Shown here in pieces: positions 1 to 64,000 of a stretch of 64,000 nucleotides of DNA. Within the stretch, counting starts at the first letter, position 1. Each line of letters starts with the position of its first letter. A program made the position numbers and the translations under genes. The notes under the pieces were generated by a model. That model saw only the letters and a program-made list of their open reading frames with translations, had not been told where the DNA came from and ran no database searches. This stretch comes from Rhizaria sp. SCN 62-66. Taxonomy: Eukaryota. The stretch lies in the NCBI GenBank assembly GCA_001724265.1, contig MEDY01000149.1, positions 1 to 64,000 of the forward strand. The letters run 5' to 3'.

Positions 1-66
1 CGACCGACCGACCGACCGACCGACCGACCGACCGACCGACCGACCGACCGACCGACCGACCGACCG
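1..66. repeat. (CGAC)n tetranucleotide microsatellite, truncated by the window edge
   Basis: About 16 perfect CGAC units from position 1. Confidence 0.95.
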
Positions 67-995
67 ATCGTCTGATTATGAGCGCGCGCAGTTTCTTGCT
101 GCCGCCAGCGCTCTGTCCAGTCTGTCCGTGCCCGCGGCGACTGTGTCGACCGTGACTGCAGCGATCAGAGCGGTGACTGAGATCGTGGCGTCGTGTGCGT
201 TTGCATGTGCGCGTGAGGGCGCCTCTGAGCAATGTTGTTGTGCTTGTGTGCATGAGCGCGGCTGTGGCCGTGGCCGCTGACTGTGCGCGTGCGTGCGACT
301 GTATGGGACCGAGTGCGTGTGCCTGCGAGCAAAGAGTTTATCCAGATGTGCTTTCGCTTAGCCGTCTGTTCTCTCTTGCTTGCGCACAGTCACCGTGTCC
401 CAGTTGCTCTCACGCGCCTCGCAGCCCCCGCGTCGCAGGCGCAATCGCAACCGCTGTTGTGCTCGGAGTCATCATACCGCAACAGCACTCCGTCCCGGTA
501 ATCTCGACATCACACGAAACAAGCAACATCTTCAAGATTAGACATCCAAAATATAGCGTGAGTATCATTTTTCTTTGATGATGCAAATGCGGCTGAATAC
601 ATTTCGAATATTCTCCACTACAATTCACGTCATGTTCATTTTTAAGTCTTATGATGCATCGAAGTATTGATGTGAACATGGCTTAGTTTATTCTCAAATG
701 TACAAGTCAGCGTCATCATGAACGCAACGACTGGTTACAGCTCAGCCTGGCCCAGTTATCCCCGCATCGGTCAATAGCCAGATAGGACTCACACACAAAC
801 ATACACAGTGGGTACGCGCTGTCATGCGCTCAGAGCGACTCACACATACGCACAGATAGATGCCCCATCCAGGACAAAACGATGCGATACAAAAAGTAGA
901 TATTGCGAGATATCGCATTAATACACGAGCACGAATCAAAAACTCAAACAATCATTTGAACACACACATCTTCAGTGTTCACGATGCTCCGCTCT

Positions 996-2363
996 TCACG
1001 GCTGCGCGCCTCCGTGCGCGGCCTTGTCTTGGTCGCGGATCTTCTTGGCGAGGAACTTGATGCTAGCGGCCTCGCCCTCCGCGCCGGCCTCGAGCTTCTT
1101 GTCCTTAACGACGTCGGTAATAATTCGCGCCATCTCCTTATTCACGCCGCGGTTCGCGTGCTCCATGCGCGCGCGCTCCTCGTCCTGGTCTACGCGCGTG
1201 CGCACCAATCCGCTGTGCGTGCCTTTATGCGCGACGCCCAGCGTGCTGCCCATAAAGTGCGCCAGCGAGCCCTTGTTCACACCCGCAGACGCGCCGCCCG
1301 CGGACGTGCCGACGGAGCCGCGCTGCTGCCCGCTGGTGCTGGCGGCGCCGCTCGTGCTGTTGTTGCGGGGCGCCTGCGAGTAGGAGAAGACAGGGTGCTG
1401 GCCGCTCGAGTGGTGCACACTGCCGCCCGCCACCGCAGGGGCCGCCGCCGCCGCGCCGGGCTTCTCCCACGCCGCTGCGCGCTGCTGCAAGAACGACGAG
1501 CTGTGGCCGCCGCCGCCGCTCGCGCTGCCGCTGTTAGTCTGGAAGGTTGAGGCGCGGCGCGCGACGTCGGAGCTCGAGCCGGCGTTGGGGCGCGCGGGCG
1601 CCGTCGCAAACGTGGACGAGGTCGTCGGCACAGGTGCGGCGGCAGCGGGCGCAGGGGCCGGGGCAGCGGCGGGGGCCGGGGTGTGGACAGCAGCAGGCGC
1701 AGGCGCAGGCGCAGGCGCAGCGGCAGCGGGCGCGGGCTTAGCAGCAGCAGGCGCAGCAGCAGCGGCCGGCGCGGCACTGGCAGTGGGAGCGATGTCAGAG
1801 GTCTTAGTGACCGCGGCAGCAGCCGCAAGCGCGGAGGCCATGTTAGAGGTGGTGGAGGTCGCGGCGGGCTTGTTGATGAGGTCCTTGAGCTCGCTGCTCA
1901 GCGGGGTCGCAGTCGCGAAGGCGGAGGAGAAACCGCCGGCAGGCTTCGTGGCAGCAGCAGGGGCAGCGGCAACAGGGGCAGGCGCGGGGGCAGCAGCAAC
2001 GGCGACGGGCGCGGCGTCAGCGACAGGAGCAGGCGCAGCCTCAGGCTCGGGCTCAGAAGCAGCCTCCTTCGCAGCAGACTGCTCTTGCTGCTCCTGCTCC
2101 TGCTCGACAACTGGCTCGACAACAGGAGGAGCGGCCACGGGCTCGGGCTCGGGGGCGGCAGCAGCGGGCTCGGGCGCCTTCTCCTGCACAGGGGTAGGCG
2201 CGGGCTCCACAGCGACAGGCTCGGACACAGGAGCAACAGCAACAGCAGCGGGCGGAAGAGCAGAAGCTGCAGCAAGCGAAGGGGCAGCGACGACGTCCTT
2301 CTTGGGACGGAGGTCGGCGTCGTCCCACTCAAGGTCGTCCACAGGGTTCTCGACGGAAGACAT
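996..2363 (-). CDS. Ala/Pro-rich, largely disordered hypothetical protein with a short helical C-terminal region
   Basis: ORF 996..2444 has strong GC3 codon bias from the ATG at 2363 (MSSVENPVDDLEWDD). That ATG directly follows ...TGCGTGCAG, a possible acceptor of a 5' intron. Ends in TGA. Confidence 0.75.
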   Translation of the reverse strand: MSSVENPVDDLEWDDADLRPKKDVVAAPSLAAASALPPAAVAVAPVSEPVAVEPAPTPVQEKAPEPAAAAPEPEPVAAPPVVEPVVEQEQEQQEQSAAKEAASEPEPEAAPAPVADAAPVAVAAAPAPAPVAAAPAAATKPAGGFSSAFATATPLSSELKDLINKPAATSTTSNMASALAAAAAVTKTSDIAPTASAAPAAAAAPAAAKPAPAAAAPAPAPAPAAVHTPAPAAAPAPAPAAAAPVPTTSSTFATAPARPNAGSSSDVARRASTFQTNSGSASGGGGHSSSFLQQRAAAWEKPGAAAAAPAVAGGSVHHSSGQHPVFSYSQAPRNNSTSGAASTSGQQRGSVGTSAGGASAGVNKGSLAHFMGSTLGVAHKGTHSGLVRTRVDQDEERARMEHANRGVNKEMARIITDVVKDKKLEAGAEGEAASIKFLAKKIRDQDKAAHGGAQP

Positions 2364-2857
2364 CTGCACGCAAAGCATGGTAATACAGGGAAATTTCCAT
2401 GGTGTGAGCGCTGAAGAGCGAGAAGGAGCAAGGAGGTGCGGCAACTAAAGCAAACACGACGTGCTGCTAGCACGCGCTTTAATAGGGCTGTTCGAGATCG
2501 GAGTACAGTGGATATAGCAAATAATAGAAAGGCCAATACGAGAAAACACACATTTAAGCTATACAGAGGTCGACGGGAGTTGACAGACAGTGTATATCCA
2601 AAAATTGATTACCCACAAGGAATTGGCACTTTCGACTTCGATTCCAATTTTTCGGAACAACAGCAAGGTTATGCCCAAGCTAATCGAGGCAATTTTCACT
2701 TCCAATGCGACATGTATCATCCGTCATTGCAAATGCAGACGACGCAACAAGACTGAAAGCATTTTATTATCGCTGACTCTAAAACTTTATCAACTCTACA
2801 ACTCTTATAACTCACTCTATCCCACTTTTCTGACCACATGCAGCTGGTTGACGCCAC

Positions 2858-3933
2858 ATGCTTTCGTCCCGCCGCGTTGTTTCCCGAGCGCTGAGCTCGC
2901 TCCTGTTGGGTCCACTTGCGTCTTCAGCCGCGCACCGGGTCTTTCACAACATCTCCGCGTCTTCCTTTGCGCAGCTCACGGCCTGCGCGGGCCCCGAGGT
3001 GTCCCCCGCCGAGGCCGCGGCGGCGCTGTCGGCGATGCACACTGCCCAGCACACGCTCGTCATGCGCGACTCCGCGCTGCGCAAGTTCGGCCCGGCGCGT
3101 GACCCCCGCGGCGACGCCGAGCCCACAGACGCGCGTTACGCGCTCCTGAGCTCGCTAGCGCGGTTTAAAGTCGCGTACGCGTCTGTGCCGGCGTCAAAGG
3201 CGGGCAGCTCCGACGCACGCCACGAGAGCTTCCCCGTCGCCGACTCCGTGAGCGACGACGTCACCGTGGAGCGCGTGCACAAGCACATGGAGGTCGCCAC
3301 CGCGCGCGGCGTGTTTGCGTGCAACTACGGGTGGAGCGCACAAAGGGTATGTCACCATTGGTCACTGATGACTTCGCTTTGCAACCAATATCTTCACTCC
3401 ATGTTGTGCGATTTAAAGTGACGCATGAGAAGTGTCACTGGTGTGTTTCAAGTTGTATTTGTAACATATGTTTTACGAAAGTATACTGTGTCATGTGACA
3501 GTTAGAATCTCTTTTTCATGTGTCTTATTACACTTATTTGTGTGATTTTTTTTGACGCTCGCAGACTACAATGGACATGGGTCTCAACGGCAGCCTCACC
3601 AAGCTCCTCATCTCTACCCCTGTCGTGTCTGCGAGCACTACCGCTACCGCTACTGCTGCTTCTGAGTCTACAGCGGCCGCGAGCGACGTTGTTGCCGTGT
3701 CGTCGTACTCGTACAGCGATGCACCTAGTCCCTCCGCCCTCTCCCCTGAGGGCGCCGAGGCGCTGCAGGCGCTGCTGGCGGCGCTTCGGGAGTCCGAGCC
3801 GCTGCCCGCGACGCCACGCGCGCTGGAGGCGCTGACGGCCGAGGAGCTCAACTGGTGGCTGTGCTACGCGCTGACTCATCCGTCTAACTGGGCCTTCGAC
3901 CGCATCACGCAGCATCTGCTCCCGCGCAACTAA
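2858..3933 (+). CDS. Two-exon hypothetical protein (exons 2858-3346, 3565-3933; ~285 aa) with a mitochondrial-presequence-like N-terminus
   Basis: Phase-0 intron AGG|GTATGT...CGCAG|ACT joins ORF 2858 to ORF 3571 in frame. The N-terminus MLSSRRVVSRALSSLLL is Arg/Ser/Leu-rich with no acidic residues. Ends in TAA. Confidence 0.65.
3347..3564 (+). other. Spliceosomal intron (218 nt)
   Basis: GTATGT donor, AT-rich body, T-tract plus CAG acceptor; restores the frame. Confidence 0.7.
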
Positions 3934-4339
3934 GGCCGGGCTAAAGGAGGACATATCACTTATTTAATACCAGAGCATTGTTATTTAGCTTTCCACATTA
4001 CCTATAATACATCTTTTAATTTTTTGACTGACGATCTTGTCAGTGACCGACTCAGGAAAGAGCTGAAATCGAGTTTGACTGCAGCTGATTTTTTAGGTCC
4101 AGTTGAAGTGTCACAAGCAAGCCAACGACATTGTTGAGCCTTGAAAAAACGCAAATTCCTGCTTGGCGGGTCTGATAATTTGAGATGTAATTGATTGAAT
4201 AGATATTCCAGCTTACATTCTTGCCTTAGATTTATTGATTTCATTCTGATGACCTTTCTGACTCTGGCTCACGTCGTGTTTGGTCCAACCGTTACTTCGC
4301 CCCTGATCAATCACAGTCCACCCCTACACAACACAGCCA

Positions 4340-6341
4340 ATGAAGCGTCGTGGGACGGTTCGCGCGCCAAATGGCGTTCTCGCCGCGAACCCTACCTACA
4401 CAGAGCAGTCCTCGCAGTGCCGCGAGAAGGCCCGCTCACAGGAGGACATTGACGCTGACCCCGTCGGCACGATGAAGGGCCGCCCGCTCAAGCCTCCTGT
4501 CCAGGCGCGGAAACAGACACAAACCAAGCTCATGCCGATGATTCCCGTGCCCGCAATCCCGCCCACGCCTCCCGTAAAGCTTGAGTGGGGCCCCAGCGCG
4601 CCGCAGCTCCCGTCCGCAGGCATCATCGAATCGTACCTGCTCCCCGAGCCGTGGAACCCCGCCCGCGTGGCCAAGGATGTCACGCAACCCTCGGCGCCGT
4701 CCGCGCTCGCGCCCCTGCTCTCCGCCTTTGCCCCGCTCGCCGGCCCCGGCACGCCCGGCTTTACCGGCACCGGGTTTGGCCGCTCCGGGCTTGCCACCTC
4801 GCGCGCACATTCCACGACGGCAGCGGCAGCGGCCGCGGCGGGCTCCAGCTCCGGCGGCTCGCACGCCTTCGCCTTCTCCGCCACCGCGTCCTCCGCCGCG
4901 GGCGGCGCGGGCTCGGCGCTGTTCGAGGACCCGGACGGGATTCCCGCGCTGCCGCCCTCGCTGGCGCCCCTGGTTGCCTCCTGGGTCCGCATCCCCGCCC
5001 TCTACAATATTGCGCGCGGCGTCTCCGAGAAGGCGCTGTCGGTGCGCACGCCTCAGCCCCACGCGCCGGGCTCCGCGTCCACGGCTACGCCCGCCGCGGC
5101 CGCCGCCTCGGCTTCCGCTCCTACCTCGGGCCCTGGCGCCTCCGCCACGGCCTCGGCCTCCGGGAGCTCCGCGAGCGCGGCCTCGACCGCCGGATCCGGC
5201 GCTGGCGCCGGCGCGGCCTCCGGCGCGCCCCCCGCGCCTGTGCCTGCGACGACCGCGGCAGCGACCGCGGCCGCGACCGCGGCGGCGGGCCTGCTCGCGG
5301 CGCCCGTGGCGGGCGACCGCGGCGCGTGCGGCGTGCTGCCCCCGCCCGTCGCCTCGGCCTGGGGCTGCGCCGCGGCCGCGCAGCTCAACCTGTTGTGCAC
5401 GTTGGCGCCTGTCGCGGCGCGCGACGCGCTGTTGTGGGAGGGCATTTTGCCGCGCGGCAAGGACGGCGCGCCGCGCGTCAGCGAGCGCGGCCGCTACTGC
5501 GTGCGGCTGTTCGTCTTCGGCGAGTTCCGCGCGGTCACCGTCGATGATCTGGTCCCCGTCGACGCCGCGGGGCGCTCGCTGTTTCCCTTCGCCACGCACA
5601 GCGAGGAGATTTGGCCCATGCTGCTCTGCAAGGCCTTCCTTAAGGCCTTCCCGGGCCGCGACTTTGACCTCAACGCGCTGCCGCTGCTCGCCGCGCTGAC
5701 GGGCTGGGTCTCCGTCTCCCCCGCCGGCGCGCCCGCCGCTGCAGACACGGCCGCCGCCTTCGCGGCCCCGCGCCACGCGGCCGCGGCCCCGGGGCCCGGC
5801 GCGCAGCGGCTCATGGCGCTCGCCGGCCCAGGCGAGTGGTTCGCGGACCTGCTGCTGCGCGCGCCGCTGCCGGCCCCGCTAGCCGTGGCCTCGGGCACCG
5901 CCATCACGCACACGTCCACGGTGGGGCCGCTCACGCTCGCGGCGGCCACCGCGGCCGCGACCGCCGCCGCGCACGCCGCCGCTGCGGCCGCGGAAGGAGG
6001 TGCCAGCTTTAGCAACAGCAACAGCAGCTCAGTCCCTGGCGCCGGCGCCGGCTACGAGTCGTCACCCCCCGGCACCGCGGGCGCGGCCGCCGCGAGCGGC
6101 AGCGCCAGCAACAACAGCAGCGCGCCGCTCTCTGCGTCGGCCGCCGCCGCGCTGGCCGCGTCGGCCGCGAGCGGCGACCTGGAGGCCGCGCCCGCGGCGC
6201 CCGTGCTATGCGCCGTCGCCTTCCACACGAAGCAGCTGACGCCCGCCGCGGAACGTTTCCACCTGCCGTTCCCCCTGCCCGCCGCCGGCTCCGCCACCAA
6301 GGCCGTCGCCGCCGACATCGCAGCCTCGCTACCCGCCGTCT

Positions 6342-6380
<39 letters not shown>

Positions 6381-9300
6381 GTCTCAGCGCCCCTGTGGCG
6401 ACGCCAGAGGTCCCCGTGGCGGCCGCCGGCCCCGCAGGCCCTGGCGGCGCCAACGCGGCGTCGCTGTCACGCACGACCCGCGGCCTCACTTCGTATTATT
6501 CCTCCGGCTCTGCGTCCTTGTCTTCGTCTTCCGCTGCTGCTGCGCTGTCGACTGACTTCGCCACGTCCGCCGCGGCGTCAGCACCCGTGCCCGACCCGGC
6601 CCTCTCGTGCGGCGACGCCACCGCGGCGCCCTTCTTCGTGTACTCGATCGCGCTGGCGCCTGGCACGTCTGTGGACCCGTTCAAGCTGCCACGGCCCGCG
6701 CGCACCGCCGCGCTCGCGGCCGCTGCCGCCGCCACCGCCGCGGCGTCCTCAGTCGCCACGTCCTCGTGCGGCGCCGGCTCCGCCCCCGGCGCGTCCCCCA
6801 GCGCCAAGCGCGCCGCGGCCGCGGCCGGCTCCGCCCCCGGCAGCAGCTCCGGCGGTGGCGCGCAGCCGGTGCGCCCCGCGAGCGGGCGCCGCACGAGCCG
6901 GTCCACCGAGCGCCGCGGCGGCAGCGCGAGCCCGCAGCCCGACGCGGCCCCTGAGGACGACGACGCGGGCTCGCTGTCCTCCGTCATGGCCGCAGAGGCG
7001 CAGGCGCCCGCGAGCGCGCCCGACGCGGAGCTGGGCGCCGCTGCGGCCGCGCTCGAGGCGTTCCTGGACTCGCCCGCGTGCAAGGTCGTGGTGACGGAGC
7101 TGCTCTCGCGCGCGTCGTGGCTTGTCCCGCTCTCGGTCGCGCGCGCCGCGTTCCCGTCCGTGCGCGTCGTGATGGACCTTGCCGCGCTGCCCTTCCAGGC
7201 ACTGGCTGTCGAGACGTGCCGCGACCCGCGCCGTGGCTGGACGCCCGCCCCGCACGCGCTGCTCACCGTCCCCGCGCTCGCCGCGCCCACCGACGTGCTG
7301 CTCACGCTCGAGCCCGTGCTGCCGGCCGCCGCAGCGCTGCCCGCGCGCGTGCCCGTCTCGGGAGCCGCGCTGCCGCCTGTGCTCGCCCTGGCCCGCGCCG
7401 CCGCGCTCGCCGCCGCGCGCGCCGCCGCAGGGGACTCTGACTCGGAGGCCGAGGACTCGGCCTCCGCGGCCGCGCACGAGGCCGATGCCCAGGCCGCCCG
7501 CGCGCGTGCCTACTTGCTCGCGTCTTCGGCCTCCGCGTCAGCGTCAGCGTCAGGCCTGCGCCGCTCTGGCGGCCCGCTCGCGGTGAGCCTTGACTCGCCC
7601 TCGGGTTCGCCTGGCGTGCCCGCGCGCGCGCTGACGATCAGGCGCCCAGATACGGCGGCTTCGGCCTCGGCCGACGACGCGCGCGCGCTGCCGCCTGTGA
7701 CCTTCGCCTTCGGGCTCACTGTCACCGACTGGGGCTGGGCCGACACGCCCTGCTCGTCCCCCGCGCCCGCCGCGGCCGCCTCGCTGGCCCCGGTCGCGGC
7801 CACCGCGCTCGTCCCCGTCACACCCGGCCGCGGGCGCGCCGGCAGCCCCTCGGCGCCGCGCGTGCTTGCGCAGGGCAGCTGGGAGCACCAGGTGTACCTC
7901 GACGGCGCCGCCGCGCCCGAGCACGCGGTCACAGCCTTCCCGCGCCAGACGCTGCTGCTGCGCCTGCCGCCGAGCGCGACCCCGCGCGTGCTGCGCCTCG
8001 CGCCGTCAGCCCCGCTCGGCTACGCGCTGCGCGCCTCGTGCGCCGCCGCCGATGCCGCGGGCTCGGCCGACCTGCCCGTGATGCGCCTCGCGGCGCTGTG
8101 CGCGCACGCCACTGCGCAGACCACGGTACGCACGCGCGCGCAAAAGGCGCTCACCGCGCTCGTCGACTCGGCCGCGCTGGCCGAGTCCGTCTACCCCGCC
8201 CTCACCGCGGCCGCCGCCGCCACCGCCGCTGCGGCCGCCGGCGCGGGCCACGGGGCCGCCGGCGCCGACCCCGAGGCGAGCCACGCCTCAGTGCCCGCGC
8301 CATCTCCGACCTCCGCGTCCGGCTCCGGCTCCGGCTCTGGCTCCGGCTCTTCTGGCAGTGCGTCAGCCTCGGGGGCGGGCTCGTCGCGCAAGACTGCGCG
8401 TCCGTCGAGCAGCTCCGGCAGCGGCACCGCAGCCGCGGGCGGCAACGCGCAGAACGCCGCCGCCGCTGCCGCTGCTGAGGCCGCCGCCGCGGAGGCCGCT
8501 GCGGCTGCCGCCGCCGCGGCCGCGCCCCCCGGCGCGCTGACCCTGGCGCACTACCCCACGGTGGCGCTGCCGACGCTGCCCGCGCTGCCGTTCCCGCTGC
8601 CCTTCGCGCCCGCTTCGCGCGCCGTTGCCGCGGCCTTCGCTCCCGCCGCGCTTACCGCTGCGCCCGCGCGCCACAGCCTCGGCCGCAACGTCTCGGCGAC
8701 CGAGGACGGCGACGGCGCTGGCCCCGAGGACGACGGCGGGAGTGGCAGCAACGCCGCGTCGGCCGCGTCGCTTACCGCCTCCGGCTTCACGCCCGCCGGC
8801 GGGTCCGGGCGCTCGTACAGCGCGTCATCGGCCCGCAACAGCACGGGCAGCGGCACTGGCGCCGCGAGCGGTGCCCGGCGCTCGCTGCTGGGCGCCCCGT
8901 CCGACGGCAATCTTGCGACCACCAGCGGCGACGCGACTCCCGGCTCCGGCTCCGACTGGTACCTGTCGCCGTTCCGCCCGCGCTCCCCCGCGCCCGCGCC
9001 GTCGTCGTCCCCGGCCCCGTGCGTGCCCGTCGGCGCCCGCAACGCCACTGCGGCGCCCCCCGCGGCGCTGTGGGCGCTCGGCGGCCGCTTTGCGCTCGAC
9101 CACCCGCGCCTCGGGCTGCCCGTGGCCGGCGCAGAGGCGCTGCGGCTGCTCGCGCTGGCCGCCGCCGCGGCCGCGGCCGCCGCGGGGCCCCTGGTGACAC
9201 CCGCGCCCGCGCTGCTCCCCGGCGAGGTCCGCTGGGGCTCTGGCGTGGCGGGCGCGGCGGCCGCAGCGGCGATGGGGAGCGCGCGCGCCGTGGCAGAACT

Positions 9301-12300
9301 GCGCACGATCGAGGGCCACTTCACCACGCAGCCGCAGCACACTTGGTTCGTGCCGTTCAAGTACACGCTCGAGCTTCCCACAGTCGCCGACCCCGTCGCG
9401 GCCGCGCTCGCCGTCGCCGCGGAGACCGCCGCCGAGACCGCTGCGGCCGCGTCGGGCGGCGGCTACGGCTCGCCCTCGGGCTCCGAGTCGGACCGCGCCG
9501 CCGCTGCCGCCACCGCGGCCATGGCCCCTGCACCCCCGCAGGCGGGCTATACGACCTCGGCTGCAGGCCCCCGCGCCGCCGCCGCCTCGGCCGCGCTGAC
9601 CACTGGCAGCAGCGGCGGCGCCAACAGCAGCGCCGTGTCGCTGAGCGCGCGGCGCCGGGCCACGTTCGCGGCGGCCCCGCTGTCGCCGTCGTCGACCCCG
9701 GGGTTGGGCGCCGCGTCGCTCTGCGCATCCGCGGGCCCCGCGGCGTTGCCCACCGTGCTCTCGGTCACGCTCGCCGTCGACTCGCCCGCCGCGGCCGCCG
9801 CGGCCACGCTCTACGTGACGGACCTGGACACGGGCCTCTCTCGCGCGCTGCCGTCTCTGACGCCGCCGCCCATTGCGCTGCTGCCCAACTGCGCCGGGTA
9901 CACGCTCTTCGCCGCCATGCGCGCGCCGGCCGCGGCCCCGCTTTCCGGCTGTCGCTGGACGCTCCAGGTCGCCGCGCTTGCCCCCGCGCCGCTGCTCGCC
10001 TTCGGACAGGACTTCCCCTTCGTCGAGCCTGCGCGCGCCGGCGCCGCCGTGCCCGCCGGGTCGCTCGCGCCGCCCGCGCCTGTCGCGCCCGCCGCAGCGG
10101 CCGCCGCGTCCTCCGCCGCCGCCGCCGCCGCCGCTGCCGCCGCCGCCGCGGCGCCCGCGTCGGGCCCCGTGGCCGTGCTGCCCCCCTCGGCGCTCGTGTT
10201 CCAGTCGGCCGCGCTGCTGCCGCAGGTGCCCGCGCAGCTCACGCTGCCCGCTGCCTCACCCGCGGCACTGGGCACGCGCACCGCGCCCGCGACGGCGCCG
10301 CTGCTGGCCGCCATCCACGGAGCCGCCGCGCTCACCGCCGCCGTCGGCTCTGTGGCAAACCCCGCGCTCGCGGCCGCCGCACTCGCCGCGCTGGTCGCCG
10401 CGCCTGCTGCCGCCGCCGCTGCTGCGGCCGCTGCAGCCGCAGCAGCTGCTGCCGCCGCGCCCGGTGCGCTGTCAGCGTCCGCGTCCGCCGGCGGCTCATC
10501 TGCTGCCTCGGCGTCATCGTCCTCTTTGTCGTCGTCCGCGTCGTCGCTGTCGTCGTCGCCGTCCGCGCTGACCGCCGCCGCGGCCGCCGTCTCCGGCGCC
10601 GCGCCCTCGGCCTCCGCAGGCGCCGCCGCGGCCGCGCTCTCGCTCTGGGCCCTGGGCGCCCCCGCGCCTGCGCCCACGGCGGCGCTGTCGTCGCTGGCGG
10701 CTGCCGCGCTGGCCACGCTCGCTGCGGCCCCCGCGCCGTCCACGGTCCCGCCCGCGCCCGCGCTCGCGTCCCCGCCCTGCGCCGCCGCGTCGTCGCTCGC
10801 CGCGCCGCTGCCCGCGCCCGCGTCGGGCGGGTCCTCACCGCCGCCGCCGCGGGGCTCGCGGGTCCCACGCAGCCCTACGCGACGGCCTTCTTCGGTTTCG
10901 CGGCCGCGGGCGGCAGCGCCATGGGCGGCACGGGCGCAGTCGGCGGCTCCCCCACGGCCGCTGCGGCCGCGGGTTCTGCTGGTCTGTCCTCGTCGTCGTC
11001 GCTGGGAGGGAGCGCGAATGCGACGCCGCTCAACGGCGGCGCGGCGCCGGCGCTGGTTGGCGCGTCGTCTGTCGCGCCCAGCCCTGGCCCCGGCGCCGGC
11101 GCCGCGCCCGCCACGGGCCGCGGCGGCAAGCCAGCGCCGGTGGAAACGGACCCGCTGCACGTGCTGAGCGGCTTCTCGGACGCGTACCACTCGAACCACG
11201 CGCACACGCTGTTCCGCACCGTGCTCACTGGCGCTACGGCCGCACCCGCGCAGTGCACGCTGCAGGTCTCGGCCGCAGCCCTGTGTCCGCTGCTGCCCGC
11301 GCCGCTGTGCGCAGGCGCCGCGGCCGCGCACGGGCCCACTACGGCAGCCGCGCTGCGCCGCCTGCTGCCGCGCGCGCCGCCGGGGCTGGAGGCCGAGTGG
11401 GAGCTGGCAACGGCGAGGCCTGCGGCCGAGGGTCCCGCGTTCGTGGTGTCGGTGTACCACGTCGACGACCTCGTCATCGGCCCCGGGGAAGACTGCCTCG
11501 CCCCGCAGCGCGCACCCGTGCCCATCATCACGCGTGCCGGCCGCGGCACCGTGGTGCTGCCCGCGCTCTTCCCCTCCAAGGACCACCGCTATCTGCTCCA
11601 CGCGCGCCTGCTGCCGGGGCCCGACGGCGGGCTCGCGCTCGCCGCCGCGCTCGACCGCCTCGCGCCGCACGCGCTCGCCGCCGCCGTGTCAGCCAACCTC
11701 GCCGCGGAGGCCTACCCAGTCACCGCCGCGCCCTGGGCGCCCGCCGTGCTGCCCGCGGTGACTGTGCTCGCGGCCCAGAGCGGCGACCCCGCCGCCGTCG
11801 GCACGGTTGGCGCCGCGCTCGCCGCCGCCGCGCTCGTTGCCAACCCGGGCTCCGGCCGCGGCGGCGCGGCGGGCGGCGGCGGCGGCAACAGCGGCGTCAC
11901 GGGCGGCTCCTCGCGGGCGCCGAGGACCGCGTCGACGCGCTGCGCTGGTTCGTGCGCGTCGCGGGCACCGCGCCCATGACACTGGCGCACGACCTGAGCG
12001 TCGAGGACGAGCTCTGCGCGGTCAAGACCGCCTGGGAAAAGGCCGCGCCCGGCCGCGCCAAGAAAGCCAAGGCTGCGCGCGAGCGCTTCGCCTCCGCTCC
12101 GGTCCCCGCGCCGCTGCAGCCGGCCACGGCCGCGCTCGCCGCCGCCGCCGCCGCAGGCGCCGCCGCCGCCGCGCTGTCGTGCCTGGGCCGCGCGCGCGCG
12201 CCGCCCGCGGTGTCGATCACGGCCGCACGCGCCAACGCGGACGCGAGCGTGGGCGCGGTCACGGGCCTCACGACGGCCTCGCCCGCGGTGGTGCGCTCCG

Positions 12301-14196
12301 CGCGCGGCTGCGTCGCGCCTGGCGGCGTTGGCCCCGCGCCCGCGCCGCTGCCGCTGCCCGCCGCGCTCGCCGCGCAGCACCCGGCGCTGGTCCCCGCGGC
12401 CGCGCTGGCCGAGGCCGACCCCGACTCGCTGCCCGCCGCGCTCTGCGGCTCCACTGCTGTCGTGAGCGGCAGCGGCGGCCGCGCTGGTGGTTGCGGGCGC
12501 GCTGTCCCGCGCCGCGCACGCTGCCGCCGCCGAGGCCGCCGCGAGCGCGCGCGCCGAGACTATCCTAGAGTGGCGCAGTGCGCGCGCGGCGTCGCTGCTG
12601 CAGAGCGCGCGCGCGCGGACGGCCGCCAAGGAGCGTCTCCGCGCGCATGACGCTGCACTGGCATCGCTCACGGCCGCGCTCGCCGCCGCGCCGCCACAGG
12701 GCCCGGCCGCGTTCGCCGACGAGGCGCCGCCGCCGCGCACGGGCGCGGGCCCCGCGGCTGGCGGCAGCGCGAGCGGCCTGAGCAGCTCCGCGAACGCGGT
12801 TGGCGCGGCCGGCAAGGGCAGCAACAGTGGCCCCAACGCCGCCGCTGCTGCCGCTGCTGCTGCTGCCGCCGCTGCCGCCGCCGCTGTTTCCGCGCAGCAC
12901 ATGCACCAGCAGCAGCAGCAGCAGTCGGCGGAGGCTTTCTCCGGCACCGGCACCTTCGGCCCCACCGGGCTCGGCGGCGCGCCCGGCATCGGCTCCCTCA
13001 CCTTCACGGCCACGGGCGCCGTCTCGGGCACTGCGGGCGGCGCCGGCGCTTCGTCCGCCGCCGCGCGCGCCGCCGCGGCCGCCATGGGCCTCGGACTGGA
13101 GCCGGTGAGTAAACCTGCGCTGTGCGCATACCTCGCGCGCCTGCAGACGGCGCTGGCCGAGGCCGTCAGCGGCGCCGCCGCGGTGCCCGACGCGGGCGCT
13201 GTCGACGGCGGCGGTGACGGCGACGGCGAGAGCAAGAGCGAGAGCGGGCCGCCGCTGTGGCGCGTGGCGGGGCCGGTGCGCGCCGCCGTCGCGCGTATTC
13301 ATCATCTGCTGCCGCAGGCCATTCTCGCACTCGTGGCGCCGGAGCCCGCGGCCGAGGACGCCGACGCCGCGGCCGCGGCCGTGGCCGCTAGTAGCGCGTC
13401 CGCCGCCGCTGCGGGCACCAACGCGGGTGCGGGCGCGGGCGAGGCGACGGGCCGCCGCAGTGGCAGCGGGCACCGGCGCGGCGCCGGCGGCGACAGCAGC
13501 GAGCGCAGCGCGAGCGCCAAGCGCCGCAACAGCAACGGCGCCGCCGCTGCCGCCGCCGCTGCTGCTGCTGCCGCCGCTGCCGCCGCTGCCGCCGCCGCCG
13601 CGGCCGCCGCGAGCGCCGAGGACGCGCCTGCCGTGTCGCCCGTGCCGGCAGCGGTGCTGGGCGCGCGCGGCGTGTTCCCGGCGTCGGCCGCGGAGGCGTG
13701 GGCACTGCAGACGCTGCCGACGATCCCCGTCGAGGCCATGTCCGCGCAGCGCGCCGACGTGCTGCGCGCGCTGGTGCGCCAGGCGCGCGCGCTGCCGGCG
13801 CCGCTGCAGACGCGGCTGCTCGCCATCGCGGTCGCGCGCGCCGAGCACCTGCTGGTGGGCTTCTACGCGCACGCCGTGCGGCTGCGCGTCGACGCCGCGC
13901 GCGAGGCCCCCGCCGCGGCCGCGGGCGGCAAGGGCGGCGTCAAGTGGGACGAGGTGCTCCAGCTTGTCGCCATCGCCAGCGCGCCCGAGCTCGAGGGCTA
14001 CGCGTCCGAGGAGCAGATGCAGACGCTGCTGCTTGCGCAGGCACTCGCCGAGGAGGCCGCGGTGGCCAAGACGGTCAAGGAGCCGGTCCGCAGGGGCGGC
14101 GCCAAGGGCGCTGCCGCCTCTGGCTCTGGTGCGGGCGCTGCAGCTGGCGCCGGCGGTGCAGGCTTTGGCAGTCCTGCCCCTAAGGTCAAGGTCTAA
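4340..14196 (+). CDS. ADGB: Androglobin-like / calpain-domain giant protein (~3280 aa) with three apparent frameshifts (~10828, ~11912, ~12466)
   Basis: N-terminal calpain-like motifs LFEDPDGIPALPPSL...W, GRYCVRLFVFGEFRAVTVDDLVP and EIWPMLLCKA. C-terminal motif WFVRV...EDELCAVKTAWEKAAPGRAKKAKAARERF. Both recall androglobin-family proteins. Coding bias moves through ORFs 4340, 9019, 11253 and 12487. Ends in TAA. Confidence 0.7.
13540..13612 (+). repeat. GCN trinucleotide run encoding a poly-Ala tract of over 20 residues (one of many in the window)
   Basis: gccgccgctgccgccgccgctgctgctgct... run; similar runs near 6343 and 10113. Confidence 0.85.
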
Positions 14197-14861
14197 GCAA
14201 TGCGCGAAGATATTAGATTGACGAAGCGCCACTTAGAAAAACCGCTCGTACACCTTTTTTATTAGAGTTTGTTGATGACGTACAGAGCGCTTTGGAGTGA
14301 CACTAAAGTGCACATGTGGCGTTTATCTACATTGGATATACTATTATTACGCACACTTAATCAGCTATACATACATATCACTTCTTTTCTTTTACAGCAA
14401 CTGCCTCTTGCCACTCGGCCATCAATCTTTGTAAAGCTGGGTTACGTGAGGATAAATGATAATTACAGGAGAATCAACATCACTTTACTGTTAGGTCACT
14501 TAAGTTTATGCATCAAAATCACATTTTTCAATAACGCTCAGTCGATGTGCTTTCCCTGGACTCCGCCCGTGTGCCCTCAATCGCAATGTCAACCGCTCTC
14601 GAGTGGCGGCATGGCGGGGGGTCGGGGTGTGTCCAGCGGATTCGGTCTGCGAAGGGAGTTATTGGACGCCATTTCTGGGCCATGGATCATATTGTTTAGA
14701 ACTGTACTCTGCACGAAAGACGTTTATTTATGACTAATTATTCGCTATTTATTTTCTGAACTTCTTACGACGCTGGAAAACTGCTCATATTGTGCGAAAC
14801 CCTATCACTCTCCTTTGCCCTCGTCACTCGCCCTAGGCAAGGCCTTCCTACCCGCGCGCCG

Positions 14862-17800
14862 ATGGAGGAAGTCTCTGTCGCGGACGCCCTGGCTGTCATG
14901 TGCACCGGGAGTCCCTTCTACATCTACGCTAACGGCACCAAGTCGCTGGTGAATCTGTTCTACGCGCGCGGCGACCCCGACGCGTTGGGCTCTGTGTTCT
15001 GGTGTGAGCCGAACAAGACGGAGCGCCACGACACGTGCAAGTTCCCGCTGCGTCTCCTCACCGACGTCTACGTCGGCAAGCAGACCGACTCTCTGCTCTC
15101 CATCCCGTCCTCCGCCGCGGCCGATGACGAGAACTGCCTCTCCCTCTGCTCTGACGTTCTCACACTCGACCTCGAGGCCGCCTCGGCCGCCGACGTCAAC
15201 TGCTGGCTCACCGGCGTCAACCACATCCTCTCCACCGACGGCGAGGGCATGGTCGAGGCCGTCGCCGGCGGCTCCGCTGTTTCCGGCGCGGCCGCCGAAG
15301 GCAGCGACAGCGAGGACGGCGGCGACAACGCGCAGGAGCTGCCCTCGCCGCAGCAATCACTCGAGCAGGCGCAGAAGTCTGCTGCCGCGCGCCGCTACAC
15401 CGTGCGCGGCCCCCCGCCTTCTGCGCTCGCCGACATTAAGGAGGAGGACGAGGACGGCGAGGAGGACGTTGCGGAGAATGACGAGGCCAACACCTCGGCC
15501 GTCTCCGCCTCCCCCGCTGCCGGCAAGTCTGCTTCCGCCGCCGCCGCCGCCGCCGCTGCCCCCGCGCTCGACCCGAACGACCCGCTCGCGGCGCTTAAGG
15601 CCGGCACCGTGATGGTGCAGTTTGAGGCTTCCGCAGGCGGGCTCCCGCCTTCCGCGCGCCCCGTCTTCGTGTGCTGGTCGCGCCCCGCCGGCCAGGCCCT
15701 AGGCAGTTTCTTCCTCGCACCCGCCAAAGTGCCGCTCTCGGCCGCGGCCCGCCGACCCTCGGCCGCGGCCGCCGGCGCGCGCGCCGCACCCCGCGCGGGC
15801 GACACGCTGGCGGCGCTGACCCCTGCCTCGCGCGCGCTGCTGCACTCGACGGCGCTGGCGGGCACCGCGCCCGGCTGCGTCGCCGTCGCGCTTGACACCA
15901 TGACCGACCTCTACCTCGGCACCGAGGCCCCGGACTTCGCCGAGTACGCTGCACTGGACCCCGAGGAGGCCTTCACCGTGGCCAACGCCGACGGGCGCTA
16001 CTCGTTCACGGCCGCCGACGCCGCCACGCTCGCCGGCTGGCTCGACGGCATCAACGCGCTGCTCTCCGAGACGGGCACCGCCGTGGTCGCCAATGAGCCC
16101 CAGCCCGAGCCATCGCCGCAGTCCGAGGCCAAGGCTGAGGCCAAGACCGATGCTGCGGAGGCCAAGCCCGAGGCGACTGCGTCCCCCGAGGCTGCTGCTG
16201 CCGCTGCCGCCACTGCGGCGACGCCCGAGACGGAGGCCAAGGCCGAGACCCCCAGAGAGGCGCAACCGCAGCGCCGCTACACTGTCAAACGCGGCGACGC
16301 CGCCGACGCCGCCGTTGCCGCCGCTGCCGCCGCTGCTGCTGCCGCCGCCCCTGCCGCCCCCGTCGCCGCCCCCGCCACGCCGGCCGCCCCCGTGCAGCCG
16401 CAGCAGGAGCTCGGTAGAGACATCTCGGTGCCGCGCGCGGCGCTTAACGGTGGCCTCGCCTTCACCTTCTACCCGGGCGCCGTCGCCGCCAAGATCTCCT
16501 ACGACGCCGAGCGCCGCGCGCTGACGGCGACGCCCGCCACCGCGGGCGCCACGCTGCCCGCCGCGGCCGGCACGGGCGTGTTGCCCGTGTCGTCGCTTGC
16601 GGACGTCTTCCTGGGATGCCAGCGGCCCGCGCTCGCCGAGGCCGGCGCCGACCGCGCAGCGTCCCTGTCGATCGTCGCCGCGGGCGGCAAGGTCGCCTGG
16701 GACGTGCAGGCCGCCAGCATCGAGGTCTTCTCTACCTTTATGGACGCGCTCTCCGACGTCATCGCCTCGTGTGGCCGCGTCGTAGCCAACAACAACAACG
16801 CCGCCACCGCCGCCACCGCCGCCGCCGCGTCTGCAGGCGTGGCCCCCGCGGCGGTGGTGGTGCCCGGCCAGACACCCGCGGGCCCGCCGCCCAAGGCGCG
16901 TGGCCCCAGCCGCCGCTTCAGCATCCAAGATCCCGCTGCCAACGCCGCCGCGCTCGCCGCGGCCAACACTGCGGGCGCCGCTCCCGAGGCCGGCGCCCCC
17001 GCTGCCGCCACTGCCGCTGCCGCTGCTGCCGCGCCCGCCGCGCCCGCCGCGCCCGCCGCGGCTGCGACCGCAGACGGCGAGGGCTGGGCCGAGGCGGACG
17101 CGAGCTCGCTGGCCGAGATGCTGCAGCGCGGCTCCCACTTCACGGGCTACGCGCAGCGCTCCGACGGCGTCGTCACCAACAAGGTCTGTCTCTTCTTCAT
17201 GCCGCGCGAGGAGCTGCTCGCGCTGGCGGCGTCGACGCCCGCCGCGGGCGACGCGGCCGCGATCAAGATGAAGAACGGCGTGGGCAAGGTGCGCGCGAGC
17301 ACGCTGGGCCGCCTGTGCTGGTGTGCGCCGAACCGCCGCGTGGCGATCAAGGACGCGTACATCGAGCTGGACGAAATCACCGACATCTATCTCGGCAAGC
17401 AGAGCCGGCTGCTGGCCTCTGCCGCCGCCAAGGCGTCCCCGCGCGACTGCTGCTTCACCGTGCTCTCGCGCTACGACCAGCTCGACCTGGCCGCGTCGTC
17501 GCCCGCGGTGCTCCAGGCCTGGCTCAAGGCGTTGCAGCGCGCCATCGTTGCCTCGGGCCGCCGCGTCGCCGCCGAGGCCGAGGTGCCGCGCGGCGAGCAG
17601 GAGGACCAGCGCCTCGTCAAGAAGAACGTCTCCAAGCGCTTCAGCGTCACCGCCACCAACTCCGCGGACGCCGCCGCTGCCGCTGCCGCCGCCACGGCCG
17701 CTGCTGCGGCCGCTCCGGCGCCCGCGCCCGCGCGCGCGGCGTCGGCGTCCGTCTCCGCGCCCGCCAAGACCGCCGCCGCTGCCAACCCCGGCCTGCGCCC

Positions 17801-20800
17801 GCTGTCGCAGTCCGTCTCCGGCCCCGCGACCGCGTCGGCCGCCGCGCCCGCGCCCGCCGCCGCATCGGCCGCCGCGACGGCGCTGGCGAACGACACGTCG
17901 CCCGTGCGGTTCATGTTGGAAGGCGCGGTGTTCTCGCGCTACTTCACGTTCCAGGGCAAACCGCAGACGCAGCGCGTGTACGTCTACTACGAGCCCCCCG
18001 CGGCGAACAACAAGGACCGCGCGGGCTTGCTTGTGTGGTGCGACGCCAAGGTCTATTCGCGCACCAACCGCCCCACGGGCGCTGCGCGCGCGACGCTGCC
18101 GCTGGCGCACCTGGCCGACGCGTACGTGGGCCGCTCCACGGCCTCCCTCAAGGCGCTGGTGGCCGAGAGCGAGGACGCGCGCACGTGTTTCACCTTCGTC
18201 GCCAAGGTTCCCGCGCCCGCGGGCGCGGCGGCGGGCACCGCGCCCACGCAGACGGTGCTGTCGCTGCGCGCTGACTCGCGCCCCGTCGTCGACAGCTGGG
18301 TCAAGGGCGTGCAGCACATCGTGGTCGGCTCCGGCAAGGCCGTCAGCAACGAGAAGCCCTCCGCCGCCGCAGAGGCCAAGGGCAAGTCCTCGCGCCGCTT
18401 CTCCGTTGCGCCCGCCGCGGCCGCCAGCGCCTCTGCGGCTGCCGCGGCGCCGGCGTCCGAGATGGGCACCGCGGCCCCCGGCCGCCGCTTCACCGTCAAG
18501 TCGGGCTCCGCCGACGCCGCCGCCGCCGCCGCGGCCGCCGCGGCCTCCGCGGGCGACTCCTCGGCGCTGTGGGCGCAGATCGCGGCTGACCCCAAGGTGG
18601 CCACGCTGCTCGAGGGCCTGACCGTGGCCGTGTACCGCTACGTGCAGAAGGACCAGCCCTCGCGCGGCGCCGCCGTGGACAAGGCGACGCTGTACCTGGG
18701 CGACGCCGTGGCCAAGGCGGGCGCCGTGTTCGTATGCGCGCACGGCATGAGCAAGGCCGATCGCGCGGCGCTGGAGCCCGCCAAGGTGGCCGCCATCGCG
18801 CGCGGCGACGCGCTGTGCCTGGCTGTGCAGGCGCTCACCGAGGTCGCCATCGGCCGCGAGGACGCCTTCTGGACGCTCGTCACGCCCAGCATCGCGGCCG
18901 ACCGTTGCCTCAAGCTCGCCACGCGCGGCCAGACGCTCTTCCTCGTCTTTGCCTCCGCTGAGGTGTGCTCCACTGCCGTCGACACGCTGCAGTACCTGTT
19001 CGAGCTCGCCGGCAAGAAGGTATTCCAGGACGAGACCACGGCCTCCACCGCCTCCACCGACGCCGCCGCGCCCGCCGCCGCCGCTGCCACCAGCGCGCCC
19101 GCGGCTGCGACCGGCAACAAGGGCGGCGCTCTGCGCAAGATGTCCATGCTCTCCGCGGTGCCCGCCCCGACGCTGCCCAACTCGGCCTTCAGCTCCATCT
19201 CGCAGGGCAGCCACTTCGTGTTGTACCCTTCGCCCGCGGCCGCGGCGGCCGGCGAGCGCCCGCGCGCCGTGTTCATGTTCTACTCCACCGAGGCCCACGG
19301 CGGCCGCGGCGCGCTCTTCTGGTCCGACTCGGCCGCCGGCAGCGCCACGGCCGCGACGGCCGCCACGGCCGAGGGTGCACGCTCGCTCCCGCTTGAGGCG
19401 CTGCGTGTGATCCTGCGCGGCAAGCAGACGCGTGCGCTGCGCAGCCGCGCCGCGGCCCGCGCGGGCGACGCTAAGTGCCTGTCGCTGCTGGCGTGCGCCG
19501 TGCCTGCGGACGCCGAAGGCGACGTCGACGCCGCGGCCGGCTTCGTGTGCGTCGACCTGGAGGCCGAGACGACGGCGCACGCGCTGGGCTGGCTCGACGG
19601 GCTCGCGCGCGTCGTTGGCCTCGCCACCGGCTCCGCTGCGGCTGCCGCCGCGCCTGCCGGTCGGCGCACGCTGCGCCGCGCTCCCGACGCCGACGCCGCT
19701 CACCAGCGCGACGTGGTGCTTGTGCAGTCCGCCGCTGCTGCCACCTCGGCCAACCCCAATGCCGACGCCGCGGACGACGCCGCACTGAGCCTGGACGCGC
19801 CCGCCGTGGCCGCCGCGCTGGCCGGCCTGCGCTGCACCGCGCTCTCGGTCTCGGGCGCCGACGGCAAGGCCGCCGCGCCCGGCGCGGGCGGCTTCGTGCG
19901 CGTTGAGCCCGGCTTCGGCCGCTACGGCGCGTTGTGCTTCGGCGCCGCGGCCGACGAGCTTGACTCGCAGATGCTGCTCGACTCGGTTAGACTCATCCAC
20001 TACGGCCCCGCACCCGAGCTCGCCGCCGCCGCCGCCGCTGCCGCCGCCGCCACCACGGACGCCGACGGCAGCTCGACGGACGCGACCGCGGGCGAAGACG
20101 CCGCCGTGACAGTGTATGGCGCGCGCGGCCGCCGCGTGGAGATGCGCTTCGCGGCGCGCGCACAGGCCACCGTGTTCCTGCAGGCTCTGGACCAGCTGCG
20201 CCTCGAGGGCGCGGCCGTGGCTCAGGCGCAGCGAGCGCGCGAGGACGCCGCCGAGGCCGCGTCCGTGTCGGCGAGAGGCGCTGGCGTCACCGACGGCGAC
20301 GCTGCTGCGACGCGCCCCGGCGCGGCGACGGCGGCGCTGCAGGCGCATGTGGCGCGAGCGGGCACTGTGATGGCGATCGGCCACGACCACGACACCGTGG
20401 TGGAGATCCTCGAGAAGGGCTCGCGCTTCACGCTTGTCTACGAGGACACCGACTCGGACGCAGAGGAGGACTCGGCGCTGCTGTCGCGGCCGATCACGCT
20501 GCAGTACACGGTCTACGTGCCGGGCCACCGCGGCGGCGGCCTGGTGCAACGCGATGCAAAGTCGGGCGTCGTCGTTGGCGCGCCCTTCCCCGTGGACTCC
20601 ATCACGGACATCGTCGTCGGCCAGTACTCGCCCACGCTCTCGACCTTGCTCGCGCACGCCTCGGCTTCGGCCGCCGCGCCCGCCGCGCCCGTTGACGCCA
20701 CGCGCGCGCTCTGCATCCTCGGCGCGGACCGCGAGCTCAACCTGCTCTGCAACAGCGCAGAGGAGCGCGCGCTCTGGCTCCTCGGCCTTAAGGCCCTGCT

Positions 20801-23570
20801 CGTCTCGCAGGGCGGCGCCTCTATCTCCGCGCCCGTCACCGCCTCCGCCGCTGCTGCCGCTGAGGACCACACCACCGCTGCTGCCCCGACTGGCGAGAAC
20901 AAGCGGCGCTTCACCGTGCTGCCCGCCGGCGGCGCGACCGCTGCCGCGACGGCCGGCTCGTCCGGCTCGTCCGGCCTGTCGGCCGACACGGACGCGGCCG
21001 ACGTCGCGCTCGCTGCAGCCGCCGCAGACACCACCGAGGTTGGTCTCTCTGCGGCCTCGGCCACCGTGTCGCTCGCCGCGGGCCACCGCATGACATACTA
21101 CGATCTGGTGACCGTGGGCGGCGTCGCCGAGGTCTCGGGCATGCCCGTCACGGTGCGCTACGACGCCGACATCACGCTCCCCGCGCGCCCCCGCGCCAGC
21201 GCCGGCTCCGCGGCCCCCGCGGCTCCCGCTAAGGGCGCCGTCGTGGTCGCGTTTCTGCAGCCCGCCGAGGACGGCAGCGGCGGCGAGGTCGAGGTCGCGG
21301 CCGCCGCGCTGCCGCTGGCCGCACTGACCGAGGTGCTCGTCGGCAAGCAGGCCGCGCACTTCGGCACCGCGGCGACCGACGGCGTGGACCGCGAGCAGTG
21401 CTTCTCGCTCACCTTTGCAGCCACGCCGGCGTCGCCGCCGTACGCCGAGGCCGAGATGCCTGAGGAGGGCGCGCAGGCCGTTGTGGCGCTCAGCGCTGAG
21501 TCGGCCGCGCTCGTCTCGGGCTGGCTGCTTGCGCTCTCGGCGCTGCTCGCCGGACAGGGCATGGACGTCATGCTCAGCAGCAACGCCGCGCCCGCGGCCA
21601 ACCCTGCCAACGGCAACGTGCCCGCGCGCCGCTTCTCCGTCATGCCCGCGGCCGCGCCCGCCGCGTCCGCCGCGTCCGCCGAGCCCGCTGAGGCCGTGCA
21701 GGCCACGGCCGTCGCCGAGCGCCTGGCACCCGCGTCGCGCCCGATCCACCCGGACCCGAACGTGGCGGCGCTGCTGCGCGGCATCACGCTGTACCACTTC
21801 GCCCCGCTGTCGTCCGCCGCGGCCGCAGTCCCGGGCGCGTCGGCCTTTGTCGCCGGCGCGGCGGCGAGCGCTGAGGTGTTCCTGTGGGCCGACTCGCTGC
21901 CCGGCGACGGCGGCCACGTATTGTGCTGGGAGCCTGTCGCGGCGGCGCAGCAGGCGTACCTGTCGACGCCCGCCACACGCTTCCCGCTCGCGGCCGCGAC
22001 GGACATCTACGTCGGGCCGCAGGCCTTCGCGGCCCCGCGTGGCGCCAAGGCCACCGCGCCCGGCGGCCGCGCCGTCGTGCCCGCGCACTGCATCACGATG
22101 CTGGGCGCGGACGGCGAGGGCCGCAAGCTCGCGCTGCACCTCGAGGCGCGCGATGCCGCGGACCACGCGTGCTGGCTCAAGGCCGTGCAATTCCTCGCCG
22201 CCAACGCGGGCCAGACGCTGCTCCGCTCCGAGCCCCCCGCTGCTGCCGCCGCTGCCGCGGCGTCGACGGCCGACAGCGTCAACAGCGAGAGCGACTCCGC
22301 GGCGGCCGCGCCGCTGAGCCCCGAGGACGCGGCCGAGGCGGCGCTGTTCGCGCAATTCTCAGCCTCGCAGCTCGTGCGCCAGTCGCTCTCGGCGACCCCG
22401 CCCGCGCTGCGCCTGCCCGTCTCCGTCAAGGTGCTCTCCGAGGGCGCGCGCTTCACGCTCTACCGCGACGCCGCCGACATCGCCGGCGCGGCGTCGCCCG
22501 CTGAGGCAGCCGAGGAGGCCGCCAAACCCATCTACGTGACGCTGCGGTACGTGCCCGGCGCTGACTCGGGCCGCGGCTACCTGGCCTGGGCCTCAACGCC
22601 CGACTCGCCCGTGCCCGCCGCCGGGCGTGCGCGCATGTCGCGCATGTCGGACCTCTTCCTGGGCGCCTCGCAGGCCGCCTTCGCCGTGCCCCGCGCGCGC
22701 GCGCAGGCCGCGGGCCTGCCGTTCCCGTCGGACCGCTGCGCGTCGCTGGTGTTCCCCAACGCAACGCTGCACATGCACGCGCCCTCGCGCCAGGTCATGA
22801 GCCGCTGGATGTGGACGCTCAACACCGTGCTCCGCAATGCTAACGCTGCGGCCGCCTCGGCCGCCGCGGCTAAGAGGTCCGTCACTGCCGCCTCGGCCGC
22901 CGCGGCCGCTGCGGCGACCGCGACCGCTGCCGCTGCCGCCGCGGCCGCACCCCCGCTGGCGCCTGAGGTCGACACCTCGTCCCCCGCGCCCGCGTCTGCG
23001 TCTGCGGCCGCGCCGGCCCCCTTGACGGCCTCCGAGCCGGCGCCCGTCGCGCTGGCCGCAGTGGCCGCGCGCCTGTCCGTGGCCGCTGAGGTCGCCGCCG
23101 CGGCCGCGGCCGCCGCCGCGGAGCCCGCACTGGACCCCGCGATGGACCCGGCGGTGATGATGATGGCCGCGGGCAACAACTTCTTCGTCTACCCCGCCGA
23201 CGGCGGCGCGCCGACGGAGCGGACGCTTTGGTACGACCCTGCTCAGCACGCGCTCATGTGGGTGCCGCGCCGCGCACCCAAGCGGCCCGCCGCGGACCGC
23301 AGCAACGTGATGCCGCTTAGCGCCATCACAGACGTGTACATCGGCAAAGAGAGCGCCACGCTCAAGGGCACGGCGGCCGCCAACGTCGGCGAGGATGTCT
23401 GCGCGACAGTGCTCGCCAGCGCGGGCACGCCCGAGAGCGCGGGCGAGCCGGTCGGGCTCGATATCGAGGCTGACAGCAAGGAGCAGCTCCAGGCTTGGCT
23501 CGCCGGGCTCTCGCACCTGCTCTCGCTCAAGGGCGCCGACGTCCTGCTCTCCGAGGAGGCTGCGCAGTAA
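14862..23570 (+). CDS. Intronless tandem PH-domain protein (~2900 aa, about 13 PLC/Num1-Mcp5-type PH repeats)
   Basis: A repeated unit of the form (M/L)xxGxxF...L(T/S)D(V/I)Y(V/L)GKQ...C(F/L)(S/T)(L/V)...LDLEA...W(L/V)xG(L/V)xx(L/I) occurs about 13 times, separated by Ala-rich linkers. ATG at 14862, TAA end. Confidence 0.85.
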   Translation: MEEVSVADALAVMCTGSPFYIYANGTKSLVNLFYARGDPDALGSVFWCEPNKTERHDTCKFPLRLLTDVYVGKQTDSLLSIPSSAAADDENCLSLCSDVLTLDLEAASAADVNCWLTGVNHILSTDGEGMVEAVAGGSAVSGAAAEGSDSEDGGDNAQELPSPQQSLEQAQKSAAARRYTVRGPPPSALADIKEEDEDGEEDVAENDEANTSAVSASPAAGKSASAAAAAAAAPALDPNDPLAALKAGTVMVQFEASAGGLPPSARPVFVCWSRPAGQALGSFFLAPAKVPLSAAARRPSAAAAGARAAPRAGDTLAALTPASRALLHSTALAGTAPGCVAVALDTMTDLYLGTEAPDFAEYAALDPEEAFTVANADGRYSFTAADAATLAGWLDGINALLSETGTAVVANEPQPEPSPQSEAKAEAKTDAAEAKPEATASPEAAAAAAATAATPETEAKAETPREAQPQRRYTVKRGDAADAAVAAAAAAAAAAAPAAPVAAPATPAAPVQPQQELGRDISVPRAALNGGLAFTFYPGAVAAKISYDAERRALTATPATAGATLPAAAGTGVLPVSSLADVFLGCQRPALAEAGADRAASLSIVAAGGKVAWDVQAASIEVFSTFMDALSDVIASCGRVVANNNNAATAATAAAASAGVAPAAVVVPGQTPAGPPPKARGPSRRFSIQDPAANAAALAAANTAGAAPEAGAPAAATAAAAAAAPAAPAAPAAAATADGEGWAEADASSLAEMLQRGSHFTGYAQRSDGVVTNKVCLFFMPREELLALAASTPAAGDAAAIKMKNGVGKVRASTLGRLCWCAPNRRVAIKDAYIELDEITDIYLGKQSRLLASAAAKASPRDCCFTVLSRYDQLDLAASSPAVLQAWLKALQRAIVASGRRVAAEAEVPRGEQEDQRLVKKNVSKRFSVTATNSADAAAAAAAATAAAAAAPAPAPARAASASVSAPAKTAAAANPGLRPLSQSVSGPATASAAAPAPAAASAAATALANDTSPVRFMLEGAVFSRYFTFQGKPQTQRVYVYYEPPAANNKDRAGLLVWCDAKVYSRTNRPTGAARATLPLAHLADAYVGRSTASLKALVAESEDARTCFTFVAKVPAPAGAAAGTAPTQTVLSLRADSRPVVDSWVKGVQHIVVGSGKAVSNEKPSAAAEAKGKSSRRFSVAPAAAASASAAAAAPASEMGTAAPGRRFTVKSGSADAAAAAAAAAASAGDSSALWAQIAADPKVATLLEGLTVAVYRYVQKDQPSRGAAVDKATLYLGDAVAKAGAVFVCAHGMSKADRAALEPAKVAAIARGDALCLAVQALTEVAIGREDAFWTLVTPSIAADRCLKLATRGQTLFLVFASAEVCSTAVDTLQYLFELAGKKVFQDETTASTASTDAAAPAAAAATSAPAAATGNKGGALRKMSMLSAVPAPTLPNSAFSSISQGSHFVLYPSPAAAAAGERPRAVFMFYSTEAHGGRGALFWSDSAAGSATAATAATAEGARSLPLEALRVILRGKQTRALRSRAAARAGDAKCLSLLACAVPADAEGDVDAAAGFVCVDLEAETTAHALGWLDGLARVVGLATGSAAAAAAPAGRRTLRRAPDADAAHQRDVVLVQSAAAATSANPNADAADDAALSLDAPAVAAALAGLRCTALSVSGADGKAAAPGAGGFVRVEPGFGRYGALCFGAAADELDSQMLLDSVRLIHYGPAPELAAAAAAAAAATTDADGSSTDATAGEDAAVTVYGARGRRVEMRFAARAQATVFLQALDQLRLEGAAVAQAQRAREDAAEAASVSARGAGVTDGDAAATRPGAATAALQAHVARAGTVMAIGHDHDTVVEILEKGSRFTLVYEDTDSDAEEDSALLSRPITLQYTVYVPGHRGGGLVQRDAKSGVVVGAPFPVDSITDIVVGQYSPTLSTLLAHASASAAAPAAPVDATRALCILGADRELNLLCNSAEERALWLLGLKALLVSQGGASISAPVTASAAAAAEDHTTAAAPTGENKRRFTVLPAGGATAAATAGSSGSSGLSADTDAADVALAAAAADTTEVGLSAASATVSLAAGHRMTYYDLVTVGGVAEVSGMPVTVRYDADITLPARPRASAGSAAPAAPAKGAVVVAFLQPAEDGSGGEVEVAAAALPLAALTEVLVGKQAAHFGTAATDGVDREQCFSLTFAATPASPPYAEAEMPEEGAQAVVALSAESAALVSGWLLALSALLAGQGMDVMLSSNAAPAANPANGNVPARRFSVMPAAAPAASAASAEPAEAVQATAVAERLAPASRPIHPDPNVAALLRGITLYHFAPLSSAAAAVPGASAFVAGAAASAEVFLWADSLPGDGGHVLCWEPVAAAQQAYLSTPATRFPLAAATDIYVGPQAFAAPRGAKATAPGGRAVVPAHCITMLGADGEGRKLALHLEARDAADHACWLKAVQFLAANAGQTLLRSEPPAAAAAAAASTADSVNSESDSAAAAPLSPEDAAEAALFAQFSASQLVRQSLSATPPALRLPVSVKVLSEGARFTLYRDAADIAGAASPAEAAEEAAKPIYVTLRYVPGADSGRGYLAWASTPDSPVPAAGRARMSRMSDLFLGASQAAFAVPRARAQAAGLPFPSDRCASLVFPNATLHMHAPSRQVMSRWMWTLNTVLRNANAAAASAAAAKRSVTAASAAAAAAATATAAAAAAAAPPLAPEVDTSSPAPASASAAAPAPLTASEPAPVALAAVAARLSVAAEVAAAAAAAAAEPALDPAMDPAVMMMAAGNNFFVYPADGGAPTERTLWYDPAQHALMWVPRRAPKRPAADRSNVMPLSAITDVYIGKESATLKGTAAANVGEDVCATVLASAGTPESAGEPVGLDIEADSKEQLQAWLAGLSHLLSLKGADVLLSEEAAQ

Positions 23571-24031
23571 GCCAACGCGCTGCAACGCCATTGACTTGCG
23601 CCTGAGTGGAAGGCGATGTTGTTCTCTTGGTTCTTGTTTGGTTTTATTATTGTGCTGTTTTTGTTTTTGTTGTTGAACATTATTTTTAACCTATAGGTTT
23701 TCATTCTGTGCAGAGTTGGTGTTGTTGAGCGCCCACATTCTCATGTGTGTTACTCGGCGCTTGCTCTCTGCCTGCGCTTTTCACCGTTGCGACTCCAGGT
23801 GCTGGCTGATTACAGCATCTAAAGTTTCTATGGAACAATACATCTTATGATATCGTCACCAATACGATCAATTTGTCTCAATATGACACGCTGTTTCGAT
23901 TCGTAGTCACTTTACAGCTAATGCGCCTCTGCTGCTGGTTGTAGTGTTCTTGTTGGGTGGCAGATGCTGAGCCCATTCTTGACGATAGTCTCCTGAGCCA
24001 CCACGACCGTCAGCGGGATATTTACGTGAAC

Positions 24032-24648
24032 ATGTTTGAGGAGGCTTTTTCTGGTACGTTTTCTGTAAATTATCCTTTGGGAAACTGTCATGCATGCATG
24101 AAACACGACTTGATACACTCTCCACCTCTCCTTTGCTCACTGCCCCTCAGCTTCCCACTCTTTCTCCGCACTCAGTGACGAACATCTGTGACCTCCAGCC
24201 CGACGCGATTGGCCTCGACGTGCTCGTCACGGTTCTCTCTCTGAACCTGACCGTCTCGCATCAGCCCGCGTCGGGCGGCGCGCCCATCCGCGCGTGCGAG
24301 TTCACGGTCGCCGACCACACCGGCAGCGTCAAGCTCCACGCGCGCGGCGCGCACGCGGACGCGCTGCCCCGCGGCGCGCTCGTCCTTGTCCGCGGCTGCC
24401 ACACTGACGTTTTCGACGGGCAGATGCACCTTAAGCTCGGCCAGTGGAGCACCTTCACGGTCGCCGTCCCCGCGCCTGCTGCGGCTGGCGCTGGCGCAGG
24501 TGCTGGGGTCTCGGGCGCTGCCGGCTCCCTGAGTGCGTCCGCCACCGCTGCTGCTGCGGCAGCCGCGACGGGGCTCGTGCCGGTGACCGCCGATCAGCTG
24601 CCCACGCTCCCCGACATGTCGGCCGTGCGTCTGGTGCCGACGGTGTGA
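24032..24648 (+). CDS. OB-fold single-stranded nucleic-acid-binding protein (SSB/NABP/RPA-like); exons 24032-24053 and 24176-24648
   Basis: ICDLQP...LVTVL...EFTVADHTGSVKL...GALVLVRGCHTDVFDGQMHLKLGQW is a typical OB-fold pattern. A phase-1 intron GTACGT...CTCAG joins MFEEAFS to VTNICDL. The start may lie further upstream at 23921 (see findings). Ends in TGA. Confidence 0.8.
24054..24175 (+). other. Spliceosomal intron (122 nt)
   Basis: GTACGT donor, pyrimidine tract plus CAG; phase consistent. Confidence 0.8.
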
Positions 24649-25062
24649 GCCAGCACCGCTCACAGCGTACACCATCACACTCAATAAGAAACGAATGACT
24701 GTGAATAATTGAGACTGTATGTGTCCCCAAGCATTAGAAGTGAAGGTGTTTACCCTATTTTGTGATAGCCATCTGTGTTTTGATGGCATCTTTTGAAGAA
24801 TTGTCTTCTTCAGGCCAGTTGTACCACTACAAAATACAATATTCAATCTTGTCGCGCCCCCACCACAGATTTCTTTCATACCTTCCTCTTTCTGTTGTCA
24901 TGATAGCTATTATCATTCTGCCATGATTTTACACTGTATCAGATTGTTGCATTAGACATCTTGATTTAATGTCGAGTTTTTTTTTTAAGGCCGTACAGTT
25001 CATATCCCAAATAGCTACTTTCTCTTGCAGCGCTGTTAGAAGCGCGATTGTGCACCCAGTAA

Positions 25063-27885
25063 ATGCCCTTCCCGAGGTTTTCGGGTTTCGCACTGGGCTA
25101 CACTGTTGATGAAGATGACATTGATCAACTCGAACAACGAGGTAGCGCTGTTGCAGAGGACGCAGAAGACAGTGCACCCGACTTCGGCGACGGACTGTAC
25201 GATGACCCGGTGTTGGACCCGTCCACCGACACCACCTCCCGCGCCTTCCCGGGCTTCATTGCCGACCTCGTCTCCTGCGCCCCCACCCTCGCCGCCGTGA
25301 CCGCGCTGCATCACTTCTTCAGGGCCGACGCGCCCGACCGCCCGTCGGCGTACACCGAGGACGGCAGCGACATTGCCCCCTGGGTCGAGCACCTGCTCCT
25401 CGCGCTCCAGGTGCCCGAGTTCCTCGTCAACTCGCTCGCCTTCACCGGCGACAACCAGCGCACGTTACGCCAGAAGGTCACGCTCGCCGTGTTCATCGAC
25501 CTGATCGGCAACACAGCGCTGCGGAAGCGGCTGGTCGCCGCCGGAGCCCTCGCGGCCGTCGCGCAGCTCATCACCGTGACGTGCGACGTTGTTCTCATGA
25601 AGTCGGCTGCGCGGTTCATCGACTCGGCGCTGTACGAGCGCGCGTACCTCGCCCCAGAGCCCTGTCTGACTGCGCGGCGCGACGCGCTGGTCGCGATGCT
25701 GCCGCACGTGCAACAGGAGCTGCTGCATACGCTGCTCTCCCCGCCGCTCGACCCCGCGCAAGCGGACCGGGCGTACTTCACTTTCACCACTGTCTGCACG
25801 ACGGTCGCGACGCTGTGCAGCCCGACGCTGGAGCCGCCGCGGTACACCGCGCTGGCCGGCTACGTCGCCGTGGCGCGCTGCGTGCTCGCGCACAGGCACT
25901 TGGACGGGGACAAGCGCAGCAAATAGTTGTGCTGGACCGCGCTCGAGCTGCTCATGCGCGTGTTCGTGATCGACTGCAGCGGCAGCGCGGCAGACGCGCG
26001 CGCACTCGCGCTCAGCGAAGCGTTCGAGGCCGTGATGAAGCTCGTTAGTGACCCAGGCAAGGTGAGGTTGAATGCTTACAAGGAGTCTGAGACCCTTCAC
26101 CTCATGTCTGTCCTGCACCGTTGCGCGCTCGCACTGAGCGACGCAGAGATGGATCTCGTGTTCACTTAGCCACGCGTCGACGCGGTCTGCGCCGCCTTGA
26201 ACGCAGCGTTGAACAATAACGAAGTTTCCCCCAAGTTCCTGCAAAAGGGCAGCTGGATTGCCGTGCTTGCCGGTCTTTGCGCGCGCCTGATCGAGGCAGT
26301 GCCGGCTTTCCGCACGTGGTACGCCGCGAGCGCGCTGAGTATCTGTCTGCCGAATAGGCTTGTGCCGCCGGAGAAGGCGTTCGCAGAGCACCACGCAGAC
26401 GTGTGCTTCATCGTGGCTAACGCGGCGCGGCTCTTTGCGGCGCTCATGTCAACGGCAGAGAACGCGTCGCAGGCAGCGCTACGGCTGCTCACCAACGGCG
26501 CTGTTGTGTTTTGCACAAATGCGCTCCGGTTTAGCTCAATGTGGGGCGACGGCTGCGGTCTGTACACGGACAACTGGGTCGGCATCACTGGCAAGTCCCG
26601 GTGTGGCCGGCCCAACAAGAAGGTCCGGACCGGGCTCAGCGCTGACACGGCGGAGCGGCTCGTGCGCGCGCTCAGGCTGATGATCGCGACGCGCGATACT
26701 GCGGCGCCCGGCGCAGAGACAGAGGAGCGCGCACGCGAAGACCTAGTGGAGCGGAACCCCTTTGCCGCTCAGTTTGTTGAGTTACGCGGAATGCAGGCGC
26801 TGGAGCTGTTGCGCTACGCCGATAGCATGGTGCAGGATGACAGCGAGCCTGCGCTGCAGGAGATCGAGCAGCTGCAGTCCCTGCTCGCGCGCATGGCTGT
26901 GATCGCGCCTGCGGCAGTCTCGGCCGACCGCGCTGCGGAGCTTGTGCGGCGGCGCCAGACGGCCGCAGACGTGCGCCCGTTTGTCTCGTCGACCGGCGTT
27001 TCGTGCTCTGAGCGGACTGCGCTCGATGTTTATATTGCGAGATACTTGCAAGCGAGCGGGGTGCCGGAGTTTTCTCTTCGCAGTCGGGAGCCATTTACGT
27101 TCGGTGGGCGCGCCCGGGCGCCTGATGCTCCAACGGACGCGGCGTTGGCTCTGATGCAGGCGCGCGCTCGGGAGGAGATGATTCACTGCGCACACCAGGA
27201 GATGTCTGGCGGCTCCCAGATGCAGGCGGACATGGTGATGATGGCAACGCTTTTCGACCCCCAGAGTCAAAAGCTCGTCGACCATTCATTCGACATTCAG
27301 CTTGACGATGAGAGATTTCCGAGCCACGCAATGCACTTCCGCGCCGCTTCGTTTAACAACGCTCTCGGGCAATTTGTTCACAAGTGCGTGGTTCCGAACA
27401 GTGGCGGCTTAGCAGCGGATCGGCCATTTGTCACCCTGTACACTCGACACACAGCGATCCCTTGTGCCGCCACAGCCGCGCCGCAGCTTGCAACGGACAT
27501 CATCTACGGCGAGTACGACGTGGCCGCCGCTGCGGCGACCGTACACCCTGCCGGCACGGTGCTATTTTACCCGCGCCACGTCACGCCCCCGCGCTACTCC
27601 GACACGCGCGTTGCGGACGTGCGCTCGAACGTTTCCAAGTCGTGCTCCACGATGTGGTGCCTTGTGTTCAAGCCCTGTCCGGCGAGCCTGCTGCCCGGCG
27701 CAGTGCCCGTCGGCCGTGTGGTGGCGAGCGAGGGGAAGAGGCTGTCGGCGGCGGACGATGAGAGCGACGCATTACCCTTCGACGCTGATGTCCTGGCACG
27801 CTTTGCGGCACTGGCCGAAGAGGGGCCGTGCTGCGGCGGGCAAAACCCCAGTATGATCAAGATAGTGCAGTTCAAGAACAAGTGA
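25063..27885 (+). CDS. Alpha-helical (ARM/HEAT-like) hypothetical protein of ~940 aa with two in-frame TAG codons (25924, 26167)
   Basis: ORFs 25063..25926, 25927..26169 and 26197..27885 share one frame and are separated only by TAG. Amphipathic helical segments (RKRLVAAGALAAVAQLI, FVELRGMQALELLRY) resemble ARM repeats. Ends in TGA. Confidence 0.65.
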
Positions 27886-28308
27886 ACGGCTGACCGCACA
27901 CCAAAATGCATCTAAGTGCGCATGAACGAAGATTTTGTCATTGCCATTAGACATAACGACAAATATATAAGTATGATTTTTGAAACGGAGATTGAATCTA
28001 TTACCATAAAACCTCGTAATCACTACTACGTGTGTCTCTAGTTCAAATGGACACATCAATTCTGATCCAAAAACAATATGGTTGCATATTACGAGATGTT
28101 AAATGCGACACGGGACACTCAACGCAAAATCGCATCAGTCAGATCGTGGCCTCCAAGCTCGAGACATTTTAGATTCAGCTCGAGTTCGCACAACTCACCG
28201 CAACGCCACCCTACACACTATCTCAGACTTAACATCATCACACAATTGTCATTCAATTCACATCGATTCATTACAACTTTGCATCATACCATAACACACC
28301 GTATACCT

Positions 28309-30546
28309 TCACTTATCGGCGTCGAGGAACGCCTGAATCACGCGCGCGGAGAACGTGTCGGTGGCGATCTTGTTCTTGCCGGAGTACGACGGCAGGTCCG
28401 CGCCGTCGTCCAACTTGCCGCCGCCTCTGGGCCCCTTGCCGTCGAGCGGCCCCGGTCCCGGCAGCCCGGGCATCGGGAACGCGTCCTCGTCATCGTCGTC
28501 GTCGTTGCCGTTGCCGCCGCCGTGTCCCCCGAACCCGTCAGCGCCTCTGTAGTGCTCCGGCGCGGCCGTGATCTCGACTTCGCCGCGTCCGCCCCTGGCA
28601 CCGCGCCCGCGGTTCCCTGCCGCGCCCAGGGAGAAGGCGCCGTTGGTGGCCGCGGCGCTGCTGATGTTGGCGGCATGTGACAGACTGTGCCGCGGTTGCG
28701 CGAGCGGGGACAGCCGCGCGCGCTCGGGCACCTGCAGCAGCTGCGCGGGCGACATGCGGCCGACGAGCGGGGACAGACGCCCGTTGCCCGCGTTGCGCGA
28801 GACGCGGCCAGTCGCCGTCGCCGAGGGCAGCGAGCCCAGCGCGGGCGACGCGGACGACAGCAACGGACTCGGCGCGGGCGGGTAGCCCATGCCGTACACC
28901 GCGCCCGCGCCCACGCCGCCCGCGGCAGCGCCGGCACCGGCGCCGGGGCCGCCGCCGTACTGCGCAGAGAGCGAGGGCAGGCGCCGCGGGACGCCGGGCA
29001 CGGGCGACGGCGAGGGCGCGAACCTCGTGCTGCCGCCGAGCCCGGCGCTGACCGCTCCCGCGCCCGCGCCGCTGGTGTAGAGCCCGCCGCCGCCGCTGCC
29101 CGTGGCGGCGCTGCCGGGGGACTGCGTGGCGCCGGCCATGGCGACGAGCGGCGCGGCGATCTCGCCGTGGTTGACCGACAGCCCGCGGCGCAGCGACGAG
29201 AGCCCCAGCATGGCGCTCGCGCGCGCGGCCGACGCGGCGACGAACTCGGCGTCAGATGTGCCCGCGCCGTACGCGCCCGTAAAGCCCGGCGTCGGCGAGT
29301 GGCTGGGCCGGTGCGCGGCGGCAACCGCGCGGGAGGTGATGGAACGCGAGGGGATGGCGGAGGAGAAGCCGCCCGCCGGGTCGTCGTCGTCGCCCTGCGT
29401 GTGGCTGCTATGGCGGCCGTAGTTGTCGCCCAGACTGCTGTGCGCGCCCTCGCGCCGCGGCGGGCGCGTCGTAGAGCCGCGCCCCACGACCGCGCCCGCG
29501 CCGCCAGCAGCACCGACACCGACACCGACACCAGCGCCAGCTGCAGCGGCGGCGGCGGCGCTGCCATGTGTGACGCCAATGCGGGAGCCGCGGCCGTGAA
29601 TCTGCGTGCTGGGCGAGTCGCCACTGACGCTCGCGCTGCCCGCGCCGTTAGCGGCGCCATGGTTGGGCGTGTGGCCGCCGAAGACCGCATTCGTGGGCGA
29701 GCTGCGGCCGTAAATCGAGTACAAACCCTGGCTCGGCGTCGGTGCAACACCGCCGTTGTTGTTTGCGAAGTTGTTATTGTTGTTGTAGATTGAGGAAAGG
29801 CCGTCTGGACGACGGGGAGGTTGGCCACTGTTGTTGTACACGTCAACGCCGACAACGGGAGAGTTGGCGCCGGCGCTCGCGAAGGCCGCGGCGGCCGCGA
29901 GCGCGGGGCTGGGACCGGGAACGACACGGTGGCCGCTCGCGGTAACGCTGCTGTTATTAGTGTTGCTGTTGTTGTAGTAGTAGTTGTTGTTGTTGCCACT
30001 CCCGTTGTTGATGTTACTGTTACCACCCAGACGGCCACCCGCGTTTCCCTGGTCACCGTACAGAGGCGGGGCGGGCGCGACAGAGGCGCCGGCGCGGCGC
30101 GGAACAACCTGCCCCATTTCCACGTCGCCGCCGCGCGTCACGACGCCCGGGTGCGCGCGGTCGGCCGCGGCGGCGGCCTCGAAGGCGGCCGGGTCGTCGC
30201 GGGGGCCTGCGGCGAGGACTGCGACATCGTCACGGTAGTTGTACAGGATCTCGTAGCCGTGCGTCTGCGCCAGCGCCTGCACGCGCGGCATAACGTCGCA
30301 CATCTCGCCCGTGGTGTAGGGCGCTTGGCAGAGGAACTGACCGCAGCACCAGAGGTAGAGCACGGCCGTGAAGAGCATCAAGCCAAAGCAAACAGGACCT
30401 ATGACACCGGTGAAGAAGTCATCGAAACCCAACGGGGACTGCGGTGTGTAGGTTAACCAATACCAGGACTCAGCGTGCGAGGAGTGCACGCCGACGCACA
30501 GCAGCACGCACGACAACAGCGCGCGCCGCGCTGTTGATGTGCGCAT
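28309..30546 (-). CDS. Type I single-pass membrane protein with signal peptide, very short ectodomain and long low-complexity cytoplasmic tail (745 aa)
   Basis: Signal-like ALLSCVLLCVGVHSSHA, TM segment GVIGPVCFGLMLFTAVLYLW followed by CCGQFLC, then an Asn/Gly/Ser/Pro-rich tail. Ends in TGA. Confidence 0.75.
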   Translation of the reverse strand: MRTSTARRALLSCVLLCVGVHSSHAESWYWLTYTPQSPLGFDDFFTGVIGPVCFGLMLFTAVLYLWCCGQFLCQAPYTTGEMCDVMPRVQALAQTHGYEILYNYRDDVAVLAAGPRDDPAAFEAAAAADRAHPGVVTRGGDVEMGQVVPRRAGASVAPAPPLYGDQGNAGGRLGGNSNINNGSGNNNNYYYNNSNTNNSSVTASGHRVVPGPSPALAAAAAFASAGANSPVVGVDVYNNSGQPPRRPDGLSSIYNNNNNFANNNGGVAPTPSQGLYSIYGRSSPTNAVFGGHTPNHGAANGAGSASVSGDSPSTQIHGRGSRIGVTHGSAAAAAAAGAGVGVGVGAAGGAGAVVGRGSTTRPPRREGAHSSLGDNYGRHSSHTQGDDDDPAGGFSSAIPSRSITSRAVAAAHRPSHSPTPGFTGAYGAGTSDAEFVAASAARASAMLGLSSLRRGLSVNHGEIAAPLVAMAGATQSPGSAATGSGGGGLYTSGAGAGAVSAGLGGSTRFAPSPSPVPGVPRRLPSLSAQYGGGPGAGAGAAAGGVGAGAVYGMGYPPAPSPLLSSASPALGSLPSATATGRVSRNAGNGRLSPLVGRMSPAQLLQVPERARLSPLAQPRHSLSHAANISSAAATNGAFSLGAAGNRGRGARGGRGEVEITAAPEHYRGADGFGGHGGGNGNDDDDDEDAFPMPGLPGPGPLDGKGPRGGGKLDDGADLPSYSGKNKIATDTFSARVIQAFLDADK

Positions 30547-32113
30547 CAGAGGCCGAGGGCGCAGCTGGAGAGCGTTTGTGTTTGAAACGACTGCCTGTCA
30601 ATCAATTAAGTCACACCCTGGTCTACTTCTATAGGATTAGAATCTGCGGCAAAAATATAATATACAAAGTAGATTTTAGTCTCATGTTATGTTGTTAAAT
30701 TCGGCATCTACGGTGGTTGTGAACCTCGCATGAAGTATTTAGGTCGAGTTTCCCGATGAAGGCAGTGTCACTTGGCCGGACGATCTACGAATGTCTGGAC
30801 AATCACAATCACATGATCACATTGCATCACTGACAAGTAATGATGAGCTCCATGGCGGTCCTTGATCTCACATGAAGCAGTGCCGCTTATATGGCGATAA
30901 AATAATAAACTATGTATCCCAACGTTGTGTTGTAAGCAACTAAGCTCACTAAATGTCATGGTTACACAAAAGTGGATCCGTTTTGCCTCGGTCGCCTCAT
31001 GAACAGCAGCCTGAGGGAAAGTCTCAAACCACGAAATTACCTTGCTAACAGATTTGCACCGTCATTAACGTCGGTAAAAATCCGAAGCACAATAATGGTA
31101 GATTCTTCTAGTTGCGCTCGCGCCGCCGTATATTTGACAGAATTAATACAAAACACGGATGCGCAGGGTTCCCAAATGCATACCTCAGCAGCAATGACAA
31201 TGAAGGTACGACTTGGTACGATAGGGTAAGGCCTTCTGATCGATACCGCTCACAAGCGACCAGTCAAAACACTCACACGAGGGTCCGTTATAAAGGCGTG
31301 CATGTAACCTGAGAACTTTCGTCACTGCCGGATTGGCAAAGACGGCTCCAGTCTCAGTCGTGTTCAAGTGTGACATTATTAATATGAACATCGTAAAATA
31401 ACATTGATAACGTTGCTCTCCTTGCACATTTGTACACATTGCGCAATAATCGTACCTCCTAATGTATCTAATGGAGTATGAGGCTGCCCAACAACGAGAT
31501 AAGCATTGGCAGAGTCGCTCGAAGTCAGCGCTAAGACGACGTCACTTAAGAGCCAACAGATTCCATGGCATAGCAGGGTTGCACAATGTTTGGCAACGAA
31601 ATGAAGAAAGTCGCACAATCTAGCTGTAGTGTGTGAACAATACTCGCCCAGCAATCTTAATAGACAACGTGAATCAGGAGCTACTGTACATTCGAACGAG
31701 TAAGGGAAGCATTGGAGAGCAGCCGTTGCAAAATCGTATGCTTGCAGAGATGCTTTAACAACGCGGCTGCATAGTACAATCAAAAAGCAAAGAGATACGT
31801 ATTTGGGTGTCACGAATCACACGTCAATTGACATGTTGACGATCAGAATTACGTTATCATTGACTTTGAATAACGGTGCAACCACGCTCCTCTTCAAAAC
31901 TCGATTCTCAAGGCTTTGAATCGTTGCTCTTTGACGATAGCGTCCACGATAATCTGATCGTCAGAAGCAATTAATTTTGACTATGATAATCAATCATCTG
32001 TATTCCGTGCGAAAACTGTATTATATCTCTTGAAGCCATCTCATCACCGCTACACCAACAACTTTCTCACACTCATCAGTTTTTCTGTTTCTTGCCTCGT
32101 CCTCCAGCCTCCA

Positions 32114-35100
32114 ATGCTGCCTCACAAGGCAGACTCTTCAGGGACACAGCCAACCCCGCGCCTAGCAGGCCCACCCCGCCCTTCACACGTGCCATCATAT
32201 CCGTTGCACCCGACTGACGCCGCGCTTCCTCCCGCCCGTGTCCCCGCGCCGCTTCAGCCCAGCGACATCACTTCGCACGCCTTCGTTGCGTCCCAGCAGG
32301 ATGCTGCCACCGGGGTCGGACTGACGCCCGCGCCGTCGGGTTTCCGCCGCCCCGCATCCGCGCGTGTGATTCACTCGTCCGCTGGCGATACATACCTCTA
32401 CGCGGCCAATGCGGCTGCCTTGTCTCAGGTCGCCAACGGCTCGCAACCGGAATCTGACGACAACCCACGGCGCTCGTTCAAACCGCTGCGTCCACCGGTT
32501 GCCGCAACAGACCGAAGCAACGCCTTCGCAACAGATGGCAGCCGCGTGCGCAAGTTCTTTGCTACGCGCCCCGCAACAGCGCGTTCGACAGTGCCTGCAG
32601 CGAAGGCGAGTGCTCCTCCTGCTACTCCGTCCAACGACTCGAATGACACAGAAGAGTGTGTATGCGGCCGGCCGGAGTGTGCCACGTGCAGTCCTCCTGC
32701 GCCCGCGCTAGTGCGGCCGACCCTGGGCCCGTTTCTGGCCGCGCACGGTCTGCTCACGGTCCCCCGCGAGTACCACGTATTCGGACCACGCTTCGCGGCC
32801 ACTACGGCCGCCACTGCTGCTGCCACTGCCGCTACTGCTGCTGCCGCAACTGCTGCTGCCGCAACTGCTGCTGCTGTTACTGCAGAGGTCCACAGCTTGA
32901 AGGATGACGTCGCTGTCTCGAGCGTGGACAAGCAAAACGAGGATGGCGATGTTGACATTGCCAGCGTCGGTGCGACAGCAACTGCGCCCACGCTACCAAA
33001 TCACGAAAACGAGAGTGAAACTGAACACATTGACCCTGTGTTGGGTGGAATGTGCTTTCTTGAGTATCTTGGAGACTGGGCGCTTGCCACTCTCGACGCT
33101 TCACTACTGCGGCAATCCCGCTCACAGTCTGACACATCGTCGCATGCCGACAGTTCTGCCGCGCTGCGTGGCTTGCGCGCAGTGCTGTCTGCAGCAGCCG
33201 CTGCGTTTTTGGGGCCCGCACCCACTGCGACACCGGGCGAGGACAACGACGTCGATCCCGGTACGCTGACGGCGACTTCTAAGACTGCACAGGAAGATGG
33301 ATGCGGTGTCTTTACAGGGAACCTCACTGCGGCTGCAGTTGCAATCACTGACGTGACCGCGCGGCTTGTGCTGCTTTGCGCCAATGACTCTGCCGAAAGT
33401 TCCGACAAGACAGAGAAAGAACAACTCACCACGTTTGGCGAATGGCTTTGCACCTCTGCGATGGCGAACTTTGCGACTCCAGTCTCAATGACCCGCGATT
33501 GCAGCGGGGGCGACAGCGCTGCGCGCGCGGTATCCGCTGTGTGCGCTACGGGCGCAGCGTGGGCTGGTGCACTTGCGCCTGCGCTCGCGACTGCTCTTGA
33601 CGTTACTGGTTGGCGTGCGCAGACCGCGAGCGAGTCACAATCGCATCGCAATTGGGCTGTGCTGCCGCTTTCACCATTTGTTGGGGCCGCACTCAAGCAG
33701 GAGTTGGCGTGCGGCACTGCAACACCAGAACACGACGCTGTTGATGCCTCCGCTGCTGGCACGGCGGACGCGGAGCCACGTTTGGCTCTGGCCCGGCTGT
33801 TGCCCGTGCTGCGCCTGTTGACCGACGTCGCCAGCGCGCCGCCCCGGCTCTGGGCTGGACTGGCCGCTGCTGTCGCAACTGCGTTGTCCACTGCCGTGCC
33901 CGCCGCAGTCGCTGCCGCTGTTTCTGCCGACTTTGACAGCGCCTCCGTGCGGGTTTTGAGAGATGCTGTTGCGATCGTGAATGCGCTCGCGGTGGCAGCA
34001 ACACGGGCCCCCGGCGCTAGCCTGCAATGGGCGTTGCTCCTTGCGCTCATAACTGCGCGCCCCCTTAGTCATGTTGTCAGTGCACACAAAGCGCACACCA
34101 ACGTAGCGGCTGACGCGCTTGCTGCTGTCGCGACGGCAGCGACAGCCGCCGCCGTGGGCTTCCCCGCACTGCCCACGCATGCGCTACTGCCGCGCGCCGT
34201 AACGGGGCTACTTCTAAGTCACGCTGTCGCACTTACTCTTGCCGCTGCACCTGCCACTTCGCGTGCCGTCGGACATCTGCCACCGCTCGTTGCGGCGTTG
34301 CTGCCCACAGTCAGTCTCGCGCTGACGACGGGCGACCCCGCGGCAGCCTGCGCCGGCGCCGCGCCCGCTGCGGCCGCCGCCGCCACTGCGACCGCGCGCG
34401 CCGCGTCAGTTGCCGCTGCGCTTGTTGGTCGGCCCTGGCGCTCGTGGCGAGCTGCGCTTGCAGCAGCCTTTACCTCCGGTGAAAACTCGGCCGCTGTCAG
34501 TCCTGGCGACGCGATACGCAGTGAAGCGGAGGCAGCGATGATGTTGGTGGCCACGTTGCTGCCGCCTGAGGCCCTTGACTGGCTTCTTGCGATTGGCGAC
34601 GGCTGCGCATGCTGCGATGGCAATGGCGTTGCACACAATTGGACGCGCGACGGTGTACTCGCCACAAGTACTTCTGCGGCAGTTTGCGACTGCTATTGGG
34701 ATGAAGGTGGTGTTACAAATGCGGTGCAAAGCCCTGCGCTGCCGTTTCTGCCGTTTTCGCCGCTGGAGGCGTCGGACCGCGAATGGCTGCACAATGCACT
34801 GGCCGCTTCTGCGGGTCCCGTGGCCGCGCCGTCGCTGACAGCTGCCGCGTCAACTGAGGCACCCGAGGCCGCAGCTGTGCATACTGCTGTAGCAGTCGAG
34901 CTCGTCACCGCACTGCGCGCCGCCGCAACAACGGCAGCAGCGCGTGCCCAGCGGCGGTGCGCGTGCGAGCTGTGGGCGGCTCTGCGGGGTGGAGCTGTGA
35001 CGGCACTCGCGGGGAAGGCGCCTCAGCTCGACTATGCAGTGCAGTATGCGGCGGGGCTGATTGAAACTGGGAGTAACGGGATGAGTGTCGTTGATATGGA

Positions 35101-38100
35101 CGCGTTACAGCGCAGTGCGCGCCAGCTTTGTGAAGCGCCGTGGGAGACTGCGCACAGCTATCTCGCTCCGCACTCTGCCCTGCCGACCCGCGCTGCCGCA
35201 GCTGCTGTTGCAGCGATCGCAGCGGTGGCTGAGCTCGCGGCCGCTGCAGCGTCTGCTGCAGCATTGGCTCCGTCGGCTTCTGCGACGCCTTTTGATGCAG
35301 CCTCTGTATCACAGAGCAAGAGCCCGCGGAGCAACAGCGACTTCGGCGACTCTGCGCTGCCCAACGCGACCGCAGTGCGCTCATTGCTGCAGCCGCCGCC
35401 GCGACGTTTCGACTCATCACCACTGCCGCCTGCGCAAGCCGCACTCTCCGCTACTTTTGTCGGGCCGCGTCTGACCGCCGCTGCGCACGCCGCGCGCGCA
35501 GCCGCTGCGGCTGCCGTCGAGCGGACGGCCGCGGCGTCCGCCGCGCTGCGTGCGCGCGTTGAGCTGGAGCGCGCACGCGCGCAGTCTGAGGCACTCGCGC
35601 ATGCGCGTACGGCGCGCGTTGCGCCGGCAGTGACTGTAGGCCATGAAGACATGCTTGTACTGGCTGAAAGCATTGCTGCAACAGACTCTTCTGAAGGCAA
35701 GAGCGACGGCGATGATGACATGCGTGCAGTTAGTACGGGAGACGGTGCGCGCGATGGCGAGAGTGACGAAAGCTGTTCTACCGCACCCTATGCGTAGTTG
35801 CTGCCGGATGCGCCCTGTCGCTGCATGTCGCGGGCGTTCCTATCTGGCGATGCGCCGCTGTGGACTCTAGCCTCAGTGCCACTGCTTTTGGGCGAGCCCG
35901 GGCCCGCACACAGTCAATTTCACGGTTCGGCCCGTGAACCGCATCTGCGCTTGCAGTGGGTCGACGCCCCCGCTTCGCGACCGGTGTTTGAGCGCGTTGC
36001 AGCCAGCGAGGAAGAATGGCTTGCGCTCGTGCATGCACGCACATTCGTGCTCGCCTCAGCCTCTGCTGCACTGAGATCCGGCTCGAACCTACCTGATGCA
36101 CCTTGCTGTGCTGCTCTTCCGCCAGCATCGCCCTCGCTTGCTGCTTTGTTGCTACTGACGCACACACGCCTTGCGCTACGGCCCTCGACTGCGACGCTCG
36201 CAACGCGTATTGCTGCTGCTACTGGTGCCATTGTTGGCACTGCAACTGCGACTGAGTCCAGCACCCTCCCCGGTGACGCTGTTGCGGACTCCACAGCATC
36301 GACCGTCTCAACCGCGTCCACGCACAGATCATTTGCTCCCACAGAGAGGATGCTGACTGTGGCATCTGCGGCTGCATCGCAGCTCGCCGCTGGCGCCGCT
36401 GCTCGTCGAGCCTTTGTGTTCGGCGCGCTTGGATGCGGATGGGGTTGTGACACCCTTGCTCCTGATGCCACTGCTGCGGCGTTGCCTCTGACTTTCCTGC
36501 TTCCGCCCGCCTGTCCGCTGCCTGTTCCTGCTGATACGACCCTCAATCCAGCGCCCCCGCTCACGGTGCCTGTGCTGTCAGAGCTGCCTCTTGCGCCGCT
36601 CCTGCTTGCGGCCGTGGGCGCACTCGCGCACGCCGCTGCCGCCGCGGCCACAAGCGCGGCCGCGGGTGCGGGGGTAACGTGGCTGTCTGAGAGTCTATTC
36701 CAGAGCGCGCACTGGCCCGCGCTACTGGACGCAGCCGTTATGGCGTCACAGGCCGCGCCCATGTCCGCCGCTGCTGCAGCCACAGCGCGCGCGGCGCGCG
36801 CACAAATGCGACTCCGTGATCGTGCCGTCGCATCGCAGCTCACCGCGCTCGCGGCCGCACACAGTGCTTCTAACGCGAGCACCGCTGATTGGCTGTTGGC
36901 GGCGCCAGACTGGGCGCGCTCGGAAGCGCTGGCACGTGCGGGCGCGGGCGTGTCTGCGTGTGCATTGGCTGCGGACTCTGCTGCCAAATGGTCCATCTAC
37001 TGGTACGTACGTGCTGACGCTGCAACGGCAGCTTCGCTTGCTACCACACAGTCCCCGAATGTCAATGCAGGTGACGGCGCTAGTGCCGCCAAGCCTGAAG
37101 CACCAGGGACGGTGGGCGTGGTAACCGTGTGCACTGAGTCCGCCGTGGCCGCTGAGGCAGAGACGCTTGCCGCAGTGCCATTCCGTGCAGGCCCGCTGAC
37201 TTGTGCTTGCGTCTATCATAGCGCAGCGTATAATACGGACTCTGCCTCGGACGCTTTACAGCAGAAACCAGGACTGATCCCGTCTGCTCCGCGACTGCGC
37301 TGTGTGTCGCCCGTGTTGCCGCAGTCAAGCTTGTTTTTGTCTGAGACGCGCACGATGCTTGCAGCTTATTGGCCTTGTACGGATGCCCCACTGCTTTCTT
37401 CTGTGACGGTGACGCAGTCGGCACCCTATGCTGCAACCGCGACAGCCTCGGCTGCTGCGGCTCTTTTAGTGCTGTTGACGCCGCACCCCGGGTGGGCGCG
37501 CCGCCTTGCTGCCGCAGCTGCAGCGACCACTGCGATGGAGGGCGAGCGCGGCTGCAATCGCCGGCGCGAGCGGCAGCGCTGGCGTCTGGCGAACATTCTC
37601 GCCGCGCCCGGCACCGCCGCCGCCGAACGCAAAGCTCTTGGCGGCGCAGACATAAGCGACATTGATGCCAATGATGCGGAGAGCGACGACGAGAACGGTG
37701 CGAGATATGGCATTGATACAGTCGGCGCTGAGAACGACGGTGAGCGCGCTTCGCTGGTCGGGGCAATGACGGAGCTGGGCCGCGAGGCACTGTACCGCAT
37801 CACGCATGCGTCCTCGCTTGCAGCTGCTGCAGCTCTCGCAGAGGCGGCAGCGGAGGTAACTGCGTCGGACACTGCTGCTGCGCGTTCTTATGGTGTATCA
37901 CTATCTTTGCGTCCTCCTAGTGAGCAATGGGAGCTGACCTCGATTGCGCCACCTCTGCCGCAAAGCTCGCCCACACAGCCGCCACCGCCATCGCTTGTTG
38001 CAGCTGAAACCACGCGCGCGGTCGCGCTACGTTTGCTTTGTCGTCTTGCACAACACGCGCGCGCCCGCGCCGCTGCGCTCGAAGGCTCTACACCCCACAA

Positions 38101-41100
38101 AACGATTGACGCTCGATCCGCAGCGCTCGATGCGGCTGCCCGGTGCGAACGCAGCGCTGCGACTGCGCGTGCACTTGCACTGGGTGCGTGGGCGTTACTG
38201 CTGCCGCCGCTGGCCTTGGCGTACGCTGGCGCAGACGCCGACGCTGACCCTGCAGCTGCTGCCGCAGGTGTCGGTGCCGGTGGCGGCTCTCCAGCTGCGG
38301 ACTCAGTCGTTACCGCGCGCTTTGGCGACTTCAAAGATAACAGTGCACCCAACAGTGGCAGCATCCGTGTGACCGGTACCGTTCCGATGCCAGCCGGTAG
38401 TATGCGTGTCGAACTTGACCCTGTGTCGCTAGCGCGCGCCGCTACGGCGGCTGATGCGAGCGCTGCCGGTGGATTGTCGCCAGCTGCCACAGTTGCACTG
38501 ACAGCCGCTCTGGGAGCCGCAGTGCCACTTGCAGTTGCAACCATTACCACGGTCTCTACAGACACGCTGCCCCTGAGCGGCGCAGCGTACAGTGGTCCTG
38601 GCGTCACGATTGCAGTGCAGCAGCAACCGCCACGCACTGCTGTGCGACACACCGTCACGCTCTCGGCGTGGGGACGATGTGCGAGCGCGCCCGTGCCCGC
38701 GCTCTCCGCATCGTCGCTGCTGCGTGGCGGCATGCTGGACCTGGCTGTGACGCTTCTTGCGGTCAATCCCAGCCCTGCGCCGCTTGCCGCCGCACTTTCC
38801 CCCGCCGCTGCGGCGTCGCAGTGGTCTGAATACGTCGGCACTGACTTGTGCGGTGTGCTTGCGAGCCACCTCGCATGGGGCGTTGTAGAGCGCCTTGTGC
38901 GTGCGCGGCCGATGGACGTGCGCGTTCGCGTGCGGAAGGCCCCTGCACCCGCGTCACCCGCGCGCGCAGCCGCACGCGCGCTGCTGCGTGGCCTTGATGA
39001 AGCCGCTGTCCTGCACGATAGACTGCGTTCTGGGGCACGCGACCGACAAGGCGGCAAGGCACGTCGTGGCAGGGACGACCTTGATGGTCGGTGTGACGGT
39101 GAAAGCGACGATCAAGCTGGAGATGAAGGCGAAGTTATCGATCTCCGTCTTGCCCCCGAGCTTGAGGCCGACTTGTGGAGTGGCATGGATACAAGAGCGG
39201 CGACCGCGTCATCAACTTCTGCGGCCTCTAGCAGCAACAGTGAGAGGAGTAACGTTGGCCACATTGACGCTGGAGCACCGCCTTCAGGGTCACTCATGGC
39301 ACGACTTGCACACAAGTCTTATCTCGCAACATTGCTGGGGCGATTGTCCAACGCGCGTCCGCGCGCGCCGTTTTTTGGAGTCTCGCACCTGTCGCTTGAG
39401 CTCTTTGGCAGTGACCAAGCCATGTGGAGTCTTGCGCCTGCACTTGCAGCGTGCGTGCACGCGCACAGCCACGGACATGTCCACGGGGATGGCGACAGCG
39501 AGGGCGCGCCTCGTGGCCGCGTCCTGCTGATTGCGCCAACAGGGCTTGGCGCAGCACTTCTTGCGAATGCCAGTGCAGACATTGCACCGCAAGACTCCAA
39601 CGGGACTGCCACCACTGATGGCTCTGCAGGTCCGCGACTTGCAGTTGGCGTGCGCGGCGCTGAGGCGGTGCTTGCCGCTACTGCCTCCGCGTTGACACCG
39701 CCTACGTTTACCACGCAGTACACTGCAGAGTCAGGAGCCAGCACTGTCTGTACGTTTCCATCTGCGGAGGTTCTCGTGCTCTCTGCTCTCACGTACGCAC
39801 CGCGTCCCACGACCGCCGCTGTAGCAGGTGTTGCGCCTGTTGTCACTGAAGCAATCACTGCTGCGGGGCGCGTGGGCGGTGCATGGGACGCCGAGGCGCT
39901 GCCATCGCACGCACTACGTAGACTCTGGACATACACGCGCTGTCTTGCAACGCTCACAGCCGCATCACAGCCCCGCGCCAGCGCGGGCGTGATGCGTGCG
40001 CGCGTTTTTGTGCAGTGCGACTTGCGGCCTCTGTGGGCTGCGGCAGATGCGCACGCACGTCGGAGTCGTCGCTTCTCGTCAAAGTGTCTGAAACAAGTCT
40101 CCACGGCCAGTACTGACTTCAACGCGGGTGCCACTGAGCCCGCGTCAGCGGCTGCAGTTGCGCAAGCAGGCTTTGCCCCAACGTCAACACTGCAGGCCTT
40201 TTTGGCAGCGTGGACTGAGAAGCTTGCTGCTGCGGAACGACGCGAGGCGCGGCGAGCACATCGGACACGCATGCTCACACAGAAGCTGCGTCTTGCCGGC
40301 GAATATTCGCTGCGATCAGCGTCGGCTGCTGCGTCCGCTGCGTTGTCGGCGGTTAGCATGAGCGACGATGAAGCTGAAGCGTGTGACACTGCAAATGTCA
40401 CGATGGCAGATGCTGTTGTTTCTGCAGAAGGCTCTGATGAGGATGAAGACGAAGATGAGCTTGACTTTGAGTTCCCTCTGTCAGCTGCGCAGCAGGCGCG
40501 CTTTAACGGACAAGGACAAACTGGTGGTGATGACGACTATGGGCAGGATGACTGGGCCGGCACGGGCTATTACGCTCCCCTGGCTCCGTCCCTAGTTGAG
40601 CCCTTTGCTGCAGGTGACGCCACGGCGACTGGGAACCCCACAGAGACTAAAGCTGTTGCTGCGCTGAACGTTCCCCGCTCACGCCCGGTGCATGTGCCAA
40701 CGCAGGCTCGCGCTCTGCGCCTGTTGTGTTTGACGACTCCGCCGCCGTGGCGCCCGCTTCCGCACGCAGTGGCAGCTTCGCCCGCCGCCGGTGAGCGCGG
40801 TACATTGACTGTAGATGCAGTTTTGCGTGTGTCGTGGTTGCCGCCGTTGCCGTGGCTACCCGTCGGCCCCCGCCCAGTGACTGTGGCTGACCTTGCCGCA
40901 GCCGCTGAAGAGGCCGTGCGGTTTACGCCGCCAGAGCCCGCTACAGCACCATCCGTAAATGATGACGCGAGTAGCACAGAGAAGGCTGCGGAGGCAGCAA
41001 GGCTTGGACTTGCGCTGAGCAATGCAGCGTCGTCAGCGGCGACAGCGGCCGCAGTTACGGCAGCCTCTCAACTTGAAACAGCATTACTGCAAGCGTTCAG

Positions 41101-44100
41101 TCTACATCATGCAGCTTACGTGCGCAACAAAGATGATCGATCAGGACTTGCGACGCAAATGCTTTTGTCTCTTTACCAGCATGCGATTGGACGTAAAGGT
41201 ACGAATTAAATGTCTCTATTAATGATGCTGCAACTAATGTGCACCATGTGTTTGTGTTTACAATGGCTTGTGTGCTTACAGTTTCCTTGTAATTCGTATG
41301 TTTCTTTTAGCTGTCACTGACATTTACCGCGGAGAGACGTCACCACTGTTGAGCTTGGCGGCACCACCTTCGGCGGGCTCGGTCTCTCCTTGGTCTCAGT
41401 CGCCACTTGACTCTGTCATTGCGCTGTACGTCCAACAACGCGCCCATGCGCGCGCGTTGCGCGGAGCGGGGGTCACGGTTACCAAGCGCCATCGTCTTGG
41501 ATCAGTCTCGGTTGGCATCGCTACTGCGGGTGGCGGCCTCAGCGCCGACTCAGACTCCGACCCTGACTTGGATGCCGGTGCAGATTCAGGCGTGCAGACG
41601 CGGAAAACGATTCCTTTACGCGATCTTCTGTTGCAGCTTGGCGTGTACCATCGTTTTAAGTCTTTTGGCAGCTCAAAAAATGCTTCTGGGCAAATGCCAG
41701 AGTGCCGCCGCCGTCGCTGGCTCATCACCCTGGTTGGACTTAGCGATGGCGCTGGCGCCAGTAACAGCGATGGGGTAGCCGCCAGCGGCGCCGGCGCAGC
41801 GGCAAGCTCGGGTGTGGGTACAGGGCCTGGAATGGCGACTGGAGCAGACGGTGCCGTCGCTGCTGTTGCGGCGGCTGCGCGTGCCGGCGCTGGTGCAATT
41901 GTGCCTACGGTTGCTGTCTACAGTGCGACTGCTGCGGCGTCAGTGTCCGTTGCTGCCGCTGCTGCGGCTGCCCCTGTCCGTCCTCATGTGGCAGGTGACC
42001 TTGCTTCTGTGCGTAAAACATTGCCCAGAATCTGCACTGTTTGTGCGATTCTTGCGCGTGATGGCGTTCAAGCGGACTCGACGGCAGACGTTGCCGCCGC
42101 CGCTGCTGGAACGCACCTTACGATTGTGGACAGCAACGGCCAGACGGCGCATGTGTCTGACGACCCGTATTCTGAGTTTGCCTTCACGCGTGATTTGATA
42201 TTTCTACCACTGCATCGTCGCTTCATTGCGCGTGCGCTGCTTTCTAGCTATGTTGCCCCTGAGTTTACCGGTCCCTCGTCAGTATTGGCCACCGTTGCGC
42301 GTCTGCAATCTGCGGGCCGCTCACCCCATTGCACGCGATGTGGAGGGCCAACTGTGACCCCGCCTCAGTCTCCGCGCACAGGTGGCGGCGCCACTGATGT
42401 CGGTGTGCGCCTTTGGGCTCTGCACCCGCGTCTTGTTGACGCCACTTGTGGCTGGATTGGCGACCGCGCCTCCGCACCGTCCTCCGCCGCCGCCAACGAT
42501 GACGCCCGCACGCGTGCGCATGCCCTTGGCGAGCTGGTGCGCGCGCGCGAGCGCTGGCAGCGGCGCGTGCGTGGCATTGCGACTGCACATGATGAGGCTG
42601 TTGACCGTGCGATTGCGCTGGAACGCGCAGCGGCAGAACGCATGGTTGCAGCGGAAGAGCGATGCAAGCTTGTAGCTGAAGCCGCCGTTATAGCGGCCAA
42701 AGATAGTGTCATTGCTGCTACACAAGTACTTGCATCCGTGCCGGCGGCATCAAGTGTCAAAAGAGGTGGGAGTTGGAGCGATGCATTGGGTGCTCGCCCT
42801 GGAGCTCATCGTCCCCACACCGCGCATGTCACGCGTCGCAATCCGTCTGTTTATGTTACCGCATCAACAGCCCCAAGCCTTGCCGCGGAAGTTGAGGATG
42901 TTTCGGGGAATGGCGAGTCAGTGCTTGTTGCTGTTGCCGGGCGTCGTCTCGGTAGCGCAATGGCACGGATTGACCTTTCTGAAAGCTATGGTTTGGGCGA
43001 CAGTAGTGTTGACACTGCTCCCAATGGGACGTTCCAGCGCAAGGACGAAGCTTCGTCAACTCTCACTCGGGAAACAACTGAGCCCACGTTGCTAAATAAT
43101 GCCGCTTCTGATGCCTCCAATACTGTGTCAGCCTCACGATTCTCGCGTCCGCGCACAGCGTACGCGCTTGGTTCATACGCTGCACCACTTAAACAGTCTG
43201 CACCTGCTCCTACCAAGCAAAGCAATGCTGACTCTGCCGCGACTATCACGGAACGCAAGCCTGTTACAACAACTGTTGCTGGAACAGTCGCCGCCCGCGC
43301 ACGCGCAGACGCCCGCGTAGCAGTCGCTGCGCGTGCGACGCTGTCGGCATACACAGCCTTGCTCTTGCCGCTTCCACAAGCGGGGACATCATTCATGCGT
43401 CGCCGTCACGATTAGCTGGCACCTCCAGACCCAGACGTTGCGTTGCTGTTAACCGCGACTGGCACGGGCGAGAGCGTTGAAGAAGGCGGAGTTGCGAGCA
43501 CGAACGAAGTAGGTCGCGTGGTGGTGCGTACGACTAGGTCTCGGCCAGTGCATCCGTCGTGGGGGCCGCCGCGGCCTTTGCCGCCGTCTTTCCTACCCTC
43601 TCAGGCGCAGCGCGCGTATGCTGCTGCTGCAGCCCACGCCCGCGCTGAAGACGCGCTACGTGGATACATGCATACCGAGCAAACGCGCCACGCACTAATG
43701 GACGCACGCTACCTGCGCTCTCGCAAAGGCTTAAATGAAGCGGTGGCTAAGGCCAACCGCGAGGCTGCTGAGGGTGCTGCTCTGAGGCCTCCTAGCGCAA
43801 GCACGACTGCTTCGAGCACGATTACTAGCACCGAAGGCAACGGTGCAGGACTGGGGCGTAAGCATCGGCCGCGCGGATACACTGGGCCTATCGCGGCCGC
43901 TGATGCCGCAGGCCGCGCGGCGCGGTCAGCTGTTGAACAGGCGCTTGCTCTCATGACACCAGCTGCTCCTGCAACTCAGACTTCGGCTCCAACACGCAAA
44001 GGGTATGTGGCCACTGCGGCTGGACAAGCTGCGGCAACTGCCACTGCTATTGAATCTCCAAACGCTCACTGCAGCGCTGATGCCACGCAAGATGGAGCAG

Positions 44101-44552
44101 CGCCTGACCAAACACAGCCGCTCATCCTCAATGCGCAACGCGCTTTTGACCCAACAGATGCTCCTACGTTGCTTCAACAGCGCCCGCGCACAGCCTTACG
44201 TGCCGGCACGGCCGCCAGCACTGCCAAGCGCCCGCAGACGGCAAGATTTTCCTCCTTGCCCATGCGGTCTGCATTGCTCTCAACGGCAAGCAGCACCACG
44301 GACAAAGACGTGGCCGGCATAAGTGCTGTCGTCGCCATGGATCTTCCTCTGCGGCAGTGTGGGCTGGCATCATGCGGCGCACTTCCTACGGCTCACGCAC
44401 ATTCTGCAGAGGCTGGTTCTGGCGTTAGCTGTGGACGTTGTGGCGAGTGGTACTGTAGCGAGACACACAGGGCAGCCGCGAAGGCAGCCCACCACGAGCG
44501 GGAGTGCCTCGTGCCATCTAAGGTCGCAGATTGGCATGCGCACTGGAACTAA
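32114..44552 (+). CDS. Giant (~4100 aa) Ala-rich protein with C-terminal MYND-type zinc finger; exons 32114-41198 and 41311-44552; two in-frame TAG (35795, 43413)
   Basis: ORFs 32030 and 35798 share one frame and are split only by TAG. An intron joins them in phase to ORF 41268, which continues through TAG into ORF 43443. The C-terminus CGLASC...CGRCGEWYCSETHRAAAKAAHHEREC is MYND-like. Ends in TAA. Confidence 0.65.
41199..41310 (+). other. Spliceosomal intron (112 nt)
   Basis: AAAG|GTACGA donor, AT-rich body, TTTCTTTTAG acceptor; a phase-1 join gives in-frame K-A-V-T-D. Confidence 0.8.
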
Positions 44553-44979
44553 ACTTTAAACTAACTATGAATCTAAGCACTACATTTACCTAGAATGTTT
44601 TTACTTTACGTTTGATTACTCTCGATACATTTTTCAGTCGACTTTTGCCACTTAGACCAAATATTATTACGCAACATGAATATATGCACAAATGGATCAA
44701 CAAAAATGTTACGTCAATCATGCTAACCAACCCCAAATTATGGACTTCACAAACACAACTGGCACACAGATTCAGACCTTGCGCGCACAAGTATCAGAGC
44801 GCAAGGACTATCCTCGAGGTGAACCGGTACTTCTAAATGCCCAGACGGGCCTGCTCTGGCGCGCGCCAGCCCTGTCCGACAAAATAGTATGAAAGGGTAA
44901 CAACTATGTAAAATGTATAAAGCAAAAGCATGTCAAACATGCTCAAATCTAACGTATAAATTAATCAAATATCGGTGCA

Positions 44980-47900
44980 TTAATAATGGAAACGGTTCGC
45001 AGAGCTCGCAAGTGAAGCTGTGCGCAGTGCCGCACCGCGCGCCAGTGAGGCGCGAAGCCATAAAACTACGGCCACAAAGGCAATGCTGTTGCGCAGCCAT
45101 GGCGAGCGGCGCACGCGGGAGTACACCAGATACGCGTACACAGCCGGCACCGGCAGCAAGCGCACAAAGGCGGGCAGCGTCAGCCGCACTGTCCGCGCAC
45201 GCACATCCCCTGTCACAGTTAGCTCGCCAGGACGCGCACCGTCGCTACCGCGGCGCTCCAGCATGCGCTGGTGGCGCGCTTCAGCCGCAGCACTGTTCGC
45301 ACTGTTTCTACGCTCGCGCTCGCGTTCTTCGTCATCGAGATCGGACTCGAAGTCCGAGTCCGTGCCGGCGTCGGAGACAGCAGCACCGTCAGCGTCGTCA
45401 TCTTGGTCGCTCTCAGGCAGCTGCTGCAGCTGCTATTGATGCAGCTGCTGATGCTGCTGCACAGTGTTGGGCGCGATGGCGGGCAAGCGTGTCACGTTGG
45501 CTGCCGCGCTCTCAGCACGCTCGATGGCCTGCTGCTCGCGCTCGCGCCGGCGCTCGCGCAAAGCGCGGCGGCGGCGCGCACGCACGAGTCGCGCAACGGC
45601 CCGCTCAGCATCTTCGAGCCCCCAGTCGGGCTCTTCGGCGGCGGCCGCAGCGACGGCGGCGCGCTCGGCGTCCTCCAGCCGCGCCAGAGCGCCGAACAGA
45701 GCGCGCTGCTCCACGCGCGCCGCCTCGCTCAGCGGCGCTGCGACGACAACGGCGCTGCTCGATGCGCCGTCGCCCGCGCCCGTGCCGGCCGCGACAGCCG
45801 ACGCGGCGGCCGCGGTGGCAGCGGCCTCGGCGGCCGCGGTCGCGGCCTCGACCTCGGCGCGCTTGGCGTTAAGCGCGGCGCGCGCGGCCAGCACGGTTTG
45901 CGCCTTGCGCCAGTCGTCCACAACGGGCCCCACGGCCGCGGCAGTGACCGTGAGCACGACTGCCAGAGCGCTCGCGCGCGCCGCGGCGGACACAGCGGCG
46001 AACACGGCGCGGCGGGCGGCGGACCGCGCGGCAGGCGAGAGTACAAGGCGCAGCGCGAAGAGCGTGGCGGCCGTCGCGCCCGCGGTCTGCACGGCGGCCG
46101 CGGCCACTGGGGCCGGCGGCAGCGCGGTGTAAGCGCGGCGTATCGGCGCCGGGATCAGTGCAGGGGCGCGCGCGCGGACCCAGGCGCCGACGCTGTCGGT
46201 GACGAGCGCGGTGCCGTACTTGGTCGCGGCCCACAGAAAGGGCGCCGTTGGGTCAAAAACAGGTCCGCGGCGGCACGGCGCAGAGAGAATGCGCTGCACG
46301 TGCTTGCGGAAGGGCGTCACAAACGGTCCGGCCGCTGCGGCAGCAGCCGCAGCGGTAGTGGGCGTCGTCGGGGCCACAGGCGTCTGAAACTGCGCCGATA
46401 CAGGCATGTGCGCGCGCGAGACGGAGAGCGCAGACAGCACAGTGTCGCCGCTGAGGGGCGGCGCCTGAGTCGCGCGGGGACGCAGTGAGCGCAGCTGAGG
46501 CTGTGATGCAGACGGACGCGGATGTGCACCGTCTTCGCTCTCGCTCTCGCTGCCGCTCCAGCTGCCAAAACCACGGAGGCCGCCGCTGACACGCACAGTG
46601 CCACACGAAGCCTGAAGACCGGGCGCAAGACCGGACGCAGGGGTCTGCAGACTGGCAGCCTGGCCCAAAGCCTCGAACGCGGCGGCCACCACCGCAGCCT
46701 CGGTCTCGGCGACAGACGTCGGCGCAATAGGCAGCGGCGGTGCCGCAACATGCGTCGCGAGAGCATTATCCTTGTTGTTCGTCGCAGCTCCACCGTCATC
46801 GTCACTATCGTCGTCGTTGTCATCGTCGTCGCTGCAGCCGAGCCATGTTGTGACAAGCGTCTCTACCTCGGTCGCTGCGGCCCGCTCGCGCTGCTGCTGC
46901 TGCAGCTGCTGCCGCGCCAGCTGTTGCCAACGCGGGACGCGCGACGCCGCTCTCCAGCGGGCGTCCTCGGCCTCATCCTCATCCTCGCCCATTCCAGGCA
47001 GCACGGCGGCGGCGGAGACGGGGGCAGCGTTAGCAGCCGCGGTTGTGGGCGGCCCAGCGGGCGCCATTGTTGCTGCGGCAGCGGCGGCGAGCGCGCGGCT
47101 ATCTTCGCCAACTGCGGGCGTGCGGCCGCCGATGCGGAAGTCGAGCCGCCCCATCGCGCGCGGCGCGCGGCTCTGATGCACATGCTCAGCTGCGGTCGCC
47201 GTCTGCGCGCCGGTGCCGGTGCAGGTGCCAGTGCCAGGGCTCTCGCCCTCGTCTTCCTCGATCACCACGCCCAAGCGCGCAGCACCCCCGGGCGTGGCAG
47301 CGGCCGAAGCGGCGGCAGCGCTGGCGTCGTCGCTGTCACTGAGGTCGTCTCCGAGCAAACGACGCAGCGGGCGTGGCAGCGCATCGGCGACGCGGTTGGT
47401 CAGCACGCGCTGTGCCGACGCGGGCAGCCGGTTTAGAACCACCTTGCGGTCATCGGGCGTCATGTTGAACGCGATGAGCGACACGACATCTGAGAATACG
47501 CCGCCGGACCACTGTGTCTCGACCAAGTCGAGCAGCGAACGGTCGAGCAAAGTGGCGCGCATGCGCTCGACCTTGGCCAGTGCGCTCGCGGGCAGCAACG
47601 ACATCACGCCGGCCGCCGCACCGCCGCCGCGCACGGTGTCGGCCACCAACGCCGTCGCGAACAGCACCGCCGCGCGCGCCAACAGTGCGCACGCAACGCC
47701 CACGGCGGCCAGCAGGTACAGCGTCTGCGGCGACAGCGCGATGACCAGTCCGGACAGCACGAGCAGCAGCGCCGCGGCCGCCAGCGCGCGCGGAGACGCT
47801 GCGAGCGCAAGGAGCGTCGGCAGCACGGCGCGCGCGTGGCGGCGCAGGAAGCGCAGCACCGCGCGGCGCGCTGAACGGAGGCGCGCGCGCAGGGCGTGCG

Positions 47901-50900
47901 CCAGCGGCGAGTGCGCGTAGACCTCAGCACACGCGGCAGCGCAGTCGCGGGCGTGTGCGCGCGTGCTAGTCAGCGCGGTGGCGGCCGACGCGCGCGCGAG
48001 CGCTGCGAGCGCGGCGGCCGCAGCGGCCGGGGAGACGAGCACAAGCGCGATGACGTCGGCGATCGAGCCCGAGAGCGTCATCGCCAGCGCCTCAGCGTCG
48101 CGAGCGAGTGCGGCGCCGCTGTCGGCAGTTTCGTCGGTGTCAATGTCAGTCTCGTCGCCTGAGTCGGACGGCGCGTCCGTACCGGCGCCCAGTGTCACTT
48201 CAGGCGCATACGCGGACGCAGACACATGCATCGTCTCTGGCCCAGGCCCAGCCACAGAAGCAGAAGCAGCAGGCGCAGAGGTGCGGATGAGAGCGGTGGT
48301 GTGTGACGCGCCCATCGCGGGCTCAGACAGCGTAGACGCAAGCTGCACAGCGGCCGGCGCGGCGGCAGTGACGACGCCGCGGGCCGGCGCTGAGAGCGGG
48401 GGGGTGCGCGCGCCGGTGCGGCGGGGCTGGCCTGCAGCGCCGTGGGGCCGCCGCAGCCGCAAGCCGGCGCTGCTCACGGTCTCCGTGGCGGCCGCGGCGT
48501 CGGCGGCTGCGGCGGCAGCGTCATCGGGCTCCTCCCGGTCAGAGTCGAGCGCGTCAAGCGCATCGTTGTGGCCCGACATGCCCTGCGCACGGTCCGCGCG
48601 CGAGGACGACGTCGACAGCGCAAGCCGCTCGCTTTCACACCCGCTGTCGTACGTGAAGCCCGCAGCAGCGGCCGTGGCAGCGCCAGCGGCTGTGGCCGAC
48701 ACGACCACGTCGCCGTGCACAGGCGGTGAGGCTACGGCTCTGCGCTGGCCTGCGGCCACGGCGCTGTCAAGCGAAACGACCGAAGACGCGGGCGAGGCAA
48801 GCAAAGGCGCGCGGCCCGGTGCAGAGACGGCCACGACACCACTCGAGAGCACGCTGCCATGCATCGCGAACGACGCAGACGCGGACGCAGACTCGAAATC
48901 GACATCAGCGTCTGTGCCAGCGAATGACAGATTGGCGAAGCGCGCGTCCTCGTCGTCATCGTCGTCGTCGCCGTTGTCGCCGCTGTGGTCGTCATGGTGG
49001 TCACTGGGCACGTCGGCGCTGTCCGCGAGCGAAGCCGGGCGCGTGAGCGGCGACCGCGGTGGCTGCGGGCCTCCCCACGCCGCCGAGGGGGCAGCGCCGC
49101 CGCTGTGCGCGCCGCCACTCTGTGCGCCGCCACTGTGCAGCGCAGCGGTGCCGTCCGTCTCGACGTGGCCACTGCTGCCGGTCTGCCCGCTGTTGGTGCT
49201 GTTGCTGCTGGAGCTGCTGAGGAACAACCCATTCGCGGCGGACGACGCCTCGCTGCTCGCGGGGCCAGCTGTAGCGGCGCAGGGCAGCGCGCCAGAGCCC
49301 GAACCCGAGCTGGCGCCGCCGCTGGCGGAGGTCACCAGCGCGCTGTCGCTGCCCAGAAGACTGCTAGGCGCGAAAAGCGTCCGGTGCGCTCGTGGCAACG
49401 GCGAGTCGTGTCCACTGGCCTCGACTCGAGCCTCGGCTCTAGACTGCGAGTCGCGTGCAGGCGTCTGCGTGCGCGCCTCAGCCAGCGGTCTCTCTTGCGA
49501 GCGCATGTATATGTGCGATGGCGATGTGGCCGCAGATGCAGACGCGGGCAGCGCAGAGGCGGCAGCTGCAGCGTTGTATGGCGTAGCACCGTAGACTGAG
49601 GCAGCACGCGTGGGCGCGGCGTGCAATGACGGGCTCGTATACGCCATCGCGGAGCCCAGTACCACACGCTGCGGACCAGTCAGCTGTGAGAGTGGGTCTG
49701 AATCGGTATCACCGCTGTCGACGTCAAACACGGCTCCAGCGGCCCGGCCGGCCGCGGAGGCCGCGAGCCGGGCCCCGGCGGTCGCGGCGGTGGTCTGCGC
49801 GCGCGGGGGCGTGTTGGGCGCCGACGCAGAGGCGGGCACGGCAGCGGCGACGGCAGCAGCGGCAGCAGCAGCAGCAGGCGATACAGTATCAGTGGGCGCG
49901 GAGACGGCTCCTGTGACAGCGACAGAGGGCTGGGACAGCGGAAGCGCGCTCTTGGCCTCGTCGGCGTCAGGTTTCGCAGCAGCAGTAATGTTGGCGTTTG
50001 CAGTGTCGGGGCTGAGCGGTGAAGCAACAGCGGCGGCCACAGCGGCGGCAATCACCGCGGCCGCGGCGGCGGTGGCCCGGGCATCGCTGTTGTCGTCGTC
50101 GCCGTCGTCGCCGACGCCGCCTGGCACGACGTGGGCGGCTGTGGATTCGTGTCTCGTCTTCACGCCAGTCCACAGCTTTGCGCGTCCAGCCTTAGCATTT
50201 GCGACGACGGTGGCGAACTGCGTGCTGGCCTCAACAGCAGTCTCATTAGCAGCAGCAACCTTGGCCTCAACAGCCGTAGCAGCGACGGCCATAGCAGCAC
50301 CAGCCTTGGCAGCAGCGGCCATGACAGCAGCGGCCTTGACAGCAGCGGCCTTGACAGCAGCGGCAGCGCGGCGGTCGTCTTTGCGTGCGCGGTGCGACTG
50401 CAACGGTGCATCTTCCGACGCCCAGTCTGAGAAGAACACGCATCCGTCGTCGCCGTCGCTCTCCGCATCACGCGCACTCGCGCTCACGGCGTTGCCATCG
50501 CGGTCATGGCCGCTCTCGCCGTCGCTGTCTCCGTCGCTGCGACCGGTGCCGGCGGCGTTGAAGTCGACGTCTGAGTCGGAGCCTGAGCTTGAACTCGAGC
50601 TCGAATCGAATAGCCTGTTGTTGCTACTGTTGCCGTTGCCGCTGCCGTTGCCGCGGCCGCGGCCGTGGCCGTCGCGCACTGCCGCGCGTGGTGGAGTCGA
50701 GATCTGGCCAGTCGCAGCGCCAACAATGGAACGGGCGGGGGACAAAGTCAAAGCAACGGCCGCAGCCGTCGGCGCTGCTGTTGCAGACGCAGACACCGCC
50801 AGCGAAGCCAGCGAAGGCGACGACGACGACGACGATGATGACGAGGATGAAGAAGGCGTCAGCGGCGCATAGTGCCGGCGCGCCTGCAGTGCAGGCCCCG

Positions 50901-51465
50901 CTGCGCCCTCCGCCGCCGCAGCAGCAGCGCCAAGAGACGCCGCGGAGCTTGCGGCGAGCAAACCGGCCACAGTGCCTGCAATCGAAGCATACGCCACTGG
51001 CGGCGACGGCGGCGACTGCGAGTGCGCGCTGAAGCGCCCCGACTGGTAGCTCGGCGTCTGCGCAGCGGCCGCGGCGACGGCGGCGGCGGCGGCCGCAGCG
51101 GCAGCGGATGCGTTGGCGGAGGAGGCGCTGGGTGGAGTGGCGTGTGCGTGCGCATGTGCGTGTGCGTGTGTAGCGGAGCGAGGGCTGGGGGTGCTTGCGC
51201 CTGGGCTGGAGCCTGAGGTGGAGTCAGAGCTGGTGCTTGTGCACGTGCCCGTGGTCGCGGCCAGCGTGGGCGAGCCTGGCGCTGCGGGCGTCGAGGGAGA
51301 CGAACGCGCGCTCATTGCACCGGCGGCGGAGACGGCGAGAGGGGGCGAGCCTGGAACGGCGCGCTTCAGGGTTACCTGGGCAGGCGAAATCAGGTGCTGA
51401 ACGACGCCTGTGGGGTGGTAAATGTTACCGGAGTAGGCGTGCGTGTCGCCGCGATTGCCGTCCAT
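44980..51465 (-). CDS. Large (~2160 aa) low-complexity membrane protein with a central hydrophobic segment and C-terminal TM tail; one in-frame TAG at 45435-45433
   Basis: ORF 45433..51465 ends at TAG, but the frame stays open for 56 codons (QLQQLPESDQDDDADG...) into ORF 44980..45264, which ends in TAA at the edge of AT-rich spacer DNA. Confidence 0.7.
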
Positions 51466-52129
51466 GAGGCAGACGGGAAAGCGCGCGCGCAGACGCCGAA
51501 ACTGTATGTTTAAGGGAAAGTGGGGTCTGGTAGGTCTACAAGCAACTAGGGTAGGTTTTGGTCCAAATGACAGGTCTGTGAGAAAAATCGCGACAGAAAA
51601 TGGTAGCTATAACTTATATTAAGTTGCACATTAGTGTAATTTCCGATAGGACCCGCGTTGTGAGGAGACACAGCGAGCAGAAGGGCGTCGCTCCAACGTA
51701 GTTCTTTGCCGTTGGTGTTGAGTAGGTTTCACAAGCGATACAGAGGCATAGCAGAGTCGTGCAAGTGTGTGGCATTTAGAAATATATATTCATGTGAATA
51801 TGTTATCGAGGAGCTCGTCGCTTTGCTAACTGAACGATCATTTGGTTTCGTCAAGAACAACAGAATCAAGTCCACGCCGACCCCCCATGCCTGTGGCAAG
51901 ACGGGCAGCAAGCAGTCAGATTGCGAGCAGAATGATAAATCAAGTAAAAAGTCGCCCAATATGGACACGGATTCAGCCGAACTAAAGATTATTATTTATT
52001 TCATAGACGTCACCAAATAAAAAAGCGCGTCGCAATTATCTTAACACATACATATGTACCAAACCCCCAACCACAGCAAGCAACATCAACAATTACAGTC
52101 AACAGTACCCCACCAGAGACGAGTCACGC

Positions 52130-55100
52130 TTACGCAATCCACTTAAGCTCCTTGAACTTAGCGATGAGCTTGACATCCGTATCGGTGAGCTCGTCGTTAT
52201 AGAACTCGAGCAAATCGTCGGTCGAGTGCGAAGTCATGTACGACACCCACTCGTTCGTGTCATCGAAGTGGCGTCCGTAGCACGGCGGGTGAGCAAGCCC
52301 GGTCTGATCGACGTTGATCGACACCTCATCGCCCTTGTGCGCGATGTCCACGGGCTTATCGTCTTTGCGGATGCCCGTCACGCGGCCCAGCTGCAGCTTC
52401 TCCTCGCGCGGGATGAACAGCGGCGTGCCAACGCGGAGCGAGCCGTTGACGATCTTAACACCGCACACAAGAGGATCAGAGTTGTGGAACACGTAGTTCT
52501 TGCCCATCTGCTTCACCACCACGGGGTACACCGGCTTCGCGGCCAGACGCTGCGACTCGCGCACGGCCTTGAAGTGCTGCACGCAGTTGGTACCAAGCGT
52601 GTAAATGACGTCAGCGTCGAAAATCTTGACGCCCATGCGGTCGGCCAGCGCCGCGGCCTCAGAGTCGACCTTGACGTCGAAAGCCAGAAGCACCGCGTAC
52701 TCGGGCTTGTGCTTGTCGAGCTGCACGGAGGTCTTGGTGACGGACGCACGGCTCACGGTGCCGATGTCGAAGCCGGAGACGGGGATGTCAGAAGCGGCCA
52801 AGAACGTCAGCAGAGCCTCGAGCGAGCCGAGAGAGGATGCGTGGACGAAGACACCGTTGTTGTTCATGTCGAGCTTGGAGATGACGGACTGGAGATCCTC
52901 CTGCACACGGTCCTTGATGTCCTCGAGATCGTCGCGCGGGCCGCAGACGAAGAGGGAGGAGCCAGCGAGCACGCCGCTGAGGTTGGGCGCGGAGATCTTG
53001 CAGCCAATGGCGGCGCGGACTGAGGGCGCTGCGATGAGCTCGGTCTTGACACGCGACTCCTTAAGCGGGGGCGGGATCAGCAGCGAGCGGATACGCGTGC
53101 ACACGGGTCCCGAGAGACCGGCGCAGACGATCATGTCCTCCTCCTTGAGCTGGCCGTTGATGAGGATGACGTCGAGCACAGTGCCGTGACCGGGCAGCGA
53201 CTTAACTTCGAGCACGGTGCACTGGAGCTCAGTGTTCTTCTTCTGCGCGAGACGCTGCTGCAGACGCGTCTGCGACATGTCGACGATGAGGGACAGCAGA
53301 TCGGGGATACCTTCACCGGACTTCGACGACACGGGCACGATGGGGTGGTACGAATCCATGTCGTCAAGCGTGAACTCCCAGAAGGGCTTGACGTTGATCG
53401 ACTGCTCGGCGAAAGCCACGAACGTGTGGTTCATCAACTTCTCGAACTCAAACGTAACGTTATCGCTTACCTTGGACAGGGACTGGCGGATCGGGTTGAA
53501 GAAGTTCGCGTCGTCCTTGGGCCAGCCGTAGAGCGCGTCGACCTTGGTGACGGCGACGATGAACGGCGTGTTGCGGGACTTCAGGATCTCGATCGACTCG
53601 AGCGTCTGCTGCTGCAGACCCTTCTGCACGTCGACAATGAGGATCGCGAGATCGCACATGGACGAACCACGCTGGCGCAGCATCGAGAAGGACTCGTGAC
53701 CAGGGGTATCGATCATCAGCATACCGGGCATGTTGGTCGGCAGCTCCTTGCGTGCGGGCTCATCGCCCTTCTCGCCGCCGCCGCCCAGGGTCAGCTTCTC
53801 CATCATATCGCGAATGTTCTCCGCGGGGATGTTTGTCGCGCCGATCTGCTGAGTGATACCACCGGCCTCACCCTTGGCGACGTTGGAGTTGCGCAGCCGA
53901 TCGAGCAACGACGTCTTACCACTGTCGACGTGGCCGAGAATGACCACGATGGGCGCGCGAATGCCGCCCGCGGAGCCGCCGCCGACGGCGGACATGCGCT
54001 CCTCCTCGGCGGCGGCCGCAGCGGCGCGCTCGGCCTCCTCAGCGGCCTTGCGGGCGGCCTCGGCCTCCTTGATCAGCCGGGCCTCGATGTCCTTCTTGGC
54101 GGCATTGAGCACCGTCTCGGCCTCCGCAGCCGCGGCGCGGGCGGCGGGGATCGCAGTCTTGTCCAGCGCGGTGATCTCAGCCGTCACGGTCTCCAGCTCG
54201 GCCTTAGCGGCCTGCGCAGGAGTCAGCTCCTTCACGGCGGCCTCGTCGGCGGCGGGCTCGGCGGGCTCAGCGTCCCACTCGTCAGCGACTTCCTCCTCCC
54301 AGGAGTCCGCGGCCTCGGCCTCGGCGGGCGCGTCGGCGCCGGCCTCAGCGGCCGCGGCGTCGACCACAGCCTTGAGCTCGGCCGCGCGCTCCTGCTTGGT
54401 CTTGAGCTCGGCCTGCGCCGTCGCCAAAGCAGCGGCCGACGTGCGGTACGCCTCGACGATCGCGGGCTGGGTCTCGCCCACGAGCGCAATCGCGCGCTCG
54501 CGCAGCGCGGCGGCCGCGGCCTCGGCCTTCTCGCGCGCGGCCGCGATGCGCTCCAGCTCGATCTGTGCCTTGGTCTTCTGCACCACCTTGGGCGTGACAC
54601 GCTTGGGCTTGTTCTCTTCGCTCTCCCCAGCAGCACCGGCTGCGGCGCCCGCGACCAGGCCGGAGGCGAGGAGGTGCGCGCGCTGGCGCTCGAGCGCCTG
54701 CTGCTTCTCGCGCTGTGCCTTGGTGAGCAACGTGCCTTCAGCGCGGCGGCGTTCACGGTCAATGCGGCGCTCCTCGGCCTCGCGGGCCTTGACGGCGGCG
54801 GCCTCGGCAGCCTCGGCCTCGATGCGCGCGATCTCGGCCTTCTGCGCGTCCTCAAACTCCTTCTTCTGGCGTTCGTACTCGCGGCGCTCCTCTTGCTGCT
54901 TCTTGATCAGGGCGATGCGCGCGTTGGTAGCCGGGTTGGCAGCCGCGGCCTTCTTGGCGGCGGCATCGGACTCAGCCTTGGCGTCAGCCTTGGCCTTGAG
55001 CTTGGCCTTCTCAGCGGCCGCCTTCTCCTCGTTGGCCTTCTTCTCGGCCTCGGCCTTAGCGGCGGCCACAAGCTCGGGGTCCTCCTCGCCGCGGGCGAGG

Positions 55101-55201
55101 GCGGCCTCGCGCTCCGCGGCCTTCTTGGCCTTGACGTCGCCGAGGATGTCGTCGAGGAAATCGTCCTCGTCGTTCTTCTTCTTACCCTTGTTCTTAGACA
55201 T
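52130..55201 (-). CDS. eIF5B: Eukaryotic translation initiation factor 5B (IF2-family GTPase)
   Basis: GTPase motifs [30 protein letters not shown] and [22 protein letters not shown] and YGRHFD; charged N-terminal extension. Intronless, TAA end. Confidence 0.97.
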
Positions 55202-56015
55202 GGCTCGAACTGTCAGTCGGTAACGGAGCGAGAACACGCGATCCGAGTGGGACGGGGGTCCAACAGGGCAGAGAGAATACGCGCAGAACGAAAGAGCGAG
55301 AGAGTGATGCGGGAGTGGGGAAGAGGTGCGACAAGCGCGGACGGGTCAAAGGGAAGAATAAGAGGGGTAGATGAGAAATAAGAACATAAGAAAGATAGGC
55401 CTATGTTGCAGCTTGTGGGATATGAAGCCATCATGTGCTGGACGGATATACAGCGGTGCTTAGGGTATGAATGCGATCCGGATCGACATGAAAAGACTTG
55501 TGGTGCGCATGGAATTCGACGATACACAGGGGGCGAGCGCGGCCCTCTTGAGTCATATGAATAGCGTAGGAATACAGCTAACTGCGCAACCCTACCGAGA
55601 TGAGGCGCGCAGCTTAACCCAGGGGCGGCCACGGGCAAATCGGGCAGATGTTTCACTCTCCTTCGATCGATGCGCCGCACACCACTGACTGTGAGCAGCG
55701 CGCCTCTGTGGCGCCAAGCCGAGCCAGACTGAGCAAAGTCGGCAACGGATGGGACAGGCCAGAAACCGCTGTTATTTACACCTCGATTTGGCGGATAATC
55801 CATCATCAAAGTTTGGTGATATGGTTGTCAACGACAAATGAAAACGTTTACTATAAGATCATTATATTTTAGTTGCGCTCGTTGACATATGTGTTGCGCT
55901 GTGTATCCACAAAATTCCGCTCTGACAGCCCGTCTACACTGTCGACTCGACTGGCCCTCACACACCCCGCCTCGGCCTTTCCCCTTGTCCCTGCATCTCT
56001 AGAGCCGGGTTCACA

Positions 56016-58065
56016 ATGATGAACAACCGGCAGAACTCTGCCTTTGAGGAGCTCATCCAAAAGGAACAGCGGTACGTCCTCCATGCCCCCACTTCTCACA
56101 GTCCCTACAGGCCCTCTCTCAGCCCAACATCGCTGCCTGCTCGCACAACACCGCCCCTCAACATAATCTTCCCTGACACACTCCCCACTTTTGCACACTG
56201 CGTTTGCCGCTCTACACAGCACTAAGGCCCGCTGGCAGCGCACGCACGGCCGCGCAATGGCGCTCGAGTCCGGCGTGCTGCCCGATTCCGGCATGATGCT
56301 CGCCAACGACGAGTTTATGTCGGCCACCGCGGGCTCTGCCGCCGTGCCGCTGCCGCGCCCCGACCCGGCCGCCGCCGCCGCGCTTGCCTCCGCGTCGTTT
56401 GTCGGCCGCCCGCGCTTTGCCGACTCCCAGGCCATTCCCCGCAACACCGCCAGTAACAACGGCAACGGCCGTACACAGTCCCCCCGCCCAAGCGATAACA
56501 ACAACGCGGCCGACAACGGCGGCTTCGACGCCTGCGCGGACCCGTTTGCGCAAACCGTGGGCGAGTGCCCCGTGCTCTCCGACGCCGGCTTCCCCCTCGT
56601 CCGCAAGAAGGTCGTCCGCACCGTCGAAGTTCCCGTCACGCGCACGGTCAAAGTGCCCATCAAGCTCGCTCCTAGCGCCGCCAACCCGGAGCGCGCGGGC
56701 CGCGCGTTCCACGTCGTGAACGAGAGCTACACCGACTACGTTGAGCGCCCCGCCGTGCGCCACCGCGAAGTCTGGGTGAAGCGCGTCGTCCCGGAACAGT
56801 ACCTGCAGCGCGTACCCGTGACCCGCACGCGCCAGATCAAGGTACCCGTGGCTGAGGGCGCCGGGTACTCGGTCGTGCCGCCGCAGCAGGCCGACGCGTG
56901 GCGCATTGACCAGGTGCAGGAGACGAAGCTTGTCGAGGTTGAGGAGTGGGCTGATTTTGAGCTCCGGCCGGTGCCGGTCACGCGCCCCGTCCCCGTCGCA
57001 GCACGGTACGTGATGTTATAATTGAGCGAATATCTTGCTTAGCTCGTGTATAATGACATAATAATTATGTCCAGAAACGTAATCTATAACTTATTTTGCC
57101 TGCTCTAACTCAATAACTCATCAATGCTCGCGATATCCTCCGTTTTTTGTGTTTCCATATGCTCGCTCGCAGTGAGATCCCCATGGAGCGCGGGCCCTAC
57201 ACCGCCTCAAACCCGCGCCAGGTGCTCAAGATTGTCCGCGGCTCCGACCCGGCGCACGAGACCGTCCGCGAGGTCGACCAGTCCCCCGTTGTCGCCTCCG
57301 CCGTCTTCGAGCCCGCCAACAATGGCAGCGCCGCTGCTGCGAACACTCGGACCAGTGGCGCCGCGCGCGGTAGTGGCAACCCGAAGCGCAGCCAGACGCA
57401 GCGCGCTGGCGGCGTCAAGGGTTTCAGCGGCAGCCGCACGCACGCGCTCGCGGCCACAAACGGCGCCATTCACAGCTCCGACCGTACGTCTTTATCTCAC
57501 GTCACTCTGTATTCCTCTGTTTTGTGGTGTAAAATGCGTCCTGAAACCTTTTTCTCTTGCTCACATGTCGTTATTGTTGTTTGTCTTCATCTTTACACTG
57601 TGTATAGTGTCCCGCCGTGCGCCCCCCGCGCCGTCTGCGGAGCAGCTCGCCGCGCAGCGCCGAGCTAACGCCGCCGTTTCCTCCCTCGGCTTCACGGGCT
57701 CGCTCGCCGCCACACTCCCGCCCGCGCCTGGTGCCGTGCCCAGCGGCCCGCGCGTGGGGATGAATGCCGGCGTCGCTGCCTCTTGGGGGCTGCGCACCGT
57801 GCCCGTCGGCGCGGACGGCCCGGCGGCGGCCGTGACCTCCGGCGGCGTCCGAGTCGTCGGTGTCACCCCGCTCACCGCGCCCGCCGTCGCCGGTCTGCAG
57901 GTGCGCGACGTGATCACGCACGTCAACGCGCGCCCCACGCCGTCGCCCGAGGCGCTGGCGCGCGCGCTGGATGGGTCGGATGGCCCCGTCGCGCTGTCTG
58001 TCGTGCGCGGCGCGATCAAGATGAAGGTCGTCGTGATGCTCTCAAATAAGAACAAGGGGTATTGA
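56016..58065 (+). CDS. Four-exon protein with Val/Pro/charged (VEVPV-type) repeats and a C-terminal PDZ domain; exons 56016-56071, 56220-57005, 57173-57483, 57608-58065
   Basis: Three GTACGT...YAG introns each restore the frame. The C-terminus WGLRT...GGVRVVGVTPLTAPAVAGLQVRDVITHVNARP...GPVALSVVRG is a PDZ signature. Ends in TGA. Confidence 0.8.
56072..56219 (+). other. Spliceosomal intron (148 nt)
   Basis: GTACGT...CACAG, phase 2, frame consistent. Confidence 0.8.
57006..57172 (+). other. Spliceosomal intron (167 nt)
   Basis: GTACGT...CGCAG, AT-rich, phase 2, frame consistent. Confidence 0.8.
57484..57607 (+). other. Spliceosomal intron (124 nt)
   Basis: GTACGT...TATAG, T-rich, phase 1, frame consistent. 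Confidence 0.8.
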
Positions 58066-58788
58066 AGTGTGAGCAACTGAGCAGTGGACACCGCTCCAGT
58101 CTACGCGTCGTGCTGTTCTGCTGGTGTGAATAAGACTGCGGCGTGGGGAAGTTAAGTCACCCCTCGCAAGAAGTCAAACTACACCCGCAACACGCCCGCA
58201 CTGTGACAACAGTCACTTACAAGAGCATCTCTGTTGATATGCTTCGTTTGTATGACATGCATGCTGCTCTTTTCGGTTCCGTCCCTGTTTCTGTTTTTTG
58301 TTTATGACATTGTTGTTTGCCCTGGTTCTCCATAGTACACTGTGAGAGGCCGGGCCAGCGCCGCGCGCTTTGACGCGCGACGCCGTATGTCACAGCACAG
58401 CTGATGGATGATACTGGTGACTGGCGAGCTCTGCTGTTCGCATCGACAGCCCGTCCTACCCACATGCACTGTCTGTCTTCTGTTTGACGTTCCTCTAGAT
58501 CACATCAAATAAACACAAAATACTTCAATCTTAACCCGACATGTCTGCTGCTTCGATCAATAAAATCAATTGAACATCGATGTATTTGAAAGCGTCCCAC
58601 TGTAGCGACGCATATGTGCTTTAAAACGTCAAACGTACGTTAACAACAACTAAAATATATATCGAAACTCAACCTATTCAAACTAAATCGTATTACAACA
58701 ACAAAACAATCCAATAACACATCACATCATACACTGCATCATAACTCTCTAGTCGAGCCTTGCTCGCGTTGCCCACAGACACTCGCGC

Positions 58789-59944
58789 TTAGACTGGCGG
58801 CGGGGGCATGAACGACGCGGGGTAGAGCCCGTCGTCGAGCGCGACATAGGCCCCGCCTCTGGACACCGTGAGCCCGCGCTGGCCCGGCACGCCGCCCTGC
58901 ACCGTCGTCGCGGGGGCGTAAAAGGGCCGCGAGCACCGACGCTTGATGACCGAGAGCAGCAGCGCGAGGACGAAAAACCCGGCGGCGGCGACGGGCGTGA
59001 GCGCGTACCACAGCGCGCCGTGTTCGTCCCAGTTGAGGAAGTTGTAGATCCAGATCCCGCGGCGGTGGTGGTACAGTGCAACGTAGCCCAGTGCGCCGCA
59101 GACCGTGAGCAGTGGCGCCCACACGTGGCGCAGGAGCACTGACCAGCGCGTGAGGAGGAAGTCGATCGAGAGCAGTGTGAGCGGGATGCCGTGCATGCAG
59201 AGGTTGGCGAGCAGCTCGCTGCCATCGGCGGGTCGGGACTCGGAGGGGTAGATGAGAGCCCAGTACACCACGGTGACGACGCAGCCACCTACCCAGAGCG
59301 TGGTGAATAACAGCCAGACGAGCTTAAGTGAGAAGCCCAGTGGCGCGGGCGACGCGTGGGGGCCGTAGGCGGAGACCTGCTTGATGTAGTGACGGTTCGG
59401 CAGCGCGGAGAGCGCGGCAATGAAGAAATAGCCGCACGTGGCAGCCATGGTGATGAACGAAAGAGTGTGGTAGACTGGCACGCCGTTCTCGCCAGAGTGC
59501 GAGAAAATCCGGATCACATCAACAATGCCTGCAAGGGGAACGACAAGACATAAATACAACGCAGGATCGGATAGAATAACGCAGGATGAGCGAGAGACAT
59601 TACCAGTGGAACAACAAAAAATGATAGTTGGAGGAAAGAGAACTTGGCGAATAACGGACATCGGAAAGAGAGTATATCGTCATAGTAACACGCCTTCTGC
59701 GTAAATTAACCGTGTGAAGTGCGTGAAAAACTGTGATACATCGCTATCAAAAATGGAGGTGATGCAGATACGTACCGAAAATGAGGAAAGCACAGGCGAG
59801 GATCCTGAAGACAACGAGCGTGGCGGGAGGGCCGACCGTCGAGGCCACGGCCTCAGGGGCCGTGATCTCATGCCAGCCGCAGCACGACGTCTCCGTCTTG
59901 GTCTCGACGTGCTGGTATGAGTTCACCGTGTGCATGCCGAGCAT
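58789..59944 (-). CDS. Multi-pass membrane protein of the rolling-stone / FAR-17a-AIG1-like family; exons 59944-59776 and 59528-58789
   Basis: Motifs VVFR, SFITMAATCGYF, VVTVVYWAL, NLCMHG, HVWAPL and WIYNFLNW, with about 6 hydrophobic segments. A phase-1 intron GTACGT...TGCAG joins the exons. The start could be 59944 or 59935. Ends in TAA. Confidence 0.75.
59529..59775 (-). other. Spliceosomal intron (247 nt)
   Basis: GTACGT donor and CCTTGCAG acceptor on the minus strand; frame consistent. Confidence 0.75.
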
Positions 59945-60842
59945 ATGACGGGACTCACAGCGGTCACGAGGAGGAGGCAACAAGACCAAGCTCGCACGCC
60001 TAGAGGCCGGAAGTTAAGGTCTTCAGCAGCGATAAAAAATGCGATGATACAAAGTGAGTTTGATTGAGTGTGTAATGCACGTTATTTTAATGGTCATGAA
60101 CAAAATATGGCACAAATGACGACTATATTATCTCAGAAAATGTCGTTGAAATCCAGGAGCCCATCACATCATGATCGACGTAGAAGACGAAGAAAAAAAT
60201 AGTGTACTAGTATCATTCAGCCCATCAACAAAATTAGAGACGCGGCGACAACTTTTGTAAGCTTACCAGTGCTATTGCTTGGGTCGATCGATGCATCACA
60301 TGATGATATACGCAAAAATTATATTCACTTTGCACTTGGCTGTGCTTTTTGAAACGAGAGCTGGCTCAGCAACTTAAGTGCCTGGGTTTACTTAAACTGT
60401 TGTTGAGACGCCTTGTGCACATGAGCCGAATGCGACGCAAAGTGATATTGACAATGGCATCGCTCTGCATGACAACTTCTACTTTGCGTAGATGGTTGAT
60501 ATTGGGCGTGGATGAGGGAGTGTGTGAGAGTGTGTGTGTGCGGCAACTCTAGTGTGCTTTAGCTATTGTTTTCTGACAGCGGAGCTTGTATGAATACAAT
60601 ACATATAATTAACATTATATACATGTAACAAGATAATATTAATTATATAATTAATATAATGCTGTAGCTGAAACGAAAAGCTGTACATGTATTGATTCAT
60701 TTGTCTCAAAGCGACGTGGTATAGTAACCATCGGATATGGTTTACGTCTATGAATCCAAAACCGTAACTAGTGAAGTACATGTACTTGATGGACTCTGCT
60801 TGGTCACTATGGATTCTTAAATAGGACTATATAACTCTGGTT

Positions 60843-63800
60843 TTATATAGCGTTATGGCAAAAGTACCTGTTAAGCTCCTGCGCAAAGCCGCGACTGGGA
60901 TAAATGCCGGCACCTGAGCCTGCACCCGCGCCAGCTCCGATCTCCGCCTCGGCCTCTGCCACCGCGGCCATTGCGCAGTGCAGCATCGCCCGCATCACCT
61001 CTTTCGCGCCCACCCCATGCTCTTGCTCTCGCGCTTTCTCCTGATCATGCTCCGTCTCCGAATCTTGCACCCCACTAGGCTCCTGCGAGTGCAACGCGAT
61101 CTGCAGCGGCGGCAGCACGGCGGGCACGCCAAACATCAGCGTCGCACCCGTTGCAGCAGCCCGGCGCGCACTCGCGTTCACAGCGCCACACTGCCGCGCG
61201 CAGAGCGCAAACCGCGGACTGCGGCCAGCCGCGCACCGCAGCACATTGCCCACAGTCACCGTAGGCACCGTGACGCCGCCAGCGCCGGGGCCATCAGTGG
61301 GCGAGGGCCGGCAGAGAGCGAGCATCACGGCGGCGGCCAGACAGGTCGACGTCTCAGCGCAATCGCTCAACAGCAGCAACGGTGCGATCTGTGCCGCAGC
61401 CGCGCTCACAGTAGCCGCGGCGGCAGCAGCAGCGGCTGCGAGGAAGCGAGGCAACGCCTTAAAGAGCGAAAGCTTCGCCGAGCGTGCAGGCGACACCGGC
61501 AACACAAGCACACGCGCAACTGCGGCAAAGCCGTCGCCACAGCGGCTCGCGGCGGTTGCCACGGCTGCACTCACGATGGAAGCGACCTGTGCGGCGGCCT
61601 CTGCGGCTGCGGCTTGCGCGGGAGCTGTCGCTGCAACAGCACTGGCAAACTCCGCGGCGTCCAGGTCTAAGGGGGTACTTACACTGGCGCCGTCGGAAGC
61701 GCAGCCAGGAAGCACGCCCAGTGCCGAGAGCGCGCGAGCCAGCGCCAGTGCGCGTCCGCGGCCACCCGCTTGGTCCTGCTTGTCTTGCTTGCTCGTCTTG
61801 GCCTTGGTAATCTGTGCTTTGGCACTACTGTCTGTTGCATTGTTGTCCACGTCAACGGTGCAGCTGGTGTGAAGAGTAGCAAGAACTGCGGCTGCGGCAG
61901 GCGCGTCTGAGTGACCGGTAAGAGCGCTTAGCACTGGCGCCAGAGCGCAACGCGGTAAAACCACCCCTGTGCAATCGCCATCTGTGTCCGCGTGGCTGCG
62001 AGTAACTGTAAGCAACAGAGCAGGTGTGTCCGCAGCGTATATACCACCTTCACAGTCACAGTTAGAGTTGCTTGTGGAGGAACACTGCTTGGTGTGACTG
62101 CGGCAGAGTCCGTGCTTCTGCGCCTCCGCTGGCGACAACAGCCGTGCACGCACTACAACGCGGTCGCCGTTCTTATCACACGGGCTTTGTTGTGCAGCGA
62201 CGACAACAAGCAGCGCCGCAGCGGAAGCCTGACTTGTCACAACGGTCAACGCTACGCGGCTCGCCACGTCACCAGCAGCGTCACTGGTAGCCGCAGCAGA
62301 AATAGAAACAGCAGCAGTGGCTGCGGCGGTTGCTAGAGGGGCGTAGCGTAGACCGCTGCCAGTCGCGTCTGAGAGAGTGACCGTAGGCACCCCAGCGCCA
62401 GGCGGCGGCAACACACTCGCATTGCCGTTAGTCGCAACTGCGCCGCGCATATACCAGTCGTCTTGTACCGGGACGGCAGTGCTTGAAGTGTGCGCGCTGC
62501 CGCCGTTCTTTGCTGCAGTAACGTTAACAACAGCGGAAGCGGTACCGTTGGCCGCAGTGGTCGCAGATGAAGCAGTGACGGCATCCGCGCCCTGTGCGCC
62601 GGCGATAACTGCGGCGATACGCGCGTCACAGTCCGCAGCACCGCGCGAACTGAGCAAAAACACACGATTAGCCCAGAAAAGCTCCGGTGTAAGTCCGCGT
62701 GCCCATGTCTCTTCGTCGTCGCCAGCGCCCTGCACGTACGTCCACTCGCGCGACACGCCCACGGTCACGTCAACCGGCGCAGCGGATGTCATTGCAGCAA
62801 TAGCGCTCACACTGCGACTGCCCGTAACGCTATTGTCGTCGTTGTCGCTGTCTTCCTCAACATCATCCTCATCGTTCACGTCATCATCATCATTGCTGTC
62901 GGCTTCGTTGCCGGCTCCCAATGAACGTTCGAATACAAAGCCGCAATCGTCGTCGCCACCATCATTGCCGTTCTTAGGAACGTTGATAGCGGCAGCAGCA
63001 GAATGTTCCGGTTTTGCGCCAACGCCCATGCTCTTACTTTTGCCTTTCCCCTTGCCCTTATTAACAGCAGCTGCAGTGGCCTCCGCGCTGTCGCAGCCGT
63101 TACCCGCGCCGCCGCCGTGGTTTGCCTCCGCGTCCTCCGCTCCCGCCGCGCCGCCCGCCGCCGAAGCGTAACCGGTAAGGAATGAGTGTCCGTGCGCAGG
63201 CGCTTCGCCGACAGGCCGCGACGCAGAGTAGAGATACAGCGCGGTCGCAGTCTCCGCAGCGCCCACAGCCACCGTGTTCTGCTCAGGCGTCGTCGTAGAG
63301 TCTGTTGATGTGTCGCTGTCAACACACGCCACCGAGACAACGCCGCCGCAAGAGGTCGGCGCAAAAGGGTGTGGCTGCCGCGTCACAGACGCAGTCGCGG
63401 TGGCAGAGTCGCTTTTATCCGCAGCAGCGCCCCCAGACGCGGCTTGACTTTCCACGTGCACGGCGGCCAGGTCCTCGGCCAGCGAACCGCGGTGCAGCCA
63501 CACCGGCCGCAGCGGCAGCGCGCGCAGCGACCACAGCATCGGCGCCGGGGCCGCAGTCGTGTTGTTGCCGGCGCCGCCGCCGCGGCTGTTGCTGCCGTGG
63601 TGAAAAGCGACCGCTGTGGCGGCGAGGTGTGCGAGAACTTCACCGCGCGTCGGCGGCCGCACAAGAGCGCGCGCGAGCGGCCGCAGGCGGGCGCCGCAGT
63701 GGGCTGCGAGCTCTTTGCTCAGCCGCGGCAGCGCGAGGGTAGCGATCAAGTGGCGCTCCAGCGGGGGCAGAGCGGGTGGCAGCTGCGGCTGCGTGGGCAG

Positions 63801-64000
63801 CGGGAACAGCGCAACCGTACATGTGGCGACTGCGGCGCTCACTGTTAACGTCTCTGTTAACAGGTTCTGTGTGTTTGACACAGAACCTGTTGTGACAGTA
63901 GATGACTCAGATGCAGTTGTATCAGTAACAGCGGGCGCCTGTAAAAGCATGGGCGCCGCAGGCTCTGGACACGGAGTAGGGAATAAGTGCGTCTTCAGAC
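60843..64000 (-). CDS. RIT1: Initiator tRNA A64 2'-O-ribosylphosphate transferase (Rit1), 5'-truncated by the window, with long low-complexity insertions
   Basis: Motifs WTYVQGAGDDEETWARGLTPELFWANR, PLRPVWL and C-terminal YPSRGFAQELNRYF. The frame is open to the window edge. Ends in TAA. Confidence 0.85.
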   Translation of the reverse strand, partial: LKTHLFPTPCPEPAAPMLLQAPAVTDTTASESSTVTTGSVSNTQNLLTETLTVSAAVATCTVALFPLPTQPQLPPALPPLERHLIATLALPRLSKELAAHCGARLRPLARALVRPPTRGEVLAHLAATAVAFHHGSNSRGGGAGNNTTAAPAPMLWSLRALPLRPVWLHRGSLAEDLAAVHVESQAASGGAAADKSDSATATASVTRQPHPFAPTSCGGVVSVACVDSDTSTDSTTTPEQNTVAVGAAETATALYLYSASRPVGEAPAHGHSFLTGYASAAGGAAGAEDAEANHGGGAGNGCDSAEATAAAVNKGKGKGKSKSMGVGAKPEHSAAAAINVPKNGNDGGDDDCGFVFERSLGAGNEADSNDDDDVNDEDDVEEDSDNDDNSVTGSRSVSAIAAMTSAAPVDVTVGVSREWTYVQGAGDDEETWARGLTPELFWANRVFLLSSRGAADCDARIAAVIAGAQGADAVTASSATTAANGTASAVVNVTAAKNGGSAHTSSTAVPVQDDWYMRGAVATNGNASVLPPPGAGVPTVTLSDATGSGLRYAPLATAAATAAVSISAAATSDAAGDVASRVALTVVTSQASAAALLVVVAAQQSPCDKNGDRVVVRARLLSPAEAQKHGLCRSHTKQCSSTSNSNCDCEGGIYAADTPALLLTVTRSHADTDGDCTGVVLPRCALAPVLSALTGHSDAPAAAAVLATLHTSCTVDVDNNATDSSAKAQITKAKTSKQDKQDQAGGRGRALALARALSALGVLPGCASDGASVSTPLDLDAAEFASAVAATAPAQAAAAEAAAQVASIVSAAVATAASRCGDGFAAVARVLVLPVSPARSAKLSLFKALPRFLAAAAAAAAATVSAAAAQIAPLLLLSDCAETSTCLAAAVMLALCRPSPTDGPGAGGVTVPTVTVGNVLRCAAGRSPRFALCARQCGAVNASARRAAATGATLMFGVPAVLPPLQIALHSQEPSGVQDSETEHDQEKAREQEHGVGAKEVMRAMLHCAMAAVAEAEAEIGAGAGAGSGAGIYPSRGFAQELNRYFCHNAI

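Follow-up and report, generated by a model that had tools for sequence, protein, structure and literature searches.

UAG is likely to have been reassigned from stop to sense, with UAA and UGA kept as stops, in a new and as yet unplaced eukaryotic lineage. We put the probability of this reading at about 0.78. The window, by which we mean the whole stretch of 64,000 nucleotides that was analysed, carries five in-frame TAG codons in four long genes, and homologues of one of these genes run colinearly across the TAG positions. Since we have no RNA across the TAGs and no peptides, translation through TAG is inferred and rests on homology only. A preliminary description, made from the sequence alone, had proposed the same code, with UAG as sense and UAA and UGA as stops; homology supports it, and the decoder, eRF1 and the inserted residue are not shown.

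In-frame TAG codons and gene ends in the window

The five TAGs lie at 25924-25926, 26167-26169, 35795-35797 and 43413-43415 on the forward strand and at 45435-45433 on the reverse strand. All five are where the preliminary description had put them; it had them breaking three long genes, and four are in fact affected. Reading through TAG merges 287, 81 and 572 codons at 25063-27885 (+, ending in TGA), 1279 and 1804 codons at 31958-41209 (+, TAA), 725 and 379 codons at 41238-44552 (+, TAA), and 2058 and 151 codons at 44980-51618 (-, TAA). Reading through TAA extends ORFs of ≥600 codons by at most 61 codons, and mergers through TGA occur only in frames scored as non-coding by a codon-usage scan. 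The four TAG genes, comprising ~7,200 codons, contain no frame shift and no other in-frame stop. No in-frame TAA or TGA was found in the coding frames of the window, so the earlier claim that such interruptions are absent held for coding frames; apparent frame changes do, however, occur elsewhere: at about 10.8, 11.9 and 12.45 kb, within an 80%-GC gene that spans 4307-14196, and at about 57.55 kb. They may be introns or assembly indels. We excluded a sixth TAG (51609-51607) from the count, as it precedes the first Met, in an AT-rich leader.

Reading frame and base composition had also been described as continuing past the TAGs, and this was confirmed. Over 300 nt to either side of each of the five TAGs, 60-nt bins have a GC content of 0.52-0.80, and the codon-usage scan keeps one frame across 25924, 26167, 35795 and 45435, with only a weak signal on either side of 43413. 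The codon itself is infrequent, with 5 TAGs per ~16,000 codons in ten long genes, or ~50 times fewer than CAG. An old reassignment in a GC3-rich genome would be expected to leave more TAGs than this, which goes against the main reading.

The ends of 16 window ORFs comprise 9 TAA, 7 TGA and no TAG. The claim that no gene ends in TAG was therefore upheld, although on a different count from the earlier 8 TAA, 5 TGA and 0 TAG among 13 ends. Past 13 of the 14 terminal TAA or TGA codons examined, GC content has dropped to 0.25-0.48 by the second 60-nt bin at the latest; such a drop follows each of the 9 TAA ends, and the exception is TGA 58063, past which GC stays at 0.52-0.57. The TGA at 11167 is probably no true gene end. 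We also considered a code of the NCBI table 6 type, in which UAR is read as Gln, and rejected it on the grounds that TAA ends 9 of the 16 window ORFs and is found in none of the coding frames.

The TAGs could alternatively be true stops, the in-frame ORFs downstream being separate or re-initiated genes. Tight spacing of genes does occur (~90 nt from TAA 41209 to ATG 41298), and the ORF past TAG 43413 has no Met for ~85 codons and then has one. Against this, both TAGs of the gene at 25063-27885 fall inside what is one protein in its homologues, and GC content drops past none of the five TAGs, as opposed to 13 of 14 gene ends. In addition, all five downstream ORFs are in the upstream frame, for which we calculate a chance probability of (1/3)^5, or ~0.004. 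We consider separate genes very unlikely.

A check of the TAGs in independent sequence data, called for by the preliminary description, confirmed four of the five in DNA contigs and none in RNA. Contigs from three runs of other studies span these four with no difference at the TAG: a run X9 contig (25805-26108) spans TAG 25924 with 0 differences, a run X4 contig (26038-27119) spans TAG 26167 unchanged, a run X3 contig (35507-37370) spans TAG 35795 with 0 differences, and both a run X3 contig (43377-45012) and a run X4 contig (42764-44290) span TAG 43413 with 0 differences. Since independent contigs carry these four TAGs unchanged, they are not assembly errors. No listed contig spans TAG 45435; no variant is listed there, and all 30 bins have read depth in runs X3 and X4. 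Seven variant places are listed in 19.8 kb, none of them at a TAG, and no TAG variant is listed either for runs from three other studies, which date from 2017 to 2025. At the RNA level, contigs from polyA libraries flank TAGs 35795 and 43413 on both sides, including a contig of run X5, which belongs to an activated-sludge study, at 35916-36365 downstream of TAG 35795; none of the listed run X5 RNA contigs spans a TAG. Stretches without RNA cover were given no evidential weight.

For three of the four TAG genes, neither a homologue nor a Pfam family was detected (P0002 and P0004 were searched by Pfam only). The alanine-rich orphan gene at 31958..41209 (+, first ATG 32114) ends in TAA, contains one TAG and has no Pfam family. 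The orphan gene at 41238..44552 (+, first ATG 41298) also ends in TAA with one TAG and has a C-terminal MYND zinc finger (PF01753) at 44415..44507 (+), downstream of TAG 43413. This match scores 23.5 bits against a cut-off of 22.7, with an E value of 6e-5 for a 50-residue piece and 0.0076 for a 378-residue piece. Because the ORF past TAG 43413 ends in a MYND finger, this stretch is protein-coding; the finger alone is no proof of linkage to the part upstream of the TAG, a point that the separate-gene alternative can claim. A database search with P0003 returned only its own TAG-cut piece P0125 (705 aa). The low-complexity orphan gene at 44980..51465 (-) runs from a first ATG at 51465-51463 to TAA 44982-44980, and its single TAG lies within a Gln/Leu repeat, in which CAG-CAG-CTG-CAT-CAA is followed by TAG-CAG-CTG-CAG-CAG with TAG in register with CAG. 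A Protein Atlas search with P0126 gave no usable match.

The P0001 family and the nonsense-mutation alternative

The P0001 gene (25063..27885, +) has 940 codons, ends in TGA and contains two of the five TAGs. Its family is known from metagenomes only: we found 84 matches in 1.84 billion representative proteins, of which 3 are the window's own pieces, and the family is absent from the viral contig and genome contig collections searched. An exact 40-mer spanning TAG 26167 was likewise not found in the genome contig collection. Full-length members of the family align over both TAGs; fourteen aligned homologues are colinear across them, with exactly one residue opposite each. The first TAG (codon 288, at 25924) falls in a variable column; the second (codon 369, at 26167) lies in the motif VFT-TAG-PR, adjoining Thr368, which is ≥90% conserved, and the homologues show E, P, A, Q or G opposite it. 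Residues 200-480 of P0001 match only its own piece in the database, so no close orthologue reveals the residue at the TAGs.

We then took a census of stops in 38 family loci from another metagenome together with the window, masking stops and aligning the translations to the family HMM. Inside the aligned regions we observe 31 TAG, 5 TGA and 4 TAA, and most of the TAA and TGA codons sit at the very end of the alignment. Within the 38 loci alone, there are 29 TAGs versus only 3 interior TAA or TGA codons (L011, L030 and L033). One TAG, in L039, lies inside a ubiquitin domain that is colinear over 75 residues, and is opposite Ala28. All 39 loci are from a single metagenome, probably represent several organisms (GC 0.48-0.65) and are tied to the window organism only by family homology at 27-50% identity. 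Ten TAG-containing ORFs flanking the family loci yielded a single Pfam match (NUDIX); since it lies away from the TAG, these ORFs add no conserved TAG sites.

At the C-terminal tails of the family, the first stop is TGA in 21, TAA in 8, TAG in 7 and a contig edge in 2. In five of the seven TAG-first tails, homology continues past the TAG by our reading of the sequence. In L023 and L031 the TAG is 2-6 codons ahead of a TGA, and these two TAGs (2 of 36 tails) could be real stops. Ambiguous codes, such as those of Condylostoma, the karyorelicts and Blastocrithidia (UAA), use the same codon as sense internally and as a terminator at gene ends. We rejected an ambiguous code of this kind, given that TAG ends none of the 16 window ORFs and that only the L023 and L031 tails are undecided among 36.

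A further alternative is ordinary nonsense mutation of genes that are decaying or dispensable, in which TAG would prevail only as the most accessible stop under GC3-rich codon usage. The preliminary description had argued that decay should produce TAA and TGA as well, and this argument is weaker than stated: 53-63% of random nonsense mutations in the window genes would be TAG, and five of five would then have p ~0.03-0.1. The orphan status of three of the four window TAG genes and the apparent frame changes elsewhere in the window also fit decay. Among the family loci, L024, L028, L032 and L033 have frame changes, and it is possible that some copies with such changes or with interior TAA or TGA codons are pseudogenes. 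L035 contains three TAGs, of which two occupy conserved columns, one a K and the other an L column, one base away from AAG and TTG; this looks like decay.

Several observations nevertheless speak against nonsense mutation, which we regard as very unlikely. The expected TAG share under random nonsense mutation in the family loci is ~0.47, whereas 31 TAGs face 9 other stops (P of ≥31 of 40 given 0.5 = 3e-4); counting only the 3 interior TAA or TGA codons, p is ~4e-7. Across ~7,200 codons, the four TAG genes of the window have accumulated no frame shift or other stop, no TAG variant is listed in the runs of other studies, and TAG ends none of the 16 window ORFs. Some TAGs, moreover, are opposite codons that are two or three bases away (GCA, CGC and AGT).

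Amino acid at UAG and alternative decoding

Profile scoring was applied to 19 well-aligned TAG sites; for most ordinary codons, 19 sites are enough for this method to return the correct residue. The highest scores were 9.7 bits for Lys, 8.0 for Gln and 7.2 for Glu, while Leu (-19.4 bits), Trp (-23.7 bits) and Tyr were negative. The scoring thus favours Lys, Gln or Glu over Leu, Trp or Tyr and resolves no single residue. Ordinary Gln, Glu or AAG codons score roughly twice as much per site as Lys, the top scorer, does at TAG. The columns holding TAG vary in residue and are hydrophilic; they carry 0.31 bits of information versus an average of 0.75. In close paralogues, the residue opposite TAG is variously K, L, S, A, E, Q, R or Y. 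The residues neighbouring TAG carry no information on decoding and mirror AT-richer surroundings. Gln is our first guess, based on prior knowledge and on the one repeat in the window; Lys and Glu fit the profile equally well. A bolder reading, which we consider unlikely, is that UAG means Lys in a deep-branching uncultured eukaryotic lineage that is common in wastewater reactors, or that it has no fixed meaning and is read by near-cognate Lys, Gln or Glu tRNAs. To our knowledge, UAG as Lys has not been described as a nuclear code. If true, a codon that is stably unassigned but translated would also be new.

The preliminary description had raised A-to-I editing of UAG to UGG (Trp) in the mRNA, and one could also place the TAGs in small in-frame introns. 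Nothing beyond that first suggestion speaks for either, except that the mRNA sequence remains unseen in the absence of an RNA contig across a TAG. Editing is disfavoured by the profile scores, with Trp ~33 bits below the best residues at the 19 TAG sites and the columns being hydrophilic and variable. An intron at TAG369 would remove conserved sequence, since conserved residues flank this codon on both sides, and the homologues have one residue opposite it; also, no joint is listed for RNA run X5, for which only the best-supported joints are shown. Both explanations appear very unlikely.

Another alternative is that UAG has a dual role, eRF1 still recognising it while near-cognate tRNAs of the Gln, Lys, Tyr and Glu types read through. 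UAG would then be tolerated at undemanding positions and avoided as a terminator, with no single amino acid assigned. The heterogeneous residues opposite TAG support this view, as do its low-information columns, its rarity in the window and the possible TAG ends of L023 and L031. The three top-scoring residues, moreover, have codons that differ from UAG at the first base. Programmed readthrough is generally marked by a special 3' context after the stop. The base after 43 in-frame TAGs was C in 15 cases, T in 13, G in 9 and A in 6, a pyrimidine share of 0.65 that we counted as within the range of other NNG codons (0.47-0.64). TAG is therefore followed by no readthrough context, and programmed readthrough, another alternative raised earlier, gains no support from the base after TAG. 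None of the 16 window genes ends in TAG, and partial readthrough would leave little product from a gene carrying two TAGs (25063-27885) or three TAGs (L035). A dual role thus seems unlikely, and we prefer a UAG-only reassignment to sense.

Under a UAG-only reassignment, UAG would no longer terminate translation in the window organism and, apparently, in a wider uncultured lineage that shares the P0001 family. A UAG-reading tRNA, either one with a CUA anticodon or a near-cognate that decodes efficiently, is inferred to outcompete eRF1, which in turn would have lost or weakened its recognition of UAG; this is an inference made without an eRF1 sequence. The inserted residue would be polar. The preliminary description had proposed searching for a tRNA with a CUA anticodon. 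Neither the window nor the 39 loci yielded a tRNA, the whole genome being outside the scope of the search, and an Rfam search of the window gave no match.

The organism, known UAG reassignments and implications

The eIF5B gene (52130..55345, -) served as a conserved control and as an organism marker. It ends in TAA, has no internal stop and contains the Pfam domains GTP_EFTU, IF-2 and EF-Tu D2 and D4. Its best relatives are metagenome proteins at 78% and 63% identity; the closest organism-labelled proteins, at 43-48% identity, are from a contaminant contig of a chytrid assembly, Heterolobosea sp. BB2 and Flamella aegyptia. Placement by eIF5B, as earlier proposed, thus found no named close relative, and the earlier description of a GC-rich protist fits the data. 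The lineage has long ORFs on a large contig and turns up repeatedly, across several studies, in metagenomes from reactors and wastewater; runs X1-X4 contain the window. The longest contig that the protein database lists for the window's own eIF5B protein has 118,568 bases. Ciliate nanochromosomes were ruled out by GC content and contig ends.

From the literature searched (supplementary taxon lists being outside its scope), nuclear codes that separate UAG from UAA are rare and comprise Iotanema, exLh and a few ciliates. In Iotanema spirale (Fornicata), UAG is Gln and UAA and UGA are stops (Panek et al. 2017, PMC5304391). As in this species, UAG alone appears to be sense here and UAA is a terminator, and Gln is among the three residues favoured by the profile; however, the window organism is unrelated, GC-rich and uncultured, its TAG is very rare and its residue is not established. 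In Rhizaria sp. exLh (Sainouroidea), UAG is Leu (PMC5304391). The window organism, also an uncultured protist known from sequence data, would share with exLh the reassignment of UAG alone while UAA and UGA still terminate, but Leu is disfavoured here (-19.4 versus +9.7 bits at 19 sites), although two family TAGs are opposite a conserved Leu, at codon 288 of L013 and codon 79 of L035.

Metagenome mining has revealed repeated UAG-only reassignments with UAA kept as a stop (2024, PMC11687900). Our case is of the same kind, but TGA is also a common stop here, and the contigs are not ciliate-like, with 50-80% GC and no telomere-like ends on the loci. In Oligohymenophorea sp. PL0344, UAA and UAG encode different amino acids (McGowan et al. 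2023, PMC10553269), reportedly Lys and Glu. The meanings of UAA and UAG are decoupled in both cases, and two of the residues compatible with TAG in our data are Lys and Glu; in contrast to PL0344, in which both codons are sense, TAA ends 9 of 16 ORFs in the window.

The code change proposed here is of a known but rare kind, and would add a lineage beyond Iotanema, the rhizarian exLh and a few ciliates. Standard gene callers truncate the proteins of this lineage at TAG, and the window genes are present in public protein collections as the fragments P0125, P0126, P0127 and P0147. Because proteins are cut at TAG, proteomes and family counts for the lineage will be wrong until the code is set. Since TAG is still rare, it is possible that this lineage shows an early stage of stop-codon capture.

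In-frame TAGs and gene ends

The window has a GC content of 50-80% (2-kb bins), and its ORFs are long, seemingly intron-poor, and carry eukaryotic domains. Domain matches identify eIF5B (52130-55345, -), a giant calpain/FAP42 (androglobin-like) gene starting at 4307 (+), a giant gene with a PH domain (14760-23570), Rit1, an OB-fold SSB-like protein, and a PDZ-like protein. Changes of coding frame are seen in two places. The continuous 80%-GC stretch at 4307-14196 (+), which has no AT-rich spacers, shifts frame three times (+2 to +1 to +0 to +1, near 10800-10850, 11900-11950, and 12400-12500) with protein-like translation in each of the frames used; small introns, real frame shifts, and indel errors in GC-rich repeats are each possible causes. 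If this stretch is one gene, it would encode an androglobin-like calpain/FAP42 protein of ~3,300 residues. At 57100-58065 (+), coding potential prefers frame +0 to ~57550 and then frame +1, a switch within or adjoining the ORF 57109-58065 (weak PDZ match) that could be another intron or frame shift.

The five in-frame TAGs of the preliminary description were all found at the positions claimed: 25924 and 26167 in gene 25063-27885 (+), 35795 in 31958-41209 (+), 43413 in 41238-44552 (+), and 45435 in 44980-51465 (-). With TAG read as X, these four ORFs grow to 940, 3083, 1104, and 2212 codons and terminate at TGA, TAA, TAA, and TAA, respectively. A codon-usage scan trained on the long ORFs of the window itself keeps a single frame across 25924 and 26167, 35795, and 45435; its signal is weak both upstream and downstream of 43413. 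The ORF beyond 43413 ends in a MYND finger scoring above the Pfam cut-off and is therefore coding. GC is 0.52-0.80 over 300 nt on each side of all five TAGs, and it drops to 0.25-0.48 within two 60-nt bins past 13 of 14 terminal TAA/TGA stops examined, the stop at 58063 being the only exception. Window ORFs end at TAA (9 of 16) or TGA (7), never at TAG. Reading through TAA lengthens long ORFs by at most 61 codons, and mergers produced by TGA readthrough all lie in frames that the scan calls non-coding. Three claims made from sequence alone held: the same frame continues past the TAGs without an AT-rich spacer (with a weak frame scan around 43413), gene ends are only TAA or TGA, and the long ORFs of the window have no comparable in-frame TAA or TGA interruption.

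TAG within a conserved protein family

A search of 1.84 billion representative proteins with P0001, the protein of gene 25063-27885 with TAGs at codons 288 and 369, gave 84 matches; three are the window's own fragments, ending exactly at its TAGs. All nine family clusters checked are metagenome-derived. P0001 aligns with 14 homologues without a break in colinearity at either TAG, so the three pieces belong to a single gene whose product requires translation of TAG. The Thr just before TAG369 (VFT-TAG-PR) is kept in ≥90% of sequences, and opposite the TAG homologues carry E, P, A, Q, or G. The same colinearity excludes the possibility of an intron at TAG369. That the TAGs are true stops between separate genes is refuted for 25063-27885 and unlikely for the other TAG genes, as the downstream ORF is in the upstream frame in five of five cases and without a GC drop. 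No Pfam family was found across the TAG in the other three genes, and a homologue search with P0003, the protein of 41238-44552, returned nothing except its own truncated piece. C-terminal motifs of the metagenome-only P0001 family, such as GAVPVGRV and YPxGTVLxYPR, are strongly conserved.

Searching a metagenome collection with the family alignment recovered 39 loci, every one from one metagenome. Their contigs of 1-10 kb span GC contents of 0.48-0.65, so the loci probably come from several organisms, and the presence of at least 39 distinct loci in a single metagenome suggests that the family, whose function is unknown, is large and expanded. We took a census of stops by masking all three and aligning each forward frame to an HMM built from 48 database proteins of the family. 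Within the parts that aligned, 38 loci and the window together contained 31 TAG (two from the window), 5 TGA, and 4 TAA. The TAA and TGA codons were mostly at the extreme alignment end, with three in the interior (L011, L030, and L033), and frame changes occurred in four loci (L024, L028, L032, and L033). From family codon usage, ~47% of random nonsense mutations are expected to be TAG; at a share of 0.5, the probability of ≥31 TAG among 40 is 3e-4. Family genes stop at TGA or TAA a few codons past the end of homology. Starting at the C-terminal tail and counting all three stops, the scan first met TGA in 21 loci, TAA in 8, TAG in 7, and a contig edge in 2; we read five of the seven tail TAGs as having conserved sequence beyond them and leave L023 and L031 undecided. 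In L039 a TAG lies within a ubiquitin domain, colinear with ubiquitin over 75 residues, and faces Ala28. Altogether, conserved coding sequence contains TAG, gene ends avoid it, and termination is left to TAA and TGA.

Two neighborhoods deserve description. At L039:1-540 the usual C-terminus (…FRP) seems to lead directly, in frame, into the ubiquitin domain, either as a fusion or as a tightly packed neighboring gene. At L010:2753-3277, an AT-richer ORF next to a family gene has a TAG immediately 5′ of Gln-Gln and a Cys-Gly motif resembling cysteine protease; a Pfam search of this ORF gave no family.

Candidate residues at TAG

A Codetta-style scoring of HMM match-state emissions, run on P0001-family TAG sites only (19 sites, posterior probability ≥0.8), ranked K (9.7 bits), Q (8.0), and E (7.2) highest; N scored 3.7, Y -13.3, L -19.4, and W -23.7. 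Omitting L035 gave Q 9.4, K 9.0, and E 8.6 as best scores. As a control, 59 ordinary codons were each subsampled 200 times, 19 sites at a time; the true residue was recovered in 0.45-1.0 of draws (≥0.94 for most codons), so the method has power. However, TAG gives per site only some half of the signal seen for CAG, GAG, or AAG. TAG columns are low in information (0.31 vs 0.75 bits), and the closest paralogues are heterogeneous opposite TAG (K, E, Q, S, L, A, R, and Y). Of the three TAGs within the 135 codons of L035:1-405, one stands at a near-invariant Lys that most members encode as AAG, one at a conserved Leu, and one in a Lys/Arg column; this locus may be a decaying copy or a pointer to Lys. 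A hint of Gln comes from TAG 45435, which is in register with the CAG of a repeat (CAG-CAG-CTG-CAT-CAA then TAG-CAG-CTG-CAG-CAG). We infer a polar residue, for which Gln, Lys, and Glu all remain candidates. Leu, Trp, and Tyr are unlikely, and the poor score of Trp speaks against A-to-I editing of UAG to UGG, an alternative raised in the preliminary description.

Genuine TAGs and a probable UAG-only code

Eleven public runs were listed as matching 35700-45600, and four of them (one perhaps the source) contain half or more of the words sampled from it. On contigs from four runs of three other studies, placed on 25800-45600, bridging pieces carry the TAG unchanged at 25924 (run X9), 26167 (X4), 35795 (X3), and 43413 (X3 and X4). 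Assembly or read error is therefore excluded at these four of the five sites, where the TAGs are genuine DNA; this holds at the DNA level only, the mRNA sequence not being known. No contig crosses 45435 among the listed pieces of the four runs, and none of the seven variant places listed in 19.8 kb falls at a TAG. A polyA RNA library (X5) has contigs that flank TAGs 35795 and 43413 on both sides, with none among those listed spanning a TAG. Runs from bioreactors, wastewater, and activated sludge, belonging to several studies from 2015 to 2025, contain DNA nearly identical to 35700-45600. Since merely seven differences are listed in 19.8 kb for the three other studies, this is a recurrent, little-varying organism of such reactors.

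Nonsense decay, in which the TAGs would be disabling mutations, is not rejected by the window alone (p = 0.03-0.1), but we consider it very unlikely because the family stop statistics are contrary, the four TAG genes are free of frame shifts and further stops over ~7,200 codons, no TAG variants appear in runs from 2017 to 2025, and TAG terminators are lacking. Programmed readthrough, also raised earlier, finds no support: the base 3′ of TAG (n=43; C 15, T 13, G 9, A 6) is distributed as for other NNG codons, which argues against a context-driven mechanism. The main rival is a leaky, dual-role UAG. It is kept alive by the rarity of TAG in the window (ten long genes totalling ~16,000 codons contain five; for comparison, CAG occurs 261 times in 12,623 training codons), although we regard it as unlikely. 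This rarity is also consistent with a young or still costly reassignment. Under reassignment, UAG would be read by a tRNA and eRF1 would no longer compete well there; no tRNA of any kind, and so none with a CUA anticodon, was found in the 64-kb window, nor did an Rfam search of it match any family.

UAG is Gln in Iotanema spirale and Leu in the rhizarian exLh, both retaining UAA as stop (PMC5304391); phyllopharyngean ciliates reassigned only UAG, to Leu or Gln, with UAA still a stop (PMC11687900), and UAA and UAG differ in meaning in one ciliate (PMC10553269). The window's organism likewise keeps UAA as a stop but is not ciliate-like. It could not be placed by eIF5B, whose best relatives, at 78% and 63% identity, are metagenome proteins; the closest organism-labelled sequences reach only 43-48% (a contig of a chytrid genome assembly that is flagged there as a contaminant and scores third, Heterolobosea sp. 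BB2, and Flamella aegyptia). Full-text literature searches, supplements not covered, did not turn up a code of this kind described from any GC-rich protist of wastewater or activated sludge.

The observation behind the claim that UAG is sense while UAA and UGA remain stops is confirmed, and the claim itself is supported. The organism likely (~0.78) uses a UAG-only stop-to-sense code, a class already described elsewhere, with the roles of the tRNA and eRF1 inferred. If UAG encodes Lys, or if its decoding is promiscuous, this would be a new variant.

Follow-up and report, generated by a model that had tools for sequence, protein, structure and literature searches.

In the portions of the cited sources that are accessible, the closest described nuclear codes are of several kinds. 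In Oligohymenophorea sp. PL0344, UAG encodes Glu, UAA encodes Lys and UGA is the only stop; ten tRNA genes with the CUA anticodon, 69-93% similar to tRNA-Glu, and approximately 10,000 Pfam-aligned UAGs were reported (PMC10553269). In peritrich ciliates and Blastocrithidia, both UAR codons specify Glu, tRNA-Glu(CUA) having come from a duplicated tRNA-Glu gene; Blastocrithidia additionally reads UGA as Trp and carries the S70G substitution in eRF1, and its change has been tied to falling GC content (PMC12153298, PMC5304391, PMC11687900). UAG alone is reassigned to Gln in Iotanema spirale, whose eRF1 bears T32G (PMC5304391), and in Hartmannula and Trochilia; to Leu in the rhizarian exLh (eRF1 L69A) and in phyllopharyngean MAGs from TARA; and to Ser in Scotinosphaera, as cited in PMC11687900. 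A CUA anticodon is argued to read UAG but not UAA (PMC5304391, PMC11687900). As far as these accessible texts extend, UAG with UAA kept as a stop has become Leu, Gln or Ser, and Glu only where UAA is also reassigned. The literature searched, outside which lie subscription papers, theses and abstracts, yielded no description of a nuclear code that reads UAG as Glu and ends proteins at UAA and UGA.

The genome analyzed here (G000), that of a eukaryote, comprises 34.9 Mb in 714 contigs and has GC-rich exons and AT-richer spliceosomal introns. Our analysis indicates, with a probability of roughly 0.84, a nuclear code in which UAG means Glu while UAA and UGA are stops. The locus under study lies in the window, i.e., the whole 64,000-nucleotide stretch of DNA analyzed (G000:C149), and the minus strand there reads GTG CAG CAG CAT CAG CAG CTG CAT CAA TAG CAG CTG CAG CAG CTG CCT; as stated in the first-pass annotation, TAG stands here in the place of CAG within a QQL repeat. 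This TAG is codon 2062 of frame 51618-44980 (-) and is followed by exactly 150 open codons, close to the earlier count of about 150, and then by TAA. The features of the locus are as follows.

45433..45435, minus strand: in-frame TAG under study, a sense codon, most likely Glu (QQHQQLHQ-E-QLQQL)
45418..45459, minus strand: CAG-rich QQH/QQL repeat enclosing the TAG, from sequence reading
44980..51465, minus strand: host ORF from the first ATG to TAA, approximately 2,160 aa with the TAG read through
47365..47619, minus strand: core region of the host protein, conserved at 51% identity with P0370; P0372 and P0373 match it too
46153..46323, minus strand: second conserved block with an FxTPF motif, common to P0370, P0372 and P0373
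45046..45174, minus strand: hydrophobic C-terminal block 3' of the TAG, 63% identical to P0371 over 43 aa
44980..44982, minus strand: TAA, the true stop, with AT-rich sequence 3' of it, from sequence reading and the GC profile

The GC content of the host gene is 0.77 before TAG, 0.65 after it and 0.43 beyond TAA; as the drop sits at TAA and not at TAG, the coding character continues past TAG. The read-through protein, used as a query, gave five matches (P0369-P0373), none of which aligns over the TAG position itself. P0369 is the window's own 94-aa piece downstream of TAG, which has a database entry of its own; P0371 aligns with the hydrophobic tail beyond TAG, and the three other matches cover the upstream blocks. 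The protein is Ala-rich, lineage-specific and predicted to be a membrane protein; no Pfam family was found for it, and its core gave no usable match in Atlas. The TAG is real and does not stem from misassembly. Run X3, which comes from a study (P2) other than that of the possible source run X1, provides contig 6 (depth 7.2); spanning 45001-48745, this contig keeps the TAG unchanged, including the base at 45435 for which a check of the reads had been proposed, and its sole differing letter is at 45268; this confirmation consists of assembled contigs from other studies, which are alike in year and habitat and may be one campaign.

In total, five in-frame TAGs were found in four long ORFs of the window. 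The other four are listed below.

25924..25926, plus strand: codon 288 of ORF 25063-27885, a member of a family of approximately 49
26167..26169, plus strand: codon 369 of the same ORF 25063-27885; Glu in 4/12 and Gln in 0/12 rows of the paralogue column
35795..35797, plus strand: codon 1280 of frame 31958-41209, followed by 1803 open codons
43413..43415, plus strand: codon 726 of frame 41238-44552, followed by 378 open codons

The TAG at 35795..35797 (+) is unchanged in the spanning X3 contig, and that at 43413..43415 (+) in the spanning X3 and X4 contigs. No run's contigs differ at any window TAG that they cover, and no TAG/GAG polymorphism was seen among them. None of the TAG sites lies in the contigs listed for RNA run X5.

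That UAG is a sense codon in this genome, as the first-pass annotation had it, we regard as virtually certain. A frame-specific coding model was trained on 660,493 bases of G000 (the window and 60 stretches), and all stop triplets were classified alike; 19 of the 60 stretches had been picked around kinase genes, 11 of those for carrying TAG, so that the TAG density of this sample is somewhat inflated. The coding signal was present on both sides of 26 TAG triplets, one TAA and one TGA, and it ended, before filtering, at 73 TAA, 60 TGA and 9 TAG triplets; the ratio of internal to end-like triplets was thus 26:9 for TAG versus 2:133 for TAA and TGA together (Fisher p = 7e-21). The end-like calls, which are model-based and derive from the coding signal, were filtered for shadowing by other reading frames at three thresholds, leaving TAA/TGA/TAG counts of 65/45/3 (loose), 53/34/0 (middle) and 43/23/0 (strict). 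By this model, UAA and UGA are both kept as stops, UAA being the commonest terminator. The family of about 49 paralogues of ORF 25063-27885 contains, over 43 aligned rows, 27 internal TAGs, one TAA and no TGA, some of its genes holding two or three in-frame TAGs.

Among conserved genes, in-frame TAGs were found in those for eRF1, kinases, ankyrins, Suv3 and TOR; many other TAGs sit in fast-evolving families or low-complexity tracts. In ordinary genes, approximately 0.5% of Glu codons are TAG, and in one fast-evolving family 2.8%. TAG is scarce in conserved domains (about 1 in 8,000 codons, as estimated by hand from the lengths of the matches). Extrapolation from the 660 kb gives an expected total of about 1,500 or more in-frame TAGs in the whole assembly. 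The DHC_N2, AAA, WD40 and GlxRS matches in this genome contained no usable in-frame TAG. TAGs in the DEAD, kinesin, Ras, myosin and HSP90 matches, and in several kinase and helicase matches, were dropped as intronic or as splice acceptors; kinase sites L066 and L073 were left out as possible splice acceptors, and the EF-hand site C108 was also left out.

Several lines of evidence bear on the amino acid, which is very probably Glu as the single meaning of UAG. First, the only eRF1 gene found has a TAG in the N-domain, at conserved Glu107; the TAG is identical in a separate assembly (L092), and the column holds Glu in 114, Asp in 6 and Gln in none of 120 homologues. Gln occurs at this column in L097, a metagenomic eRF1. 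Second, an alignment of the paralogous family (43 rows: 41 of 51 matches and two repeats of L086) was deep enough to score 24 of the 27 TAGs. The log-odds summed over these columns were +6.2 bits for Glu, the sole positive residue, -9.8 for Ser, -19.5 for Lys, -20.4 for Gln and -40.3 for Leu, giving Glu 26.6 bits over Gln; the TAG columns were like true Glu columns (p = 0.37) and unlike true Gln columns (p = 7e-5). Glu occupies 32 of 36 rows in one TAG column and 19 of 33 in another, and three of the 24 columns are Gln-rich (Gln at 34-62%). Third, a neighbour-based Glu/Gln context classifier (AUC 0.77; 39 sites, two also in the family set) rejected pure Gln (p = 0.005) and found TAG contexts to be less Glu-like than those of normal Glu codons (p = 0.02 when counted by gene and 0.002 by codon). 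The best-fit mixtures in the family and context tests consist of 70-80% Glu-like and 20-30% Gln-like sites. Fourth, the Pfam bit sums over ten domain sites, added up by hand, were 705.1 for Glu, 703.0 for Gln, 701.9 for Lys, 696.1 for Ser, 693.8 for Tyr, 689.0 for Leu and 687.5 for Trp. Glu is 2.1 bits above Gln, with Ser 9 and Leu 16 bits below Glu; these scores rule out Leu, Trp, Tyr and Ser, each at least 9 bits below Glu. A Pfam run on 24 segments with an internal TAG placed a domain over the TAG in one of them, ubiquitin, where eight of eight other copies have CAG; a further Gln-facing TAG occurs in a repeat of that gene. Finally, the TAGs of TOR and Suv3 were compared with solved structures and face Ser (TOR) and Asp/Ser (Suv3), being uninformative for Glu versus Gln.

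The Gln-like share of sites can be ascribed to mutation, because CAG becomes TAG by one transition and GAG by one transversion. Roughly a quarter of TAGs, the window site included, look Gln-derived (C-to-T). The window site had the most Gln-like context of all sites in the neighbour-context test, and its TAG probably arose from CAG by C-to-T. The idea of a synonymous CAG>TAG change thus holds up as to its probable origin but not as to its effect: with UAG read as Glu, it would be a Gln-to-Glu substitution tolerated in a low-complexity tract. A control on Arg codons in the same alignment behaves likewise, Arg reaching 0.21 in columns of the rare AGR codons versus 0.445 in CGN columns, with Lys, the transition neighbour of AGR, threefold.

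A candidate decoder was identified as a tRNA gene with the CUA anticodon (G000:C84:76008-76080 (-)), on a contig that also carries kinase and kinesin genes; it scores 58 bits on the Rfam tRNA model. Its sequence points to derivation from tRNA-Glu. In comparison with this genome's tRNAs in hand, it is identical over 73 bases at 47 positions to Glu(CUC), at 40 to Glu(UUC), at 36 to Gln(CUG) and at 32 to Gln(UUG). It has the first five pairs of the acceptor stem (UCCCA/UGGGA) in common with both Glu tRNAs and the T-stem in common with Glu(CUC), and it is without the G1-C72 and U73 seen in the tRNA-Gln(CUG) of this genome. The anticodon loop has A37-A38 versus A37-C38 in Glu(CUC); an A37-A38 loop suits an A36 anticodon. 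ARAGORN under the bacterial code labels the gene 'Pyl', the structure being a standard cloverleaf closest to tRNA-Glu, and the acceptor and anticodon stems form in the minimum-energy fold (z = -1.5). The identity set of E. coli tRNA-Glu, as given in the accessible part of PMC9976931, comprises U11-A24, U13-G22 with A46, no position 47, U35, C36 and A37. The CUA tRNA of this eukaryotic host carries U11-A24, U13-G22 with A46, no position 47, U35 and A37, and C36, a GluRS determinant in E. coli, is replaced by A36, which every CUA tRNA has; the features of the D-arm and the loop are not diagnostic, because tRNA-Gln(CUG) of this genome has them too. Separate cytosolic GluRS and GlnRS are encoded in the genome. 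Searches of the genome, an assembly that may be incomplete, by patterns of a kind that misses intron-bearing or atypical genes and by an Rfam scan that scored 63 of 506 candidates found one CUA tRNA gene and none with a UUA anticodon; a wider pattern fit to catch a Gln-type CUA tRNA found none, and a pattern for Glu-type 5' ends returned the CUA suppressor alone.

The alternative that fares best, an improbable one, is an ambiguous UAG, read mostly as Glu but with a real share of Gln, either through charging of the CUA tRNA by GlnRS or through near-cognate tRNA-Gln(CUG). The mixtures fitted in both tests and the scarcity of TAG in conserved domains would agree with it, tRNA-Gln(CUG) has several gene copies in the genome, and, according to the accessible part of PMC9976931, both synthetases use U35 as a determinant and glutaminylation of amber suppressors can occur in E. 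coli. However, the mutational origin of TAGs accounts for the mixture, as it does in the AGR-Arg control, pure Glu lies at most 0.7 log10 units from the best mixture, and the CUA tRNA has neither the G1-C72 nor the U73 of tRNA-Gln(CUG).

Very unlikely is the Iotanema-type code (table 15; UAG = Gln, UAA and UGA stops), whose reading of UAG was the first-pass assignment. Replacement of CAG by TAG in the window repeat, in the ubiquitin domain and in the three Gln-rich family columns speaks for it, as do the narrow Pfam margin and the Gln of L097, but the family and context tests both reject Gln, none of the 120 eRF1 homologues has it, the family column in which 32 of 36 rows have Glu is hard to reconcile with it, and the CUA tRNA is Glu-like, with no Gln-like one found in the searches. 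The scoring of residues aligned to internal TAGs, suggested earlier with dominance of another residue counting against Gln, favoured Glu in both eRF1 and the family columns, and the assignment to Gln is most likely wrong.

The eRF1 protein itself differs from its homologues by T32S, G57S, T58K and K130Q (human numbering), in the GTS, TASNIKS and YxCxxxF motifs. T32 is present in 81 of 81 homologues covering it, G57 and T58 in 120 of 120, and position 130 is K in 118 and R in two. According to the accessible text of PMC5304391, Thr32 touches the guanine of UAG, and Iotanema has Gly there instead. From these changes we infer that recognition of UAG by eRF1 is largely lost. NIKS, E55, L69, S70 and the YxC..F core are retained, and T32S, being milder than T32G, could leave a residual UAG recognition, which might be why conserved genes contain so few TAGs.

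The intact NIKS, E55, S70 and YxC..F core would favour UAG as a partial stop, a dual codon or leaky readthrough yielding full-length and truncated products, and the serine at position 32 keeps the hydroxyl; one CUA tRNA gene was found, and three end-like TAG calls persist at the loosest threshold. We nevertheless consider a partial stop even less likely than the Gln code, as TAG accounts for 0/87 gene-end-like stops at the middle threshold and 0/66 at the strict one, and some genes hold two or three TAGs. The TMV-type readthrough motif, as given in the first-pass annotation, is CAA-UAG-CARYYA. The window sequence CAA-TAG-CAG-CTG resembles it, with 5/6 bases of CARYYA matched, but UAG is not otherwise a stop here, a fully cognate tRNA is present, and CARYYA directly follows 0/39 in-frame TAGs, whose +4 base is C in 15 cases, G in 12, T in 6 and A in 6; with no common readthrough context, the TMV-type leak considered in the first-pass annotation finds no support. 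Under the standard code, sequencing errors or nonsense alleles, both also considered there, or lesions of pseudogenes might be suggested by the many TAGs in fast-evolving families or low-complexity tracts, but they have a negligible probability, because such lesions should produce TAA and TGA too (yet the asymmetry is confined to TAG genome-wide and in the family), three window TAGs are unchanged in other studies' contigs, the eRF1 TAG recurs in L092 with only one eRF1 gene found, and a cognate CUA tRNA is present.

The reading of UAG as Glu, with UAA and UGA as stops, suggests the following mechanism. A copy of tRNA-Glu(CUC) would have changed C36 to A and gained A37-A38, with the cytosolic GluRS presumably still charging the product. 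Its CUA anticodon would pair with UAG but not with UAA, so that UAA stays a stop, and T32S, G57S, T58K and K130Q would weaken UAG recognition by eRF1. TAG codons would then arise silently from GAG and, by C-to-T with a tolerated Gln-to-Glu substitution, from CAG, the latter being likely at the window site. Moreover, the eRF1 gene carries UAG, so any leftover UAG recognition by eRF1 would cut its own synthesis. An extension of the scheme, in which the UAG at Glu107 would govern how much release factor there is relative to suppressor tRNA, is unlikely but suggestive in view of the low chance expectation: a TAG in a 440-codon gene at about 1/8,000 codons has a probability of approximately 5% (an after-the-fact estimate).

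The genome contains about 11 dynein heavy chain loci and Suv3, as well as genes that we take, from reading their sequences, to encode a mitochondrial-type GluRS and a TRAP1-like HSP90; this gene content makes it probable that the host is a flagellate and that its mitochondrion is of the usual kind. Three of the four runs holding at least half of the stretch carry the label of a bioreactor or wastewater metagenome, and the fourth is unlabelled. The best identities in searches were 70% for eRF1, 79% for eIF5B and 88% for HSP90, with no assigned close relative among the matches; the HSP90 tree (33 rows: the query and 32 of 120 matches) contains a supported group of ten rows, the query and nine others. 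A metagenome scan recovered the same organism (L092) and no close relative with eRF1. The ubiquitin genes start with MSMQIF, which recalls the insertion carried by rhizarian polyubiquitin (PMC12930898, PMC13746701, PMC6133090, in their accessible parts), and this start is only a lead because no ubiquitin monomer junction was seen. The 18S is very divergent, as in sainouroids, has 3-8 mismatches to published cercozoan and exLh 18S primers, and lies on a contig that may come from another organism. Rhizarian affinity, as judged from ubiquitin and 18S, is therefore only a lead.

Feedback left aside, we think it likely that this GC-rich protist has a nuclear code not described before, with UAG as Glu and with UAA and UGA as stops. 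If true, it is a new combination, Glu at UAG with UAA kept as a stop, in an apparently new lineage, and nuclear codes splitting UAG from UAA are few. A GC-rich host runs counter to the AT-pressure route proposed for Blastocrithidia. With the genome, the suppressor tRNA and eRF1 in hand, it can be tested directly which eRF1 residues tell UAG from UAA, which bears on amber-suppression engineering in eukaryotes. As UAG is sparse, routine annotation splits genes, the 94-aa P0369 being an example, and other sparse codes may hide likewise in protist MAGs.

Comparison with the described systems, within what the accessible parts of their sources state, places this code as follows. As in PL0344, UAG would be read as Glu by a tRNA-Glu-like CUA tRNA (69-93% similarity there, 64% here), but the present genome ends proteins chiefly with UAA, yielded a single CUA tRNA gene and uses UAG rarely. 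The UAR = Glu codes likewise have UAG = Glu with tRNA-Glu(CUA), which we infer here from the genome; they differ in reading UAA as Glu through a UUA tRNA, whereas here UAA is a stop (1 internal, 73 end-like) and no UUA tRNA was found in the pattern searches. Unlike Blastocrithidia, this genome retains S70, often ends genes with UGA and has GC-rich coding DNA. With the UAG-only class the code shares a sense UAG, UAA and UGA as stops, and a CUA tRNA that would read UAG alone; with Iotanema, also a change at T32 in the GTS loop of eRF1 (T32G there, T32S here; PMC5304391). However, UAG columns here are not dominated by Gln as in the Iotanema-type code, and the CUA tRNA does not appear Gln-derived (36/73 versus 47/73 for Glu). 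The exLh, TARA and Scotinosphaera codes are set apart by the scores of Leu (-40.3 bits) and Ser (-9.8) versus Glu (+6.2) in the family columns, and exLh also by L69A, L69 being kept here and G57S, T58K and K130Q added. The code thus works like the UAG-only reassignments and is neither their Gln, Leu or Ser variant nor the UAR = Glu or PL0344 code.

The eRF1 gene in the organism's own assembly (G000, in which Cn denotes contig n and L-numbers denote fetched stretches of DNA) itself contains an in-frame TAG.

L031:1594-1596, minus strand, contig C63: in-frame TAG of the eRF1 gene, at conserved Glu107

This TAG is a possible feedback point. The N-domain of the protein has GSS instead of GTS, SKASNIKS instead of GTASNIKS, and YMCDNQF instead of YLCDNKF.

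TAA was found within coding-like frames in two cases, L208 and the minus strand of L071 (index 3442), the latter being directly followed by ATG and then a Gln run; each may represent a gene boundary, a nonsense allele or rare readthrough. TGA occurs inside a dynein heavy chain match (G000:C164:48099-49313, plus strand) and in three weak calls (L065, L073, and L157), all of which are likely introns or gene boundaries.

Intron-bearing tRNA genes are present in the genome, as demonstrated by the following gene, and could evade our pattern searches for tRNAs with CUA and UUA anticodons.

L008:2709-2793, minus strand: tRNA-Tyr(GUA) gene, interrupted by a short intron

The rRNA locus is also interrupted, and an ORF in it (near 2160-2640 of L034) is a candidate His-Cys box homing endonuclease, judging by its motif.

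L034:1501-5945, contig C706: 18S rRNA gene, very divergent, with four group I introns

Three window genes have a strong GAG/CAG bias, and none of the three contains an in-frame TAG.

4307-11167, plus strand: calpain/FAP42-like protein
14760-23570, plus strand: PH-domain protein
52130-55345, minus strand: eIF5B

As the fourth-best eIF5B match, the database protein P0128, comes from a chytrid assembly and is flagged there as unverified contamination, a relative may be present as a contaminant in that data set. A homologue of the TAG-bearing host protein (44980-51465, minus strand) was found in a relative: P0372, an Asn-rich protein of 1,670 aa, in which a single ORF encodes both conserved blocks (the core and FxTPF) and a hydrophobic C-terminal tail, the BLAST similarity between the two tails being not significant.

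In-frame TAG is frequent in a large lineage-specific family, for which no Pfam match was found.

25063-27885, plus strand: family member with ~49 paralogues across G000

Ubiquitin genes (in L084, L085, L087, L088, and L091) encode the N-terminus MSMQIF. Each complete gene specifies one monomer, with GG-HPQ or GG-HSQ at its end, then TAA. Contig C3 carries a tandem array of three ubiquitin genes, two of them with internal deletions. Ubiquitin also occurs within the TAG-rich family: in L086 the family domain is present twice and is followed first by a ubiquitin domain and then by a further region, which may resemble a phage-type intramolecular chaperone.
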